A DNA stretch of 63,978 bases, filler included, from Dimargaris cristalligena (Eukaryota): the NCBI GenBank assembly GCA_003614675.1. It is 4 parts of 4 records of this genome, joined end to end, with 100 filler letters (N's around TTAATTAATTAA, not from the genome) between each part and the next. Parts side by side here need not be neighbours in the genome. Positions count along the whole stretch, not along the records: positions 1 to 16,055 come from ML002861.1; positions 16,156 to 32,208 come from ML002862.1; positions 32,309 to 48,290 come from ML002863.1; positions 48,391 to 63,978 come from ML002877.1. One strand, written 5' to 3'. Both the position numbers and the translations under genes were made by a program. The notes beneath the pieces are model-generated. The model worked only from the letters and a program-made list of their open reading frames with translations, had not been told where the DNA came from and searched no databases. Below, piece by piece: positions 1 through 63,978 of the stretch; position 1 is the first letter of the stretch, and each line of letters begins with the position of its first letter.

Positions 1-68
1 GGTATAAAATATAATAATAGAAAAAACAATATAATAATGAAAATGGAGGAAAAATGACCATACTTGTC

Positions 69-168
69 AGGGGCAGGGGCTCATTCACTCATCAGGGACG
101 TACTTCCGATAAGTGGGAAAAATAGATAAAAAATAAAAATAGGTAAAAAATGTGGTAAGTTCACCACA
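69..168 (+). repeat. Dispersed repeat R1, second copy at 16156-16255
   Basis: AGGGGCAGGGGCTCATTCACTCATCAGGG...AAAAAATGTGGTAAGTTCAC matches the start of contig 2 closely. It lies in a CpG-poor region. Confidence 0.85.
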
Positions 169-898
169 AATAGTATTTTTTCCATTAGTATTTTTTATTT
201 TCCTATATACCCTTGACTAAGCTACACCCCTGTCCCTAACTGGACTATACCCCTGCATTCACAATGCCCCTGGCCTGACTGAACCACTATTCAAAGTACA
301 GTTAAAAAAGTTGATCATCACCTTTCCCTTTTTATTATCTATTTTTCAAATAAAGTTCAGTTTTCAAGGATTTAATTTCAGATATTTATACCCCCTCTTC
401 CTCTCTATCCCCCCATCCCCCACTAATACTGATATTAGGGATACCATATTAAATACTCACCCTACTGAAATTAATTTACTACAAAGTACCTAGGCCCTTA
501 TAAAAGGTTGTCACTAATTTATTAGCAAAGACCCCATTACCTACCTACCTACTACTCACCTTGAACACCACTGTCTGATTCAGTGGCATATGGGGTGGTT
601 ACCAGGTTGCTATGAGGATTGCCCATGTGGTACTGGCTACACATCCCAAAATACTCCCTCATCCCCCACCCACTACTTAATACACTACCATCCCCCCTAA
701 TAGATACTAACCCCATTGATTTTGCTATCTCCTCCCTACCAACATCCCTCCACTACCCCTACTATTTTTAGGTCCCCCTCCTTAAAATACTACTGTATAT
801 TAACCATATATGCCACCCTGATACCATATTTCCCCTAGAGAACTCAGGCTCAATTTGGTCTACTATCACTGCAGTCAACCCCCTAACTATATAGTTCT

Positions 899-1119
899 TG
901 CAACCCTCAGAGGAGGTGAATGGTCCCAGGTTTGGACAATCCCTTATCCTGACCAATGAGAATGCTCCATCTAACCCCCTCACTATAGTGGCCCCTTCAG
1001 AATAGGCAGCAAATGGTAGTTGCTCTATCCAGACACTAGAATTGTAGATATAAAAAGCAGTAATGCCTTGGGTACTCAAAAGTCCTTCATATTTCAATAA
1101 AGTACTTATTATAATTACA
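899..1119 (+). mobile_element. Solo-LTR-like repeat, second copy inverted at 31409-31624
   Basis: Starts TGCAACCCTC and ends ATTACA. Contains CCAATGAGA, GATATAAAA and AATAAA in LTR-like order. Aligns by eye with the reverse complement of 31409-31624. Flanks GTTCT/ATCCT could be a transition-decayed 5-bp TSD. Confidence 0.6.
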
Positions 1120-2010
1120 ATCCTATTCTCCAAACCCTACTTGATATTATTAATTACCTATCCCCACTTGGCACCCCATTATATTCTGAGCTATAACTCC
1201 ACCCCCCTTTTTTCTTTTTTTCTTTTCTCTTTTTTCCCCAATATCTCTAATCCTACTCAAATTTGATAGTCACTGGTAGGTAAAGTGTGAATAAAGTAAT
1301 GTAGTGATCTGTGGCAATATCCCTTTGAAAGTAACCCCTGGACATCCACCTTTAATTCACTACCAGCCCTATCACCCCCCTCTGTTAAAGTTTTACTGTA
1401 AGGTCCTACTACTAAGTAGTGGTGACCAATACTTTCTTTTATTTAATGCCCCCAGGGGGGAGATTTAAAATGCTGTAGAGGTGCTACTCTTTGCAACCCT
1501 GTATAAATAAAATATGACTATTCTTCTTCCAACATATGGCCATAACTGAAAAATTTCAAAAAAAAAAAAAACTAAGATATATTGGCTACTCATTAAGGAT
1601 GGTATTTGTACAAAATGGAGATATAGTTGACCCAATACTACATTATGGCTTAAGCCAATTAGTAGGACAGCTATTTACTGGGGCATAATTGGTATTATAT
1701 ATAAAAATTTAACTCATAAATGATAATGCTTGCTATAACACTATTTCAACCAAGAGCCCGGAATTATTAAGAAATGAGTATGGCCCAATAAAACTAGGAT
1801 TAGAAATGGACTATATCGCTTTGGGAATAGTGGCAGCCTCTTCACTTTCAATTGGAAAAGCCCGACTTAGCCCACTGGCTTTTGATAGTGCTTAACCGAG
1901 TCGGACTTACCTCAAACTTAGTTAAATAGTGATACTGAACAACCTTACAACTGTTTATCCAAATTCGGGTCAAATCAAATTGGCATGTCTGGTATAGTTT
2001 TATTGAGAGA

Positions 2011-3315
2011 TCATAGCTCGGTTTTATCCTTCTTTCGCTTCTCTTTCTTGGGTTTCTTGTCCTTTTTGATTTTCTTTTCTTTTTTGTCCTTGGACTTCTT
2101 TTTCGATGCCCGGTCCTTCGATTGGGACTTTGCCGTGACTTCGTTGCCATTTCCTAGCGATTTTACATGTATGATACTGGCCACCTTTAGACTTGATTCT
2201 GTTGAAGTACCCTGGTCCAGCAATTTATCCGGGTCAACCCGCCGAAGTTTACCCGTTTGGCGCCCCCGGGCTCCTTTGGCGGCTACACTTCCACCGCAAG
2301 CCAAAAACAGTTCCTGGTCGGTGAGATTCACGCTATAGTCTCGTCGCTCGTTGGTCGCGGTTTCCGATCGCCTCCGTTTCCCGTGACCATCACTGGTCGA
2401 GTTATGGACCAGGTTGGTGGCGGTGACAGTGTTGGAGCTTTTGACAAACATACTCCCCAGACCGGGTGCGGCCGTTTCCAAAGACGAAGAGTCGCCAATG
2501 GCATCACCATCGTCGCTGTTGTCCTTATTCGACACAATGGGCGCGGCCCCGTGTTTTTCGGTGGCCACATCAATTTTTTGGCCCGTTTGGATTTGTACCT
2601 ACCACACGAATAGATAAATGTAGGGAGGGGCGATTGGTGATGAGACGTAGAGTTTGATGATCTAATAATAAATAATAGTATAGAATAAATAGGCATCGCT
2701 AAACATATAGAAACTATTGAACTTACTGAGCCACACTTGGTATCGACCTGAATATTCACCGCACTTTTGTTGTAAATATGATCCCACCAGGCAAAGTCGT
2801 AGCTCCCATTATTGGCCCCGACCTGGAGTAGAACAGTAGCGTATTTCATAGTTTGTGATCGGACAATATTGGTATAGTCGGGTTAGTAGGAGTTGGATTT
2901 CCGTTTAGTCGCCCGTCGTTTACAGCGACTAATTGTCATCCGTGGAATATGGGTAAAGTAAAAGGGAATGGCGGGTAGCTCTAGCTACACGATGCTCCTT
3001 ACCCCCTTCGAATCGGTTTTCTTGGATACAACGAGTGCCTTTGTAATGCCAGTCTTGTCTTTTCCGAGACCTTCGCCTCTGGTGGTTTGTAAATCGATGG
3101 GGTACGATATATATGCGAATGTAAAGGGTCACTTAGTAATTAATAAAAGACCCGGTGACAGACAGTTATGAAATTGTCAGTTCGAGGGTTCGTTAAAGAC
3201 TACTGGGTCGTTAAAGCAACGATAGGTATGCGTTCTACATTCCATGTTGGCAGGTGACTTACTTTGACCAGCCAAATTTAGCCAGCTGGGCGGCTCCGAA
3301 GCCCGAGAGGGTCAT
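2011..3315 (-). CDS. G-patch domain protein, GPATCH4/Tma23-like nucleolar factor (4 exons: 3263-3315, ~3003-3078, 2727-2822, 2011-2598)
   Basis: Spliced translation MTLSGFGAAQLAKFGWSKGEGLGKDKTGITKAL (G-patch), then DFAWWDHIYNKS and LTDQELFLACGG..AKGAR..GKLRR motifs and a KKEK-rich tail. GT-AG introns are phase-consistent. Confidence 0.85.
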
Positions 3316-4083
3316 TGCGTTCGCAGGTGTTGCTAACGGGATGGGCCTGGTATGGTCGGAATAGCTAGGGAATTGAGGAACTAGGAGTTCAAATTAGCTT
3401 AAGGGACGAAGGTTTATTTGGGATATTGAAAATAAATAAATAAGAGTGTTCTGTAGGATAGGACCTTCACAACTGAGCTGGAAAGTGTACTTAGGCCCTC
3501 ATGCCTTACTTGTGGCCCTTTCGGTTTAGCAGCTTGAAGGAATTCCGTCGGCCGGGGTTATTTTTTTCTTTTTTACATTTAGAATTGGACTGCTCCATCT
3601 CTATTCATCCCCGTCAATTTCATAAAACGAAGACCCGTAGACAATATATATTTTATCACGTGATCATAATTTTATATGGATGACCCTTTGTAGTTATTAG
3701 CCAATTGCCCATGGCATTTGTTATGGGAAAGTTATTGGGATCACTTGGGACTATATGTTGTACGGCTCTATTCCCCCAACCAAAGGGCAGCCCCCCCCCA
3801 CCCACAGGGCGAATAATCTATCAGGCCAACGAGCAAATGCGGATGATTGCGACCGTACCGATGCCGGATGACACCGCTCCGTGTTTTACCGCACATTACT
3901 TACAGAGACGTGGGGGAGGGCTGTAGCTGAATAGGCCCAACAATCTCCCTTTGGAACTAGACAGGGTCACCACAGCCAGAGTATAGTAATCCTCCCACTG
4001 TTTTGACTACAACTTCCCCCTTTTTTACCGTTACCCAGCTGATTCCTCTTCATTTATCCCTCCTCTTCAACTCTTCTATCAAC

Positions 4084-4764
4084 ATGGCCTTCGAATCTAT
4101 CGTCAACCGCCGCAACCGCGTTCCCGAACTTCAGCGTCTCTACCAGGTAGGGAGGAACTTCGTAGATTAACCGACACAATAGAGCAGTCCACCTAGCTAC
4201 GCCCAGCCCCGTAACCTTGAAGTATAACCCTATATTTGAATGGAAAGATTCGACTGTAGATTAGTTGGAGGTCAAAGTGCAATTTAAGAGAATCGGTCGA
4301 ATCCGGCCAACTCACCTACCGTTATTGCCATATGCTACATATATCCCTTTGCTTTCTTATACCCCCTTGTTTACAGACGAACCTGAAGGCCCCCATCTAC
4401 CTTCGCGGTGGTCCCCGTGACAAGATCGTTGTCTACGGCGCCTACTCCCTACTGGCCTTTGGTGTTGCCCTGACCGGCTACGAATTCTCCAAGCTGCTCC
4501 GCGTAAGTTCCCTCCACTTAACTATTCCCCCTTAATACAAACCCTGTGCCATCTTGGTTTGTAGTATGCGTAAACATATCTTTAATACCGTTACCCTTCT
4601 TGAACTTCCAATACGGTATTATCGGTCCGAGGATTACTTTCACCAACATCCTCTATTACAATTAAACTAATCCCCACCCGCATTATACAATATTCTATTA
4701 TTTTATTATGCAATTACCGTTGCTATAATTTGTCGACCTTCACAAACAGGGAATCAAGGAGTAA
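4084..4764 (+). CDS. COX7: Cytochrome c oxidase subunit VII (3 exons: 4084-4146, 4377-4502, 4750-4764; 67 aa)
   Basis: Spliced product MAFESIVNRRNRVPELQRLYQTNLKAPIYLRGGPRDKIVVYGAYSLLAFGVALTGYEFSKLLRGIKE has the Cox7/COX7A pattern (NxVxxLQxxxQ, one TM helix, C-terminal GIK). Confidence 0.85.
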
Positions 4765-5058
4765 TTTCGCCACTTATGGGGAGACATTTCCCTGTCTAAC
4801 CTCGTGTACCCTAAGTCGCCCCAATGCTTGGTCTGGAATGTACTATGCTATCCACTCTATATTCCGCCGAATCTCCTCCGTCCTGTCACAGCACTTTTCT
4901 CCCTGGTCAATTCCCAACCCTTCTATAGTAAGGCTTAGTACTCGCTAAGCGAAGGGCCAGGGTCAGATTTACCTGGGCTCCTGTTTAGATATGGAATAAA
5001 GTATTTATTCATAAAGTAACCCCCCCTTTTTTTTTCATCGCTAGCCAATTATACATTT

Positions 5059-5194
5059 GGGTGAAATTCGGCCCAGCTGTATAATGGTTTAAATGATAAG
5101 TATATGGGAAAATATATGGAAGATTTATTTTTAACCAGTAATTTTTGCTTCAACTAACGGACTTTTCGTTATACAGTTCGGTTGAATCTCTCAC
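5059..5194. mobile_element. 136-bp MITE, copy 1
   Basis: Imperfect ~25-bp TIRs (GGGTGAAATTCGGCCCAGCTGTATA / TATACAGTTCGGTTGAATCTCTCAC). Flanked by ATTT on both sides (direct 4-bp duplication). Confidence 0.85.
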
Positions 5195-5708
5195 ATTTTA
5201 ACATGGCCCATGGTGGCAGTCTCTTATCAGTTGCTGTGAGGGTATACAGCCGAAATAATAGTTACCGGTTTGATGCTAAATGAATAATCGCGGGTATTTT
5301 TATGCCTAATCTTCCTGCCCTTATATATACAAATGTCCAATGTGTATATATAAATCCAAGCTGTTCTAGTCCGGTATTTGTAATATAAACCTAAGTCACA
5401 TATCGGTTGTGTATTCAATGAGGATGATATAATGTTGGTATTTACATGAAAATATATACAGCAAATAGGGCTGAATAGGGTTATAATTAAAAGAGGCAGT
5501 AGAGTGTACCAATGATATCCTAATATAGGCACTTCCACCCTACCCGCCCACTCCACTTACCTTGCCACAGTGCGTGGATAATGTTACAGGTGAAGCTGAT
5601 TTGTGGATACTATATGACCAGAGTCTTACTACATACATTAGCACCCCCCCATACTAGGCTGATTTTCGGTTCTTTTTTTGAAGCACCATATTTCCTTTCA
5701 TTTACACA

Positions 5709-6167
5709 ATGTCGATTCCCTCGTACTCGCTCTGCCGGTCGGCCCAGCAATTAGGCCGTGTCGTGGCCCCGGCTGTTACTCGCACAACTTCCCAATCGAC
5801 CGCTCTCCTCCATTCATCGGCGATTTGCGCTGATCTACCAGCCGAATCCAGCCCGGCCACCTCAGCCGCCGCCACCACCGATTCGACCGCGGTCGCCGAA
5901 ACCAGGCCCCCCCAGTATATCAAGGTCCGTCAATACCGTTCGACCATTGGTTTACACAAGAAGATCCGGAATATCGCCGATGCTATGGGTCTGAAGCGAA
6001 ATGGTACCGTTAAGGTGTTCCCCGTCGCCCCCAACGTGGTGGGTAACTTGGTGTACCTTAAGGAAATCATCAAAGTTGAACTCGTCAATACCCAGGAAAT
6101 CGTTAAAGTAAGCCCTGAGAAGGGCTACAAGGTTGTTGGAAAATACGAAGCCAACCCCTACCTTTAG
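5709..6167 (+). CDS. MRPL33: Mitochondrial ribosomal protein uL30m (yeast Mrpl33)
   Basis: Ser/Ala/Arg-rich presequence, then an L30 domain YIKVRQYRSTIGLHKKIRNIADAMGLKRNGTV...VGNLVYLKEIIKVE. Confidence 0.9.
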   Translation: MSIPSYSLCRSAQQLGRVVAPAVTRTTSQSTALLHSSAICADLPAESSPATSAAATTDSTAVAETRPPQYIKVRQYRSTIGLHKKIRNIADAMGLKRNGTVKVFPVAPNVVGNLVYLKEIIKVELVNTQEIVKVSPEKGYKVVGKYEANPYL

Positions 6168-6562
6168 TCCGTCATGCTGCGTGCTCTGGGTTTTTATTGA
6201 CTATACTGTATTGTGAGTGTGCGCTGTTTACAAAATCACTTATCCGAGACCAACGTATATCTCCATTTAAACAACTATAGGGGGAATAAAAATATTATTA
6301 TGTTTACAGATTAATTTGCGTGCAAGGTAAAGTTATGGGCGCTTTTACCCTAATTCTGTCAGAAATGGTCATCGGATAACGAAGACAACTTTGGTGGACC
6401 CGTCTGCCTCGTGGATTCATATTCTGGTTTAAATAATGTGCTTGCGAGTGGTTCGAATGTATAGTATGCTAATTGTAGTACAGATTCTGAAGTAAGCAAT
6501 GAGATTCATTGATCGAGAGCATGGCCAAGAAGATTCTCGGGCGATTCTAATCATTCCACTCA

Positions 6563-9500
6563 TTACATACATGAGGTAGTCAGTCGATAGACCTTCGCCC
6601 GGATCTTGAGCAGATAGTTCTGGTTATTTAACGAATCGACGAAGTCCTGGAAGTCGTCGTACTGCAAATTTATGACTAATACCCGTTATTTCCGGGGGGG
6701 GGGTATTAAGTGGTAGTAGGGGGAAAATAAATGCATTTGACGGATTAGGGATAATTGCGCTACGGGGGATAAAAAAATACACGCGGTATCGCTGATGATC
6801 GAAAAATAAATAGTGTACCTAAACTGTGTATAATGGTGGCCCACACATCACAGCAAATCGCTTAGACTCGATATCTGAAACGCAACCGCCATCGTAGGCT
6901 GTGTCTATACTTACCCTGGGCAGCCTGGTACAGCTGTTGATAGGTGAATGTACTATTGTACGTTTCGTCGACCATTTTCTGCAAGTGCGAAATAAACCGT
7001 TTGGGCTCTGCACGTCTACTCATACCGGTACCCATTTGCGACCGGGAAAAGTCCAAGTCACCCACGCCGTCTTCGAACGCCTCAAATAGGCTATACTGCA
7101 TGAGATGGACGATATCCATCGCGTCCTCCTGAGTTACAAGCTCGCGTAGTTCCATGCGGGCCCGCGCTTCGGCGAGCCGAATGAGCGACTCAAGCTGGCG
7201 GGTGGTAATAGGCGTGGAGTCTACGGCCTGGCGCTTATTTCGCAGGGTGAGATAAAAATCCTGCAAGGTGGTGCACGCTTCAGGCGAAAGTACCGGCTGT
7301 ACGTACTTACGGGCATACGCGATGTATTTACGCAGAAGAGGAGCGGGAACTAGATCGAGCTGTTCTCCTCGGTTCAGACGCACTTTGGCCAACAAGGGTG
7401 ACGGGTTGTCGCTGGCGTCGAACAAAGCCCGTGCATCGCCCTGGGAGGCGGGGAGTTGACTAGGGGTTGGATTGGACTGGCTATTGTAAGTCTCTTTGGT
7501 ATCATTGGCTGCGGAATGGATATTCATAATATGCTCAGACAGGAACTGGTCGCGCTGTAAATTGGGTTTATCCAACATAATGAAAATGAGGTCAAACCGG
7601 GATAAAAGGGCGCTACCCATTTTGAGATTCTCCGACACCGTCTTGGATTTATTGTAATGGCCTCCTACGGGATTGGCCGCGGCAATAACGCTGGTGCGCG
7701 CAGGGAGACTGCACACAATACCGGCCTTGGCAATACTAATGGACTGTTGTTCCATAGCCTCCAGGAGGGCGTTATGGTCAGATGACATTTTGTCGAACTC
7801 GTCAATACAGCAGCACCCTTGGTCACCCAGCACCAAAGCACCTATGATGGAAAGATGGGATAATAATAATAATAGATATAGTAATGCACCTGGTCCGAAG
7901 GCCGTTAGAATGGCTTGAGTTAAGGCCCTATATAAGGATATCCTCCGGAAACAGACGAAAAGAAAAGTACTCCCCGCCGGGACTGTTCAACATGGCAGTC
8001 AAAAAGACTTAGGAAATGAATGAGTGTTCAAATAGGCGCTTACCTGCTTCCAAGGCAAAATCGCCCGTTGCACTATCCTTGCAAATGGTGACGGTTAGCC
8101 CGCAGGCCGAGGTGCCGCTGCTTCCGCAGACGTAAACCCCCCGGGGGGCCACATTGACCGCGGCATTAAGCATTTGTGATTTACCCATACCCGGGTCCCC
8201 AACCACCAGAATGTGGGGATCCGAACGAATTGGTATATGGTTCTTTCCGTCCTGGAAGGTTCGACGCTTACCACCAAACTGGCAAAGAAGGATCCCAGCT
8301 TTTATGAGTTCATTTCCGTAGATGGTCGGACAAAATGAGTTTACAATTAGACGGAATAGCTGGGGCTCTTTGAAGAGTTCCCGGATAAACTGTAGGTCCT
8401 TGTGGTTAAATTGAATCGCGTCTTTGCTACTAGTATCGTTGCCTGTGTCGTGCTCTCCGGAACTACCTTGAGAGCCACCTGCCGTGGGTGATCCTCCTAC
8501 TCGGGAAATCGACACAACGTCAAGATACAGCATGTACATGGCATTCTGGCTTTTGCCTCGACTGGGTCCCATGTCGTTGGCTTGAAGTACTTTAACGACG
8601 CCCGTGCAATTCACGACATCCCCGGGCAGTACTGCGTCAACCAGGTCGTGGGTTAGCTCACATTCTACCGTTCGTGGCACCCGCCCCGAGTCCAAGCGGT
8701 CGTCCGCAAACTTTTCCTGGATGCGAATCTTTTGCCAGTCTACGGTTTGAGTATCGCCTTGGGTACCCCGCTCGGGGAAGAATTCGCGGGTTTTGCAACC
8801 GGGGGTAGTGCATTTAGCTGGCTTGATGTATTTGCCGTCGTGCGCCTTGAGAGTTTGTCGCCGGCTGCAGCTAGCACATTTGAACGAAATCTGGGTCAGG
8901 AGTGGTTTGACCAGTGATGTACGCACCACTGGGTGTAGCAAGCAAACCAAGTAGAGGTATATGTATTCGTGATCACAAGTCTTTGGGAAATCTTAGATTA
9001 AAGACCAACTAACCGAATGGAAAGGGGAAATTATGTTTCAGTATGCTATGTCTATAGAAACTTACCGGTCCCTCGAATGCAAACCAATTTTCCTACAATT
9101 GATATTATATTTTATTTTTTGAATGTGGCATAGTTTGTAGTTACGAATGAGTCAAGGTCACCAATACTAAAGTTACCGCCAGAGTCCAAGAACTAGGGCT
9201 GGCTCTAGCTATTTAAACTATAGGATATGGGCCTTCCCAAAAATAAACGCTCCGCGAACTTACCGACAAGGTTGGACTTGAGACTCTTTAGTGGAGTGAT
9301 CGGTTCGTAGTGAACTAGGCGGACGTATATTTTGGATCTTAAATTGGACGAATCGGGTGTTTCGGGGTTAAGGCCGCGTTGTCGGAGGGACTATTTGAAT
9401 TTATGGTAGCGATTAGGATATATATGACAACGTGGAAACGCAGTGGTGGCTTAAGTTAGTCGGGATATGCCTAGAACATCGCCCTACTGGGTGTGCCCAC

Positions 9501-10414
9501 GTTATATCAACCCAAACAGTGCTCTATGCGGTAGTCTAACTTAAAAATACGCCCTTACCGCAGAAAGTGCCAACCCCATGGCACTCAAGACCGAAAGGGG
9601 CTTAGTGGATAATATTCGAGTCAAGAATTCGCCGTGTTCGCCGTCGATCAGGTCTGAATAGTAAACGGCAACACTGTTGGTTAACGAATTCTGCCGAATT
9701 GAATAACAGTGCCATATAGACAGTCCCAAGAGCACAAATCACATGGTCAGGTGGCGCGATATTAAAAGGCGGTTAGTATATTCGTATAATAGATACACCC
9801 GACATACCGTTATTGTAGATTCCCAAGACATACATTTGTTAAATAAATGAATCCAAATGGGTGAATATGTAGTACTATTTATTGATATATGTCCACTTAC
9901 GGGTGTGGTGCGCCTAGCCTGAAAATACGCATGCATCTGGTCTAATAGTTTCTTCAGCTGGTCATCTTCATCCAAGCCTAGGGAAGAAGGGAGGTGTCAC
10001 AATAAATATAACCCAGGAATTAGGTTCGGTTCAAGGACAATAGGCCACAGTCGAACTTACCGAGCCTTACGAATATCGCTGGAAGACTGCTAGCTCGAGG
10101 AAATCGCGGCTGGGGATAAAGCGTTTAGCTAAGCGACTGGATTCAGTTTCTGTCATACATAGAGCCGATAGAGTCCTACCCAATTCGAGAGCATACACGC
10201 GCAGTCAATATTACATATGGTTTATGCGAGGGCTCCTTATTGTAGTAAGACTTAAGGGACTGCATATACGGAAGAACTACTACACAAATCAAACATTTTG
10301 TTAGTCGGTTGTATTTGGCCTACCTTTGTTAGGAAAATATATCTCCCATTCTGGATATCCTTCCCAATCAATATCGTCAGGGACAAAGTCAAGGCGCGGT
10401 CGTTTGAATGCCAT
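6563..10414 (-). CDS. MCM8: DNA helicase MCM8 (8 exons)
   Basis: MCM AAA+ core: Walker A GDPGMGKSQML, CCIDEFDKM, LLSRFDL, PITTRQLESLIRLAEARA. MCM8-type N-terminus (YPEWEIYF; VRLVHYEPITPLKSLK) and C-terminus (FVDSLNNQNYLLK). Approximate exons: 10324-10414, 9901-9977, 9559-9690, 9264-9390, 9066-9092, 8044-8929, 6914-7841, 6563-6675. Confidence 0.92.
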
Positions 10415-11124
10415 GTTGTAAATGCTACTATGCGACTAGACCAGGTCGCTGGATACAGTAGTTGGTAACGGGAATCGCCACGAGTGTGTGAGAGAGGGAG
10501 GGAGAGAGGAGAAAACTAAAGAGTCCTAATTGAGTCGCTAATGGGCAAATGGGACAACGATAAAAAGGGGACCGGAAATTGATAAATAGAAGTGACAGGT
10601 CAATGGCAGAGAAAAAAATGATTTCCAGAGAGGTGAGCCGCAATTTCGAGTTTATCAAACCAAAACTACTTTACAACCAAACAAGGCAAAAAGAGCTCTA
10701 CTAGGTTCGTTGTATGCAGTTCTCTATAAAATAGTATACAGGTTAACTAACTACGTTCGTATACGCTGCGAGCATAGGAACTGCGGCACCCTGTTACGAA
10801 ATACAATGGGAAGCTGGCGGGACTTGCACTTCGTAGTAAAAATAATACTGAGGAATTGGAAACGATTCTCTTTTCCGAGCAAGAACCTCATGGAAACCGA
10901 AGGCTGACCAAGCTCATCCAGTTTCCTCAACGGTCCGTTCCTTCGTGTACACCTGTTTGTTAGTCTTATTCTCTCGTTCCCCACATGACTATATAATGTC
11001 AGCTTTCACTTCTTCTGTCCATTCCCACCCCCATTTCTAGCCATTTTCTCTCCATTCCCTCCTGAGCCGTCTCGAGCCTAAGTTTCTTACCACATTCCCT
11101 AGTCCTTTACCAGTTAATTAGGTC

Positions 11125-12066
11125 ATGGCGTCACAATATCGGTAGGTGGTTTGTATAGCGACCCTCATTGTACTGCGTTATTACTCATCTGGGGTTGCCC
11201 TTATACCTGCTTCAGTCTAGTAGCGAGTTCTCTTGGCCATACCCCTGTGTGGGCAATTGCCTCACCTCTAATCGATGCCAGACAACTTTTTGCTCGGAGT
11301 TTATCTGAGCACTGAATGGCAGTGGTGTCCAGGGCATATACCAGCTGGCCTTTTAGAATACACTCGACTTTTTGGTGTAGTTATGGTAGTGGTAAATCGA
11401 AATAACCCTTTATACTTAATTCAAACAACAGTATTGGCTTACCATGTGTTATACCCACTGCAAATATGTAGGTACGAGTGGTATCAGAATGACCGCAATG
11501 TATACCTGAATATTTTTATCAAAACCTCCGCCGACAAAGTCAAGGTTGAATTCAAACCCCAATCCCTGTCCGCTAATATCGACCTTCCCAGCGGGGGCAG
11601 TTACGTGCTTGACCTAGAGCCCTTGACCGGGGCCATTGAACCGGCCGAATCCAATTTCGAGGTTCTGTCCACCAAGGTGGAAATCACTCTCCGTAAGGCG
11701 GTCGTAGGGATCCAGTGGGCCAAGCTGGAAGGTGAATTGGCGAACCCTGCTCCCCGCAGTCAATCAGCGGAAGCCACTGCTAATCCACCCCAGTATCCTT
11801 CCAGTTCGCGTAAACAGCCCGTCAACTGGGACAAGCTCGCCCGCGAAACCGAAAAAGACCCCGAGGAAGCTTCCGCCACGGGTGACCAGGCCGTTAACCA
11901 GCTATTCCAATCCCTTTATAAAGATGCGTCTGAGGAGACCCGCCGGGCCATGATGAAGAGCTTTGTCGAAAGCCAGGGCACCTGTCTAAGCACCGACTGG
12001 AGTGAGGTTAGCAAGGGTAAGGTGGACGTCAAGGCTCCCGATGGCATGGTTCCCAAGAAGTACTAG
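11125..12066 (+). CDS. SGT1: Sgt1 Hsp90 co-chaperone, CS + SGS domains only (exons 11125-11141, 11472-12066; 203 aa)
   Basis: MASQYR|YEWYQ starts the CS domain. SGS motifs YPSSS, NWDKL, NQLFQSLY, RRAMMKSFVESQGTCLSTDW. The ORF-track N-terminus (11275-11471) is intron. Confidence 0.93.
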
Positions 12067-12421
12067 GACATTGGCTCTGCGTATTACTATTGAGGTAATA
12101 ACTGAGGTTGCCGTCATCGTGTATCTGATTCAGCTGGTTGGCGACTTTAGGCCCCATTTATATCTCTAACCCCTTTATTCGCTCTGTCGAACCCAACCCC
12201 CCACCAAGGCTTAAGAATAGCCGCATTGAGCTATGGGCCAAATTCTCCTGAAATAAAGGTAGTATATATTGCTGTTTTTTCCAGTGGGGTAGTTTCGTTT
12301 TGTCATATGTACCATTGGCATAAGATGTTTAAACGTACAGATGGTTCGGAGTTGAATAGTGTACTGATGAAGTTGGGGGGCCAGTTGATTAACCATTGGC
12401 GTTATTAGGCCTGTAGTATGT

Positions 12422-12443
12422 TTAGGGCCTATAGATCACGTGA
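12422..12443 (+). promoter_or_regulatory. Adjacent TTAGGG and TCACGTGA (E-box) motifs upstream of RPL29
   Basis: TTAGGG at 12422 and TCACGTGA at 12436, about 250 bp upstream of the pyrimidine-rich putative start region of RPL29. Function is inferred only. Confidence 0.35.
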
Positions 12444-12718
12444 CTATTATTTCCCCTCACTAAACCAATATTGCAGCATATCCCCCCCATGCGCGGGGGG
12501 GGGGGCTTTGGTCTTTGTGTGCCCCTCCTGAATAGAGAGGCGTGCAAGTTGTGTTGCTTTGAAGGGTTGAATGGCCTGGCTGGGTGTGGTGAAGGTGAGG
12601 GATATCCAAGTAAACTTACAAAGTGGGAGGGCCATATTTGAGTATTCCAATGCCCACTTAGTGTAGATTCTTCCTCTCTCTTTTAGCTTGAAACCCTTAA
12701 TCAATCTAACAGATTTCG

Positions 12719-13210
12719 GTATGTTATTTCCCATTACTCGACCGCTCGTCAGGCCGAATCGAACCAGCCGCACCCCAGCCACTGTCCGTCGCTTCGCCGA
12801 AATATCCATCCGTCTGCCGATTCCGCCGCCGCTCACCCGAAAACCCTAATCGCCCCAACCATCATCCCATCCATCCATCCATCCGTTCATCTGAATGCAC
12901 ATGTGTGGAGGATGGGCTCAGGTTTTGAAGGACCTGCTATGCTGCCGACGGCATTATGTACTCTTCGTATAGCACGGCCTGCTCAAGGAATCGAAAAGCG
13001 GCGGTAGACTCACAGCCGGATGTAATCGAAGTGCCGGACGCTGGTTGACCGATTGTACATTCCATCGCAGCTACTCATCTTGACCGATTCCATAGCGGGG
13101 ACATTCCCTCCATCTTGGAATCATATACCGCACTTCCCTAATGCATGCACTAATCCTTCTCAATGAACTCTATGTTTACCTATTGGACCATCTACCCATT
13201 TCTATTCCAG
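12719..13210 (+). other. Putative 5'-UTR intron of RPL29
   Basis: GTATGT donor at 12719, GCACTAAT branch-like site at ~13147, TTCCAG acceptor ending at 13210, 6 nt before the ATG. Confidence 0.65.
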
Positions 13211-13216
13211 AATACA

Positions 13217-13414
13217 ATGGCCAAGTCGAAGAACCACACCAACCACAACCAGAACCGCAAGGCTCACCGCAACGGCATCAAGCGCGCCGCTTCCAAGCCC
13301 AAGATCGCCCAGTTCGGTGTCTGCCAGAAGTTCCGCCGTAACATGCGTTACGCCGCCAAGAAGCAGCAGGAGCTGAACCTCGAGGCCAAGAAGGCCAAGG
13401 TTGTCGCCGCCTAA
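13217..13414 (+). CDS. RPL29: 60S ribosomal protein eL29
   Basis: [22 protein letters not shown] signature and strong codon bias. Confidence 0.97.
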
Positions 13415-13806
13415 TTTTCTCTCCCCTTCGCACATTCACTCCTTTTGGTCGCTGCGGTTCACGCTTGCCCAATTACCAAACATTCGGGGTAGTCTAGTCG
13501 AGACTTATTATAAACAACACCCCTCTGGCCCGATATGGCTCGCTGTATCGGTCAATTTGTGCCTGGACGATGGCCTTGATCGAAATCCCCCTTCGCTCTT
13601 CATTCCCCCCCTCCTTCCTTCCTTTGTCTCTGCTAGTTTGAGGGCTACCCTTTCGTTGGCAATAAAACACCCGTGTATTCACTACCTACTTAATCGTGAC
13701 TCCTGTACTGTATAATAGAATGAGTCGTATCTCACTTTATTGATAATGTTATTTAATTCTCGTGGGCTAGATTATCTTACCACCTTGCTCCTCTTTGGCT
13801 GGCTGA

Positions 13807-15047
13807 TTACATAATTCGCCCGGTGTCTAAAAAGGCCCGGATTTGTTGGAGTTCAATGGGCATGTCGGCTCCGCTAACGATTTCCTTAACGGTCATGTAG
13901 TCAGTCGGGGTATTGGTTGGACTTAGGACTGTGCCTGGGGGTAGACCCAGTTGTGATGGTCGCAATGTGAACATCTCCAAACGCCAAATTTGTGCAGGGT
14001 CCTCGGCTTTGATAAGCGTGGCGAAATCTTGGTAGGCCTGGCGATACGATGATAGCAAGTCTTTGAATTGAATCCGGGGCCACAGGAGTCGAGCCAAAGC
14101 GAAGAATTGGAAGCGAAGGGCCCAGTATAGTCGCTGGAATAGGTTGATGCTGTACTTGACCATTTTAAAGTAATGGTTCTCCAGAAACCGTTCCACTAAT
14201 TCAACTTGGTTAGTTAAAACCGCCATGTTGAACATGTCTTGGGCACAATTGCTCATGGGCAAATTGCAAGGGGGATTGGTTTGGGCCGGACGGGCGTAGC
14301 AACGCGGGGCCAGTTTTTCCAGCCAGAACCAGGCCAACTCTGTCCCCACTTGAGTGTACGTCAAATATGTCAAAAAATGGCGCTTCCTGAAGGAGAGGGA
14401 TGTGACGGCCGGCCGAGCTAGGCTCAGCATGCCGTGGTTCGAAAACTGATCAAAGTCGACTTGGATAAGCGGTACCAGCGAGACGAGAATATCCGGTCGA
14501 AGTGATTTAACCAGGGGCAACATGGCCAACGCTAAATGAGCCACCTGGTCATCTCCATTCTGCAGATGCCGGATAAAATTAACTAGCTGTATATCAGAAA
14601 TAGACATAATGTAATTTGGCCGCAGTTTAGTACCCCCGGTTACTTCATGGGTGGATTCTAGTAACTGCTTAATAATCCCCCCCCTAGATCATCAATGCTA
14701 GCCACGAAGACTTGACTACAGGTATAAAGCGATACTCCTGACGTAGCACTTTATATTGCCCACGGTTTTATTGGGAAAGCACATTTAAAGAACACACTTA
14801 CGGCATTAACCTGGTTCAGCTGCGGGAGTAATTTGAAGTAGATGCCTTTGCATGTACCCTGTAAGTTGTAGAGGTCATCTAGCATCAAATGCTCGGTAAC
14901 GGATAGTATCAATTCGGTGGGTAGGTGATTCAGACAGTTCATTGTCGGTAGCGTAGCTTGGATAGAACTGTCGACCCCCGGGGCTGCTCTCGTCAAAGTG
15001 GGATGACTAGTGGCGAGGAAACTTATTAGCAGGGTTATGACATACAT
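13807..15047 (-). pseudogene. Disrupted secreted F-box / ankyrin-like protein
   Basis: Hydrophobic N-terminus ending TRA-AP, then F-box motif LNHLPTELILSVTEHLMLDDLYNLQGTCK. In-frame TAA at 14751-14753 and a frame change at the C8 run (14677-14684) join it to ORF 13807-14607, which has ankyrin-like helices (FNMAVLTNQVELVERFLE; LYWALRFQFFALARLL). Confidence 0.7.
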
Positions 15048-15780
15048 ACTTGTATCAATAGCTGGGTACCTGGTTCCTTTTAAACTTGGATAAAGAAAAG
15101 TGAATAGAGATTAGGGCGAACTAAAGCAATGCATGGCACTGTGGTAAATCGACAATTTGGCGTTATTATATAGGACTTTGGAGGGGTTGGGCTACTCCGG
15201 CGTTACTACTGGAGTTGGGGCGAGGAATACAGTCGCACAGTCACCTGCCAATTATAAGGACTGCGGGGGGATAGTTAGTCTCTATGCCACCCGAGTCGAA
15301 GGTCAATCTTGCGCATGTAGTGTTCCTTAGCAGAAATTACTTTGCTACCACCCCCCCCGCCAATACATTCTTTATTATTTAATAGGTGTGAAGGCGGCCC
15401 CTGTCTTACCCTTAGGTTGGGAAAAATAGTACAAAAGGTCCCCGTGACTACAGCCAAGGGCCATAAAAGGAATACTTTTGAAGCGGCTTCAGTTCAAGGG
15501 TGTATCATGCATTACCGTGGAAGACCAGGTTGATTGACTAGAAAAGAAGCCACATTCCGGATTGATACATGGAAGCAGCCATTAAAAGACAGGATACCTG
15601 AATAATAGAATTAAAAATTACCGACAATACGGCATTACCTCAGTTTGGACGTATTCACACACCCGGTTTGCGGCTCATCGGGTGACTTAGGTTGTGTGAC
15701 GAAAATCCTTCACTGGTGCAACTATTTAGAGGGAAAATCAAAATTTGGGCCAATATGAGCAGTCATAAAAAACCAAAAAG

Positions 15781-15854
15781 TGATTTCTGCCGGATTCGAA
15801 CCGGCGACCGTCTGTGTGTTAGACAGACGTGATAACCAACTACACCAAGAAATC
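15781..15854 (-). tRNA. tRNA-Val(AAC)
   Basis: GATTTCT/AGAAATC acceptor stem, TGGTGTAGTTGGTTATCAC D-arm, TCTGT-CTAACAC-ACAGA anticodon arm, GCCGG-TTCGAAT-CCGGC T-arm, followed by a TTTTT Pol III terminator. Confidence 0.97.
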
Positions 15855-15867
15855 ACCTACAAAATAT

Positions 15868-15975
15868 TGTGGTAGGACCTGAGAGTACTTAGTTAAACCA
15901 CAGTATTTCTTTATTAATCAGTTCTCATTACTACATCCTTTTATCAGTGAAGTCTCGATTTATTATTTTTACAGC
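15868..15975 (+). mobile_element. LTR-like repeat end, second copy at ~48052-48170
   Basis: Begins TGTGGTAGGACCTGAGA...TAAACCACAGTATT and matches 48052-48170. Runs toward the contig end. Confidence 0.6.
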
Positions 15976-16055
15976 CTTGCAATATCATAGCAAGTAAAAG
16001 ATACATCAAATATCACTCGCATTTATATTTGATATCATCATTAGCCAGATATATT

Positions 16056-16155
16056 NNNNNNNNNNNNNNNNNNNNNNNNNNNNNNNNNNNNNNNNNNNNT
16101 TAATTAATTAANNNNNNNNNNNNNNNNNNNNNNNNNNNNNNNNNNNNNNNNNNNN
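16056..16155. other. Artificial contig-joining spacer
   Basis: 44 N + TTAATTAATTAA (stops in all six frames) + 44 N. Confidence 0.97.
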
Positions 16156-16255
16156 AGGGGCAGGGGCTCATTCACTCATCAGGGGTGTACTTCCAATAAG
16201 TGCGAAAAATGGATTAAAAATAAAAGTAGGTAAAAAATGTGGTAAGTTCACTACA
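16156..16255 (+). repeat. Dispersed repeat R1, copy of 69-168
   Basis: Near-identical to 69-168. Sits at the contig start. Confidence 0.85.
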
Positions 16256-16278
16256 CCATTCAATCTATATTTCCAAAA

Positions 16279-16873
16279 CATAATACCTTATGGTAGAGAT
16301 TTACTATCACAATAATACTGGTACTGTATTGAACATATATGCTTCTTTGGTCTATGGCCATAACTAGGACTGGTGAGTAGTGTGTTGTTAGGTGAGAGGG
16401 TGAGCTATTTAACTAATCAACTAAACTGGAAAAATTCAGCTGAAGGGAGTTAATATGGATGGCTGGACAAAGTGGTGGTTGGTAAGTGTAAGGGTAAGGG
16501 TAAGGGGAATACTGTATTTGCTTCTGCGGGGTGGTGGTATGAGTTATATATAGTTAGCCAAGACTTAGTTGTCAATGCCAAACTAGCTATATAGTTCAAT
16601 AGATAATGCAAGACATTCAATTTTAGTGAGCAGTAAATATTTATTATGTTTATCTGTCACTGTGATCAAAGCTGTTCTTATGATTGGAAACTAGGTGTTA
16701 TTATCACCTAGTTCCATCAACTGGTCACAGTAATTCAAACACCAAAGGATTATTTTCCTTTGATTATTTTTACCTGCCCATTTGTATATACAATACATCC
16801 CATTATTAATCTTAACTCCATTATTGTTCATCATTGTTTTTTGCATGACCAAATATTTAACTGATTTTGATAC
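16279..16873 (+). repeat. ~590-bp dispersed repeat R2, CpG-decayed copy
   Basis: Aligns along its length with the reverse complement of 28668-29256. Confidence 0.9.
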
Positions 16874-16877
16874 ATAT

Positions 16878-17013
16878 GGGTGAAGTTCATCCAGGCTGTA
16901 TAACAAACCATCCATTAGATGGAGTCAAAATTACTGGTTAGAATATTCAATCCCCCATATTCTCCCATATATGAATTATGTAAAATTTTATACAGCTGGT
17001 TTGAATTTCACCC
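16878..17013. mobile_element. 136-bp MITE, copy 2
   Basis: GGGTGAAGTTCATCCAGGCTGTATA...TATACAGCTGGTTTGAATTTCACCC, with ATAT on both sides. Confidence 0.9.
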
Positions 17014-18836
17014 ATATTAAGATTGCATATATCACTACTGAGAATAAGAGGGCAGCAATATACCCAATCTCTAATTCCTGGAGCATACACACCCTGGTTG
17101 GCACTTTCTGGTGATATGCTCACTGTTTTTCTTTATTTACCAAACCAATATTTTGACTTCAAATTTAGTCAATTCAATTCAAGGAAATATCCTGCCATCC
17201 TGTCGTCCTTCTCTTCATCTTGTAATTGGCCAAATTACAGTCCTTATTGGTTGAATTCGGAGTTTTTGGACTTACTGTGGTTGTGATAGGGTGGGGGTTC
17301 AGTCGTAATTCTTAAGTATGCAAACAAGCCATAGGAATAATACTCAGATGTTTGCTTCACTATATATATATATTCGATTAAAATGAAGGACTCTATTAAA
17401 AATAGAGCCTCAGAGGGGGTGATAACTGAACGATTCAAGTATATCTATTAGTAAAGCCCCCAGAGGCAGGTGGCTTAACAACTGCCTGATGGTAGATTAA
17501 GGGATATGTTGGGGCATAGGAAGAGCCCTATGTTTCCACAACGAACACTATTTCTTTGGATGGGGGAGCTAATGCAAGGCAGCGAGGCCTATCTATTTTC
17601 CGTTCCCTCACATCCTCTCTCTCCCTCTTTCTCCCTCTCTCTTGGGGCTAAACAAAGCAGCGCTGGGCTATGGATTTCCCCTTTTTTATTGACTATGGTC
17701 GGTAGGGTCCTCGATAATCGGACTTTTGGGTCTGTTTCACATTACCTAGAGAAATTTCGGAGAGTGGCTTTAGCCTCATATTAGAGGGGGTTCAACATGT
17801 CCCATCGTCACTTCCCCCTTCTCCTAGCACAATTCTAACAGCACGTTGAATAATATCCCGGGTAAATGAACTCCCCAGGCTTTAGATAATGAGTGGTAAG
17901 GATAAGAGGGCAGAATATAAAGACATCGATTGGGGCGTAAATCATATAGATGTTTTATTTAATTATAAAAACAACGACTTATCAAAGCGCCGTGTAAATC
18001 AGGATTTGCATTTGGTCTTTTAAACTGTTTCTCGTTCCGTCCACCCCCTTTCCTCCCCTTCTATAATCCCATTTTGACTTTACTTCCCTATGACTTCCCG
18101 TCTGCACTCCTTCCCTCTGTCTTCCCTCGCTTAACCGGCGACAGTCACCGTGACCGAACCCCCTTTGGAGGAGTGAAAACTACGAATACTCTCTTACTTA
18201 TCAAAAATGTCATTCTTTATCGTGCACCCACGATCGCTCATCATAGGGCAACTCGATTGTATCGGCACACCACACAGCAGCTCAAGGGTAGGTCTATCTT
18301 ATACGGCGACATACAAAACCAAAACCCAAAGAGAATCGAGCAGCCCGAAACACTACAGTATTCATTAGAACAAAGGGTGCAGTACGCCGTTAGCTACGAA
18401 ACAAGTTGGTTATGGGACTAGAGGCGCAGGTTTGGGGGTAAAAGGTTGGGGTTGAAAATGTCTGCCACTGTGGCTATCATGATTAATTTATTGGCGGCTC
18501 GTAGCCGTCTGCTGATCAATTTCACCCTATCCATCTCCGCCATCTCTATCATATCATATATACCCTCCTGCACATATTGCTTGGTGACTGTTTAATTCGG
18601 GCATTGGTGTGAATTATTCCGCTTTAGTAATTCCATATAAATATCCCATCCGTCGGCCTGTGTAGGAGAGTATATCATTGCATTCCACATCCTCCTATTT
18701 TACATTGACCCTCCATCCACTCCTTACTTCTATAAGTTCTCTCCACTATCACCGGTAAGCTTTACACTAGGAATTTATCGTTTACGGTCTTTTCGGACCA
18801 CTTGGTATAGCCAAGTAATTGGTTTAGGAGGTATAT

Positions 18837-18972
18837 GGGAGAAGTTCATTCAGGCTGTATAACGAAAAATCCATTGGATGAGGCCAATATTGCTGGTTAA
18901 AAGCTATTCTCCCACATATTCACCCATACATGTACTATGTAAAACCCTATACAGCTGGTTTGAATTTCACCC
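18837..18972. mobile_element. 136-bp MITE, copy 3, inserted upstream of the secreted-protein gene
   Basis: Same TIRs with ATAT duplication. The empty site is visible upstream of the paralog at ~31295-31325. Confidence 0.92.
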
Positions 18973-19111
18973 ATATTAATTTTTGTTCATCAGACGAACT
19001 TTATATGCTAAATATCTTCTTCCATTCAATTCTGAACCTGCCAACGATATGTAGTGAGTTTTTGGCCATCTACTTTCCCCCTTCCTTATCCCCACACCAA
19101 CCCCTGCTACC

Positions 19112-19471
19112 ATGCACGCCTTCCAATCCTTCCGTATTTCCCGTCGAGTTCTGTGCATCGCTCTCGGCAGCTTGGCTCTCCTTGTTTTGACCACGCAACC
19201 GGCCATCGCGGCCCCCCACCATGTGCATAGCGTCACCGAGTCCAACTTCGTCCACCTGAGCCGTCGGGCCAAACAAAAAAACAATATGGGTACTAATATG
19301 GTCAGCAAGAATGTCAACAGGAACAGTGGGTCCGGGAAGAAGGTGATCCCATTGGGCACGAAACCAAAAGCCATAAAGCCACGTGAACCCAAGGAAGCCT
19401 TTAAGAATTACAATAGTAAACCAGCAAAGGCCGATGGGTCCATGACGGATAAAAATGGGCCCATTGAATAA
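19112..19471 (+). CDS. Small secreted Lys/Asn-rich protein with prepro leader (119 aa)
   Basis: Signal-peptide-like MHAFQSFRISRRVLCIALGSLALLVLTTQPAIA-AP and pro-region ending HLSRR. Leader and 5' flank are conserved with the paralog at 31168. Confidence 0.75.
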   Translation: MHAFQSFRISRRVLCIALGSLALLVLTTQPAIAAPHHVHSVTESNFVHLSRRAKQKNNMGTNMVSKNVNRNSGSGKKVIPLGTKPKAIKPREPKEAFKNYNSKPAKADGSMTDKNGPIE

Positions 19472-21181
19472 CCACCAGATTCGCCCACTTCGACTAAATA
19501 TCTTGATCTTCGGTTAGTGAGACCGGTTTCACTAGCTAAAATACGATACCGCCCACGTTATCGTTGTCTTTTCATCCCAAACCAATTTTTCGCTCTGTTG
19601 AAATTCATCCAAATCCAACGCTGCATTGCCTACGCATTTTTTGGCCAAGCCATCCGCCATACTGTTGCCGGCCACCTTCGCTTAACTCAGTCGGTTGTAA
19701 CTCCTTTCGAATCATTTAACATAAAATTATTGGCGCAATTCAGCGGTCAAACAGCACCAGTCAATAAAATAACAGGCATTTATCATTTATCACTGATCAC
19801 TGTCAAATGAATATAAGATATTTTCGTCAATATAACGGTGCCTATTAATAATACTGTGAAGGTTGGTCTAATTATAGTGCAATATAGGTCCTGCTGTGCT
19901 GCATGTAAGCAAGTATATAATTTCATGTAGTACCAGGGCTTGGGGTTACGGGAGGGGATTCGGTGTGGTCCTACCGGGTGGAGAAGAACCGGACATGGGC
20001 GGGGTGCTTAGGATAAGGCATCGCTTCCTAGTGGATATAGGCCGCACAATTGGGGTTGATGACGATGTTGAAGAGTGTTATCTCCTTTGGAAAGATAGAA
20101 CGGTGACGAGCTATTCGTGACATTATGATATTTGACAAATACTAATGCTATTTATAAAAGAAATCTTAAATATACTTATAAGTAAATAATTGTAGTAAAT
20201 ATAATGATTGACACAGACGGGAAATCGAACTCATAATCATAATCATACTCGCGCTCACGCTCCCCGAATTAGGTATAAGAACGGCAGGTTTAAATTTATC
20301 GTGCATCAGAAATGGCCATAATAGCACTGGAGGTGCTCATCGGTCACCAGCGAAGAATTTTTTGTTGGAAATTCATTTCCCCTGTCCCACCGATTCTATC
20401 TCTCTGATTAGCTCGTCCTAAACTCGGGACTGTATTCTAGCCATTACTATATCATTCTATACTCGGGACTTCGTCCCAATCTTGATTATTACTATTATGT
20501 AACTCAATAAAATTAACCGCGGGCATCTAGCTCTGCTCCTTGCGGTTCTTTCTCTCATATTAAAATTATTTTAGTTGTATCCGAAGGCACTTGTGTTTAC
20601 CGTCGAATTTATCAATCCACCATTTTTATCATCGACAGCCTCTGTTTGCCGTTATCGGACTTTGATATCTGTGACTACTTTCTACCCACGGTTTCAGAAG
20701 TGGTGATTGACACTTTCGCTGGGCTGATAATAACGCTTCCGTCGAAACAACAGGTGTAATTATGGAAATAATCGTACGCGATAACATCGGCAAAAAATAG
20801 ACACTCTCCAACCCTGCGCTTTGCAGTAATACAAATCACCAACTAAACCCACACCCATTACATCAGCACAACCACAAGCTCACACTTTATCAAAGGTATT
20901 AGTTGTCCAACCAGTTCAGCATATGTAAATATAGATATCATTTAATTATAATCAGCAGCGTCTCCTTTTATCACAGTTTTCACGTTGTATAAATACCAGC
21001 AGCTTCTGCGTCCATCTGGGCCTAACAACCTGCTTCTTATTCTTAGGTTCCTGTTAATTATTTATATTTTCCCCTGATTATTCATACCTTCGCTAAATAT
21101 TTCTACGCTTGGTAGCAGTATTACATTCCCTAATTTGAATGGCTTCTATATATACGTATCTCCCCCCTTTATTCCACCAGC

Positions 21182-22087
21182 ATGGATCCCCTTGCTGATC
21201 ATTCCAGGCCAATTGATGAACATATCCCCATTGTGGGAAACCCTGTAACTGAGACTGTAGTGGCTATAGCCTCCACCGTGTCCCAGCGGCCCTTCCAGGC
21301 AATAACCGGATATGGCACTCCTCCCCGTTTTCAAGGAACTTTTTGAGACGACCCATTGGCCTGGCTCCGGCGTATGGAGTTATTCTGTGAAGTCCGCGAT
21401 ATTCCCAATTCCCACTGGGCGACCTTTGCCTCTGAATCCTTAGATGGCCTGGCTGCTACCTGGTTTTGTCGTACCCTATCGGATGAAGCCCAATCCCACC
21501 CTAACCTTACTCTTATGCAATTACCTATTATGGCCTGGTCTGCTTTCAAGCAGTCTATTACTATCCAATTTTTAAACAAAGACTTGAGTCTCGCTCTTCG
21601 AAACCAATTAGGCCAATTGCGCCAAGGCAACTCCTCGTCCAACTATATTTCCAAATTTAACAACTTGGTTCTATGTATTCCCGGTATGCATACCAGTGAT
21701 CAGCTGAAGTATTTCTTAGATGGGTTGCATCCTTCCCTACGCCAGGACTTACTAGTTGCGGGTGTTACCCACTTGACTGCCTTGACCGAAGCCCTGATAA
21801 AGGCCCTGGATTTGGGGAATTCCTCTCCGTTTACGGCCCGATTTTCCAGCCAGCATAATCGGCCTTTTCACAACCGGCCCCTGAATCCCCAACCTAGGTC
21901 CCCGGTACACTAAACAAACCTGGCATCTATGGAACTAGACTGGCGTCAAACCTTGACCCTCCGAGAGCGTCGACAGTGCCAGGCCCAAGGCACCTGCTTC
22001 CGCTGCCGCCAAGGGCGACATCTGGCCCGACATTGTTCTGGATTTCCCATCAGCGAATTGCTCTGCGACCCCCTCCTTCCCCGCTAG
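21182..22087 (+). mobile_element. Decayed Ty3/gypsy gag (two in-frame stops, no pol visible)
   Basis: One frame from ATG 21182 reads PPRFQGTF*DDPLAWLRRMELF...WSAFKQ...LRQG...YISKF...FLDGL...*...MELD...CFRCRQGRHLARHC (capsid motifs plus CCHC knuckle). PBS-like TGGTAGCAG at ~21110. Confidence 0.88.
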
Positions 22088-22896
22088 CCTCACCCTCCTA
22101 ATTTATTAACACCAATTTTAGTTACTAAGTTCTTTTCTAAAAAAACTCCAGAAAGAAATGTATATAACCGAAAACCCTCAAAGATAATCTAGTGATTTTA
22201 TTGCTGCGACTATTCCAACCCAATCTGTGTACCGCAAAACCACTCTTCCTTTTCAATCCTAGCATTCTGATGCTGGTGCCTACTAGCTGTTTAATTCAAT
22301 TGATTTTATATTTTGGGGATACTCTTGAAATCCCTCAATACCCTGGCCATCCCGAAATAAACCCCCATATTCTCCCATAGCGCACCTGCGACCATAATGC
22401 CATGCCCGTATAGTGTTGAATATTATGATTAAATTGACTGAATTAACCAACCAGGATATATCCACCCAGAATTATGACCAACTGACAAGTCCAATAGCCC
22501 CTCTGTTCTTCATAACCCTCACCGAAAACACTCAACTAAGTGGTCAGTCGTATAATAATGATAAGGGCCAGATAATCTGCCCGTTTATTTTATTTATATC
22601 GATATGTATGCATGAAGATTTGTATATCATTAAAATTCGGACACCGCCCGTTGGCTATATTAGGTTAGTGACAGTAAAATCGGCTGCAGTTGATAAAGCC
22701 CACACAGAACGCAAAGCGCAATGAGAATCCACGACAGCCGACCTGCCGAGGCCCCCCACCCGCACTCCATTCCGCCATGTATTAAGACCCCACTCGTATA
22801 CCGCCCAGGCGACCGAAAACAGCGCGTTGGAGTAGGCGGGCAGCGGAACGGAGGAGACCGTTAACCATGACTGCCGGGGTAGTCCCGGAGGGGTGC

Positions 22897-25739
22897 TTAA
22901 AATTTGACACCCCGGGTAAGGTGGGCCTTGATACCAGTCGACTCGCCCCCGTAGGCCGCTGTCGGCGTGACGGCCACCCGTTTGAACGAGCGTAGTTTTT
23001 TCTGGGCCTTTTCGAACTTCTTGCGCCGGACCACACGGGGGTTGCGGTTTTCCGGTTTGCGACGGGGGGCCAACCCCCGGTTGACCAGGATATGCCGCGT
23101 GGCTTTGCGCCGTTGCCCCTGGTCCAATCGTTCGCCGGCAATGACTTCGTCCACCAATTCGCGTTTCTGGGCCAATTTCTCGTCCCGGCGCTGTTGGCGT
23201 GCCGTGTCTTTCTTGGCCTTTTCCAAGGCCTTGATGGTGTTGGAAACGTCGTCGTCGTCGTCGTTGGCGTTGCTAAATTGGGATTGGTTGCCCTTGGACG
23301 CCGAGGCGTTCTTTTTGGAGTCCCGGCCATTTGTGCCACGTCCTCCGGCCATTTCACTATCGTCTTCGGCCCCGGAACCGGTGGCCGGGTCTCCTCCGTT
23401 AAAGTTATCGTCCACATTGAGGACATTCTGACTGCCGGTACCGGCCAGGGGCTGGACAGGCTCTTTGTAGGGCAAGTCGGTATCACCGGTGAATTTGAGG
23501 CGTTTATCCGTCCGATCAAACCGCTCTCCAATCCGCGATACCAAATGGCGAAGGGACCGGCGGCTGGCCTGCTTATCGTCCTCATCGAGCTCATCCAGGT
23601 AGTCCATATCAACCAGATCATTCCCGGCCAATTTACGCTTGGTCGCATTGATTTCCCCCATCGCCCGGGCCCGGCGGTGCTGGACCTGGATTTCCTTTTG
23701 GAGGGATCGAAGGGACGGTTCGTAGGCCACTCCCTTGGGGGCAGTAGATGACTTGGCCGTAGATTCGGAGGCCAGGTCACGATCGGACCCGGAATCTTCG
23801 CTTTCGCTGTCCAATGCCATATCTTGTTCGACAGCCTTAGACTTGTGGGTAGATGATTTCGCCGCCTTCGCTTTCTTTCCGGTAGTCTGGGCCACCACCT
23901 CCTGGTTATCGTCGGACTCTTCCGACTCACTCTCTTCGCCGGTCTCCTTCCGGGCCAAACGGGCCAAGAAATCGGTCACCTGGGGCTCGAGTGTCGACCG
24001 GACGGCTTGCAATTTACTCAATAATTGCCGCAGTTTTACCAGCACAGCCACGACGGGGTGGGCGCGCAGTTTGGCCTGGGACAGTTTGCCCCGGGCTTTG
24101 AGGGTCAGGTAGAAGGAAATGTTGGTTAGGTAGGACATGGCCGCCTGGTATTCGCTCTCCCAGAGGGTCAGTACGGGGTACGTTTCGGGGTCGGTGATAC
24201 CCAGGGCCCGGGCACGCTGGAGACTGGGGGCCAGTTCCCCGCTGGTTAGGCGGCGGACGCGGGTGAATTCGGACATGAGTTCCAGAACTTCCGGGGAGTT
24301 TTCCTGGAGAATTTGGATCTTCTCGGCTTGGGGCAGGGCCGCCAGATTGGACGACCGAACCTGGTCCAGCTGAATCAGATGGCCATCACCCGAGGCACCA
24401 CTGGCGGGGGTCTTTTCGTCGCTCAGTAGAACGTCCAGGCTCGACAGGAGTTGCTTATCGGCTATGGAACTGGTGCCCACTTGGACAGTGGAACTGAAAA
24501 TCAGGTGGTCCTCGCTCTGCTTCTTGGCCTGATGGGCGCGGGCCCGCATGGACGCCTGGGGAGCGGTGAGGTCGATGGTATCCGCATCCTCCTCGTCGTC
24601 TTCGTCGATGAGGTAATCATCTTCATTCACGGCCTCCAGTCGGAGTTTCTGGATACGTAAAGCTTCTTCTTCTTCGTCTTCGCGGTCCTGCTCCTCCTCA
24701 TCGGCTTCTAGGGGCTTTTCGGACTGGTAGTAAATGCTTTTACGGTTTCCCCAACCCGGATCGACACGCTTGGCTGAAGTAGTGGATTATATAGGAAATA
24801 TAAAGTAAACGGGTTAATAGGTCAATAGATATAAAGGGATGTATCGAATGTGCATCATTGGTATTCGTATTCCAACTTGCCTTCCAAGCAGGCCTGGGTC
24901 AGGATGATCCTTGGAATGGTAGCGGTCGCATGGGGAATGAGTTAGTTAAGGGTCGTTTTAAGGTAGTACCCCAATTTAGTTCACCAGGCATACGTTATAA
25001 ACCGAATGTCAACTTACTTTCTTTGGCCCCGAAAATTTCGTCCTTATCCATCGATGTCTGCGAGCTAGTATCGTCGCTGTTATATTCTTCAATATCCTCG
25101 TCCATATCATTATCGTCACTCTGATCGTCACTGTCACTCGAATCCGGTACTTGATAGATGCTCCGCTCGGAGTCAATGGGATCTAAACGTCAATTAACAA
25201 GGGTGACATGGAGTGAAAAGCTAGTTAGTTAATAAGCATAGTGAACTCTCTGGTCTATATAGAATACCAGTTGGTATAGTATTGTTATTTGTCCAGATTT
25301 GAGCAGGGCCTTGCGGCTACCATGCTAACACATACGGGGATGAGCATCACGGATGACTTACCATGGCGATTAAATACAGGCGCGGGGGCGAGTGAGGTGC
25401 CTTCGAAATCGACCTTGTCTCGGGAATTATGAACTATAGAGATACGATAAGGTGTCGCATAGGAAGAGGGGGGTGAGAGTTAGTGATGGAATACAGACGC
25501 GGAATAGGAATAAGTATTAAACCAAGATTACGGATAACGAAACATATTTCGGTAGACAAGGACCAAAATCTAGACTTACATTCGTCGATATCATCCTCGC
25601 TTAAATCATCCCACTTTTTGATGGCATCCCTGGTAGCCTCCGTGCGGAAGGCGCGGGAGTTGTTATCGAGGTACGACTCGTCGTCGTCATCGCCGGTGGT
25701 CCGGGGCTTCGGCTTAGCCGAACGACTGGAACGTCCCAT
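22897..25739 (-). CDS. SAS10: SSU processome component Sas10/Utp3 (about 4 exons)
   Basis: Acidic N-terminal exons, GWGNRKSIYY motif, SPEVLELM...YLTNISFYL...HPVV (Sas10/Utp3/C1D domain), and C-terminal NRGLAPRRKPENRNPRVVRRKKF...YGGESTGIK. Confidence 0.93.
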
Positions 25740-26565
25740 GCTGGTGGTTAAGAGGGCCTGGAGCTATTTAGCGGAAAATAATGCAATGAGCAAGCTGTGA
25801 AGCCCAAGGGAATAAAATGCACAAGCTCGGTATCGAAGAAGGGGGATGTATTTTAGAGTGCAGCCCGGCCGACGTTCTATCGCGGCTGTAGTCGAATGTG
25901 GTGGTCACGGTGAATGGGGGCAGCAATAGTTGCCAAAAGGACAATGGAAGGGAACGAAATGTATAGGTGTGTGAATCACAAGGAGCTCTTTCACTTTCAC
26001 TTTTCTTGGTATGTTTTTTCCACTATTTTTTTTTCTTTTTGAGTGAGCGAGAGACATATATAACATATTCAAGATTAGCTGGTAATTTGGCTGTCTCTAA
26101 TAGGAGGGGCACACAGCTCCCATTCGGCCTATACCGGACAGGTAATATATGTCCACCATATTCAAAAAAAAGTCCTAAGTTGAATTGGGTAACGTGACCT
26201 ATATTTAACACTCCCTATAATCTATGGTGGGGGTATTTTACTAAAGGCTAGAAAGCTGGGACCAATATTAAATACGCTCTGAATTCTATTGCCCCGATAC
26301 TTCTAGTCCCAAGTCCATGCGAAGCCCCTACGTACCCAACAACCATTCACAACCTCGACCCATTCCAGGTGGAAGCAGCTGTATTGCTACCATTATACTC
26401 TTACAATTTATTTCGTACACTCTATAAGAGAAATCCATTACTTGCGAGCTCCCCCGAACCAGCCTCTGGGGCCCCTCGTATAACCCCATCTCAACCATTG
26501 GGCCTGTATAAACATACCTTTTCCCGATAGACGTACACGTACGCACTCACACACACACGCACACC

Positions 26566-27555
26566 ATGTCCAACCAGGTCAATTCCTTCTTGCTCGACCC
26601 AGACCACCGCCGGACCTTTATCCGGGGTACCATAGCCCTAGGCCTAGCCGGCGGCAGTACCGCCTATTACTGGGCCATGTTTAACAACCGGGAACCTTTC
26701 CTGAAATACGGCACCACCTGGGGGGTTCGGGCCGGCACCCTGGGCGCCATGTTCTTCGGCATCCGTGAAACTATTATCCTGAACCGCCGCACCGAGGAAC
26801 ATCGCGCTGGTATCAAGTCGTATGTGTACCGGGACTACGACCTAATGTTTGGGTCCATCGGGGCTGGGCTTCTGGCCACCGGGAGCTACTCACTTATTAC
26901 TTGTAAGTAATATTGCACACCTAATGTTATATGCGATTCGAAACTGTGTGGTTTAGACAGCCCCTTGCCGTTGCCCCATACTTCGGTATGGTCATCAGTT
27001 TTTTGTTATTATTATAGCTCGGGCATATCTAACCTCCTTTGAACCAATTCGTTAAATATGTACCTCATTATACTATGTCTACATTTAGTTGGAAAACAGG
27101 CTGTTATACCGGGCATCATCATCGGTGGTCTCACGGCTGGCGCAGGCCAATGGGTTGTCACTTCATTTTCCAATCTCCGCCGCTCTTACATTTACCGAAA
27201 TACCAAAGTGAAAACCCCCTCTGATTCGACCACCACTATAGCTGAACCAAGCCCAGCGCCCACTACCGTCCAGGTAGCCGATTTGCCCAAGGAGGCCAGG
27301 AGTTTTTCACGCTATATGAAAGATACTTTTCTCCCTGCCTCGTGGGCTGGTATCAGTTTCAAAGCGCCTTCGTGGTTCCCATTGCAGAGACTGTCGGATG
27401 AAGAATACCTGAAATCGCTGCGGGAGCGAGTGGAGGATATTGATGATGAAATCGACGTGATCAATTCGGAATTGGAATACCTCCGTGAGCTGTACTTGAG
27501 AGATAATCCTGATGAGGCGGACGCGATAGAAAAATCCAATTCCAAATCTGAGTAG
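26566..27555 (+). CDS. Conserved fungal membrane protein, Tim17/Tim22-like Gly-rich TM helices (exons 26566-26902, 27089-27555)
   Basis: Phase-consistent GT-AG intron. Four GxxxG-rich hydrophobic segments. C-terminal WFPLQRLSDEEYLKSL followed by a coiled coil. Family assignment is from pattern only. Confidence 0.75.
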
Positions 27556-27681
27556 AATCGGCCAAAAAAAAACACGGGAGAGCCTCGATTTAACTGTTTA
27601 CCGTGAAATCTATCTGATGAGATAGGCAATGTTGGTTATTGAATAATAATAAAACCCCCATATATTTCCCTATTTACATAT

Positions 27682-27818
27682 GGGCGAAATTCGGCCCGGC
27701 TGCATAAGGTGGTACACAATATATGTTTTGGGAGAATAGGCGGGATATCCGTGGTTATTCAACATTACTTCCTTTATCCAATGGATATTTTGTGATACAG
27801 CCTGGCTAAACCTCTCCA
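27682..27818. mobile_element. 136-bp MITE, copy 4 (more diverged)
   Basis: GGGCGAAATTCGGCCCGGCTGCATA...GATACAGCCTGGCTAAACCTCTCC. Left flank ATAT. Confidence 0.8.
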
Positions 27819-27977
27819 AGTATTTAATTTGTCACAGCACCACCTGGTCAAATAATTCAACAAACAAGGGGAACCGTTTCATACGCTACCATGTTCAATG
27901 CCAGCCCTACATCTTTCTATTTGCCCAACATGCCCAAGCCTTAAGCTGTAGGACCAGGACCTGATGGCAATACATAT

Positions 27978-28325
27978 TGTGACGTTTTACGTCCCTTGTC
28001 TAACGCACATTATATAATTGACGTGTCCCTCGACGCCCCTTTAATTATTATTCAACAATCCGAGTTATTACTGGCTTACATTATTCCAGGGTGTCCTGGC
28101 TCTACCACAACACGCCATAATCGCATCACGTTCCCAAACAACCACACCAATACTTTATAAAGAACGTCCTCGGTGGATGTTGAGAAAAGAAGACATCATC
28201 ATTCCCAACAACTCGCACTATTACCTTCTTAGCTATTTCACTTGTTTACGTATTTTTATCTACCATTTTCTTATACCTCGAATAAACCTTCGTCTTAACA
28301 CCAACATTGGCGCTGAACGAAGTGA
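27978..28325 (+). mobile_element. Putative retrotransposon 5' LTR plus primer-binding site
   Basis: TGTGACG start, TATAAA (~28156), AATAAA (28281), ...CCAACA end at 28306, then TGGCGCTGAACG (PBS-like). The internal region is lost after MITE copy 5. Confidence 0.55.
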
Positions 28326-28357
28326 GATTTTCTCTAAACTCTTATATCGTCACACAT

Positions 28358-28493
28358 GGGTGGAATTCAGTGCAGCTGTATAAAGGTTTGGATGACACAC
28401 ATATGGGAAGATATATGAGAGACCCATTATTAACTAGTGGTTTTTGCCTCATCCAACGGATTTATCGTTTTACGGCCTGGTTGAACCTTTCCC
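28358..28493. mobile_element. 136-bp MITE, copy 5
   Basis: Same TIRs, flanks ACAT/ATAT. Confidence 0.88.
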
Positions 28494-28667
28494 ATATACT
28501 TCCTACCTTGCCTCTTATTTTGCTGGGACTCTCCCACTCTTTTCTTTAACCCCATACCCACACTCCCCCGTTGCTGCACACATGGCCTCTTTTCTCATAT
28601 TACCATGTTTATTCATTTTCTCTTTTACAAGTATCATTCTAATCAGTCCACTAGTCCACTTCAACTT

Positions 28668-29256
28668 GTATCAAAATCAGTTAAATATTTGGTCGTGGAG
28701 GCAACGATGATGAGGGATAATGATGGCAGGATAAAGAACGGGATGTATCGTATATATGAATAGACAGGTGGAAATAGTCGAAGAAAAATAAACCTTTGGT
28801 GTTTGAATTACTGTGACCAGTTGATGGAACTAGGCGATAATAATACCCAGTTCCTAATCATACGAACTGCTTTGATCACAGTGGCCAATTGACGCGATAA
28901 ATTATAGATGTTCACTAAATTTGGATGGCTTACATTGTCTGTTAAACTATTCGTCTAGTTTGGTCTTAACCACTAAGTCTCGGCTAACCATATATAACTC
29001 GTACTACCTCCTCGCAGAAGCAAATGCAGTAATCCCCTTACCCTTACACATACCGACCACCACTTTGTCCAGCCATCCATATTAACACCTTTCCGCTGAT
29101 TTTTTCCTGTTTAGTTCAATAGTTCAATAACTCACCCCCTCACCTAACAACTCACCAACCACCAGTCCTAGTCATGGTCGTAGATCAAAGAAGCATATAC
29201 GTTCAGCACGGTACCGGTATTATTGTGATAGTAAATCTCTACCGTAAGGCATTATG
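28668..29256 (-). repeat. ~590-bp dispersed repeat R2, CpG-retaining copy
   Basis: Reverse complement aligns with 16279-16873. Confidence 0.9.
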
Positions 29257-30005
29257 AACTACTATAATATGGCAACTATTACAGGCTCTATCATCAAGGC
29301 CTAACGGCAATGTAACGTCACCACACTTTAATCCTCCCCAGTGGGCTTCCCAGGCTTACTTTTTAAGTCACTATACTCGACTGGGTCGATTAAAACATTA
29401 TAAGGTGAACAGATCAGTTAATATTATTTGGACCATTGTTGTATATATATATGCATATATATATAATTACTTACTATGCGTTGATCTGCCTTTGTATTTT
29501 GTCCTGGGTGTCTAGAACGTATTTCATATGCATACCGTAGAAACCCCCGCGAGTGGTTCGAAGCCCGAGTCACCAGTATAGACATAGACCTCTATAGCTT
29601 AGAATTGACCGATGATGATGGGGATAGCGTTACGGAAAGAGCCCAAGATATTATTATTCGCTAAGTGCAGTGCCGTCAGGCAGTCCACGGTCGATCTTTA
29701 ACGCTCGACTACCAGCCTATCCGGAGAATTGCACAATTCAACTGATGATTAGTTATTATTTTGGACGACAACGACTAATCCTGTGAAAGATTCGACGAAT
29801 ACCCTTGAATGTATCCACGCCTTCGGGTGGTGTTTGCTGCAGCTAATGATTTGGTGATGTTTTAAGAAGTCTTGGGTGATAGTTACTTTACGGCACTTGT
29901 TCATGGAGCCCCCTTCGAAACAGACGAATTCGTTCTGCTGATTGTTTTGTAACCTCCTTCACGACTTTTTAGTATTCCCGAAATAATTGCCTATTAAATA
30001 AATAT

Positions 30006-30141
30006 GAGTAGAATTTGGCCCATCTGTATAAGGCTTTACATGGTATACATATGGGATAAAAGATAGGAAAATCATTTACAACCAACAGTATTTGTATCAT
30101 TCAACAGATTGTTTGATATACAGTCTGGTTGAACTTTTCCC
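30006..30141. mobile_element. 136-bp MITE, copy 6
   Basis: GAGTAGAATTTGGCCCATCTGTATA...TATACAGTCTGGTTGAACTTTTCCC, with ATAT on both sides. Confidence 0.85.
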
Positions 30142-30599
30142 ATATGCAAATGGAGAAGTGGGAATTGTTGAAATAAAAAAGGCATTCCGTGGTTGAATAC
30201 CCGCTCCTCACTGATGGAAAAAAGTGATGATAGTGCCCAGTTCCCGAAGATAAATCAGCTTTATTCACATAGAATATTTAGCACGTCATGGGCCAAGATG
30301 TAAACTCAGTGAAATGTGATAAATGAATATCCATCATATTTCTACATCACACTGTCTGATGCTAGGGAAAAATAAGGTAATCCCACCCCTAGTGCCCACA
30401 ATATTATACCAGCCATACGCAGTACACTGGAGCCCAAATTATACCGTGATTAAACCAGTCTACACAGTATTGCAATTAGGTGACATTGTCCGGTAAATAT
30501 ATGTACTATACAATCTACTCAACAATGTTCAACTATAAACACCATATACTATATTGAATTGTGCCAATTTATCACTAAGATACACCAATACATGCATAT

Positions 30600-31168
30600 T
30601 AAATGGTTTTAATGCAAGTTGCAACCCACTGAGCTGAGGATAGATGATGGGTACTGCTATAGTTAGTGGCTTGACAGTTAGAAGAATGTTTGGGTAAAGT
30701 TGTGCTAGATTTGTATATTTTGCAAGAGAGCTATGTAGGCTGTTGGAATAAACAGTAAATAGTGAAAGGGGCAGTGTCCATGATTTTAACCAGTAAAATT
30801 GGTCTAACCAGCCAAAGATCTTGTTAATGAGCTGAAGTAGGTGCCACTTTATCACCCACAGATCCCACTTTTTAATTCAAATACTTGATTTTGACCTCCA
30901 GCATTGGTTAATGGCTTTCTTTTATAGACTGAATGTATTTTTCTGCCATAAATGGGAGTTCCTTAATAGCCCCTACTAACTTCGACCCAAACTCTTTCAC
31001 TTTTTCTAAACTCTGGTATTGTAGGTGTAGAGTGTGGCTCTCAGTGAGACCATCCACATGGTGGGGAGCTGTGGTAACTGACTGTGAGGTCAGCACTAGG
31101 AGGGCCAGGCTGCCAAGGGTGACATACAGAACTCAGTGGGGCATGCTAAAGGATTGAATGGCATGCAT
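30600..31168 (-). pseudogene. Pseudogenised paralog of the 19112 secreted protein with a different C-terminus (3' boundary approximate)
   Basis: MHAIQSFSMPH*VLYVTLGSLALLVLTSQSVTTAPHHVDGLTESHTLHLQYQ aligns codon for codon with the 19112 leader. TGA replaces CGA, and further in-frame TAA/TAG stops follow. Confidence 0.85.
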
Positions 31169-31408
31169 AGAATCAAAAGGGGTTAATGTGGGGATAGTGC
31201 AAAGTAAGTGGGTCAAACACTCACTACATACCATTGGCATATCAAGAACCAAATGAAAGAAGAGAGTAGGCATACATATTTAGTCAGATGCAAAAAAATT
31301 AACATGCCTCCTCTAAACCAATTACTTAGCTGTACTGTAACAGGATGGCATGTAGGGATAGATTAATCAAGTAATACTAAGTGAGGTTATTGTAAATAAG
31401 ATGTGTAG

Positions 31409-31624
31409 TGTAAAATAAGTATTTTATTGTAACATGAAGATCTTTTGAGTATGCAAGTCATTACTTCTTTTATATCTATATTTCTAGTGTCTGGGTAGAG
31501 TGACTGCTGTTTGCTGCTTGTTCTGAGGGGGCCACTATGGTGAGGGGGTTGGATGGAGCATTCTCATTGATTGGGATGAGGGATTGTCCTAATGTGGAAC
31601 CATCTGCCCCCTATGAGGGTTGCA
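31409..31624 (-). mobile_element. Solo-LTR-like repeat, copy of 899-1119
   Basis: Reverse complement TGCAACCCTCATAGG...CAATGAGAATGCTCCATCCAACCCCCTCACC...GATATAAAAG...CAATAAAA matches 899-1119. Confidence 0.65.
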
Positions 31625-32208
31625 GTACCAACTGGTGCAAAAAGACCATGAATGATAAATCCATAGTGTGGCACTTACTGGTGGTGATGGGGAGAACTTA
31701 TAATAGTAAGGAATGAAGGTGGGACTTATGTAAAATAGATAGATGGAGAGTGCAATGATATACTCTCTTGTACAGGCCGGTGGATTGGATATTTATATAA
31801 AATCATTGGAGTGGATTAACTCTTTGAAAGTGTGGGTAAAGTAGTTGGAGTAAAATACACAAGGAGGAATAAATAATATGGTGGTGATGGATAGAAGGAA
31901 ATAGATTAGCAAGCAAACATGAGCTGCAAATACACTGATGACAGCAGTGGTAGACTGTCTCAGCCCCTCTCTCTCACCTCCAAGCCTGGTCCTCTAGTCC
32001 CAGAAGCAACTATTATTATTTTTAAATAGGCAGATAAATATTTTTTTTCAAAACAATATTGGAATACATGTGTCTAATCAATCTTTAGACTGAACTCACA
32101 TAGTTATAAAGAACTGAACTCAAATCCTTAAAAACTGCACTTTATTTGAAAAAATAGATGATAAGAAGGGAAAGGTGATGATAGACTTGCTGTTCCAAGA
32201 GGTGGCAG

Positions 32209-32308
32209 NNNNNNNNNNNNNNNNNNNNNNNNNNNNNNNNNNNNNNNNNNNNTTAATTAATTAANNNNNNNNNNNNNNNNNNNNNNNNNNNNNNNNNNNN
32301 NNNNNNNN
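32209..32308. other. Artificial contig-joining spacer
   Basis: N44-TTAATTAATTAA-N44. Confidence 0.97.
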
Positions 32309-32319
32309 GGTAAGATGAT

Positions 32320-32428
32320 ATATATGATGTCCGGCCCCATTAGGACCAGGGGTACAATATGGTGCTATATGGCCTGCTATGATGGCAATCATTAGCGGAT
32401 GGATTAGGTCAGATTAGGAGGGGCGACA
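32320..32428 (-). mobile_element. LTR-like terminus (TGTCGCCCC...), copy of 48181-48290
   Basis: Inverted match to 48181-48290. Both copies run into contig ends, and this copy has lost several CpGs. Confidence 0.7.
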
Positions 32429-33390
32429 CTCTATACACTCATCTCTCTTATGCTAACTAGTAAGTGTGTCTACTGCACATCCCTGATATTAACCTGCATC
32501 TGTCCTTTATTAGTTAGCACTATGCCCCATCCTAATACTAGTAGCCTGCTTGGCCAAGCCTAAGCCCCACCTACCAGTAGAAACCTATCCTTGGGACTCT
32601 TAACAGACTAAGAGTGGTTAACCTGGGCAACAATACTATTGTGCTTAATAACCAGTAAGATTAAAGCTGGGTTTTTTGGGGGATCTAGGTGATATCATCG
32701 CCCAGTTCCATCACTGATGCACAGGTATGCAACTGCTAAATGCTGGCCTTTCCTTCACTATTCCTGCCACTTTATGTAGTTATTATATATACCCTATTCA
32801 TTATACCATTCTATTACTATCACCCATTAATTATCTCCACTAGTAGCACCTTCTGGTATATTCTGTGTTGGAAGACACCTTTATCTTTTGGCACTTAGCT
32901 GCATCCAATATCCCTTTACTAGTTAACTTATCCTTTATATCTGATCTGTTACCATAGTTGTTTTTAAAGCGCCCTTCACAGCCCTAGCTTGAGTATCCTC
33001 TAATAAACCTTCAACCTAGGCGTAGGTATTATCACGTTCACTAGCATTTTCCCCAGCAGTAGCTGAACGCTTTTTTAATCAAGCCAATCCATCTCCCATC
33101 ACCATATTTTTTTCCTCCTTCAATATGGTTGAGGGTTTTCCTATCATTTTTTATAATAAAGATAACCCCCCCCCCTTTTACTCGTTACATCAAAATGAAA
33201 GCCTTTCATTAACAAAAGTGCCAGCCAGTACTGTCAGTAGGACTAAATGATTTGTTGATAATAAACGCGACTTATGCAATACTTTCAAAACCATGGCATG
33301 TATCAATTCGAGATATTCACTAATATCGGGTTTTAAACTAATAGTGCCCCAGAAGAATTAAACAACTGGGGCCATCAGAGCTTCGATTTA

Positions 33391-34285
33391 TTACTTTTCA
33401 GCGGCAGCGGCCTTGTTTTGCAGGGAGATTTTGTAATTCATCACATCGACAACCACCTGAAGGTTGTCTTGTTTCCCCGTGACGGTAGTTTGAAGTTTAT
33501 CTAAACTGCCCTGGAGGTAAGTGCATTTTTCATTGTAGAATTTGATAGCATCCTTGGTCGACTAAGAGCACCCGAGGCCAAATATCGGATTCAAATAGAA
33601 AATAGGGATGTACAATAGGGATGCGGATACAGTGGTTAGGAAGTCGTATCCATTTCGAAATAGAATATTGGCGATCAAATAATCATCATCCAGGCCAATT
33701 ACCAAATATAAAACGTAGCTATAGTCACTGGGAGTAATGGGTGGCCGTCGGAAACTTCTAGTAGGATGCTGTCGGAGCAGGATTCTGGATTATAGAACCC
33801 TTGCAAAACACAAATGTGGGGTGAATTACCTTTTCGGCATAGTAGCCAGTGCCCAGATCAACAATAACCCGGTCAATATCGCTAAGTTTACCCGGGACGT
33901 AGAGCGAGGTAGTCAGGGGAATCAGGGAGACGGAGTCCTTGGCCTTGGGTGTGAGTGCTTCGACACTATTTTTGCATTCCCGGAAGGTGGCTTGGGCCTT
34001 TTTGAGCTTGGCGTACGAGTTGGTCAGGTAGCCGATTTCCTAGAATAATTTAACGATGGGAGGGTGGAAGGGGCAGGTGGAGCGGCTCAGGAGGTGAGAA
34101 CAATAGCTGGGCCAGGCTGGCAAATTAGGTGGCCCTCGACCGCTCATAATAATGGCAATAAAGCCGGGGGGTTTGGTACTGGGGGGAGGTCTAGACATTA
34201 CCTCCTCGAGTTGCGTTTTGACTTGTTGGAGCTGGGGCAGCGATAGGTCGGGAAGGTTAATGGATTGCTGTTCAGCTTGAGCCAT
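33391..34285 (-). CDS. GIM5: Prefoldin subunit 5 (exons 34202-34285, 33830-34039, 33391-33561)
   Basis: LSLPQLQQVKTQLEEEIGYLTNSYAKLK...LIPLTTSLYVPGKL...VIVDLGTGYYAEK...AIKFY, the alpha-prefoldin PFDN5 signature. Confidence 0.95.
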
Positions 34286-34801
34286 GTCGGAATAAAAGGT
34301 ATACGGGTCGGAGTGGAAATTGGGATTATGGGTAGAAAACTGTTCTACAAAGGAAACAATGGCAAAGGTCAAACTAGAAAGGATTGAATCGTGTAGGTGG
34401 AATGTTCCCGGCCGTGTTCTATGTGGGTTCCTCGGTTAGTTTCCCATCCTATTTTTCCAACCGAGGCCAAGTGCATGTCAGTCAATACAAACGAACCCTC
34501 CCCCCCTCACAGCTGCAGGCAATAAAACCTCCTCTCCCCCTTGGGCCTCAGTATAGCCCACACTCTAGGGCAGCTAGCTATGCTAAACCACCCGGTACCT
34601 TAAATGGCCTGATAACAACGTCGCGTGATAATTGTACAGGGAGGCCCCAAAATTGGCAGCGGCCAACTCAAATAGACCAGCAGCCCTTCCCCCTATTTTC
34701 CTTTCTAGGCCAACCCGTTCCCCTTGCCCCTTTTAAATATTTGCAACAGCTGGCTTAACCTACTCGTTCTTTTCACCCATTGGCTTCGCCTACTACAGTT
34801 T

Positions 34802-36150
34802 ATGGATGACACTATGCCTTCTCCCGCCTATGCCCTCATTACTGGTGCCAACAGTGGCATCGGCTTTCACATTGCCCAACGCCTCCTGGAGTGCCCAACC
34901 ATGACCCATGTCACGGTGGTCCTGGGCTGTCGGAACCTTCAAAGGGCCCACGACGCACGCACCCAACTTCTAGCACACGGCCAACACTCACCGGACCGGG
35001 TCGAAGTCCTCCAGATAGACACCAGTTCGACCAAGTCCGTGCTGGCGGCGGCCTACGAATGGACCCAGCGATTCGCCACCTTGGATTATTTATTCTGCAA
35101 CGCCGGGATCATGGCCCCCCAATCGCTCAATATTCCCCGGATCATCTATTACGGCCTAACTGACCCCCACTACTTTGTGACATCGTCGATCGCTGTGAAT
35201 CAAGGCCGCGGACTGATCACACCCGAAGGCCTGGGCCAAGTGTTTTGCACCAACTTTTTCGGGCATTACCTATTTATCCGGGCCATGGAATCCTATTGGC
35301 GGGCGTATTTGGACCCCACGATCCCTGAATCCCCGGAAGCGGAACCGAAAAATGTCCGGATCATTTGGACCGGCTCAAATGTCGGTAGCCATGAGTTGGA
35401 GAAACAGGCCTTCAAGGTGGAAGACATTCAACATATTAAGGGGCAATTCCCTTACGAATCGTCCAAGATCGTGCTGGATATCATGAGTCTGGACTTGAAT
35501 CGGCGGTTTGCCGATACACGAATCCGCTCGTTTGCTACAGAACCCGGGACCGCTATTAGCAACATCCACGCCGAAATCGGTAACCTTTTTATCTCCGTCT
35601 GCTTTTTCATCATGGCCTATGTAGTAAGTTATACAATTGACCTTGGGCTGGGCTGGGCTCCGGTCAAAGTAGGCTTAAATGAGTTTTCAACGGGATGGGA
35701 TCCTGTATGTAAACCCAACCATTATAACTCTGTGACTGTATGCCCCTCTTTATCCTCTGACCGGGGGCAACTAAAGATAGGTGTTTGACAATTTCCCTTG
35801 AAATCTAACGGATTCACATGTTGGGTTTTCTATATAATCTATATATATATTTATATATATAACGTGTTTACATTGTCCAGGCACGTCTCGTGGGCGTTTC
35901 GGCAATTACTGTAAATACTTATAACGGATCGTTATCACAAGCCTACGTTGCCACAGAGAAACTTGATCGCCTGAACCCTAAGCTCAAGTACACAAGCAAC
36001 TGCACCTCATTGGGTTACACTTACGTAGATACCAAGTTGATCCAAGCGGACCTTGCTTTAAAGACTGGGGTCATCTACGAAGTCGAGCGGCTACTGAATC
36101 AATATTTGCCTTCCGACCCCACCTTCAAGCTAAACGATGTCAACAAATAG
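34802..36150 (+). CDS. ERG27: 3-keto-steroid reductase, SDR family (exons 34802-35623, 35881-36150; alternative start 34814)
   Basis: ALITGANSGIG, LGCRN, LDYLFCNAGIM, GLGQVFCTNFFGHY, IIWTGS, DIQH..PYESSK motifs of Erg27/HSD17B7. Confidence 0.9.
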
Positions 36151-39100
36151 CCGTTATGAGCGTATTGAATGGATACGCCCCACCATGTAGTAGCAAATGC
36201 GATGCGAAAGCAGGTTTGACCAGGAAGTATGCATCGTGGTATTTAGGGTCTCAGGGTTAAAAATGGTAATGCGTAGGCCCATGGTGGTGGCCATTTGGCT
36301 GCAAATTTTCCGAATTAAAGCAGAGAAATGTCTATTACGAGTCGAGTCATTTGCACAAGACTAGAGTGCTGGAAACTGGAATAAACAGCGAGAGGTCTAA
36401 CTACACCGATCGAGATATAAATCTATTGCGTATACCAAGTCTATAGGCTACTAAACTAAGTAGGCTAGCTTTGGCATATTTTTATTTGGGGAACTGGTAT
36501 TCTGGCCGGGTTCGATATTTTTGGAACTAACTTCAAGAGCCTCACATGCCCTTGTATGCCGATAGCTTGTAGCTTGGGGTCCGAACACTATTTATCAAAC
36601 CGGGACGTTTGGGACTTCATTTGCAGGAGGTACCCGGCGCAACTGTAGTAGCAGTGGACAGGAAAGCAGCTCCGTTAAACAAAGTAGCGCAAATGGGAAA
36701 AGTCGGGGTCGCGTACGTAAAATAACTAACACTGCGAGTTGAATAGAAATAGAAGTTATGAATAAAAAGTTACCTTGGGTAGGGTAATAGAAGAGAGAGT
36801 GTCTGTCTCCAGAACTTAAAGAGGTCGGGGCCTTTGTCTGTTATTATAGGACGCTAAAATCGATGTAGATTTAAGCACCTCGGTCTCATAAAAACCATTA
36901 CGCTATATACAATTGAATTAGATTAATGATAGCGTCAATATAAATAAATACAATGACATAATCAGAGTGATAATAGTGTTGGTGTACTCCTAAGGTATAA
37001 CTAGTGCTGTGAGAACAGCGCCAGTACTATGGATATGTTTCTCAAGAGATGACTGTACTAGCCAACATGCCGAATTGGCCTAAGTTTCAGGTTTCTCAAT
37101 AATACCAGCAATGGGTTTGGCAAACGAGCTGCAGTAATGGTGTTGCTGATATCCAGCCCATCAGCGTGGATTCAGCCATTGGTATTATTAACGAAGCATC
37201 CCTCCGTGGAAGCCTGGGTTAAGGCAAGAGCAATGATTTAAACAGGGCCGAGTAAGACATGGGAAAAGATAGAAGGATAGCCAAAGTAAAAAATATGACC
37301 TCATTCAACAATAAAACAGGGAAAACTCGCCCTAGTAAGGCTGCTGTCAAAATTGAAGGAACGCGAATTAGAATGGAAATAATTGCAAGGTTGACAATAC
37401 ATTAATAGTAACTTATTTGCCCCCATATGATTCCCGTAATGGTTTTAGCGTATTCTTACTTATTAATACCAGTTAGGGCTATTCTACAAACTATTGGATC
37501 TGTATCGATGAATCATTGCTAGATTAGTAACCTGTCTACATTGGAACTGTAGTGAGATCTATTAATATACAATGGTCCCTTATCCCACCACTCTTTAATG
37601 GACACTTTTGTCAAAATTTCCAGTTCAGCAACTCCTAAGATTCGTACGCCTAGAAGAAATATGCCTGGTAGATGCTCAAATCAAGGTTGCGAATGAGTAC
37701 GTAGAAATCAATAGTGCAATTCTTAGTATATATAGGGGAGCTAACTAGTAATGAGGGGTATTGAGATATGGCCAATTGACTGGGGGATAGCTATAGGAAT
37801 TGGCTTAGCTTTATATAATCGAATATACGAAAGATATAGGCGTGGGACCAACTAAGAGAATGTTAGAAGACACCAGTATAATGAAATAGACCTGAAAGCG
37901 AGTGACTAATGACGGCGGAATGTCGATTGGGATTATTGAATAGAAGAATAAGGGTGGCGGAAATGATCGAAGGGGATAACACACCATTGGTGATTGAAGT
38001 CCCGCGGCTCCGGGATGAAACACGGTCATGGTTACAACTAGAGTCCAAAACTGGACCGTCTTTTTCCATATCCATTTGTTAATACGGGACGGGGTCAAAG
38101 TAGGTCGGATATTTGGTCGACTCTCCGTCCATCCCCTATAGTTCGACGTGATAAAAAATGAATTGTCCCGTGTCGTCAGACTGTCGAAAAATACGCAGTT
38201 TTTGTCCAGAGCCTTACTTTCCGAAGATGGAGCGTCGTGTCTGCGAACGGTTAAAATAACCGGTTTACGTTAGCTTCCCGCCGCCCTTCCGTATTTTGTA
38301 CGCCTACCTTGTCGTTTTGGCCTTAGGAACAGTCGGCACCAAATATCTGATAATGCACTGCTAAGCCTAACTCTCTCAAACACTTCAGTAGTCAGCGTAT
38401 ATATTTACTAACATAGTTTATCCACCCCCCCCCCCTTTGACTTATTTTCGGCCGCATTCCATAATGAAACCAATTCTCAATGTTATTGTAATATTGCACT
38501 GCATTTCTACATTAAAACCCATGCCCGGCATTACGACCACTTCACCCTAAACGGATATTCGTTCACGTAAAGTAAAGAAATGTGCATCTGTTTGGCTGGA
38601 AAAATTCAAGGAAGGATATAAACCTCAAGGTTATCCATTATTGTTGTTGGGGCTAGGTGATTTTAAAATTTCTTGTAGCGTTAGGTCTAGGTCGAGGGAG
38701 CCGAAATTACTGCTAGTATACCCAGCAAGATCTGTACAAAATATATAATGATTCAATCAGCATTTTATTAAGACGGAGAATCTGGGATGGCTGGTGCTAT
38801 ATTTTATTATATATCCTGGCCTCGTCTGGGCGGCCAATTCCACTAACAGCCAGTTGCCCCCTGCTTAACAATCCATCTTCTCTGGGAGGACCAAGCAACC
38901 ACCCAGTCTCTGAGCAATTGGCCTCCTCCGGCGGTTATAGTACTACTCAGGAGGTCCAAGTATGATCAATGAAAAATGGGTAGTTGGGTGACTGGGGCAC
39001 CCAAAGGGGCTAGGCTGCTATTGTTTATTTTTGTAATTAAATAAATAAATAAGACCAGGATTCCTTTCTCACACTTCTTCTTTGGGAGCCCTAAAACTGG

Positions 39101-42100
39101 ACCAGCCTTAACATGAAAGCGACATTGGAGACCACTTGGACTAATTGTGCCGATATTGCTGATGTAAGTTGCTTTCATTTGGAAAAACCCCATTGAATGG
39201 TCTGTATATTAGTATAGATATTTTTTATTGTGAAGTAGGCTAATTCGAGTGGGACATAATTGGAAGAGCTACTCGGCTTCTATTTGGCTTGAACAAAGGC
39301 ATGCGCGCTGTGGAATATTGCGAAACGGATCAACTGCCGGGCTAATCCAGCCCAGTCCAACACAACGATGACTACCCTGGTCTCTATGCCCAATTTAAAT
39401 ACAGATTGATTGTCATGTCCTTATAAATATAAATACTATGTAATGCATTTTTTTCCCACAGGTATAACGCTCTCTATGGTCGCTAAGTTTTTCCGCTTTA
39501 TCAAGTGGATATACCAAATATGAAACGAATTTGCCAGTGATATGAATGTGATGTGGATAGACTGGGCAAATAAGTCCACTTCTTTATAAGCATTCCTCGT
39601 CTGTATTGTACCAGGGTGGGGTGTGCGTATCCAATAGACATTGAAGGTTTATTAAGACAGGTTTGGTGGAGCGAGTGTTACGTATTCCAAGCCCCTACTG
39701 TACCGAGGAAGGGATATCCAATCATTGTAATGGCCATAATTAAATCCCAAATAAGCCCTGGCCTCGGACAAATGAACCCCCCGCGGCTCCCTTTATGTTT
39801 GGCTCGTTCATTTGGATTGCTAAACATTGAGTGGCAGTAGTGTATCTGTTTAAGCAACGCAATTCAAACAAAAGGACATGACCCAAGTCAATAGGGCGAC
39901 TTTGGGAGGTATACAGAAACCCAGGCGCCATGCTATTGCCAGAGACATCTAATATCCATAACTACAGCAGCAATACCGAGCTATATGGCACCGACGATGC
40001 TGACCGTTCTTTTACTGTTGGAACTGGGGTCGGACAACCAGACGAATAGACGAGGTCGCCTTGGAAATAGGGGGTCGGTCGGGATGGGTCGGATGCACGT
40101 CGGCATAGACGATGTTGGAGAGGCCCCCAAACCCCATCAGTTATGTAAACCATCAAAGTATTTCTCATCAATACTACCATCGCACTTACGTGGATACGGT
40201 AGAACGCACAGCCTTTATTTAATCGCAAAATATAGTATAGCTATCTTATTTTAGATGATTGTCTTGCATTATCGGCTTGATATTGTCTTCAGCACTTGAA
40301 TTTACTATTTAATGGCGGAACTCTATGGGAGTACGCTGGTCCTACTTTTTCCAGCGTGGCAATTGCCGACTACCTGTCCTTTTTTTCCCTGGGGATACCC
40401 ACGGTACCAATTGTACATTTGAGTTAAGACTAGGCGGTCACCCCCTCTCCATTCACTTCATGTTCCCACTGTAAGTGAGGGAATTAGCTGTACATTGCAA
40501 TATGTGTGTTGGACTGAATCTGTGAAATCAATGACTAGACCAAACCACACATGTCAGTTTTTGGATAGCTATTGCTTACCTCACCCAGGACTGGCCTTTG
40601 GAGGAAAATATTACTACCCGTGGTCCGAAACCCGCAGGAGATGAATAGAGCAGAGATGAGAGTTGAGGGCGGCAACAGCTGATGCAAGGTAAATACAGAG
40701 TCACCGGAATGTTTGGGGAGACTATATTGATAGAAATAAGGAGGATGGAGGGCTTTCGGGGGCGGAGGTACTATCCGGTAGAAAGACAGAGTCGGTTCTG
40801 TGCGTGAGGTAGGATTAAGGCAGCGCGGATCGATGAACCGGCCTCCGGAAAGTGTATAACAGCAACAGTACACCAGAGTCAGGGGACTGTTCAACGCGGC
40901 AGTTTATCCAGTCACACTCTATGGGTATTGGCTCAGTTCGCGAAGATTGGCTTCCAAATGTGACTCAAAGCGGAAACTTTACCGAACTGTCCTGGGGGCA
41001 ATACATTAAAAGGCGCGAACTATCATAATAAGTGCTACGCAATTGATCCGGTGTTTCCAATGCCCATTGGTGTAATAAAAGGGGGTAATGGTCAATCATA
41101 ACTTTGATTTGACCACCATTTAAACTATTTTGGTCCGGCCAAGCGAGAGGGTCCTTAATGAACTTTAGGCCCATCGCGGGGTACAGGCAATCCTCTCGTT
41201 TCAATTTATTTGGCAAATGACAAAGGGCCGTACCCTTTGCCCTCGTCCTCAAAACAAAATGTACATCTAGGGCTATCGCCATCATCTGGTGTATCCGGCC
41301 ATGTCAATCCCCAGTCACCGACTGAATCTGAATAAAAATGGATGATGTTCTATAGTATATCCTATATCGCTGGGTTCGGAATTAGTCTCCGTCCCGCTGG
41401 TAGTGTCCAGTGCGCATCATGAACCTGAAACATTAGCGATTTGCGCCAGAGTAAGGATGAGTTAAAGATTGTCCTTTCTTTCCCTCTCCCTGCCCAATAC
41501 ACTCTACCTGACAATGTTTCTATGTAACGCTGTGAGTCTTCCCATACATGAAAAAATTATTATTATTAATGGAGGATGAATTATCACTTCCCCTCGCTGC
41601 CATAAAAATGGGGCCAACACTACCAGCCGTGGCGATTGAAACCTTATCCACATCCTTGAGCCTATAGCCGGTTATTGGTGGAAATGTAAATTTGCATGGT
41701 GATGAAATTCGTCATCTTTAAGGGTGTGATTCCATTTTGTTGAGTATACCAGGTCTTCAGTATATTGCCTCGAATTACCGCGATAGTTTAATACCATGCC
41801 TATCAGGCTGGTCCAACTCAAAGGCCTCTAGTGAATTCAGTGCCAATCTGACTATCGGCACTCTGTAAAGCAGTTCAGTTTAGCCGATTTTGCTGTCGCC
41901 ATGGATTCAAAACTCGTTAAGTATACAGTAGGCACAATTCGCTTTATTCCGACGAATTCTCCTCAAAGTGAACAAGGGAATCTTGAGTCCGGATATATCC
42001 GCTCCGCCCCTCGTAATAACCCCACAGACGCGTTTTGCCAGGGCTACCTAGCTAATTTATCAGATCAGATGAGCCGATGGGTCGGGAAATGACTAGCTGT

Positions 42101-44891
42101 TATGTTTAATATGGGTCAAGGATGCCGGTTTGACAGCCGCCCACCCCATTTGCAAAGGCCATAAAGCGAGGGTGACGACGCCATTATTTTATCCGCCCTG
42201 GTCACATTTAATTAAGCGGCTGATTAAAACGGTATAATTAATGGGCGACCAGGGTGTTGGCAACCCGCAGGCCATCGGCAAACCCTCATGGAACCATGGA
42301 ACTTGGTGGCGCGGCTTCCCACTAATTTGCCGGCGGCCTTGCCTAGTAGCGGGTCATGGGGGATTGCAGTTGGTGCGGAGTCGAGCACCCCTGATGGGAT
42401 TATTATGGAAGTGGACAGGCCATGAAATACGGCTCTGGAATCGAGGCCATATAGTGGCCATACAGTCGGATAGACTGCTCTTGCCAAACATTTTTTTCGA
42501 ACTCTTCCCTTCCCCATTTCTTGATCCCGACTCGGGTGGGCTATTGCAGCACCTAGATCGTCGAAGGTGCCAGATGATTTTTTTTAATAGCGATCGCTCC
42601 CGACTCAATCAGTAGGGTCAACCCACTTGAAACATTTATATTGGGACACAGACTTCCTTACCAAGGATGTGTACATGATACATGATGGGCATTCCAGACT
42701 GCTCATAAAGAGGACCGACATCCTTTCTGACCGGTAGTTGATGCGAGCGCCACATTACCGATTTAGCCGGACCCTCTTTTTGCCCCACCACCATACCTGA
42801 TTATTCCGTATACCCCTGAGCCATGTGCAGTGGTCGATTCTGCGGCGGCTCTGATCCAGTTGACTAAATAGCCTAGCATAGAACAGGGGTGGAGGAACAA
42901 GTAGTTGTGACTCAGATACCAGAACACTCATTACTTTGGCGAAGTTGCTGAATCCCTTTCGAACGAGTCCAAGCAAGTTGTGAAGGGTCCTCTTTAAAGT
43001 TGCCTGGCGGTGATAGACATTGGATCGGAGGCAGAAGGAACCGTGGGGAGTGGTTGGTGAGCCACGTAGCGAGAAGCCCAACCCTGAAACAACCGACTAT
43101 TGGTCTGGGGGTAAATCTAGCGGGATTTGTACCACATCCACCATTCGGTCAAGGAACCGTGGATAAGCCCAACGGAAACAAGCCACGGATTGAGAAACGC
43201 CCTTTATTTTCCTCCTTGACCACGTCACTTTGGCTAGTAGTCATTGTTCCTCCTCTCTTTCTTTGGCTTTATACATGGATTTTGGTGACTTTATTTAACC
43301 CTCCCCCCTTCTCTCTTGTATACGGCTTCCCTTGCAAGGCTTTTATTATCTCTTAACACCGGTTTAGGCGTGAATCATACACAATCGACTGCCCTTTTTA
43401 GACTCGTTTTTTTTGGAGACAGTACTCTTGTTGCACTGTAGAAGCAAACTGCCGCACTTGGTGTCCCTCTACCACTGCAAGCCCGCTGAAACGTCCCCGT
43501 GGGTCGCGAACATTATTACACTTGGCGCAGCTATCTTTTGCTCCTATTGGACCCAATTCTGATACTCCCTCGGCCGCACCGCTTTTCTCAATCATTTTTT
43601 CCCGTTGTGATCGACAATTTGCTGTTACCCACCCCCCCTCCTCCCCTTCACTTTCCCCTGAACCACCGTCTAAATCCGTTGGATCCCCAAGCCCAGTGGA
43701 GTGGGTCCTATAGCTTGCTATTTACTCAGCTTACAACACAGTATCGATACCTTCCGAGTCAGATAAGCCCTATCCGGTCTAGTCGATCCTAAGATCCAGA
43801 CCGGATTATCTTGGGCACCCGAAGGAGATAAACGCTTAGAAAAGAAGTGACATTGCTTGGCTTGTCCCGAGCGGCATTGGTCCTAGCGTTATTTACTACC
43901 AAGCCCACTCGCCCCGGTGGTGAGTTACTTTACCAGACGGCCCCGGTTAAGCGCCCCGCCTCCCTGTGCCCGCATACACTCGATTGTGTTCCCGCACCCT
44001 CCTCCCGGACCATCGTCGGCCATTGTTGCCCGCTGTTTCCATTTGGCTATATTGAATAACCCTTCTAGGATATGCCAAAGGGGCTTCTAGCCGGGCCATA
44101 CCCTCTTGCAAAGACCTACAGTGGTGAGACGCATATAGCATTCATTTACCCTATTTTCTTCTAGCGACTCCGCATACATTCACCCTTGTCCAATCCATTG
44201 GCCATTGGTCATCCCTCTACGCGCTTATCATCTATAAATAGGCCTACTACGCCCGCCTCTCCCTCCTTACCCTTTATCTCCCATCCACTTTCCACGGTGG
44301 CCTTTTAGCCCTTCTTTTACTGACTTCCCTCTTCTCCCCTCTAGTCTCACAGCGCCGCGCCGTTAAAAATCATTTACCAATCTTCCTTACCGGCCTTTAC
44401 GTTTATGTAGCTGTATACCAATCAGCACCCATTACCGCCTCTCGTTATTCCCTCTGGCATTGTTGTTTTTCATTATCCCTGAATTTCTGACGTGGGCCCT
44501 ACTCCCCAAATCTTCGTTGTATCTCTAGTTCCATACTAGGCCCATCGCCATCGCCTTTTGGCACCTACTTCCCGCCTATTTGTTCCTTCACTTCCGCATC
44601 GGTACAGCGCAGTGCAGGTGGCCTCTCCTGCCGAGCCGTCCCCGTGTCCACCTATCCACACAACCCCGCCTCTGTTGTGCCCTCCCTAGTCACTAGGTCG
44701 CCTCCCTCTTCCCCTTTTCCTAACCTAGGTCCCATTCTTATATATACATATATTTCCACCAGTAACCACTGGGATACTTTGCGCCTGTGCATACATCATC
44801 CTCGCCCTCTTATTTTCCCTCTCCACACCCCCCTTTGGGCTGTTCCTATTCCCCAGATTCAGCGTGCTGCATATACTCCCCTCCCTCCCCA

Positions 44892-47620
44892 ATGCGTATC
44901 GCAATTCTTAACACGCGGGTCCGGATCCTGAGTATCCCGAAGGTGTACTTGCCCCTATGGACACACGACCTTATACGACTTATGTACTCCCCCAACAGGT
45001 AAGTAAGCTCACTGTACATGATTGCGGCCAAGTGGAAAGGGTGCGAATCCACTCAATATTCCCAAAATCATACCAATTGTACCAAGTTTAGTGCCCTTCC
45101 CCAAATCACATTTTTCTCTTTCGAGTCCCCGCATTGTGCAGGACCGTGGTGGGAGAGAATGGTAATTGGCTGAGCCACCGGCTTGGTCCACACTGACTTG
45201 ACTGTATTGAGGGGGTTCCTATTTGGCTTAATGTGGTTGCTTCCCCTCGGCTATTATCCTTACTAGCCTCTTCGTTTATTCTTCTCGATTTTTCTTCGCA
45301 GCCAGTGTTTTTTTATCACCTAGTTATTTATGATGCGGACGGGTGTTTTAAGATCATTGCACATGGTGACCAGCCCTTATCCCATACGGTGGTTGGGGTT
45401 GGGCAGTCATAACATTATCTAAAGATGGCAGCATTTAAAAATATGTCACTAGAACTGACTAGGCAAAGCAACCGGCTGATTTACATTTTGTGAATGAGAG
45501 CCGCTGAGCCTGGCATCATCCCCCTGCCAATTATCTATACTTATCCTAAAAGATATTGGATTTGGGTATAGGTCTGCGATATTATATCCCCTGGCTGGCA
45601 AATAGCATGTTGGCCATGACGCAAAATATCACAGTCCTTTTTTTGAATTAGGCACTGCCCTGTTCCTTCTTTCCCATTAACTGGCCCGCCACCCTTGAAC
45701 TTTTCTCCGTGAACAATGGATATTTGCTTTCCAATTGTAACTACTTTCCACGAGGCCACTCCTTAAACCCAATTAGACCCCCTGAGCAGCTGGGTCAAAC
45801 CGGAAGTTAATGTATAAAGATTGCCATACCGTGGGTATTTTCAAGTAGTATGAATTCGACCCGACTTTTTTGCTCTTACCATCGCCACTGGGAGTTGGTT
45901 AACCTTGGTCAATTCACCACTCCCCAGACGTCCCCTAATAATATGCCAAAACCCTCCTATAATTAAATCATTGAAATCTTTGCCCATTTTCTAGGACAAC
46001 GCTAGTCCCATCAGAACCATTTTTTTACCTTACCGAAAACTCGGTCGAGTGGTGTGTAGTAGCTTCGATTGAGGCCTTCGAAACGGGATTCACTATAACA
46101 CGCCAGGCCCGCCTCCAAAACATACCCGGGAAAACCCACTCTTTAACTCGAGATGTATACTACGTGGTCCAAGTCGAAAATGATGACGAAAACAGTAAGT
46201 ATACCTCCCCCTCCTTCATGCCCTATTTTAGATAGCCGTGACGATGTATGTGATGGCCACCATCATGTGATTCTAAGTGGTTTAGTGTATACGCGATGAA
46301 TCCGGATAAAGTGGGCGCGGTGGGTTGCCTGAACGTAGCACACTGGTAAATTCTATGCCCGTTTGTCGGCGACCCGTGAGAATATTCTTATTTCTACGCT
46401 AAATCAACCCGATACACCATTTGGGCTATGGCGACCATCCTCTCTATAAAGTACTACGTGGGCCTTTGAATTTATGTTTCTTTTCAAAATAGTCTAAACG
46501 CGCCACTGACTGACATTAAATATTGTATTGTTTTTTTTTGCCACTCTATTTGCATTTAGCCGATAGCGGGCGCCCCATCCTCGAGATGACGGCCGCGTTC
46601 GCCGGAGCCAATATCACAATCATGTACATTTCAACCTACCAAACGGATTTTATGCTAGTAAGTTAGGCCTGGACCACTTTCCTACGTTATGACGAGTGAT
46701 TGGCCACACTACAGGTAGTACTGTGGTTGATAAACAGGGGCGAATGGATGGGATAATTTTAGTGAATGTTCTAATCCTGTACTTTTTATTAACCTCATTG
46801 TATATCAATATAAACGAATCATATTCGGGGTGGCTGACTCATATCTCGCTCGGGGAATATTTAGATTAAACAAACTGACTTCCAAAAAGCCCATGATATT
46901 TGGTTGGAAAGTGACTACGACATCGTCGGACTGAACGAATTAGCACCTTGGCTCCACGATTTACCCCCTCCCCGAATGCCGCGCACTACATCCATAAACC
47001 AAGATCTGCCGGTGGCCTCGGGCTTCGCCAACTTGGCTATTTCGGAGGTTGAAGGTGGACCCCGGGAAGGTCTTTCGACTGTGCCTTCTTTTGAACAGTC
47101 CCGGGCTGCCACGCCCCCGCAACCGGCAAGACTGGTAATGACAGACTTTCGTGTTCGCCAAATGGGCCTATCGTACAGTCGCCGTCGGGAATGGATTTAT
47201 AACCTCATCCATGCCCTCTTTTTACCGGAAACGATGGGACTTTCCTCGCGCGAATCCCGTTTTATTTCCTATGTAGTGGCCGATGAAGAGATTTCGTTGA
47301 TCGCACCCCCGCATATTATTAATTGCCTGGGTTCGGATCATATCCGCCACCACTCTCAAATAACTTACCATCGACTCTTCGAAATCTTTTACCGCAACAA
47401 CCTCAGTCGATCCGGCCTTGTGTACGATGTGTCCGAGCTCATGAATGAGGCCGATATTGAGCTCATGTATATAACGACCTACCACACCGCCTGCATTGTA
47501 GTGCGGGAATCCGACTTTGCCGCTGCTCGCGTGATTCTAGACTCTCACGAGCATGTCCAGAATACCGATGATGGCGGAGATAGTAGCGACGAGTACGCTG
47601 ATGATAGCTTGGCAGCTTGA
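44892..47620 (+). CDS. CASTOR/GATS-like tandem ACT-domain protein (exons 44892-44998, 45995-46194, 46560-46657, 46865-47620)
   Basis: Spliced MRIAILNTRVRILSIPKVYLPLWTHDLIRLMY...FFYLTEN...ITIMYISTYQTDFML...FISY..EEISLI...SGLVYDVSE...YITTYHT parallels both halves of CASTOR1/2. All introns are GT-AG and in phase. Confidence 0.85.
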
Positions 47621-48051
47621 TTAAATGACTGCCAACACTCACTCTCCTCCATTACTACCTATCACTTTATATTTTATCTACATATCCTCTTCATTATACA
47701 TGCTCTATATATACAGCACCGTGTACTGGGTTTTCTTTATCTCGTCCCATTATTACCTAAAATATCGCATTTCTACTTCCACTGAATAAATCGTGCAAGT
47801 GAGCTTATCCCTTTCGAACGACGGTCCCCGCTTGCAACTGATGATCATGTGATTCATTAGCCTGGAGTTCTTGCTATAAACAAGAAATGTCCTATTTCCA
47901 GTAGACAGTTGGCCCACCTTATTCTCTGCAAAAAAATCCGACTAGTCTATGTTGCCTTCGTTCTCATCAAGAAAAACGAAAAGGGTTAAGCACTCAATTC
48001 CCTGGTATGTTTATAGACTAATATATTCTACTTACTGTATATGTATAATGT

Positions 48052-48170
48052 TATGGTAGGACCTGAGACCACTTAGTCACTTATAGTAAACCACAGTATT
48101 CCTTTATTACCATGTTCTATTTTTATATCATTTTATCAGGGAAGTTCCTATTAATTATTTTCTATCTGCA
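48052..48170 (+). repeat. Copy of the LTR-like repeat at 15868
   Basis: TGGTAGGACCTGAGA...TAAACCACAGTATT...TTTTATCAG.GAAGT is shared with 15868-15975. Confidence 0.7.
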
Positions 48171-48180
48171 CTTTTTAGAT

Positions 48181-48290
48181 TGTCGCCCCTCCTAATCCGT
48201 CCTAATCCAACCGATATGACCGCCATCATATCAGGCCGTATAGCGCCATATTGTACCCCCCGGCCCTAACCAGGCCGAACATCATTGATA
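48181..48290 (+). mobile_element. LTR-like terminus abutting or nested in the 48052 repeat
   Basis: Begins TGTCGCCCCTCCTAATC. Inverted copy at 32320-32428. Confidence 0.7.
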
Positions 48291-48390
48291 NNNNNNNNNN
48301 NNNNNNNNNNNNNNNNNNNNNNNNNNNNNNNNNNTTAATTAATTAANNNNNNNNNNNNNNNNNNNNNNNNNNNNNNNNNNNNNNNNNNNN
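48291..48390. other. Artificial contig-joining spacer
   Basis: N44-TTAATTAATTAA-N44. Confidence 0.97.
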
Positions 48391-49911
48391 ACGCTGGAAC
48401 CATCGAGTAAATGACGGCTGCTCCACTGGCGGGTCCCCTGTACACTCGGCCAGTTTAATGTCCACGAAGGCAGGAATGTGGCCCAAGTAGAAAATGAACG
48501 GATGACGTAGGTGGATGGGTTGGGCGTTCATTTGGTCGGCGGGGATGATTTCGGTGGCGACTACGTCCCACGCGTCCCAGAGGGCCTGCCACTCCGCCAC
48601 AGACGGCAGTGCCGAAAAGGGGAGAGTTCGACCACCTCGGGTGGTATCCCAGTCGGCAGGACGGTAAGGGGGTGGAGATGCATGGGACTGGACAGTGTGG
48701 TAGCGGGGGAAGAAAACGGCAGGTTTGCTTACTAGGGACAGTCGGTAATCGTGGCCATCCGAACTGGTCCAGTGATTGTCCACGGCCAGGTGGGCACTAT
48801 GGGCCAGCTGGTGTATTCTTTCAAGGGAAAACTTGACAGAATATTCCAAGTGAATACGCTCACCCGCGTGCAGATTAATGCACAAGGGTGACTGTTTCCC
48901 CGGACAATTGGAGGGGACCGCTGAGTTCATGTGACTACCGGGACCGGATTCCTTCGCCGGCTCGTGGTACTCTAATCGAACGGCCCGGCGAGCGCGAACA
49001 TAGGTCTCCACCCGAGTGCAGTGGGGGTTGTACCAGGAATCATACTCAAAATCGGCCAAGTTGAAGAGGGGCTGGCCCAGGATGTGGTTGGCATGTGTGA
49101 GTCCATTGAGAATAAAGTCGGCGGTGATGCCGGGGGCGTCGTGGTAGGCGCGGTGAATGGCCTTGGGGTTATTGGGGCCATCCGTCCCCAACAGGAGGGC
49201 GTCGCCCGGCTCGAGGGCGGACTGTAGACGCAACAGGAAATCTTCCGATGCTTGGGGTGTGAAATTACCCATGGAGGATCCCAGCCACCAGATACACTTG
49301 CGGTGGCCGTTCGGGAGAGTAGGCAGGTAGACCATACCATCTTCGTAGGTACCCCACAACCCCACTAGATTAATGTTCTGGAAAGGGCCAATTTGGGCCA
49401 GCGACTCAACAAGAGCGCTGTGGTCCACGTCCAGTGCGTAGTAGGTAAAGGGCCGACCCAATTGGTCGAAAGCTTCCAGGAGCAGACGGGTTTTGCGTAG
49501 AGCACCAGCGCCCAACTCCACCAGCACGCGGTGATCTTGACAGGTCTGGGCGATGGCGTCGCTCTCCTGGGCCAAAATATCAATTTCGGTGCGGGTAAGA
49601 TAGTAGTCATCGGTGTAGGTGATTTGGTCGAAGAGGTCCAACCCGTGGGAGTCGTACAGAACAACCGTGGGCAATGTACGAACTGGATCAATGTGAGCGG
49701 CGTCGGGCTCAGCGGGGTTGAAGCCGGGGACGATGGAAGGCTGGGACAGGCCCTGGATGATGTCATGGGCCAGGGAGTGGGCCGGGGCCAGCTTCTGTCG
49801 CCGGATATCAATTATGGGAACCGATGGTTTACCATCGACCAGACCAGGGCCACACTTGGGTAGGGCCACCCCAATATCGGGCAGGGTGTCCAGAGAGTTT
49901 AACATATTCAA
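48391..49911 (-). CDS. EGT1: Ergothioneine biosynthesis protein 1 (histidine methyltransferase fused to sulfoxide synthase), 3' end cut by the contig boundary
   Basis: LPTVVLYDSHGLDLFDQIT..YYLTRTEI, LVELGAG..RKT, WLGSSMGNF, AYHDAPGITADFILNGL, GERIHLEYSVKF (EgtD-type MTase), then PIHLRHPFIFYLGHIPAF (start of the DinB-like domain). Confidence 0.93.
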
Positions 49912-51619
49912 GCGGGAAGGGTTAGGGTATTGTTAGAATAAGAGCAGCCAGGAATAACACTATCGGGCCAGGTGCTGACCGAGTGTGGAAAGAGACAGGC
50001 AGAAGGGATACGCGGGGGTAGACGAACTATAATTAACGAAGAGGTTCATTGAATCCCAATACTAAAGACGTAGATAGTGCCACATGAGTGAGTCCAGTGG
50101 ACAGGCTGTGGAATGGACTATTTATACTAGTTTCAAGGCATCTGAATAGAGGAAGTGGGTGGGGAAGGCGGCGTAGAACAATAGTGGGGATCGACTGGTA
50201 AGCTTTGGTTACGCATTTCCGTTTCAGTCGAAGAAACGAAGTGCCCGTTCGTGACGCAGACGCAACCGTACAACCACCGCACTCCCCTCGGATGGCAGTT
50301 GCCGCTGCTTATGCACCGATGGAGGCCATTGCCTTTCCTGGCCTAACGCCACTGTGGAGGCTGTTATATTAATGACCCCTCCCATGGACTTCGGCTGGGT
50401 AGAGGAGAGGAGAGTACCCTAGATCATACCCCTTTCACCACCTGCCACCCAGAGCAGGGGAAAAGCCACTCCTCTAACTAACGAGGGAGGGGAGAGGGAT
50501 ACTATATTCCCAGCCCTTGTTGCAGCAAGTGTATTAATGTCGTCTCGCCTGGTTGAGCTGCCGCTACCAATTGTTCTATATGAGGAAAGGACTCATGACT
50601 AGGTCTCGGCTAGACTGTTGACGTAGGCAGAGGTGTTACAGGTTAATTCCGAAGTGGGCCGATGCGGCGGGAGCTGGTGGTCAGGGGCAGTCAGGACGGC
50701 GTACCAAATGCAGACTATATCCCTTAATCGACATTGAGTACAGAGAAGTCGCGGCGTATCACAGCTAATATCGGAAGTAGGTGGGGTACTATTATGCCTT
50801 GTAATCAGCCGACCTTTCACACAGTTTGAGTCATTTAACCATACCGGCCATTCGCGATACGGGCTGACCGGTGCTATGTGAACCGATTGAACAGGTCTGC
50901 ATCCAACTAACCTCCACTTCGGCCAATGTTTAAGCCTCCTCTGTACCCTGGCCACCCTGGGCAAATTGAACTATTAGATAGAGGTAGCCCTGTGGGACTG
51001 GCAGGTGATTTTTCAAGTGGCATACTGGATTATGGAAACATCTGATTAATGTAGCTAGACTGATTTAGGGGAAGTTTAGTGTCCTCCGGCTTCAATAGTC
51101 ACCGCGCTATAAAACCAAACCGGCCTGTATGACGTGACTTAGCCTGTTCTGAGCATAGAATTGGGGACAGGTAGCAATATAGCATAGCATACTTCGGTGA
51201 ATTCGGGGGTAGATGCGGCAGGATGTCTAGGCCACACTATACCTAACGCATTTATTGGAATGGAACCCCGAGTCACTTTTTAAAAATAAACGGCCAATAA
51301 GGTACTGACTTGAGGGTTAAAAGAATTATAAGAGCCGAAAATGTCTGTGTAATGTCATTGAAAATAAATAAAAAAACTGAAGCAAATGTCCGATTTCATT
51401 TGAAGAAGTAGAAGAAGAAAATGTTAACGTAAAGAGTTAGGAATTCATGGTCCACGAGGGAAAATAAGATGAACGAGAATAAAGGAAAGTGGTTAGAGGG
51501 GTCTAGGGCTAATAATATATTACTCCATTTGGATAAGCCGCGGTTGCATATACAGTAGACCCCCAGAGTGAGGTGAGGACGCATTCATGGTTGGATATTT
51601 TAAAAACCCCCTTCATAGC

Positions 51620-52618
51620 TTAGCCCCGGCCACACGGACCAGCTGCAAGGTGCTGGATGGCCGCTTCAACGACTTTGGCCGGGGCGGTCGTGAAAAACGT
51701 GGCGGGGTAGAACTCGGTGCCCCAGTGAGGGTGCACCAGTACATTGCAGCAGTTGGTGGTCAGAACTTGGTAACGGAGCAGGTATTGGCAGCCGGCCACA
51801 TCGGAGTAATAGCCCGGGCCGCGGGGGGAGAACACGGGGTAGCCCGAGCAAGGGTCGGTGAAGTCCGCCCAGTACTCGTCGCCCATACTCCGGATACGGT
51901 CACGGAGCGCATATGCCCAGTGCATGAACTGGTGGAAATAAGAAGACCAACATAGCGTTGGAGGAATTGGGATATTTGTAATGGTGGGAGAGTGAGTGAC
52001 AAGGTGGGAATATAGCTAGGTACTGGAGGGAAGTGGGAGGAGCAGTTTATCGATGAGTGGTTTGGCAGTGAAATATTTACGGAGGTGACTTACATTGATG
52101 AGTTTCTGGTCTTTCTCGGCCTCCACATCGGCCCCTACAGCCACCAGGGACCCACAGGTGGGCTGGAAGGTCGGGATAACCAATACCGGGTTGCTCTCAC
52201 CGGTATGGGGATCGGCAGCTGTTCCATTGACGGACTTGGGTTTTCCGACCGAGGTGGACGCCGGACGAAGGTGAGGGAAGGTCAAGTACAGTTCCCTCAG
52301 AAAGCGGGACGAGCAGGTGTGAATGGAGTACTCGAGCGGAAAGGCGGGGGGAGGAGCGGGTAGCCCGCAGGTCTGCGGTAGCTGGATCCCCCAGGGGTGG
52401 TTTTGGAGTACCGCCGCGGCCGCCGCGGGCAGGGTGCGAGTTGCACTGGGTACCCGGAAAGTCAGGGTTTGGGGGGCTTGTAGTTGATTCCGTGGGAGAC
52501 GAGTGGTTTGGGACGGCTTAGTCGAACCACAAGGGCCTAGCGAGGCGGTGGGGCTATTACTGCTACCCTTGGGCAAGCTACGGGTGCTCCACGAGCAGGA
52601 TTCGGCGGCAACTGTCAT
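51620..52618 (-). CDS. MMADHC: Cobalamin trafficking protein CblD (exons 52094-52618, 51620-51928)
   Basis: EYSIHTC...LTFP, EAEKD, YWADFTDPCSG, CCNVLVHPHWGT..YPATFFTTAP motifs. GT-AG intron in phase. Confidence 0.9.
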
Positions 52619-53668
52619 GCTGAACCAAAAGAATACGCTATAAGACGAGGAGGGGGTGTGGTCAGGACCAGATATAAATCTGGGTTAAATGACAAGGCTA
52701 AAAGGACCAATTGGCGAGAGGGAGATGGAAATGTGGGTGAGACATGAGGAGCTAATTGGAACAAATGGAATGGCACGAATTCGAAGATAGGTGAACAGGG
52801 AATATTCGTTGCGTTATAAATTAATCTAACAGGATTTGATCGATTAGATATCGGTTGATGATTGGTGCCAATGGCACAGGATTGACGCATGCATAAAATA
52901 CAATACAATAAAATAAAATAAATGCGCAAAAAAATATCATGATTATTGTTGTTAGTATTTAGATCACGGCTCTTTCAAGATGAGATGATTCATCTATACC
53001 AACTGATTCGCTCAGCCGGCTGCTGTAGGGGATGTGGTATTGGTTTTACATTTTCACCTTTGAGACCAGAAACCCGCCTCAGCTGTGCCATGTTGGTTGA
53101 TGATACCCCCTACCACACACACTCTCTCTCTTTTCGTCATTCGAGGATGGGCCGTAATTAGCGCCAGGGGACGACGACTATCCTATAATTGAGAAGAATA
53201 CATAACATATAGCGCACCTCCCTTATAAGTGCATTATTCGGCTTGACTGCTGCTAACCTGGCCAGCGGAGTTTGAATGCTGTGACTATTCTAAAGGCACT
53301 GCCCTAGATAAGAAAGATGTATACTATATATACCCTTCGTACGTTTACCCTGCTCGCATTTTGCCCGATATTTTTAGATTATTTAGTGACTGTCTTTTAT
53401 ATTCTAACCCCGCAGGTTGCCAACGGTGCTTTCTTGGGAATACATCGGTCGGTAGCCGGTTTACTATGGCCGAGGCAGCCCCTTGCGGCATATAATGAGG
53501 ATGTTAAAGGCAATGTGTATTATCGAGACGGGAATAAAAATATTACAAAAGTGAATGGGAGGGGTGTCAAGATGGGTTTAGTCTGGAGTGGGTTTAAGAG
53601 GCTAGCATCCAGTCACCCAACACCAACTAAGCTCTATCCATCACCGGATATCGGGGGCCCCCCGCGGT

Positions 53669-54334
53669 TTAGAGCGACTTGCCCATAAACTTGCGCTTCT
53701 GAAAGCAGAGCCACCACTTGCTGGGGGTACCGTCGACATACACCCGTTCAACCAGGCGCTGGCCCAGTTCCTGGCGGATCTGGGTCAGGTACTGCCGAAG
53801 CAGATCGGTGTCGAATTTGCTCTCCGGGGTCGGGTAGAGGGAATAGAGGGGGAACGAGGTATCGCCGGGGATCGAGAAATTGGAAACGGCCAGGGTGTAC
53901 AGGGCCTTGGTGGCCTCGGCCTGCGACGTGTGGCGATTCAACTTGGTCAGGCATTCGGAAATGTACAGAATGAGGTAAATCAGCAGGCGGTCGCCGGGGC
54001 CCTTAATTTCAAAGTTGCGGAAGAGGCAGTTGGCGCGGAACAGGTCCAGGGCCTCATCGACGGCATCTTCCACGGACGGCTCGGCTGGGGGGTCAAGGAG
54101 AGACGCCCAAAGGTATATGCATTATACAAGAGGGGCTGGTTGTTAAGAGCTGGGTAGCGGGAACTGGTGCCTACTATGACCTGGGCTAGGTCAGTCAGAG
54201 ATGGCCAAGTGAGGAGGTGCTGGTTTACCTTGCGGGGCAGGGCCCTTGGCTTTGGTTTTGAGAGGGACCAGAGGAATGCCGCCGATGACGCGGTGGTCCG
54301 TAAGGGAGTTGTATGCTGAATGGTAGGCCGGCAT
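53669..54334 (-). CDS. ARPC3: Arp2/3 complex 21-kDa subunit (exons 54229-54334, 53669-54084)
   Basis: MPAYHS...GPAP...DEALDLFRANCLFRNFEIKGPGDRLLIY...PSKWWLCFQKRKFMGKSL. Confidence 0.97.
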
Positions 54335-54877
54335 GGTATTAAGGGAAGAGGGGTTATTAGTCCTAAACAGAGTGGATGGGGTGGATGAAACGGCGAAGTA
54401 GAAGGTGAAGTTGAGTTTAAGGAATTCAGATGGGGAGAGAGGCTACTAATAGAATAGGCCCGCACTGGGGGCTTGGCTGTATTCTCGTTTTAGCACTCCT
54501 CCCGCTGCCAAGAGAATCCAGCCGTTCCAAGTCCAGTCATTGACTCTCTAGTAGAGGGGGGGAGGTACTGTAGCTATTATCTATCTACTAATTATTACAT
54601 ACTTGCGTATGTGTGTTCGTTTGTATTGTGTACCCCTTCAACCCACCCACCACTAGTACCTTTTACTTGGCCCTACCTTCCCGTGGGAGGCCCTATGAAG
54701 TCGAAGCTCCATTTCCAGTTGTCGGTTGGTGGATTAATGGGGTGTGTTTTCTTGAATACCATCTCCGATAGGCTCTGGGGTGCGCCATGGCTGGTGACTA
54801 ACCTTGGAAGTGCCACAGAAAAAAAGAGACGCTGTACATAACACTGTCGATATGATGAGGGCTATCCAGCATTGTCT

Positions 54878-54928
54878 CTACCTACCTACCTACCTACCTA
54901 CCTACCTACCTACCTACCTACCTACCTA
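54878..54928. repeat. (CTAC)n microsatellite in the ARPC3/TYR1 divergent intergenic region
   Basis: About 12-13 perfect CTAC units. Confidence 0.95.
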
Positions 54929-55106
54929 TACAGGCAGCGGAAAGACCAAGTAAGTCGTGTGGTGGGTGAGTCAAGTGCGCTGCAAGGCACAGTCCCCTCG
55001 CCTGCCCTACCCGCTCATGAACTGAACCCTAAGGTCTGTTTGTTGCTGCCTCTTTCGTTTCTTATCCTCATACCTTATAGCTGTTACTATAGCCACAAGC
55101 CCCACC

Positions 55107-58100
55107 ATGGCCGAATCCCGCCCACCCGTCACCGGCGAGGCCCTCGCCAAGCTCAAGTCCACCTTCGAAATCGGCCTGATTGGGGCCGGTGAAATGGGTC
55201 TCCTCTACGCTCGGCAGCTTCGCGACGCCGGCTGGCAAAGGTACGTAGCTCGTCCAGTCCAGTTCAGGGTTTATCCGCTCGACCCACCAGAGTTCATTCC
55301 GGAAGTGTTGGGTGTTAGTTAGGGTAGTGGTGCCGTATGGGTGGTCTATTCATGCTATAAAAAGAAGCTGCTTAAAAGAATATCCCCTCGTTAACTTTTT
55401 TTTTACACGGACTCCCATTTCCCCCTGGATTTATATGGCTGGACGACTGCTGTTTATAAACCACAATAATAGAGTCAACATTTGCGATTTACCTTCTAAA
55501 TATAACGAACTCCGCAACAAACTTGCAGGTATGTATACCCCCCTCTTTACTGTGGGAAGGCTCATACATAATATAACCCATGGTGTTTATAAACCATTAA
55601 AACCTCGGCTCTTTGAACCTATGTTTATTTTCTTGTGCGAGATTGCCGCCAACCTTGGTGTTAACCATACCGGGCAATCCTATTTTGCATATGTTTTATT
55701 TAATTTGATGTGATTTCGTGTCACAGGGCAGGGTATCAATGTGCTTCCGGACGGCTATGCCGTGTCGCGACTCAGCGACTACATTATTTACTCCGTCGAA
55801 GCCGCCAATCTGCCCCGGGTCGTGGCTGAATATGGTAGAGGTAAGTCGTTCTGGCGAAACCAACCCCCTCCCCCACTCCTTCTCATGCATGGCAGATTAG
55901 CTAATGGTTTTAACAGCATTATCCGCCACATAACTGGGGCACATGCCAATTATACTAGCTAGACCTTCTGCGAACCATGGTCACTCATTCTAATTGTATT
56001 ACATTATTTTATAATTGACCCCCTCTAGCCTCAAAATGCGGTGCCATTGTAGGAGGACAGGTAAAATCCCCCACCTTTTCCATCTAACCTATTCAACAGC
56101 TTCACTGCATAATCCCCGCATTGTTGAATTATTTTACTAACATCCCACGCTTCCCTTAAATACGCGTCTTCACCCTGATACCCCACTTTCCCCCCAATCA
56201 CCACCAGACATCGGTCAAGACGCCCGAAATTGACGCTTTTGAGAAATACTTGCCATCGGATGTCCAAATTGTCACTATGCACTCACTACATGGGCCCAAC
56301 ATCAGTACACAGGGTCAGCCATTGGTAAGTTAAACTCAGTCCACAGGGGTGCTTTCACATACCCTCCCCACCACTTTATGATATTTAAATCACTACATTT
56401 TTAACCAGCTGTTTTAATTTACATCGACATGTCCCGGGGCTTTAGGTGGTTATTCGGCATCGCTGTGGTAACGAGGCCTACGACAGAGCCCATGCTGTTC
56501 TGCAATCGCTCGGTGCCAATATGGTCTATTTGACCTACGAGGAACACGATAGGTAGGCCCGGCTATGGCCTGTTGAACCAATCCCATTTAAAAGCGAAGG
56601 TAGCCAGCTTAGCTATCCCGTCCCGCTTTTACGAACCAATACCATATTTTTTATACTTACTTTACTATCGTCATGGTACCTTTTTTAGAATCACCGCGGA
56701 TACCCAAGCGGTCACACATTTGGCATTTATCAGGTAGGACCTTCGCCTTTATTTATATAAGGCAAATGCCCAAAACAAGAATACACTACAAATTATGACT
56801 TCGGATTAACCCACCTCTATCCAAATCGACCCTAATTCTAACCAAGCAATGTTCGGGAGACTGCCTTGTTTTGGCAAACTATATTATTTAACCCTCGTTT
56901 TTAGCATGGGCACGGCGTGGATGACCCAGAAGGTCTACCCAGTAAGTTTTTTAAAAGTCCAATATGGATATATTAGACGGTAGACGGGATCGGAGGAGTA
57001 GCCAGTGTATAAACAAATAGTAATCAATTCGTTTTTGATTCAACGTATATAAGGCATTGCTGATTTTTCTTGAAACTAATTACTCAAATCATTAATTGCA
57101 TATCCAACCTATATTCACATATGTTTTTTTACATTGAAAGTGGGAAAACCGAACCTACATCGGTGGCCTGGAGAATGTCAAAGTAAACATGGCAATGCGA
57201 ATCTATGGCAGCAAATGGCATGTTTACGCGGGTAAGTGATCATTAATTTTGTAAAAATGCTCTAAACCCGGACTACAATACTCCTAATACGTATGCACAA
57301 CCATCGTAACGCATTATGTGTAACTCGTATAAGATCCTTTTTGACCTATGCCTCTGTAAATACCATTTATATTTATACCCACGTGCCGGGTTGGTTGTGT
57401 TAGGTCTCGCCATCTTAAACCCGTTTGCGAAGGCACAAATCAATCAATACGTTCAATCGGTTGTCGAGCTTTACAAAATGATGATCTTGGGCCACAAGGA
57501 CGCTTTCCGGCGCCGGATTCATGAGGTAAACTATCGATCCCTTAATCCATTCAGGCGGCCTGTAATATGAAGGGGGGGGGATCTCACAAGCTCCAGGGAA
57601 ATTAATATGCCTTTGGCCAATTACGCGATATTTTATAACGCTGGTATTCACTCAAACTGGTCTTCATTGTTTTTCTTTTATAATATCCACTATTGTCTCT
57701 ATCACCATAGGCCCGCGAGTTTGTATTCGGCGGCCCTAGCAAGGATCGAAGCCCCATCCTCTTGAACGATCAGATCATGGACAAATTTTCCCTGGGCAAT
57801 ATTCCCAAACAAGCCCGTAAACCCAATTCACATCTGTCCTTGTTAGCTATGGTAAGGGCCAATTTTCTATTATTCAAATACTGAATCTGGCCTTGGCCAC
57901 ACTTGGTTGTCAAACAGGCCAGTTGGTTATTTTATTTGTTATCATGGGATCCACCGTTGCTGCTTTAGACTCGGTGGTTTTTACTATATCCCCTATTTGG
58001 CTTCATTCTGAACCCTCCCCTCTACTTTATTGTATACATGGATTTGATTTGCTATCCAACGCTTCCCCCAATACCAGGTGGACTGCTGGCATAAAATGGG

Positions 58101-58649
58101 AATCAACCCCTTCGACCATCTTATTTGCCAAACACCCCCGTTCCGCCTCTGGCTGGGGATTGTCGAATTTTGTTTCCGAAACTCGGAGATTCTGGAGGAA
58201 TCCATCGAAACGGCTATTAATGACAAGGAAGTCCATGCCGAGGACCTTTCGGTAAGTCATGCCCACATTGGACAATGCTACATATACTCCACTCACTCAT
58301 TCCTAAGGGGCTTTGTCTAAATAGGTTCTCGTGGGAGTATGGCAAAACTGCTGGCCAATTTGTACTAACGTTTTTTTCGGATATATATATATATATATTA
58401 TTGTCTATTTAAATATGGTACCATCTTTTTACTGACTGGATTCCTTGATCCGGCCACCCTACTACCTTGTAGTTCTTTTCCATGACCCAAGGCTGGGCCC
58501 AGTGTATTCAATCGGGATCTTTTGTGGGCTACCAACTGCGGTTTCAAGAAACGGCCCAGTTTTTTGAGTCGCGCTTAGATGAAGCCAAGGTGAACAGTAC
58601 GGAGATGATTAAACTCATCACTCAGAAAACCCAATCCAGAAATCTCTGA
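55107..58649 (+). CDS. TYR1: Prephenate dehydrogenase (13 exons)
   Basis: IGLIGAGEMG Rossmann motif, SDYIIYSVEA, VGGQTSVK, HSLHGP, EEHDRITADTQAVTH, KWHVYAGLAILNP, KPNSHLSLLAMVDCW, HLICQTPPFRLW, spread across 12 GT-AG introns. Confidence 0.93.
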
Positions 58650-59108
58650 TTTTATTAAGGACACGGCTTTTCTTTTTAACATGACGGGGTAGGCCCTAAT
58701 CAGATATAATGCTATGGCATTACCTATTGGTTTCCCATCCATCCCTTTTCGAAGTATTACGTAGTGGCCCATGATCGCTTTTTATTTTTTTATTTTGAAG
58801 TTTTTAGTTGAGATTAACAGATTGATAATTCGTAGGCGTATTAATGAAGTTCTTTTTGATTGCTAAAAAACTGTGTAGAAGTGAATCGGTGGCCCTTGGT
58901 GAGCTAAAAAGTGGACTTGTTTGCCGGCATGTTCCTTGTTTGGCATGGTAGGTTTCCAAAGTAAAAATATGAACTAGGCTGCTACATTTCTGTGTTGTTG
59001 AACACCTGGGCACAAACCGACCTGAACCTATACCAGCTTGCAGTCCGAGTCGATACCATCGCGAAGTTGCTGAAGCGGCCAACGTTGTTTTCAGTCTAAT
59101 TAGGCTAT

Positions 59109-59795
59109 TTACAAGCGGCCAGCGACATTTCCTTGGCTAGAGATACCGAGTCTGTTTTTCGGATAAGGACTTGTTACTACCCGGCTACGCCGTGGGGTGA
59201 ATCGGCATGCGGGCCGCGCTACAACGGGGCCAATCTCGCCCTCAACCTTAACCTGGGAGGTATCGGCGTTAGCGAAGCCTTCTACGCAGCTTTCTCCGCG
59301 ACCATCCATGCTACGCGCGACAGGCGATTCTCTGCCAAAGATCCCGAGGTGGTCTTCCTGGTAAGGGTTGGTTACTGCTTGACCACACCACGGGGCAAAT
59401 CGACATGCGGGTCGCTCTACAAGGGGACCATTCCTACCTTCAATTTTAACCTTTGCGATGTCAGCATTAGCGTCACTGAAATACTTTTCGTCATTTTCTG
59501 CCCATTCGAAGGGTTTGCGATCGATGTACGACTTTGCTTGGCAAGCAGCTCCTCCCGGGTGCATTGCCTGGTAAGCGTGGGCTGTTACTTGGTCATACAG
59601 TGGTGCGAATTGGCAAGTGGGTCGCCATAAAATGGGGTCATCTTCGCCTTCAATTTTGATATTCGGGAGATTGAAATCGCGTTTTTCGTCACCAATATTG
59701 GACCGGTGGGTGAGTTCACCTATGGCCAGGGCATCTAGTCCCGTGAAATATCCCAGTATGGTTAGAAGGGCTAAACAAAGACTCACTTTAGACAT
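59109..59795 (-). CDS. Secreted orphan protein with three internal repeats (228 aa)
   Basis: Signal-peptide-like MSKVSLCLALLTILGYFTGLDA, EKR site, and three repeats of (I/V)K(I/V)EG..GP...RP(A/T)C.F.P...VT.PY. Intronless. Confidence 0.75.
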   Translation of the reverse strand: MSKVSLCLALLTILGYFTGLDALAIGELTHRSNIGDEKRDFNLPNIKIEGEDDPILWRPTCQFAPLYDQVTAHAYQAMHPGGAACQAKSYIDRKPFEWAENDEKYFSDANADIAKVKIEGRNGPLVERPACRFAPWCGQAVTNPYQEDHLGIFGRESPVARSMDGRGESCVEGFANADTSQVKVEGEIGPVVARPACRFTPRRSRVVTSPYPKNRLGISSQGNVAGRL

Positions 59796-60940
59796 TAGGA
59801 AATAACCAATAGATGATATAAGGGTATATCAGCGTATAGAAGGGGTATTGGCAAATGGAATGATCACCTTGATTAAAATTGAGGCCAAAACAGCAAGTAG
59901 AAAAGGTGCTGGGGTGTTGGATAAGATCGAGAAAGAGAGAGGATAGAGAGAGCTCATATGGAAAGGAGTCCACTATATACTTGCTCCTAAATACACCTGG
60001 GTTTAGTTGAGTAAGGGCTGGGATTCCAAGGGACATATCCATCCAGCCTTCCCTATACACCCCCCTTCCAAGAACATAGCAAATTCGTTGAGCATGGCCT
60101 AAGAGTCCCCTCCATTCACTATAGATGGGGGAGGAGGGATGTAAATGTGTGGCTGACGGTGCGGGAGGAATTGGGTGTACAGGGTAAATGTAACCTTCTA
60201 TAGTTGCCGTATTGCCCCCCCCCCCAAGGTACCTCGAGAATAAATGTGGACTGATGACGGCCGCACGCTGAGGCCATTAACGAGACGGGGGGAGGGTAAT
60301 GATATTACATTAAGGAAAGATTGGTCGACCCAACTCACACTGTCTGTGTCACTTGATCAAACTCAGAGGGGCGCCATCGTTCCGCTGTTTTGAAACCAAT
60401 TTTCTAGGCATCTGTGCCATTGCTTATACCGGAATGATATATAATCGAGGGTCTATTAGGTGACACTGTGGCGCATAAGGATAGTCTGGGCATCGTTTGG
60501 TTATTCCCATAATTTATTTAGTAAAGGTCTATTTGAATAAAATAACAGGCATGTTCATATTTCAAATTCAGCATTTTTCAACCGAGATTCATCCTACTTG
60601 TTATATTTATCGGCCCATCGGAGCATATCAAGCGGATAACTGTCACGAGGGCATTGGTTGGAGTAGATGAAAAAGGACTTTCGTTGGATTTCCCCATTCC
60701 AAGTCCATTTGCCACACCTGGCCATTTCCCACCACTAACCCCGATTCATTATTAAAGCCAAGATTGGTGGTGATATTTGGACTGGTTGATCAGTCGCTCT
60801 AAATAAGTGTCCATAAAAAGACCTCTCTTTTTAATGGGGATGAAATCGGGCCAAGTGAAAGCTCATAGTATGTACATAAATCAAACGGATATACCTTTAG
60901 CTAAGGATCTCTATAGAAACTGATTAAATCCCGACACTCC

Positions 60941-61882
60941 TCAAATATTGGGCATGATTATAAATTTTGCATTAGGCTCCATATCCGCCCCTTGGCAATC
61001 CGGTCGATGCAATGCTAGCTTGCACTTACTGAGAAAGACCTGCATACAACGCTTACACGAGGTATTGGTTTCGCCGAAACGATGGAACCGATGCTGTTTC
61101 AATAATGACGGGGATTTAAATGTCTTTTGGCAGTCGGCACAAATGGACTTGGAAGTTTTGCAGCCGTTTTGGGTGTGGCGCGTATAATCACTGGTTCGGT
61201 GAAACTGGCGGGGACAATCGGGGCATGTTTTGAAGAAACTGCACTGCCCCGGCTTGGTTTGGTGATTCTGAAGGGTGGGAGCGTTGGCCAAGGACTTTTC
61301 GCATTTGGGACAGGTGACGCGTTGGTAGGGATTCTCCGAGTTTAGCGGCCCGGTGGGGGAGGCCGAGGGACGTCGAATGAAGGGTCGGATGGCTCGGCGG
61401 TTCGGGTAGGGTTCGGTGACTTGGGGCGCACCAGTGGCTAACCGACCCTCGCCGTCCGGTCGGGATTTACCCCCTTCCAGTTGGGAATTGGTGGTATGTT
61501 GTTCCGGGCCAGCGTCGCTGTCATCCGCCATGGAGCAGGCGAGTACTGGGCCATCGATAACGTCGTCGCTGTCGGCGCTCTCACAGCTATACTCGGGCCC
61601 CCAATATAGACTACCGCTGGATGACGATGGAACAAGGCCCACCGGAAGTTCCCCTGCGTCGGCGTCGGTATTGCAGGGGTATACGCTGGAGGGGTATTCA
61701 AGAGAACTTGCGGCCATGGTGGGGTCGCTAGAGCCATTCAAATCATGCACGAGGAAGCTGACGGCCATGCGGTCTTCCTTATTAGTGACCCCCGTGGGGA
61801 GTTGTTGTGTAGGACGGGCCTGTAGCTCCCAAAAATGTTCCAGAAGAACGAGACCAGCTGCCAAAAGGGAATATTTATGCAT
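60941..61882 (-). CDS. Signal-peptide-bearing protein with four C2H2/C2HC zinc fingers (313 aa)
   Basis: MHKYSLLAAGLVLLEHFWELQA-RP leader, acidic Ser-rich middle, basic patch RRAIRPFIRRP. Fingers CPKC..H..C, CPDC..H..C, CADC..H..H, CKRC..H..C. Confidence 0.8.
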   Translation of the reverse strand: MHKYSLLAAGLVLLEHFWELQARPTQQLPTGVTNKEDRMAVSFLVHDLNGSSDPTMAASSLEYPSSVYPCNTDADAGELPVGLVPSSSSGSLYWGPEYSCESADSDDVIDGPVLACSMADDSDAGPEQHTTNSQLEGGKSRPDGEGRLATGAPQVTEPYPNRRAIRPFIRRPSASPTGPLNSENPYQRVTCPKCEKSLANAPTLQNHQTKPGQCSFFKTCPDCPRQFHRTSDYTRHTQNGCKTSKSICADCQKTFKSPSLLKQHRFHRFGETNTSCKRCMQVFLSKCKLALHRPDCQGADMEPNAKFIIMPNI

Positions 61883-63925
61883 TGTGAGCAGTATAGATAT
61901 AGGAAAATGTATGATACGACCAGCGGTGGTAATCGAGCCGGAGCTGTATAATATAAATATGGGCGAATTTAGGTAAATCTAATTAAAAGAGCTCATCTAA
62001 ATAATTAATATCTGGTCATACAAGCGTACAATATCGCAAGCAATAGATAAAAGTCGAGGGGATAGGTTCGTCAAATAAAACCAATTAAGATTGTTGGGGT
62101 ATTGGGGTATATATATAGGCTGGTAACATTGTGAATACACTATTACAAGGGTTAAAATACTGTACATGTGGCGACGTGGTCTGTCCCTCCGGCCAAGACC
62201 AAAATTGCCTTTAACGTTTGTTTTTTTTGCGGGTATCTAGTTGATAGTACGGGGGACCTTAATATGAAACAATGGGGCCGGCGTGGGGGGGTGTATTGGG
62301 CGATGAAAAGAGATAAAAAACCCGGCCGGTTGTGTAACCACAGATAAAGTGCCTTGGCCGCGGTTGGGAGTTTGAGTTGAGGAAAGAATATATGACTTAG
62401 TTTTGGTATCACTAATCATGCACTGCTGGAGGGGATGATAAGGTAGTTTAAATGGTCAGCCGGAAAATTATCGGGACATGTTTGCTCTTATCTTGACAAA
62501 TCTTCCGATACTCATTCACTCCAGGGTACACCCTCATATGTTTTGATGGCTCTGTCCGACCACTTCGCAGTCCGTCCCCCTGGATATTTTCGCCACTCAA
62601 TTTTTGATTATTTTACATTGACCACCACCACTCAATCCTTACACATGGTCAAGGTCGTCAACCTATCAAATTTAACCGCTATACCATGAGGTTTGTTTTT
62701 TCACGCTTTCTAAACCTGGATCTTGGTAATAGGTTCCTGTGTGGGGTAGAATTCCCTTGCTAGAGGTTACGGATATAGCCGTATTTCAATGACAAGTTAA
62801 GGCCCGCCACACCTATATAATATATTTTTAGATACCCGGTTTTTTATTTTCTCGTTGAAAGCCCAGTGCAGGTATTTGGGACTAATCTATTTCCCAATGA
62901 TAGTACATCCCTAATGGATCTCCATCTGCGCAATTTACAAACCAATCACTGATTTGGACAAGCTTATTTCTTCAGCCAGTCGTACATTATAGGAATAATG
63001 CCCCAATTTATAGATCCATTACAAAGTATAGTCCACCGTCCCTCTTGTGCTTTTTTTTATTGTTTGCCTACCAAACCGACTAATGCGAATTCTGCCCAAT
63101 CAAGTATATGTAGCCCCCGAATGAAAAATAATAATACCGTTTAGCGACATTCAACATGGAGTTGAAATAGTGAAAGCAGAAGGTGAACGAAAGGCCTTCC
63201 CGAAGGAAATCCAGAGATTATTCTGTAAGAGAAAAGGGCCCGCCAGGGGCGTTGGTAAATGTCTGCAGTTAGTTTGATTGAATTGATTATACATATAAGG
63301 AATAATAGTTCGTGTGAAATAGCGTCCCAAGCATGAGTCGATTGGCCCTAGGTATATAATCAGTGAGTAAAGTGAAGTTGATTTCCTACCCATGTGGTAG
63401 TGTTTGAAATCGGGCGACTAGGTCAATAGATAATATTTAAAAGCACCGCCCGAAGACTAAAATACTTTGTATATTGGCGTCTGTCTTGGAGAATATTAGT
63501 CGAGCCTGAGGGGTTGATAGAAAATATATATTCTTATTAAGGTGTACCCAATCCCTCCCCCTAGTGTGATATCGTTTTGCCAATGGGGCTGACCAGTTTA
63601 GTTGAAAGACTAGGCCTACCGGGACAGTTGGAATCCCTCTCAATAAACGCGGAATGAGGTGTACGTAGTGGGCCAACCCGATTTCAATGACAAGTCAGGG
63701 TTGGTTCGACATGGTTAATTGAACATGATATATTTTAATCAGGGATATGTAGGTACGGAAAACGAGGATCAAATTAGTTAAACTAGGGGAGATGTCTTAT
63801 ATTCATGTATAGGCGAATTTGACAAAGAATCCATTATTTGCCAGGTTGACATTAAATTATCCCGCTTCTGTGATTGGGTCGTTTTATAGAGTAATATGAT
63901 GATGGACTTAATGGTCAAACCAAAT

Positions 63926-63978
63926 GGGAGAAGTTCATCCAAGCTGTATAACGAAAAATCCATTTGATGAGGCAAGTA
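63926..63978. mobile_element. 136-bp MITE, copy 7 (cut by window end)
   Basis: AAAT then GGGAGAAGTTCATCCAAGCTGTATAACGAAAAATCCA, close to copy 3. Confidence 0.85.

Follow-up and report, generated by a model that had tools for sequence, protein, structure and literature searches.

The window, by which we mean the whole stretch of DNA analysed here (63,978 nucleotides from Dimargaris cristalligena, filler included), is composed of four pieces, 1-16055, 16156-32208, 32309-48290 and 48391-63978, with N spacers between them. The five loci considered below are located on pieces 1, 2 and 4 (Table 1). D. cristalligena is an early-diverging fungus and a haustorial mycoparasite, as the preliminary description of this DNA had correctly guessed. 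That description grouped the five loci as intronless orphan genes with signal-peptide-like leaders, three of them next to transposon debris, and interpreted them as a candidate system of translocated effectors. All five are present where they had been placed, and repeats together with a Ty3-type gag remnant are found near loci 1-3. All are also lineage-restricted, no relative having been found outside D. cristalligena for any locus searched. The intronless structure, however, does not hold for locus 1, in which the NCBI model joins two reading frames by an intron of 215 nt.

Table 1. Coordinates of the features of the five loci (positions along the window)
Feature	Position	Strand	Description	Evidence
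Locus 1, ORFs (ATG to stop)	14751-15047 and 13807-14607	-		
Locus 1, exon 1	14802..15047	-		Sequence read, Pfam, NCBI model P0002
Locus 1, intron	14587..14801	-	215 nt, GTAAGT...CAG	ORFs in different frames; P0002 junction QVNA/LVNF maps onto the window
Locus 1, exon 2	13807..14586	-	All-helical C-terminal domain, family not recognised	
Region upstream of locus 2	18404..19111	+	Co-duplicated with locus 2; matches 31169-32011 on the other strand	
Locus 2	19112..19471	+	119-aa ORF	
Locus 3	30760..31168	-	Decayed inverted paralogue of locus 2	Alignment, translation, inverted repeats I3, I5, I7
Locus 4	59109..59795	-	228-aa ORF	
Locus 5	60941..61882	-	313-aa ORF	

F-box and zinc-finger genes

The long reading frame of locus 1 begins at the ATG at 15047 with a hydrophobic leader of 35 codons, and a second in-frame ATG (14942) is located 3-6 residues ahead of an F-box motif. 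The motif matches the F-box-like family PF12937 over residues 39-68 of the long ORF (E 1e-4, 22.4 bits); both of its scores, 22.4 and 20.5 bits, are under the Pfam cut-off of 24.3. In P0002, the conspecific NCBI model of this gene, to which residues 36-82 are identical, the protein begins from the second ATG, immediately ahead of the F-box, and the leader is absent; this start is the choice of a gene predictor and not experimental. The first ATG has an A at -3 and is in frame, with no stop ahead of the F-box. A TATA-like run is found at 15163-15172, ~120 nt upstream of the first ATG. Considering the open frame, the A at -3 and the upstream run, the long form may well be present in the mRNA.

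Exon 2 matched no Pfam family, ankyrin included, at E up to 10. The Atlas feature search, in which a language model looks for look-alikes, returned ankyrin clusters at 0.96 (174 of 256 features in common) and, at 0.92, a single cluster combining F-box with Ank_4, with a recognition value of 2063, below the 2300 mark. The C-terminal domain possibly consists of degenerate ankyrin repeats; the AF2 model is unusable (pLDDT 39). From the combination of an F-box with ankyrin-like helices proposed earlier, there remain a sub-threshold F-box-like match and an ankyrin likeness that comes from the look-alike search and not from Pfam. Exon 2 differs from P0002 in 5 of 259 residues, and in the family search the sole match to locus 1 among 1590 candidates is the conspecific copy.

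The product of locus 5 opens with a leader of ~22 residues, in which MHK precedes a hydrophobic core of 11 residues. An orphan region, acidic and rich in Ser, extends to ~residue 180, and ~residues 188-297 contain four zinc fingers, of which one was read by eye as classical C2H2 and three as C2HC-like. PF00096 is matched in three stretches at 33.1 bits (cut-off 25.2), confirming that the zinc fingers recognised previously are genuine C2H2. Among the HMMER matches listed, the best stretches of all 149 non-conspecific matches fall within residues 115-307. The leader-bearing start is kept in NCBI model P0001, and the conspecific copy differs in 1 of 284 residues. A second in-frame ATG is found at codon 39; it is preceded by C at -3, versus A at the first ATG. 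Leu at -3 makes the predicted cut site a weak fit. Locus 5 is intronless and is situated 1.1 kb upstream of locus 4, the strongest of the candidates for secretion, on the same strand.

Short orphan genes and the decayed paralogue

The leader of locus 2 (33 residues) has a basic n-region, a 14-residue hydrophobic core and A-I-A ahead of the predicted cut. Its mature part of 86 residues contains 13 Lys, 4 Arg and no Cys, in agreement with the Lys-rich tail ascribed to this set of proteins. The 119-aa protein was independently annotated as NCBI P0003 (99% identity, with I32T as the one difference). It belongs to no Pfam family, and the conspecific copy is its sole match among the 6 candidates of the family search. 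Locus 2 is overlapped by an opposite-strand ORF of 132 aa and adjoins a dispersed repeat; a copy of such a repeat (~150 nt), at 18825-18979, interrupts the upstream duplicate. The pseudogene reported to end at 31168, locus 3, proved to be a degenerate copy of locus 2 that starts at this position on the minus strand: codon 12 is a TGA, and three further stops occur within the 136 codons read. It would represent a dead duplicate. The two regions align by blastn at 70% (18972-19240 versus 31306-31040), and the similarity fades beyond ~codon 50. For the first 50 codons, the frame of the ORF gives a pN/pS of 0.34, and the remaining five give 0.53-2.82. The leader codons of the pair are under coding constraint.

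The leader of locus 4 is canonical: MSK is followed by a hydrophobic core of 14 residues and by A-L-A ahead of the predicted cut at residue 24. Its mature part contains six Cys, an even number, and three repeats of ~42 residues (41-82, 111-152 and 177-218), which keep their Cys and Pro positions; between units 2 and 3, 13 of the 42 codons differ synonymously and 19 non-synonymously. Every repeat carries [IV]K[IV]E, the motif behind the earlier claim of SUMO-consensus repeats. The motif was copied along with the repeat, so the three SUMO-type motifs count as one event; with residues at their typical frequencies, we roughly estimate ~0.4 chance matches for a protein of this size. The number of these four-residue motifs is not meaningful, and the SUMO interpretation is not supported. 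The only confident element of the AF2 model is a helix at residues 3-18 (pLDDT 76-80). No relative was found in Pfam, PDB or Atlas (Atlas recognition 1299, low), and the sole match among the 154 candidates of the family search is a conspecific fused model. In the NCBI annotation, locus 4 is not a separate gene and is spliced onto locus 5; compared with the conspecific protein, the ORF is intact and has one difference in 100 aligned residues.

Leader frequency and relationships between the loci

Leaders were scored by a crude rule distinct from SignalP, namely, an uncharged hydrophobic 8-mer within the first 25 residues plus a -3/-1 site of small residues. All four intact ORFs satisfy it, and the signal-peptide-like leaders of the preliminary description are in this sense real. 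Under the same rule, however, such leaders are frequent by chance: it is satisfied by 10 of the 51 window ORFs of at least 80 aa, by 12.9% of ORFs in shuffled sequence, and by 7 of 149 unrelated C2H2 proteins. A whole-window shuffle contains ~21 ORFs of at least 80 aa, versus 51 in the real sequence.

The loci show no link to one another. In an all-against-all blastp of the products, cross-matches appear only at E >= 0.6. The number of upstream words common to the loci is within the shuffle range (seven 7-mers observed versus a mean of 3.2 and a maximum of 10; no 9-mers). With neither sequence nor upstream motif shared, three contig pieces involved and no expanded family in the searches, an effector system made up of these loci is not supported.

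Secreted or intracellular products

We lean towards regarding the five loci as an assortment of young genes restricted to the species and not as one system, with loci 2 and 4 secreted and loci 1 and 5 intracellular. That loci 2 and 4 encode small secreted proteins is plausible from their sequences. Their products would enter the ER co-translationally, lose the leader by cleavage and leave by classical secretion, and they are candidates for interface proteins or effector-type proteins of the parasite. Both are short, leader-bearing, lineage-restricted and devoid of known domains, thereby resembling the many species-specific small secreted proteins that zygomycete genomes (Zoopagomycota, Mucoromycota) are described as carrying, whatever their trophic mode, in the main text of PMC9391592, in which the name Dimargaris is absent. 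It is unlikely that loci 2 and 4 are instead non-functional ORFs, arisen by chance or decaying within repeat-rich DNA, for which an open frame was the sole reason to call a gene. Such an origin would fit the lack of Pfam families and of relatives outside the species, the opposite-strand ORF, neighbouring repeat and dead sole paralogue of locus 2, and, for locus 4, the missing gene call of its own at NCBI, the lack of a confident AF2 fold beyond the leader and the Atlas value of 1299. Against it, of all frames of the locus 2/3 leader that of the ORF has the lowest pN/pS (0.34), the repeats of locus 4 keep Cys and Pro with 13 of the 32 changed codons of units 2 and 3 being synonymous, its 228 codons are long relative to the shuffled background, and both ORFs are intact in the conspecific NCBI proteins (1/119 differences for locus 2, 1/100 aligned for locus 4). 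For loci 1 and 5, normal intracellular proteins are the more likely products. Locus 1 would be translated from the ATG at 14942, the upstream hydrophobic stretch being a 5' leader open in frame by chance, into a cytosolic F-box substrate adaptor of the fungus's own SCF ubiquitin ligase. Locus 5 would be a lineage-specific C2H2 protein that acts in the nucleus of the fungus itself; the hydrophobic stretch at its N-terminus would have arisen by chance, or a start at codon 39 would bypass it. If locus 1 is read from the second ATG, and locus 5 either from codon 39 or with its N-terminus taken as inert, the two have the domain content of ordinary F-box SCF adaptors and C2H2 transcription factors, from which they differ in the in-frame hydrophobic extension and in the absence of a recognisable orthologue for the rest of the protein.

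Secreted C2H2 effectors and secreted F-box mimics are already known elsewhere. In Magnaporthe oryzae, MoHTR1 and MoHTR2 (PMC7672089) and MoHTR3 (PMC10189765) are described in these sources as secreted C2H2 zinc-finger nuclear effectors, proven for the former two, and the MoHTR proteins as entering rice nuclei and binding DNA (PMC7672089, PMC10189765). Locus 5 shares with them a leader followed by C2H2-type fingers, and, as a further similarity, it is species-specific without a wider family; it differs in having four fingers and in that the would-be host is a fungus and not a plant, and the likeness is one of architecture alone. It is conceivable, though rather doubtful, that locus 5 is a MoHTR-type nuclear effector that binds DNA in a Mucorales host, with loci 2 and 4 co-secreted and locus 1 intracellular. 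The protein would pass from the secretory leader to release at the haustorial interface and entry into the host cell, where the fingers would bind host DNA and reprogramme transcription. This would be consistent with the n/h/c layout of the 22-residue leader, whose 11-residue core is too short for a membrane anchor, with the same start in P0001 and the better context of the first ATG, with the genuine fingers and the species-restricted acidic N-terminal half, and with the lack of introns and the proximity to locus 4 (same strand, 1.1 kb away). On the other hand, since 7 of 149 unrelated C2H2 proteins satisfy the leader rule, a fungal proteome should contain a few such proteins that are not secreted; in addition, Leu at -3 is weak, a start at codon 39 is available and there is no paralogue family. 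The full original proposal, in which all four intact genes are secreted via haustoria and hijack host SCF, SUMOylation and transcription, appears very improbable. Legionella AnkB, an injected F-box protein with ankyrin repeats, is one example of F-box mimicry. SSGP-71 of the Hessian fly (F-box plus LRR) and RipG/GALA of Ralstonia are further secreted or injected F-box mimics, expanded and binding host Skp1 according to PMC4617103, and they lend the proposal some precedent. Like these mimics, locus 1 combines an F-box-type motif at the N-terminus with a helical, possibly repeat domain, to which the long ORF adds a leader; unlike them, it is single-copy in our search. The haustorial lifestyle, the leader rule satisfied by four of four ORFs, the frame of locus 1 open from the ATG at 15047 through the F-box and the look-alike hits to F-box plus ankyrin all agree with the proposal, and the greater change in exon 2 of locus 1 (5/259, versus 1/284 in locus 5) could reflect fast evolution. 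Nevertheless, the loci have no common motif, sequence or promoter word and the searches returned no expanded family, the leader is missing from the annotated homologue of locus 1, the F-box match of locus 1 is below cut-off and Pfam finds no ankyrin, the [IV]K[IV]E motif is four residues long and repeat-copied, and leader-like starts are frequent by chance.

The preliminary description was not aware of any characterised system of this type among early-diverging fungi, which is correct only in part. Literature passages on Dimargaris and Zoopagomycota describe no characterised effector; for arbuscular mycorrhizal fungi, characterised secreted nuclear effectors (the SP7 family and others, some built of repeats) are on record. 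Such effectors belong to a different phylum with plant hosts, and the likeness is one of description only; like locus 4, some of them are repeat-built, and they are proteins of early-diverging fungi that act in host nuclei.

Leader-like starts

The window of 63,978 bases consists of four pieces with N spacers between them (piece 1, 1-16055; piece 2, 16156-32208; piece 3, 32309-48290; piece 4, 48391-63978). Three protein searches each yielded a single near-identical NCBI protein; all carry the name Dimargaris cristalligena and an H4R33_ locus tag. This fungus is an obligate mycoparasite of the order Dimargaritales (Kickxellomycotina, Zoopagomycota), as stated in passages of PMC9866270 and PMC6784888, so the mycoparasitic lifestyle guessed from the sequence in the preliminary description is correct. 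The ORFs are also found where that description placed them. A single contig of sequencing run X5 spans positions 5167 to 15810 of piece 1 and departs from it at 54 letters and by 4 gaps.

To score the starts of the proteins, a crude rule of our own was used. It requires a window of 8 uncharged residues whose mean Kyte-Doolittle hydropathy is at least 2.0 and whose start is among the first 18 residues, together with small residues at -3/-1 of a cut site 1-13 residues past the end of the hydrophobic window. All four intact ORFs pass this rule, the classical features being an n-region, an uncharged core of about 7-15 residues and small residues at -3/-1. The leaders of loci 2 (119-aa ORF) and 4 (repeat protein) end in A-x-A, locus 5 (zinc-finger protein) has Leu at -3, and locus 1 (F-box gene) is without a basic n-region. 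The same rule is passed by 10 of the 51 ATG-initiated ORFs of at least 80 aa in any frame of the window, by 21/131 ORFs of at least 50 aa in the window, by 12.9% of the ORFs of at least 80 aa in 20 shuffles of the pieces, and by 7 of the 149 unrelated predicted C2H2 proteins from the library search. Because so many window, shuffled-sequence and unrelated C2H2 ORFs pass, a leader-like start alone is weak evidence. The leaders reported for the loci are recovered by the crude rule in all four intact ORFs, but the false-positive rate of the rule is 5-20% and the conspecific NCBI model of locus 1, P0002, omits the leader.

Coordinates of the candidate loci, neighbouring genes and repeats
Feature	Position	Strand	Remark
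Locus 1, F-box gene	13807-15047	-	exon 1 14802-15047, intron 14587-14801, exon 2 13807-14586; ORFs 14751-15047 and 13807-14688
Locus 2	19112-19471	+	119-aa ORF
ORF overlapping locus 2	18976-19374	-	132 aa
Locus 3	30760-31168	-	decayed inverted paralogue of locus 2
Locus 4	59109-59795	-	228-aa repeat protein
Locus 5	60941-61882	-	313-aa zinc-finger protein
tRNA gene	15781-15854	-	Rfam RF00005, 65.4 bits
Repeat adjoining the tRNA gene	15863-15969		matches 48047-48161
Ty3-type retrotransposon gag remnant	21347-21913	+	PF03732 E 1.9e-10, PF19259 E 9.7e-8
Dispersed repeat of about 150 nt	5055-5196, 16874-17020, 18825-18979, 27678-27817, 28356-28505, 63921-63973		at least six copies in the window, 70-94% identity
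Repeats shared by piece ends	69-168 / 16156-16255; 308-390 / 32105-32188; 32324-32433 / 48176-48285		84-92% identity
Copy of the region upstream of locus 3	899-1176		80% identity to 31343-31624

Gene structure and domains of the individual loci

Locus 1 had been described as intronless. Its two ORFs are in different frames, and P0002, a model of 306 aa that is 98% identical to locus 1, joins QVNA to LVNF across a GTAAGT...CAG intron of 215 nt. The start of P0002 is the second in-frame ATG (14942), placed three residues ahead of LPTELIL, and the hydrophobic extension of 35 residues is absent from the model. In the F-box consensus, helix 1 opens with L-P-x-E-[IL]-[IL] and conserved hydrophobic positions come later; the LPTELIL of locus 1, followed by more hydrophobic positions, fits this pattern. 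PF12937 (F-box-like) gives 22.4 bits with the long exon 1 (E 1e-4) and 20.5 bits with P0002 (E 4e-4) for a gathering cut-off of 24.3, the match spanning only profile positions 1-30 of 47, and PF00646 (F-box) gives 14.5 for a cut-off of 20.5. The F-box-like match is real-looking, but both Pfam profiles stay under the gathering score. No Pfam family was found at E up to 10 in the C-terminal 259 residues, searched as a whole and as four sub-segments, and a PDB sequence search with P0002 gave 0 matches at E up to 10. The AF2 single-sequence model of P0002 (pLDDT 39.2) is too poor for a fold search. An Atlas feature search pointed to ankyrin-repeat clusters (0.96; 174/256 features) and to one F-box + Ank_4 cluster (0.92), at a recognition value of 2063; below 2300 even a high score counts as weak evidence, and the ankyrin-like helices proposed for locus 1 are a lead only.

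The first ATG of locus 1 has an A at -3, its frame stays open through the F-box and a TATA-like run lies about 120 nt upstream, all of which speaks for the long form. On the other side, secreted F-box proteins have a low prior and leader-like extensions arise by chance at a known rate; on balance, we consider secretion of the locus 1 protein unlikely. A search with exon 2 found only the conspecific protein (1 match among 1590 candidates), and a metagenome scan for P0002 gave 57 pattern matches with 0 confirmed. As far as these sequence sets were searched, the family appears to be without expansion.

By sequence layout, loci 2 and 4 have the most textbook predicted leaders among the loci. In locus 2, a basic n-region and a 14-residue hydrophobic core are followed by A-I-A before the predicted cut and then by a Cys-free tail of 86 residues with 13 Lys and 4 Arg. 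Locus 3 is an inverted paralogue of locus 2 located 11.5 kb apart on the same piece, and about 700 nt of upstream DNA were copied too. It has a TGA at codon 12 and three further stops downstream, and the two loci can be aligned only to about codon 50. For these first 50 codons, a small sample of 49 codons, pN/pS by the Nei-Gojobori method amounts to 0.34 in the proposed frame versus 0.53, 0.64, 0.68, 1.86 and 2.82 in the other five. Since the value is lowest in the proposed frame, the evolution of the leader-coding stretch has been that of a coding sequence read in this frame. A conserved leader combined with a fast-changing mature part is a common pattern in secreted protein families, and the comparison speaks for locus 2 being a real gene of this kind, with a real conserved leader. 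The 132-aa ORF that overlaps locus 2 on the opposite strand has a strongly hydrophobic start; by the pN/pS values, the plus-strand frame is favoured as the coding one. A database search with locus 2 returned the conspecific copy only (1 match among 6 candidates).

The leader of locus 4 opens with MSK, continues with a hydrophobic core of 14 residues and has A-L-A before residue 25. In the mature part there are six Cys and three units of a repeat of about 42 aa (residues 41-82, 111-152 and 177-218), all built on the core K-[IV]-E-G...R-P-x-C-[QR]-F-x-P. Between units 2 and 3, 23/42 residues are identical, and the codons show 13 synonymous and 19 non-synonymous differences. The SUMO-consensus repeats attributed to this protein carry little weight: the [IV]K[IV]E motif is present in three copies, one per unit, and because each copy sits in the core of homologous units, the three amount to one independent occurrence of a 4-residue motif, which by our own estimate would turn up by chance in a protein this long. 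Pfam gave no match to locus 4, a PDB sequence search gave 0 matches at E up to 10, the top score of the Atlas search (0.77) is a lead only, and a metagenome scan gave 201 pattern matches with 0 confirmed. The AF2 single-sequence model (pLDDT 33.8) is confident for helix 3-18 only and too poor for a fold search.

The only database match of locus 4 is P0001 (H4R33_003293), an NCBI model of 399 aa in which locus 5 (residues 1-284) is spliced to locus 4 from its residue 21, just past the predicted cut region of the leader. The join spans about 1.2 kb, and past the second VKIE motif of locus 4 the model runs to its end in another frame. Such an intron far exceeds the introns mapped here (215 nt, in locus 1), and the single gene made of loci 5 and 4 is therefore probably an annotation artefact produced by mis-joining.

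The zinc fingers recognized earlier in locus 5 are confirmed by PF00096, which matches three stretches with the Cys/His spacing in place (33.1 bits versus a gathering score of 25.2). By our reading of the sequence there are four fingers, one classical C2H2 and three C2HC-like. An exhaustive HMMER search found 2251 library proteins at E ≤ 1e-3; among the matches listed (149 besides the conspecific P0001), the best stretch always lies within residues 115-307 of locus 5, at about 30% identity. Since the listed matches align through the finger region, the acidic Ser-rich N-terminal half appears as an orphan, with relatives for the finger region only. The leader of locus 5 has an 11-residue hydrophobic core in addition to the Leu at -3, and a second ATG is present at codon 39.

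Effector system or unrelated genes

The preliminary description combined the loci into a translocated-effector system aimed at host ubiquitin, SUMO and transcription. No shared sequence, upstream word or expansion supports such a coherent system. The four products show no similarity to one another (all cross-hits E ≥ 0.6, five-sequence database), and words common to the 400-nt upstream regions of all five stay within what shuffles give (one 8-mer, where shuffles average 0.26 and reach 4 at most; 0 9-mers). The loci are located on three unlinked pieces, loci 4 and 5 being the only neighbours. The preliminary description itself made expansion of the architectures a condition of the system; since our searches gave conspecific copies only, with no paralogue except the dead locus 3, the evidence so far leans against the system. 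The list brings together orphan genes that are not related to one another and were chosen for a trait arising by chance in many ORFs, and it is weak evidence for a new kind of system. Loci 2 and 4 may plausibly encode ordinary small secreted proteins, and passages of PMC9391592 describe zygomycete secretomes as rich in species-specific small secreted proteins in any trophic mode.

Both striking architectures, a secreted zinc finger and a secreted F-box, have precedents elsewhere. According to passages of PMC7672089, Magnaporthe oryzae has 20 predicted secreted proteins with DNA-binding domains, half of them C2H2, and the secreted C2H2 proteins MoHTR1 and MoHTR2 were shown to enter host nuclei in rice; MoHTR3 is described as a further secreted C2H2 case in PMC10189765. 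Secreted or injected F-box mimics are established for Hessian fly (SSGP-71) and Ralstonia (RipG/GALA), as summarized in a passage of PMC4617103. The remark that no characterised system of this kind is known from early-diverging fungi holds only in part, because accounts of arbuscular mycorrhizal species include characterised nuclear effectors. Starting from the base rate among unrelated C2H2 proteins and from the Magnaporthe precedent, we regard secretion of the locus 5 protein as possible but doubtful. That D. cristalligena sends proteins with intracellular modules, at least the product of locus 5 and perhaps also that of locus 1 in its long form, by classical secretion and through the haustorium into its Mucorales host is improbable. 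If true, this would be the first description, in fungus-on-fungus biotrophy and in Zoopagomycota, of effectors that are translocated into the host and act in the nucleus or mimic ubiquitin ligases. Unrelated genes being our preferred reading, locus 5 is still the most interesting single item, possibly a secreted zinc-finger protein of the MoHTR type in a fungus that parasitises other fungi, and is worth following up for secretion and expression.

The literature consulted, including passages of PMC9866270 and PMC9391592, describes no characterised effector of Zoopagomycota mycoparasites; supplementary secretome tables may list these genes. The first genome paper on Dimargaris (PMC6784888) uses no word that starts with 'secret' or 'effector' in its main text. 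Since no such effectors were found described, loci 2, 4 and 5 offer candidates from which a first study of effectors in this fungus-fungus biotrophy could begin.

Repeats around the loci

The gag remnant lies between the inverted pair of loci 2 and 3, and one copy of the dispersed repeat (18825-18979) adjoins locus 2, abutting its conserved upstream region. No leader-type ORF was found beside the piece 1 copy of the region upstream of locus 3. Candidate classes for the dispersed repeat are a MITE, a SINE or an LTR fragment; in X5, the summed depth is 8,191 in the bin with its first copy versus about 182 in the neighbouring bins.

In an Rfam search of the window, the tRNA was the only match. 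Its gene is located upstream of locus 1, at a distance of about 730 nt. Insertion of Ty3-type elements beside tRNA genes is known. In both runs, contig depth summed over the bin of the repeat adjoining this gene is very high, with 18,461 in X5 versus about 182 in neighbouring bins. The four pieces appear to be terminated by very high-copy repeats: besides the repeats shared by piece ends, the summed depth in X5 reaches about 208,000 over the first 536 bases of the window.

Follow-up and report, generated by a model that had tools for sequence, protein, structure and literature searches.

Oomycete RXLR and Crinkler effectors belong to families that count tens to hundreds of members and carry defined host-translocation motifs. 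Conotoxin-type families, in which a conserved pre-pro region precedes a hypervariable mature part, are large, expressed multigene families, in most cases built on cysteine frameworks. Kex2-type processing sites are a feature of two further groups of secreted fungal proteins. The Kex2-processed repeat proteins (KEPs; PMC6339444 and PMC9769878) contain several near-identical peptide cores, each lying between Kex2 sites. For the K2PP (Kex2-processed pro-domain) effectors of plant-pathogenic fungi, PMC8528282 gives as criteria a KR, RR or LxxR that follows a disorder-prone segment and lies in the first half of the protein, and describes an extended Kex2 motif with Leu at P4, Arg at P2 and Arg at P1.

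The window analyzed here is a stretch of 63,978 nucleotides, consisting of four contigs joined by N44-TTAATTAATTAA-N44 linkers. Its source, Dimargaris cristalligena, is a haustorial mycoparasite, an early-diverging fungus that parasitises other fungi (moulds). An initial annotation of this DNA described two loci with a common leader and unrelated C-terminal payloads, and interpreted them as members of a modular family of secreted proteins. Both copies lie within the piece 16156-32208 (Table 1).

Table 1. Features of the two copies and their surroundings, in window coordinates
Feature	Coordinates	Strand	Remarks
Copy 1, intact ORF, 119 codons plus stop; the one live gene	19112..19471	+	ATG at 19112; translation and database match
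Copy 1, predicted signal peptide, codons 1-33	19112..19210	+	Read from translation
Copy 1, His-rich pro-like segment APHHVHSVTESNFVHLSRR, 19 residues, codons 34-52	19211..19267	+	Ends in Kex2-type site
Copy 1, payload, codons 53-119	19268..19468	+	67 residues, not alignable to copy 2
Copy 2, pseudogene remnant, conceptual 114-codon frame	30824..31168	-	Three in-frame stops
Duplicated unit, copy 1 (5' flank, ORF and 3' flank)	18402..19949	+	~1.55 kb; outer ends approximate, from local alignments
Duplicated unit, copy 2, inverted	30377..32013	-	~1.64 kb; almost CpG-free
MITE-like high-copy insertion, upstream region of copy 1	18833..18979	unassigned	Absent from copy 2
Repeat insertion, ~280 bp, upstream region of copy 2	31343..31624	unassigned	Absent from copy 1

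The ORF of copy 1 is equivalent to the NCBI hypothetical protein H4R33_006058, a predicted gene model from another assembly of D. cristalligena, with 118 of 119 residues identical. Its leader, read by eye from the translation, has the n-h-c architecture of a signal peptide, with a basic n-region (R8, R11, R12), a hydrophobic core (VLCIALGSLALLVLTT) and AIA at positions -3 to -1 of the likely cut. The AlphaFold2 model of the protein has a mean pLDDT of 62.8; helix 3-27, which falls in this leader, is its sole confident part, with the highest pLDDT, and residues 36-39 are below 50. The payload has a pI of 10.25, contains 13 Lys, 9 Asn and no Cys, and is predicted to be disordered. No Pfam family was found for the protein. 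Copy 1 was intact across two strains, with one difference in 1441 bases in a run from a second study. The product of copy 1 plausibly comprises a signal peptide, 19 His-rich residues that end in the Kex2-type LSRR, and a basic, Lys/Asn-rich, disordered tail of 67 residues. Fold and feature look-alikes of the gene were uninformative (best Atlas feature score 0.78; TM no higher than 0.51 on a model with pLDDT 0.54).

The LSRR of copy 1 places L49 at P4, R51 at P2 and R52 at P1, in agreement with the extended Kex2 motif as defined in PMC8528282. The K2PP motif is likewise present in copy 1 (L49-S-R-R52 of 119 residues) and absent from copy 2, in which the LSRR position reads LQYQ. The candidate processing site that the initial annotation placed at the end of the pro-segment is present in copy 1 only. 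Copy 1 resembles the K2PP effectors of PMC8528282 in its predicted signal peptide, its short and probably unstructured segment and its RR with Leu at P4. It differs from them in that the hosts are fungi and not plants, that it has a disordered Lys-rich tail and no folded effector domain, and that the cleavage is putative. Unlike the KEPs, copy 1 contains a single RR, and Tandem Repeats Finder showed no repeat inside its ORF.

Comparison of the two loci by blastn confirmed the upstream homology reported in the initial annotation (18404-18807 versus 32011-31626, 68%, E 2.6e-33), and gave a second homologous block (18972-19240 versus 31306-31040, 70%, E 2e-28). The leader is recognizable in both copies over ~49-52 codons (tblastn E 1e-14), as had been proposed, except that the LSRR at its end is present in copy 1 only. 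Of the first 49 residues, 29 are identical, including 19/33 in the signal peptide part and 10/16 in APHHV..TES..HL. A further homologous stretch of ~470 bp, missed by the initial annotation, lies on the 3' side (19481-19943 versus 30844-30382, 65% over 474 columns), and begins ~10 bases past the copy 1 stop codon. Its alignment score was 612, compared with 94 ± 14 for shuffled sequences (z = 36) and at most 144 among 36 real control segments. Identity between the copies is 68-72% in the 5' flank, 65% in the leader and 65% in the 3' flank. In a modular family, homology would end for good at the leader-payload junction; here it resumes in the 3' flank. Because homologous DNA flanks the payload on both sides, the alignments indicate an inverted duplication of the entire ~1.55-kb locus rather than the movement of a leader alone.

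Each copy later received a repeat insertion of its own. The MITE-like insertion in copy 1 has terminal inverted repeats of 29 nt (79% complementary) and occurs elsewhere in the window at 16874-17020, 28356-28505, 27678-27817, 5055-5176 and 63924-63973. Dozens of Logan contigs end at this insertion, where the summed depth is ~1000x baseline. The insertion in copy 2 shows 80% identity to 899-1176, on a different contig of the window, and appears as a gap opposite copy 1 in the alignment. The ~1.55-kb unit itself was rejected as a transposon, since it is without terminal inverted repeats at its ends and has single-copy contig depth in the second-study run.

In copy 2, the ATG at 31168 on the minus strand begins a reading frame homologous to that of copy 1, as the initial annotation recognized. 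This frame is not open, with stops at codon 12 (31135-31133, TGA versus CGA in copy 1), codon 87 (30910-30908) and codon 99 (30874-30872). An intron excising the codon 12 stop was rejected, because the only GT..AG pair around the stop spans 23 nt, which is too short. A word-index protein search found no annotated protein matching the copy 2 read-through. The second-study run showed 12 differences within 29057-32129, 10 of them within 31141-32001, versus the single one in copy 1; none lies at codon 12, and the stop there is unchanged.

Copy 2 contains 5 CpG in 1421 bases (observed/expected 0.09), and copy 1 contains 50 between 18600 and 19930 (observed/expected 0.84). Both ends of the contig are, like copy 2, nearly without CpG, whereas copy 1 retains CpGs like neighbouring genes. 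The commonest differences from copy 1 to copy 2 are C>T (70) and G>A (43), with 48 and 33 in the reverse direction. The CpG losses hit arginine CGN codons: none of the five in the leader of copy 1 matches its counterpart in copy 2, and at each of codons 11, 12 and 52 the difference is one CpG transition (CGT/CAC at its CpG, CGA/TGA and CGG/CAG). With its disabled frame and its sequence decay, copy 2 is a decayed pseudogene. CpG decay acting on CGN codons for arginine can account for its loss of LSRR.

Differences in the leader are distributed 18, 6 and 23 over the three codon positions (p = 8e-4). The Nei-Gojobori method gave pN 0.21 versus pS 0.65 (dN/dS ~0.16, Fisher p = 3e-6), with pS inflated by CpG decay, as 15 of the 47 differences fall in 26 CpG positions. 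These patterns indicate that the leader was once under selection as coding sequence. At non-CpG sites, differences per site amount to 0.26-0.30 in the leader and to 0.27, 0.27 and 0.35 in the non-coding flanks, and the leader is no better conserved there than the flanks. Two antisense ORFs, at 18976-19374 (minus) and 30933-31157 (plus), were rejected as constrained frames, since their codon position 2 would bear 18 differences.

Past codon 52 the copies could not be aligned, in agreement with the initial annotation (DNA local p = 0.38, global p = 0.40). The C-termini also failed to align when frameshifts were allowed (three frames of copy 2 versus the copy 1 tail, p = 0.18, 0.68 and 0.79). An ungapped MAFFT patch over the payload has 28 of 82 columns identical, where ~27% is expected from composition, compared with 251/348 upstream and 270/439 downstream (Fisher p = 4e-10 and 5e-6, payload versus flanks). 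Divergence is much higher in the payload than in the non-coding DNA that flanks it; dN/dS of the payload is not computable, the region being unalignable. Because the flanks differ at 0.27-0.35 of non-CpG sites while the payload is at chance level, neutral drift alone is insufficient for the payload, and some extra process is needed.

The two payloads have several properties in common. The conceptual frames are of similar length (119 and 114 codons), sense-strand A makes up 0.40 and 0.37 of the payloads, versus 0.15-0.29 in leaders and flanks, and Lys is the commonest payload residue in both copies (13/67 in copy 1, 10/62 in copy 2). An in-frame alignment of the two ORF ends is possible (GSMTDK against GSVGDK) but not significant alone (p = 0.11). 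The shared composition and similar length argue weakly for divergence of the payload in place. Three other origins of the payload were considered and rejected. An inverted patch gave reverse-complement local scores of 12-16, no better than forward; Tandem Repeats Finder found no tandem repeats in either ORF; and a search for a source elsewhere in the window gave only chance matches of 11-20 nt, with E 0.45 or worse.

We hypothesize, with a probability of roughly 0.6, that an old inverted duplication of the ~1.55-kb locus gave rise to a live copy 1 and a copy 2 that became a pseudogene, and that the payload diverged in place. Duplication of the locus on one 16-kb contig would have given two versions of a gene for a small secreted protein, restricted to this lineage. 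The 119-residue precursor encoded by copy 1 would enter the secretory pathway via its 33-residue signal peptide, and a Kex2-type convertase may cut it after L-S-R-R, at residue 52. Cleavage would free a 67-residue basic, Lys/Asn-rich, cysteine-free, disordered peptide. Copy 2 would have landed in methylated, repeat-like DNA and lost nearly all of its CpGs by C-to-T transitions. This decay would have ruined its CGN arginine codons, with a TGA at codon 12 and loss of the RR site, leaving a pseudogene. The conserved leader and unlike payloads would then arise because purifying selection maintained the signal and pro part for as long as both copies were alive, and because the mature part, Lys-rich and of low complexity, accumulated substitutions and small in-frame indels in place until it could no longer be aligned.

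The chance-level identity of the payload, between flanks of 65-72%, could also arise if the ~150-210 nt encoding the mature peptide of one copy had been swapped for unrelated DNA after the duplication, possibly through gene conversion with a diverged third paralogue as donor, or through an insertion-deletion repair event. The positions of the breaks, directly past codon 52 on the 5' side and ~10-50 bases from the copy 1 stop codon on the 3' side, are consistent with such a replacement. We nevertheless consider it unlikely, as no donor for either payload was found in the window (matches of 11-20 nt) or in protein databases, and the length, frame at the ORF end, A-richness and Lys-richness common to both payloads would be unexpected of a random swap.

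To establish the number of related loci, the ~64 kb window, annotated protein databases and the contigs of three DNA runs were searched. A tblastn search over the window returned these two loci, with no other match below E = 2.8. A phmmer search against 1.84 billion protein representatives (E up to 0.001) returned one protein, the gene itself; the library includes at least one annotated protein of D. cristalligena, namely this match. In word-index protein searches with copy 1, one of six candidates was real, and in a leader-only search (E up to 10) one of four; both were again the gene itself. In the three DNA runs, the unique parts of the two copies matched no additional contig at a likeness of 90% or above. 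As far as the databases searched show, the gene appears to be a species-restricted orphan.

No copies beyond these two were found in the window and the protein databases searched, which is the outcome that the initial annotation had named as counting against its modular family. Its suggestion that a leader cassette was recombined onto unrelated payloads is not borne out, given the homology on both sides of the payload, a pseudogene as one of the two copies, and a leader whose conservation at non-CpG sites is no better than that of the flanks. Its other suggestion, of rapidly evolving payloads, is compatible with a payload more diverged than the flanks, but nothing points to modular effectors. 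A true modular family of secreted proteins with many members, the others being unannotated short ORFs or too diverged for the present searches, would fit the past coding constraint on the leader and the Kex2 motif fit of LSRR, and gene callers often miss short ORFs; with two loci only in ~64 kb, and with phmmer, leader-only and contig searches that returned nothing beyond them, we regard such a family as improbable.

Like RXLR and Crinkler effectors, copy 1 has an N-terminal leader followed by a divergent C-terminus. Unlike them, its leader contains no RxLR or LxLFLAK string, and the many paralogues of those families compare with two loci here, one of them dead. The likeness to conotoxin-type families lies in a recognizable leader (29/49) and an unalignable mature part within alignable surrounding DNA, with divergence faster in the mature region than in either the signal region or the non-coding flanks. 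Unlike those families, one live gene and one pseudogene were found here, and there are no cysteines. We give little credence to a reading in which the mature-peptide segment acts as a focal cassette, hypervariable or exchangeable, with conserved sequence around it: the promoter, signal peptide and Kex2-type pro-segment before it, and the 3' flank after it.

It is equally doubtful that neither copy is a gene, with the ORF at 19112 open by chance within duplicated DNA of non-coding or repeat origin: the lack of a homologue outside the species in the databases searched and of a Pfam family, the low-confidence structure models, and a leader conserved no better than the flanks at non-CpG sites would suit a chance frame, but the 18/6/23 pattern fits the sense frame (an antisense frame puts 18 at position 2), the frame opens with a textbook n-h-c signal peptide, and copy 1 keeps CpGs like neighbouring genes and is intact in two strains.

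If the favoured history, of inverted duplication followed by payload divergence in place, is true, the gene would be one more orphan small secreted-protein candidate for a haustorial mycoparasite, and the locus a clean local example of CpG decay turning arginine codons into stops and erasing a dibasic site. If the mature segment were instead a hypervariable or exchangeable cassette, the gene would be a fungal counterpart of conotoxin or antimicrobial-peptide precursors, with more unannotated members in repeat-rich parts of the genome. Should more copies exist, the locus would make a small and tractable system in which a secreted fungal peptide shows focal hypervariability.

The window consists of four ~16 kb contigs placed end to end, and two features that sit on separate pieces are not neighbours in the genome. 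The second piece (16156-32208) carries both copies of the locus, about 12 kb apart and inverted relative to each other. Copy 1 contains an intact ORF of 119 codons (19112-19471, plus strand), and copy 2 is its inverted twin, with a frame read from 31168 on the minus strand. The positions of linkers, repeats and intervening genes are collected in the table. The interval 21374-22087 holds a lone Ty3-type gag ORF (Retrotrans_gag, Ty3_capsid) and, after it, a short ORF encoding a CX2CX4HX4C zinc knuckle. Because the ORF list contains no pol ORF immediately 3', the gag may be truncated or domesticated.

Features mapped along the joined stretch
Feature	Position	Strand	Location	Details
Linkers N44-TTAATTAATTAA-N44	16056-16155, 32209-32308, 48291-48390			
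MITE-like element	18833-18979		copy 1 upstream	146 bp, 29-nt terminal inverted repeats
Further MITE-like copies	16874-17020, 28356-28505, 27678-27817, 5055-5176, 63924-63973			
Ty3-type gag fragment	21374-21913		between copies	Retrotrans_gag, E 1.7e-10
Sas10/Utp3 gene	22897-24549	minus	between copies	Sas10 C-terminal domain, E 1.4e-22
~280-bp repeat	31343-31624		copy 2 upstream	other copy at 899-1176 on the first contig, 80% identity

Comparison of the two copies supports the initial annotation in that they share an upstream region and a leader (codons 1-52). Homology covers the upstream DNA (identity 68-70%; E 2e-28 and 2.6e-33), and 29 of the first 49 residues are identical, 19/33 in the signal-peptide part and 10/16 in the APHHV..TES..HL segment. 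The leader was not specially conserved at the DNA level: outside CpG positions, differences occupy 0.26-0.30 of its sites, 0.27 in each of two upstream blocks and 0.35 in the 3' flank. The leader differences nevertheless follow a coding-sequence pattern, with 18, 6 and 23 at codon positions 1, 2 and 3 (p = 8e-4), and Nei-Gojobori estimates of pN 0.21 vs pS 0.65 (Fisher p = 3e-6). The pS value is inflated by CpG decay, since 15 of the 47 differences fall within 26 CpG positions. Read in the frame of the antisense ORFs that overlap it, the leader would have 18 differences at codon position 2, and the constraint therefore lies on the sense frame. From this substitution pattern, we conclude that both copies were protein-coding during part of their history.

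Homology restarts ~10 bases past the copy 1 stop codon and runs for ~470 bp (19481-19943 with 30844-30382, 65% identity), with an alignment score of 612; 200 shuffles scored 94 ± 14, and none of 36 real control segments from the same contig exceeded 144. The outer ends of homology are sharp (~18402 with 32013, and ~19949 with 30377), and no terminal inverted repeats are present at the outer ends of the duplicated unit. Because homology returns after the payload (codons 53-119 of copy 1) and ends sharply on both sides, the duplicated unit is the entire ~1.55-kb locus.

Later, a different repeat inserted upstream of the ATG in each copy. The MITE-like element inserted in copy 1 is very high-copy in the Dimargaris cristalligena genome: dozens of Logan contigs end there, and summed depth is ~1000x baseline in three runs. 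The ~280-bp repeat in copy 2 contains a 19-bp tandem array (31387-31445). The contig also holds a second pair of inverted repeats (16279-16874 and 29256-28667; 596 bp, 82% identity), which lacks collinearity with the two gene copies; given the very high contig depth at 16156-16691, it is probably a dispersed repeat.

Copy 2 is a CpG-decayed pseudogene. Its codon 12 is TGA (CGA in copy 1), and reading on through the conceptual 114-codon frame meets two further stops, at codons 87 and 99. The dibasic site is present in copy 1 only (LSRR vs LQYQ in copy 2). Copy 2 retains 5 CpG in 1421 bases (observed/expected 0.09) vs 50 in 1331 (0.84) for copy 1. From copy 1 to copy 2, there are 70 C>T and 43 G>A differences; counted the other way, there are 48 and 33. 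None of the five CGN arginine codons in the copy 1 leader is conserved in copy 2: codon 12, for example, goes from CGA to TGA, and codon 52 from CGG to CAG. The same CpG decay thus explains both the stop and the loss of the RR site. CpG is just as scarce in the contig's first 1 kb and last 2 kb (16156-17155 and 30156-32208; observed/expected 0.07, 0.20 and 0.03 per kb block), compared with 0.6-1.1 in the genic middle, which fits methylation-driven decay of repeat-rich parts. In DNA contigs from a second study, the copy 2 region (29057-32129) carries 12 differences, none of them in codon 12. For copy 1 there is a single difference in 1441 bases, 19206 T>C, giving I32T, the variant present in the NCBI protein. 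The initial observation on the two proposed members is partly confirmed: the shared leader, shared upstream region and unalignable C-termini stand, but the copy 2 frame is broken and the LSRR site is confined to copy 1.

No test aligned the C-termini. Alignment of the DNA after codon 52 gave p = 0.38 (local) and 0.40 (global), with the reverse complement no better than the forward strand, and comparison of the copy 1 C-terminus with copy 2 protein in all three frames, which allows for frameshifts, also failed to align them (p = 0.18, 0.68 and 0.79). In the ungapped MAFFT patch over the payload, 28/82 columns are identical, where base composition would give ~27% (binomial p = 0.09), compared with 251/348 upstream and 270/439 downstream (Fisher p = 4e-10 and 5e-6 vs payload). 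This excess of divergence over both flanks is real, and it is the only feature of the locus that is out of the ordinary.

The conceptual frames are of near-equal length (119 vs 114 codons), the sense strand of both payloads is rich in A (0.40 and 0.37, vs 0.15-0.29 in leaders and flanks), and each contains more Lys than any other residue (13/67 and 10/62). An in-frame alignment of the final ~19 codons is possible (GSMTDK with GSVGDK) but not significant (p = 0.11). Because length, A-richness, Lys-richness and in-frame ORF ends are alike, divergence in place of a Lys-rich, low-complexity payload is weakly favored over capture of unrelated DNA. Accelerated substitution plus indels, or diversifying selection, together have a probability of roughly 0.6. 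Replacement, in which the payload of one copy was exchanged for other DNA, is unlikely: the same shared properties speak weakly against it, and no donor was found within the window or protein databases. With the flanks still 65-72% identical, neutral decay cannot by itself have randomized the payload.

The proposal of a modular secreted family, with a leader cassette joined to unrelated payloads, found no support, as the window contains two loci, one of them broken, and homology resumes 3' of the payload. With the 119-residue protein, tblastn against the window recovered nothing beyond these loci better than E = 2.8. A phmmer search of 1.84 billion representatives (E up to 0.001) returned one protein, the copy 1 gene itself, and the single database match, from Dimargaris cristalligena, is identical at 118/119 residues. 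Word-index searches returned 1 of 6 candidates for the whole protein, 1 of 4 for residues 1-55 (E up to 10) and zero for the copy 2 read-through. The copy 1 protein had no Pfam match and no usable ESM Atlas search result. These searches covered the window and protein databases; contigs of three DNA runs were matched at a likeness of at least 90%, a level that copies of ~70% identity would not reach, and further diverged, unannotated copies may therefore exist. A literature search returned nothing on this gene, and among the titles listed for Dimargaris cristalligena secreted proteins, none concerned such a family.

The copy 1 precursor comprises a putative signal peptide (basic n-region, hydrophobic core of 16 residues, and AIA ahead of the probable cleavage point), a His-rich segment of 19 residues that closes with L-S-R-R, and a 67-residue tail (pI 10.25, 13 Lys, 9 Asn, no Cys). 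The L-S-R-R sequence fits the extended Kex2 motif, in which P4 is aliphatic, P2 is Arg or Lys and P1 is Arg (PMC8528282). AlphaFold2 predicted only helix 3-27 with confidence (mean pLDDT 62.8), and the Atlas model has a pLDDT of 0.54.

The layout resembles that of K2PP effectors, but the predicted mature part of copy 1 is not a folded domain and its Kex2 site is putative. A KEP was ruled out by the single RR and lack of repeats, and an RXLR- or Crinkler-type family because no family was found and homology resumes past the payload. Conotoxin precursors combine a pre-pro part that is conserved with a divergent mature peptide, and form large expressed families. The contrast seen here between a conserved pre-pro and an unalignable mature part is reminiscent of conotoxin and mussel peptide precursors; those are large expressed families, whereas here there is one intact gene and a pseudogene. 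Dimargaris cristalligena is described as a mycoparasite belonging to the Dimargaritales (PMC9866270). In this organism, copy 1 is a lineage-restricted gene for a predicted small secreted protein, with a CpG-decayed inverted pseudogene twin, and its product is most likely a secreted, possibly Kex2-trimmed, disordered polycationic peptide, with secretion, processing and expression all inferred.

Follow-up and report, generated by a model that had tools for sequence, protein, structure and literature searches.

When a fungus that lives on other fungi carries a gene for a zinc-finger protein that begins with what looks like a signal peptide, does that protein regulate the genes of the parasite, or could it be destined for the nucleus of the host? 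To our knowledge, almost nothing is known about the ways in which the biotrophic mycoparasites among the Zoopagomycota control the fungi that host them. Among the matches listed in literature searches, there are no publications that join "mycoparasite" with "nuclear effector", and none of those on Dimargaris cristalligena and secretion is about effectors judging by its title. The Dimargaritales are haustorium-forming mycoparasites of Mucoromycota, and their genome papers, as far as the accessible text goes, cover proteases, enzymes related to chitin, and secondary metabolites but do not discuss translocated effectors (PMC9866270; PMC10386755). Here we present one such gene from D. cristalligena, found in a 63,978-nucleotide stretch of DNA, the whole of which we refer to as the window. 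We propose that its product is a candidate secreted effector acting in the host nucleus, of the kind represented by the MoHTR proteins, and likelier to be an activator than a repressor. We assign to this reading a probability of roughly 45%, and an ordinary endogenous transcription factor is its near-equal rival.

The gene, and the features around it that bear on its structure, are as follows:

60941..61882, minus strand: complete open reading frame in a single exon, 313 codons and a stop (60941..60943), translated without internal stops
61947..61959, minus strand: TATA-like element TATTTATATTATA, a putative promoter element, 65-77 nt ahead of Met1, and no ATG intervenes
61024..61029, minus strand: GTAAGT inside finger 4, used as a splice donor by the public model P0002, probably a chance site
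59109..59795, minus strand: next gene, on the same strand, an orphan with a stronger signal-peptide-like start than that of 60941..61882

The reading frame has a codon log-likelihood ratio of +71.9, versus -113.9 and -118.3 for the other two frames, and the stop-to-stop frame that encloses it (60944..61978) has the top codon score of the 85 ORFs of at least 50 aa found between 54.2 and 64 kb. Because of this score, and because the encoded fingers are above the Pfam cut-off and align to the ZNF568, WT1, and PRDM9 arrays, this is a real gene. It is uninterrupted and restricted to the mycoparasitic species D. cristalligena. Its 313-aa product carries a signal-peptide-like leader, an orphan half that bears an acidic region, an arginine patch, and a C-terminal array of four classical fingers of predicted beta-beta-alpha type. 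We have discarded the antisense ORF at 61530..61976 (plus strand) as the coding strand, as it is outside the 14 best-scoring of those 85 ORFs, and also a transposon origin, as there are no inverted or long direct repeats flanking the gene within 54000-63978. A tblastn search of the whole window did not find a second copy. The surroundings could be described as a gene-sparse effector island, and this is only partly true. Beyond ARPC3 (53669-54121), the surroundings gave no Pfam family; three plus-strand ORF pieces between 57.7 and 58.65 kb have coding-like codon scores, and for that reason our argument does not draw on gene sparsity.

In another strain, the gene has been annotated differently. 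In the 399-aa protein P0002, aa 1-285 are followed, across a 1296-nt intron, by the mature portion of the downstream ORF. If the true product were that fused form, or if an upstream exon or a short 3′ intron altered the ends of our model, then the picture of a signal peptide plus four fingers would be partly an artifact. The annotation does use the GTAAGT in finger 4, and a CAG behind an AT-rich tract about 60 nt upstream of Met1 is a potential acceptor, but we give this scenario a small chance. The 1296-nt intron that it requires compares with at most about 200 nt for the only intron bracketed in the window, that of an MCM gene (profile positions 116 and 115 meet across two ORFs). The fusion cuts finger 4 in half, whereas the unspliced reading completes it: the second half, beyond the GTAAGT, fits the finger pattern, as do just 29 out of 100000 shuffled versions of those 45 nt. 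The fusion also bypasses the ATG and leader that the downstream gene has of its own, and the second intron of P0002 deletes the in-frame repeat 2 and shifts the frame. As for an upstream exon, there are no minus-strand ORFs upstream of 61978 among the 14 best-scoring of the 85 (54.2-64 kb), the 32 open in-frame codons upstream of Met1 have a codon score of -2.7, and P0002 too begins at Met1. The fused model is very probably wrong, with two genes merged into one, and the public 399-aa protein is unfit for secretome or domain counts.

A preliminary description had read the product as a secreted mimic of a transcription factor. The anatomy it relied on is all there: a signal-peptide-like N-terminus, the peptide RMAVSFLV, an acidic Ser/Asp region, a basic patch, and four C-terminal fingers, three C2HC and one C2H2, that are confirmed by the positions of their ligands:

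61817..61882, minus strand: signal-peptide-like leader MHKYSLLAAGLVLLEHFWELQA, aa 1-22, laid out in three parts like a cleavable signal peptide (n-region MHK, h-region YSLLAAGLVLL, c-region EHFWELQA)
61748..61771, minus strand: RMAVSFLV, aa 38-45, which includes the alternative start Met39
61493..61702, minus strand: acidic Ser/Asp/Pro-rich region, aa 61-130, by composition a putative acidic activation domain
61367..61405, minus strand: arginine-rich patch PNRRAIRPFIRRP, aa 160-172, with 5 Arg
61241..61312, minus strand: finger 1, C2HC, C191-x2-C194-x12-H207-x6-C214, aa 191-214 (Pfam, phmmer, and pattern)
61160..61225, minus strand: finger 2, C2HC, C220-x2-C223-x12-H236-x4-C241, aa 220-241 (Pfam, phmmer, and pattern)
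61082..61141, minus strand: finger 3, C2H2, C248-x2-C251-x12-H264-x2-H267, aa 248-267 (Pfam and pattern)
60995..61057, minus strand: finger 4, C2HC, C276-x2-C279-x12-H292-x3-C296, aa 276-296 (pattern)

The core of the leader, LLAAGLVLL (residues 6-14, behind one Lys), has a mean Kyte-Doolittle value of 2.93 and is the most hydrophobic 9-mer of the protein. The polar c-region closes with L-Q-A, then R-P, and by the -3/-1 rule, read by eye, the predicted cleavage is likeliest after Ala22, before Arg23-Pro24. This c-region is atypical: its 8 residues include two Glu, a His, a Phe, and a Trp, and there is a Leu at -3. We have used a home-made three-part rule for signal peptides, drawn up with the query already seen, which the query passes. 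So do 136 of 300000 random N-termini built with a housekeeping composition, and none of the 2447 natural 35-mers taken from the Pfam-confirmed ORFs of the window does. By this rule the leader exceeds chance; its function in export is a prediction. A signal anchor or membrane tether was also considered and rejected, the hydrophobic run of 10-11 residues being too short and the best 19-residue window (0.95 Kyte-Doolittle) too polar.

All of this depends on where translation starts. A start at Met39, in which the preliminary description had seen the case for an ordinary endogenous factor, is disfavored. Codons 1-38 look coding: they score +10.0 in frame, versus -7.8 and -29.4 out of frame, and 2.5% of 600 windows presumed to be non-coding score as high. 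The context of Met1 (CTCACAATGC), with an A at -3, is better than that of Met39 (GACCGCATGG), which has a G at +4. Given the codon statistics, the ATG contexts, and a TATA-like element with no intervening ATG, translation probably starts at Met1.

Downstream of the leader, does the protein look like an activator or a repressor? The acidic region contains 14 D/E, 14 S/T, and 0 K/R, for a net charge of -14, with Y, W, L, V, and I interspersed. By composition it looks like an acidic activation domain, which would favor activation over co-repressor recruitment. The opposite had been proposed from RMAVSFLV, as an eh1-like recruiter of co-repressors. Like eh1, it is short and hydrophobic, with aliphatic residues at positions 3, 6, and 7 of MAVSFLV, but the defining Phe at position 1 of the eh1 consensus, which we take to be FxIxxIL, is replaced by Met. 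The strict form FxIxxI[LI] has 0 matches in the 313-aa protein, and the WRPW motif is absent from it. RMAVSFLV does fit the loose pattern [FMLIV]x[ILV]xx[ILV][ILV], the one match in the protein, but this pattern also turns up in 666 of 5000 shuffles that keep the composition of the protein (13%), so that the match is no better than chance. The co-repressor proposal is not supported by these controls.

Regarding nuclear entry, the arginine patch is a possible non-classical nuclear localization signal. A pattern search of the 313-aa protein for classical signals found neither K[KR]x[KR] nor a bipartite pattern, and even the dipeptide KK is absent from it, so that the core signal RxKK described for MoHTR1 in the accessible text of PMC11555045 is impossible here.

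How widespread is this protein? Out of 2721 candidates, the sole relative of the full protein is P0002, 98% identical and from the same species. When aa 1-185 are compared with 1.84 billion representatives, the matches are P0002 and one low-complexity repeat protein, the latter spurious, and the N-terminal half has no homologue outside the species in that set. The finger region (aa 183-313) shares words with just 2 candidates, and again P0002 is the only relative. A scan of metagenomes produced 90 pattern matches and 0 relatives, and no Magnaporthe proteins are among the relatives from the full-protein, aa 1-185, or finger-region searches. Effectors tend to be orphans, and housekeeping regulators usually conserve their DNA-binding arrays. 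Still, orphan status is weak evidence for an effector, because transcription factors have disordered halves that evolve rapidly, and it depends on how many other Dimargaritales proteomes the searched databases contain.

The fingers are the one part of the protein that can be placed in a known family. Pfam zf-C2H2 (PF00096) matches three stretches with 33.1 bits against a gathering cut-off of 25.2 (E 6e-8), best at aa 248-265, and a phmmer search of the PDB aligns aa 185-294 to ZNF568 with E 3.9e-14, with the WT1, PRDM9, and Aart arrays also among the best matches. The classical criterion is C-x2-4-C-x12-H-x3-5-H with hydrophobic residues at two core positions. In common with the classical C2H2 transcription factors (PF00096; ZNF568, WT1, PRDM9), the protein has a tandem array, the spacing C-x2-C-x12-H in all four fingers, and a hydrophobic core (L/L, F/Y, F/L, and F/L). 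It differs from them by its N-terminal leader, by a Cys as the fourth ligand in three of the four fingers, and by the last spacings, x6, x4, x2, and x3, with those of fingers 1 and 3 outside x3-5. The second His of finger 3 is within a 9-nt tandem duplication (CATCGGTTC/CATCGTTTC, 61076..61093). The ESM Atlas clusters nearest to the protein are all generic zf-C2H2, with scores of 0.92-0.94 at a recognition of 2020, under the 2300 mark, and lead no further than Pfam does. A single-sequence AlphaFold2 model is unusable (mean pLDDT 37.7, pTM 0.16), with only a helix at aa 9-20 above pLDDT 50.

In some families (FOG, IDD, NEMO), the C2HC variant serves protein binding, and with three C2HC fingers out of four, DNA binding is not assured. 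One can then imagine a protein of the secretory pathway that does not bind DNA, with C2HC fingers that hold a metal, or a protein of the host or of the parasite itself, either in the cytosol of the host or extracellularly. The Cys that ends three of the fingers and the non-canonical H-x2-H of finger 3 would fit, as would weak similarities to LYAR C2HC (PF08790, 16.5 vs. 20.7 bits, E 0.0077), the third finger of BIRD-IDD, C2HC (PF22995, 11.7 vs. 27 bits, E 0.21), and UBZ (PF18439, 11.0 vs. 25.6 bits, E 0.34), yet all three are under their Pfam family cut-offs, and the best matches are DNA-binding arrays. Moreover, in the recognition helix of finger 2, RTSDYTR, positions -1 and 6 are both Arg (with the numbering read against a classical finger), and the linker FGETNTS between fingers 3 and 4 is similar to the TGEKP linker of DNA-binding arrays. 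We regard this alternative as very unlikely.

A DNA-binding protein could act in the nucleus of the parasite or in that of its host, and for the latter there are precedents in the secreted C2H2 nuclear effectors of Magnaporthe oryzae that are named for host transcription reprogramming (MoHTR). As described in the accessible parts of the reports, MoHTR1 and MoHTR2 pair a secretion signal with a C2H2 domain that is flanked by basic residues, are specific to M. oryzae, and were observed in rice nuclei (PMC7672089), and MoHTR3 follows the order signal peptide, nuclear localization signal, C-terminal C2H2 domain (PMC10189765). The present protein resembles them in its leader, its basic region, and its C-terminal C2H2-type fingers, in its restriction to one species, and in belonging to a parasite that takes its food from living cells of the host, a likeness by description, in a class that is defined by function, not homology. 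Of the preliminary description, the anatomy is right, the concept of a parasite's nuclear effector has a proven precedent in MoHTR1-3, and the co-repressor mechanism is not supported. The differences are four fingers (three of them C2HC), a 70-residue acidic stretch, no RxKK as in MoHTR1, a fungal instead of a plant host, and a length of 313 aa, slightly over what the text of PMC10189765 calls typical of effectors ("fewer than 300 amino acids"). The MoHTRs, moreover, are experimentally secreted and nuclear, whereas for the present protein both are predictions. Bacterial TAL effectors and the oomycete Crinklers (CRN) are likewise parasite proteins that alter transcription in the host nucleus, according to the introduction of PMC7672089; they have unrelated folds, delivery routes, and organisms, and Pfam shows no sequence or domain similarity between them and the present protein.

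The near-equal rival is an ordinary, lineage-specific C2H2/C2HC transcription factor of D. cristalligena, one with a non-functional leader, or translated from Met39, that would enter the parasite's own nucleus and activate the parasite's own genes. This would be a quite plausible account, a little short of an even bet. Read from the sequence, an acidic region followed by a basic patch and C-terminal fingers is the exact build of an ordinary endogenous transcription factor, the textbook plan of a fungal activator, and the generic zf-C2H2 clusters of the language model agree with it. Zinc fingers are nuclear or cytosolic modules. During passage through the ER, 15 Cys would be exposed, as would two sequons for N-glycosylation: N49-G-S and, within the finger 3-4 linker, N273-T-S. 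The atypical c-region of the leader and the missing classical nuclear localization signal appear to count against an effector as well, and Met39 does have its G at +4. Predictions of the secreted DNA-binding type, furthermore, include many unvalidated or false cases, and in M. oryzae alone there are 20 candidates in the accessible text of PMC7672089. On the other hand, the Leu/Ala/Val core in residues 6-14 is rare by chance (136/300000; 0/2447) and would put a nuclear protein at risk of mis-targeting. Nor is a start at Met39 what the coding look of codons 1-38 and the stronger context of Met1 lead one to expect, and no orthologue of the finger array (aa 183-313) was found. The neighbor at 59109..59795, an orphan that also has a signal-peptide-like start, suggests an effector too, and the haustorial way of life of the Dimargaritales fits one.

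If the protein is indeed a secreted effector, it may work in four steps. The leader would bring it into the ER. Secretion at the interface of the haustorium would follow, and then uptake by a cell of the Mucorales host. In the host cytosol the protein would refold with zinc, and from there it would move to the nucleus and bind host DNA via its fingers, of which finger 2 would have an Arg at both of the main base-contacting positions of the helix. Finally, the acidic region would recruit the transcription machinery, which is conserved among fungi. We tentatively put forward, as somewhat less than an even chance, that a haustorial mycoparasite from an early-diverging lineage of fungi exports a complete activator into the nucleus of another fungus, and there switches on host genes via the machinery of the host.

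What would this mean for the biology of these parasites? Without export, the protein would be just another lineage-specific zinc-finger regulator, of little general interest. If the effector reading is true, it would be the first fungus-to-fungus nuclear effector, the MoHTR strategy would have arisen independently outside plant pathogens, and the gene together with the adjacent orphan, a putatively secreted repeat protein, would form a small effector locus. An exported protein would be a concrete candidate, small and intron-free, for the transcriptional reprogramming of one fungus by another, and the DNA motif that it binds could indicate which host genes the parasite needs.

The minus-strand ORF at 60941..61882 translates as 313 codons without interruption, and all elements of the layout given in the preliminary description, including three C2HC fingers and one C2H2 finger, are found in it.

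Elements of the 313-aa protein (60941..61882, minus strand)
aa 1-22: leader, MHKYSLLAAGLVLLEHFWELQA; one Lys, core LLAAGLVLL, polar stretch to Leu-Gln-Ala, then Arg-Pro
aa 38-45: RMAVSFLV
aa 61-130: acidic region, 14 Asp/Glu and 0 Lys/Arg
aa 160-172: Arg-rich patch, PNRRAIRPFIRRP
finger 1, C2HC: C191-x2-C-x12-H-x6-C214
finger 2, C2HC: C220-x2-C-x12-H-x4-C241
finger 3, C2H2: C248-x2-C-x12-H-x2-H267
finger 4, C2HC: C276-x2-C-x12-H-x3-C296

The finger array is beyond a chance pattern when judged by profile and alignment: its Pfam zf-C2H2 score is 33.1 bits (cut-off 25.2, E 6e-8), and a phmmer search of all PDB chains matches aa 185-294 with ZNF568 (E 3.9e-14), Aart, PRDM9 and WT1. Having passed that cut-off, the protein belongs by domain to the classical C2H2 superfamily, with atypical final ligand spacing in fingers 1 (x6) and 3 (x2). 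In finger 2 the residues at helix positions -1 and 6 are both Arg; fingers 3 and 4 are joined by FGETNTS, a linker similar to TGEKP. Structure prediction for the protein was uninformative. A 9-nt tandem duplication, CATCGGTTC/CATCGTTTC (61076..61093, minus strand; 8 of 9 bases identical), encodes HRFHRF in finger 3. The last His ligand, at the unusual H-x2-H spacing, comes from its second unit; a single unit would leave this finger without any fourth ligand.

How unusual is the leader? Its core is the most hydrophobic 9-mer in the entire protein (mean Kyte-Doolittle 2.93). We used a three-part rule with these demands: ahead of the core the net charge is positive; 10-18 residues in a row, the first no later than residue 8, carry no charge; some 9-residue window averages at least 2.5 in hydrophobicity; and a -3/-1 site lies 3-9 residues on, without Pro nearby. 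The query passes, as does the neighbouring ORF (59109..59795), under a rule devised after seeing the query and thus biased in its favour. Random N-termini pass rarely (136 of 300000 with housekeeping composition, 17 of 300000 with the protein's own), and of 2447 natural 35-mers taken from housekeeping ORFs none does; for these reasons such an N-terminus is truly anomalous in a nuclear protein. Its c-region, EHFWELQA with Leu at -3, falls short of the ideal, and the leader might get only a moderate score from a trained predictor.

Sequence statistics make Met1, the first ATG, very probably the start codon. With codon frequencies trained on 2488 codons of Pfam-confirmed ORFs in the window, the entire ORF scores +71.9 in frame (other frames -113.9 and -118.3), codons 1-38 score +10.0 (other frames -7.8 and -29.4), and the 32 open codons upstream of Met1 score -2.7. 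The value of +10.0 is higher than 24% of 121 true coding windows; among 600 windows presumed non-coding, 2.5% attain it, a contrast somewhat flattered by the stops that the latter often hold. Met1 has the context CTCACAATGC, with A at -3; 65-77 nt ahead of it is a TATA-like TATTTATATTATA, and no ATG intervenes. Codon scores and context favour Met1 over Met39 (context GACCGCATGG), the start inside RMAVSFLV that had been named as the alternative.

The full protein has one relative among 2721 candidates from a 5.8-billion-protein collection: P0002, 'hypothetical protein H4R33_003293 [Dimargaris cristalligena]', a 399-aa annotated protein from another assembly (283 of 290 aligned residues identical; one difference, R224H, over aa 1-285). 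HMMER with aa 1-185 against all 1.84 billion representatives returned P0002 plus a single spurious match, a low-complexity repeat protein (E 2e-4), a word search with aa 183-313 gave 2 candidates with P0002 the one match, and a metagenome scan found no relative. Within reach of these searches the protein appears to be an orphan, a status of limited weight that depends on how many other Dimargaritales proteomes the collections contain. The near-identity with P0002 means that the window comes from D. cristalligena or a very close strain. That the contig derives from a co-cultured host instead is made less likely by the gene's occurrence in two assemblies labelled Dimargaris.

Mapped to 59188..61882 (minus strand), P0002 tracks the ORF through Leu285 plus one base, uses GTAAGT at 61024..61029 as donor, skips the next 1296 nt, re-enters the neighbouring ORF past its ATG and leader, and takes a further 203 nt out as a second intron, changing frame. 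We regard P0002 as very probably a prediction artefact that fuses two neighbouring genes, because its 1296-nt intron halves finger 4 while the unspliced reading completes it; because it throws away a downstream start codon and textbook leader; because its second intron deletes the middle one of the downstream protein's three in-frame repeats; and because the only intron that can be bracketed in the window, in the MCM gene, is at most ~200 nt. When the 45 nt after the donor are shuffled, just 29 of 100000 versions yield x4-[LFYIMV]-x2-H-x3-5-[HC] without a stop. A wrong model for the zinc-finger gene is very unlikely, and Met1 is the start in both models.

The neighbouring ORF follows the zinc-finger gene on the minus strand as the next one downstream; with +36.4, its stop-to-stop frame (59112..59828) ranks second in the region by codon score. 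Its 228 aa start in a strongly signal-peptide-like way (MSKVSLCLALLTILGYFTGLDALA) and hold three in-frame repeats of ~66-70 aa, each opening [IV]K[IV]EG and containing RPxCxF(A/T)P. It has no Pfam family and no relative besides the fused P0002, being equally orphan. It resembles a secreted repeat protein and may itself be a candidate effector.

Plus-strand ORF pieces at 57711..57881, 58048..58317 and 58473..58646 have coding-like codon scores (+20 to +23); Pfam finds no family in 58048..58320, nor in a different-frame ORF (57821..58255) overlapping the first piece. The three may form a small multi-exon orphan gene (57711..58646). Retrotransposon gag and Ty3 capsid domains (E 1.9e-10 and 9.7e-8) at 21347..21913 (plus strand) indicate a Ty3-type element or remnant, ~40 kb from the zinc-finger ORF in window coordinates. 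A (CTAC)n microsatellite of ~64 nt (54870..54933) lies just past the last of the ordinary housekeeping genes that make up the remainder.

Housekeeping genes in the window
6862..8992, minus: MCM8-like helicase, two exons
11272..12066, plus: SGT1-like CS+SGS protein
22897..24786, minus: Sas10/Utp3
48343..49932, minus: histidine-specific methyltransferase (PF10017, as in ergothioneine synthesis)
51620..52015, minus: MMADHC
53669..54121, minus: ARPC3

The earlier reading of RMAVSFLV as an eh1-like co-repressor motif is not supported. The strict heptad FxIxxI[LI] and WRPW are both absent from the protein, and the loose form that MAVSFLV fits, [FMLIV]x[ILV]xx[ILV][ILV], is present in 666 of 5000 shuffles of it. 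The protein is not an eh1-motif protein, and co-repressor recruitment finds no support in its sequence. On the other hand, aa 61-130 (70 residues, net charge -14, with Tyr, Trp, Leu, Val and Ile interspersed) have the composition established for acidic activation domains, and a role as activator is the likelier one if the protein is a transcriptional regulator.

Our best reading, at a probability of about 0.45, is a secreted effector of the host nucleus. The leader would carry the protein into the ER for secretion at the haustorium; the host would take it up; it would refold with zinc and enter the nucleus, where the fingers would bind host DNA and the acidic region activate transcription. Only the gene itself, its array of fingers and its anomalous leader are demonstrated; every effector step we infer. 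By proposed function the protein would join MoHTR1-3, the secreted C2H2 nuclear effectors of Magnaporthe oryzae, an experimental precedent and a class defined by experiments and not by sequence homology. PMC10189765 gives MoHTR3 the order SP, NLS, C-terminal C2H2, and PMC11555045 gives MoHTR1 a core RxKK.

The effector reading is weakened by the lack of RxKK and of any classical NLS pattern in the protein, and by the presence of 15 Cys and of two N-glycosylation sequons, the finger 3-4 linker holding one of them. It is also weakened because the architecture is equally that of any endogenous activator, which makes an endogenous lineage-specific transcription factor a serious contender at somewhat under even odds, with the anomalous leader to account for. 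C2HC fingers sometimes bind proteins instead of DNA, and three of the four here are of this variant, a further weakness; that the protein is exported yet does not bind DNA is very unlikely.

D. cristalligena is placed in Dimargaritales, Kickxellomycotina, and PMC10386755 and PMC9866270 describe Dimargaritales as mycoparasitic, with haustoria formed in Mucoromycota hosts. Because none of the literature matches listed connects mycoparasites with nuclear effectors, the secreted host-nucleus effector proposed here may be a new case, one of a nuclear effector acting from fungus to fungus.
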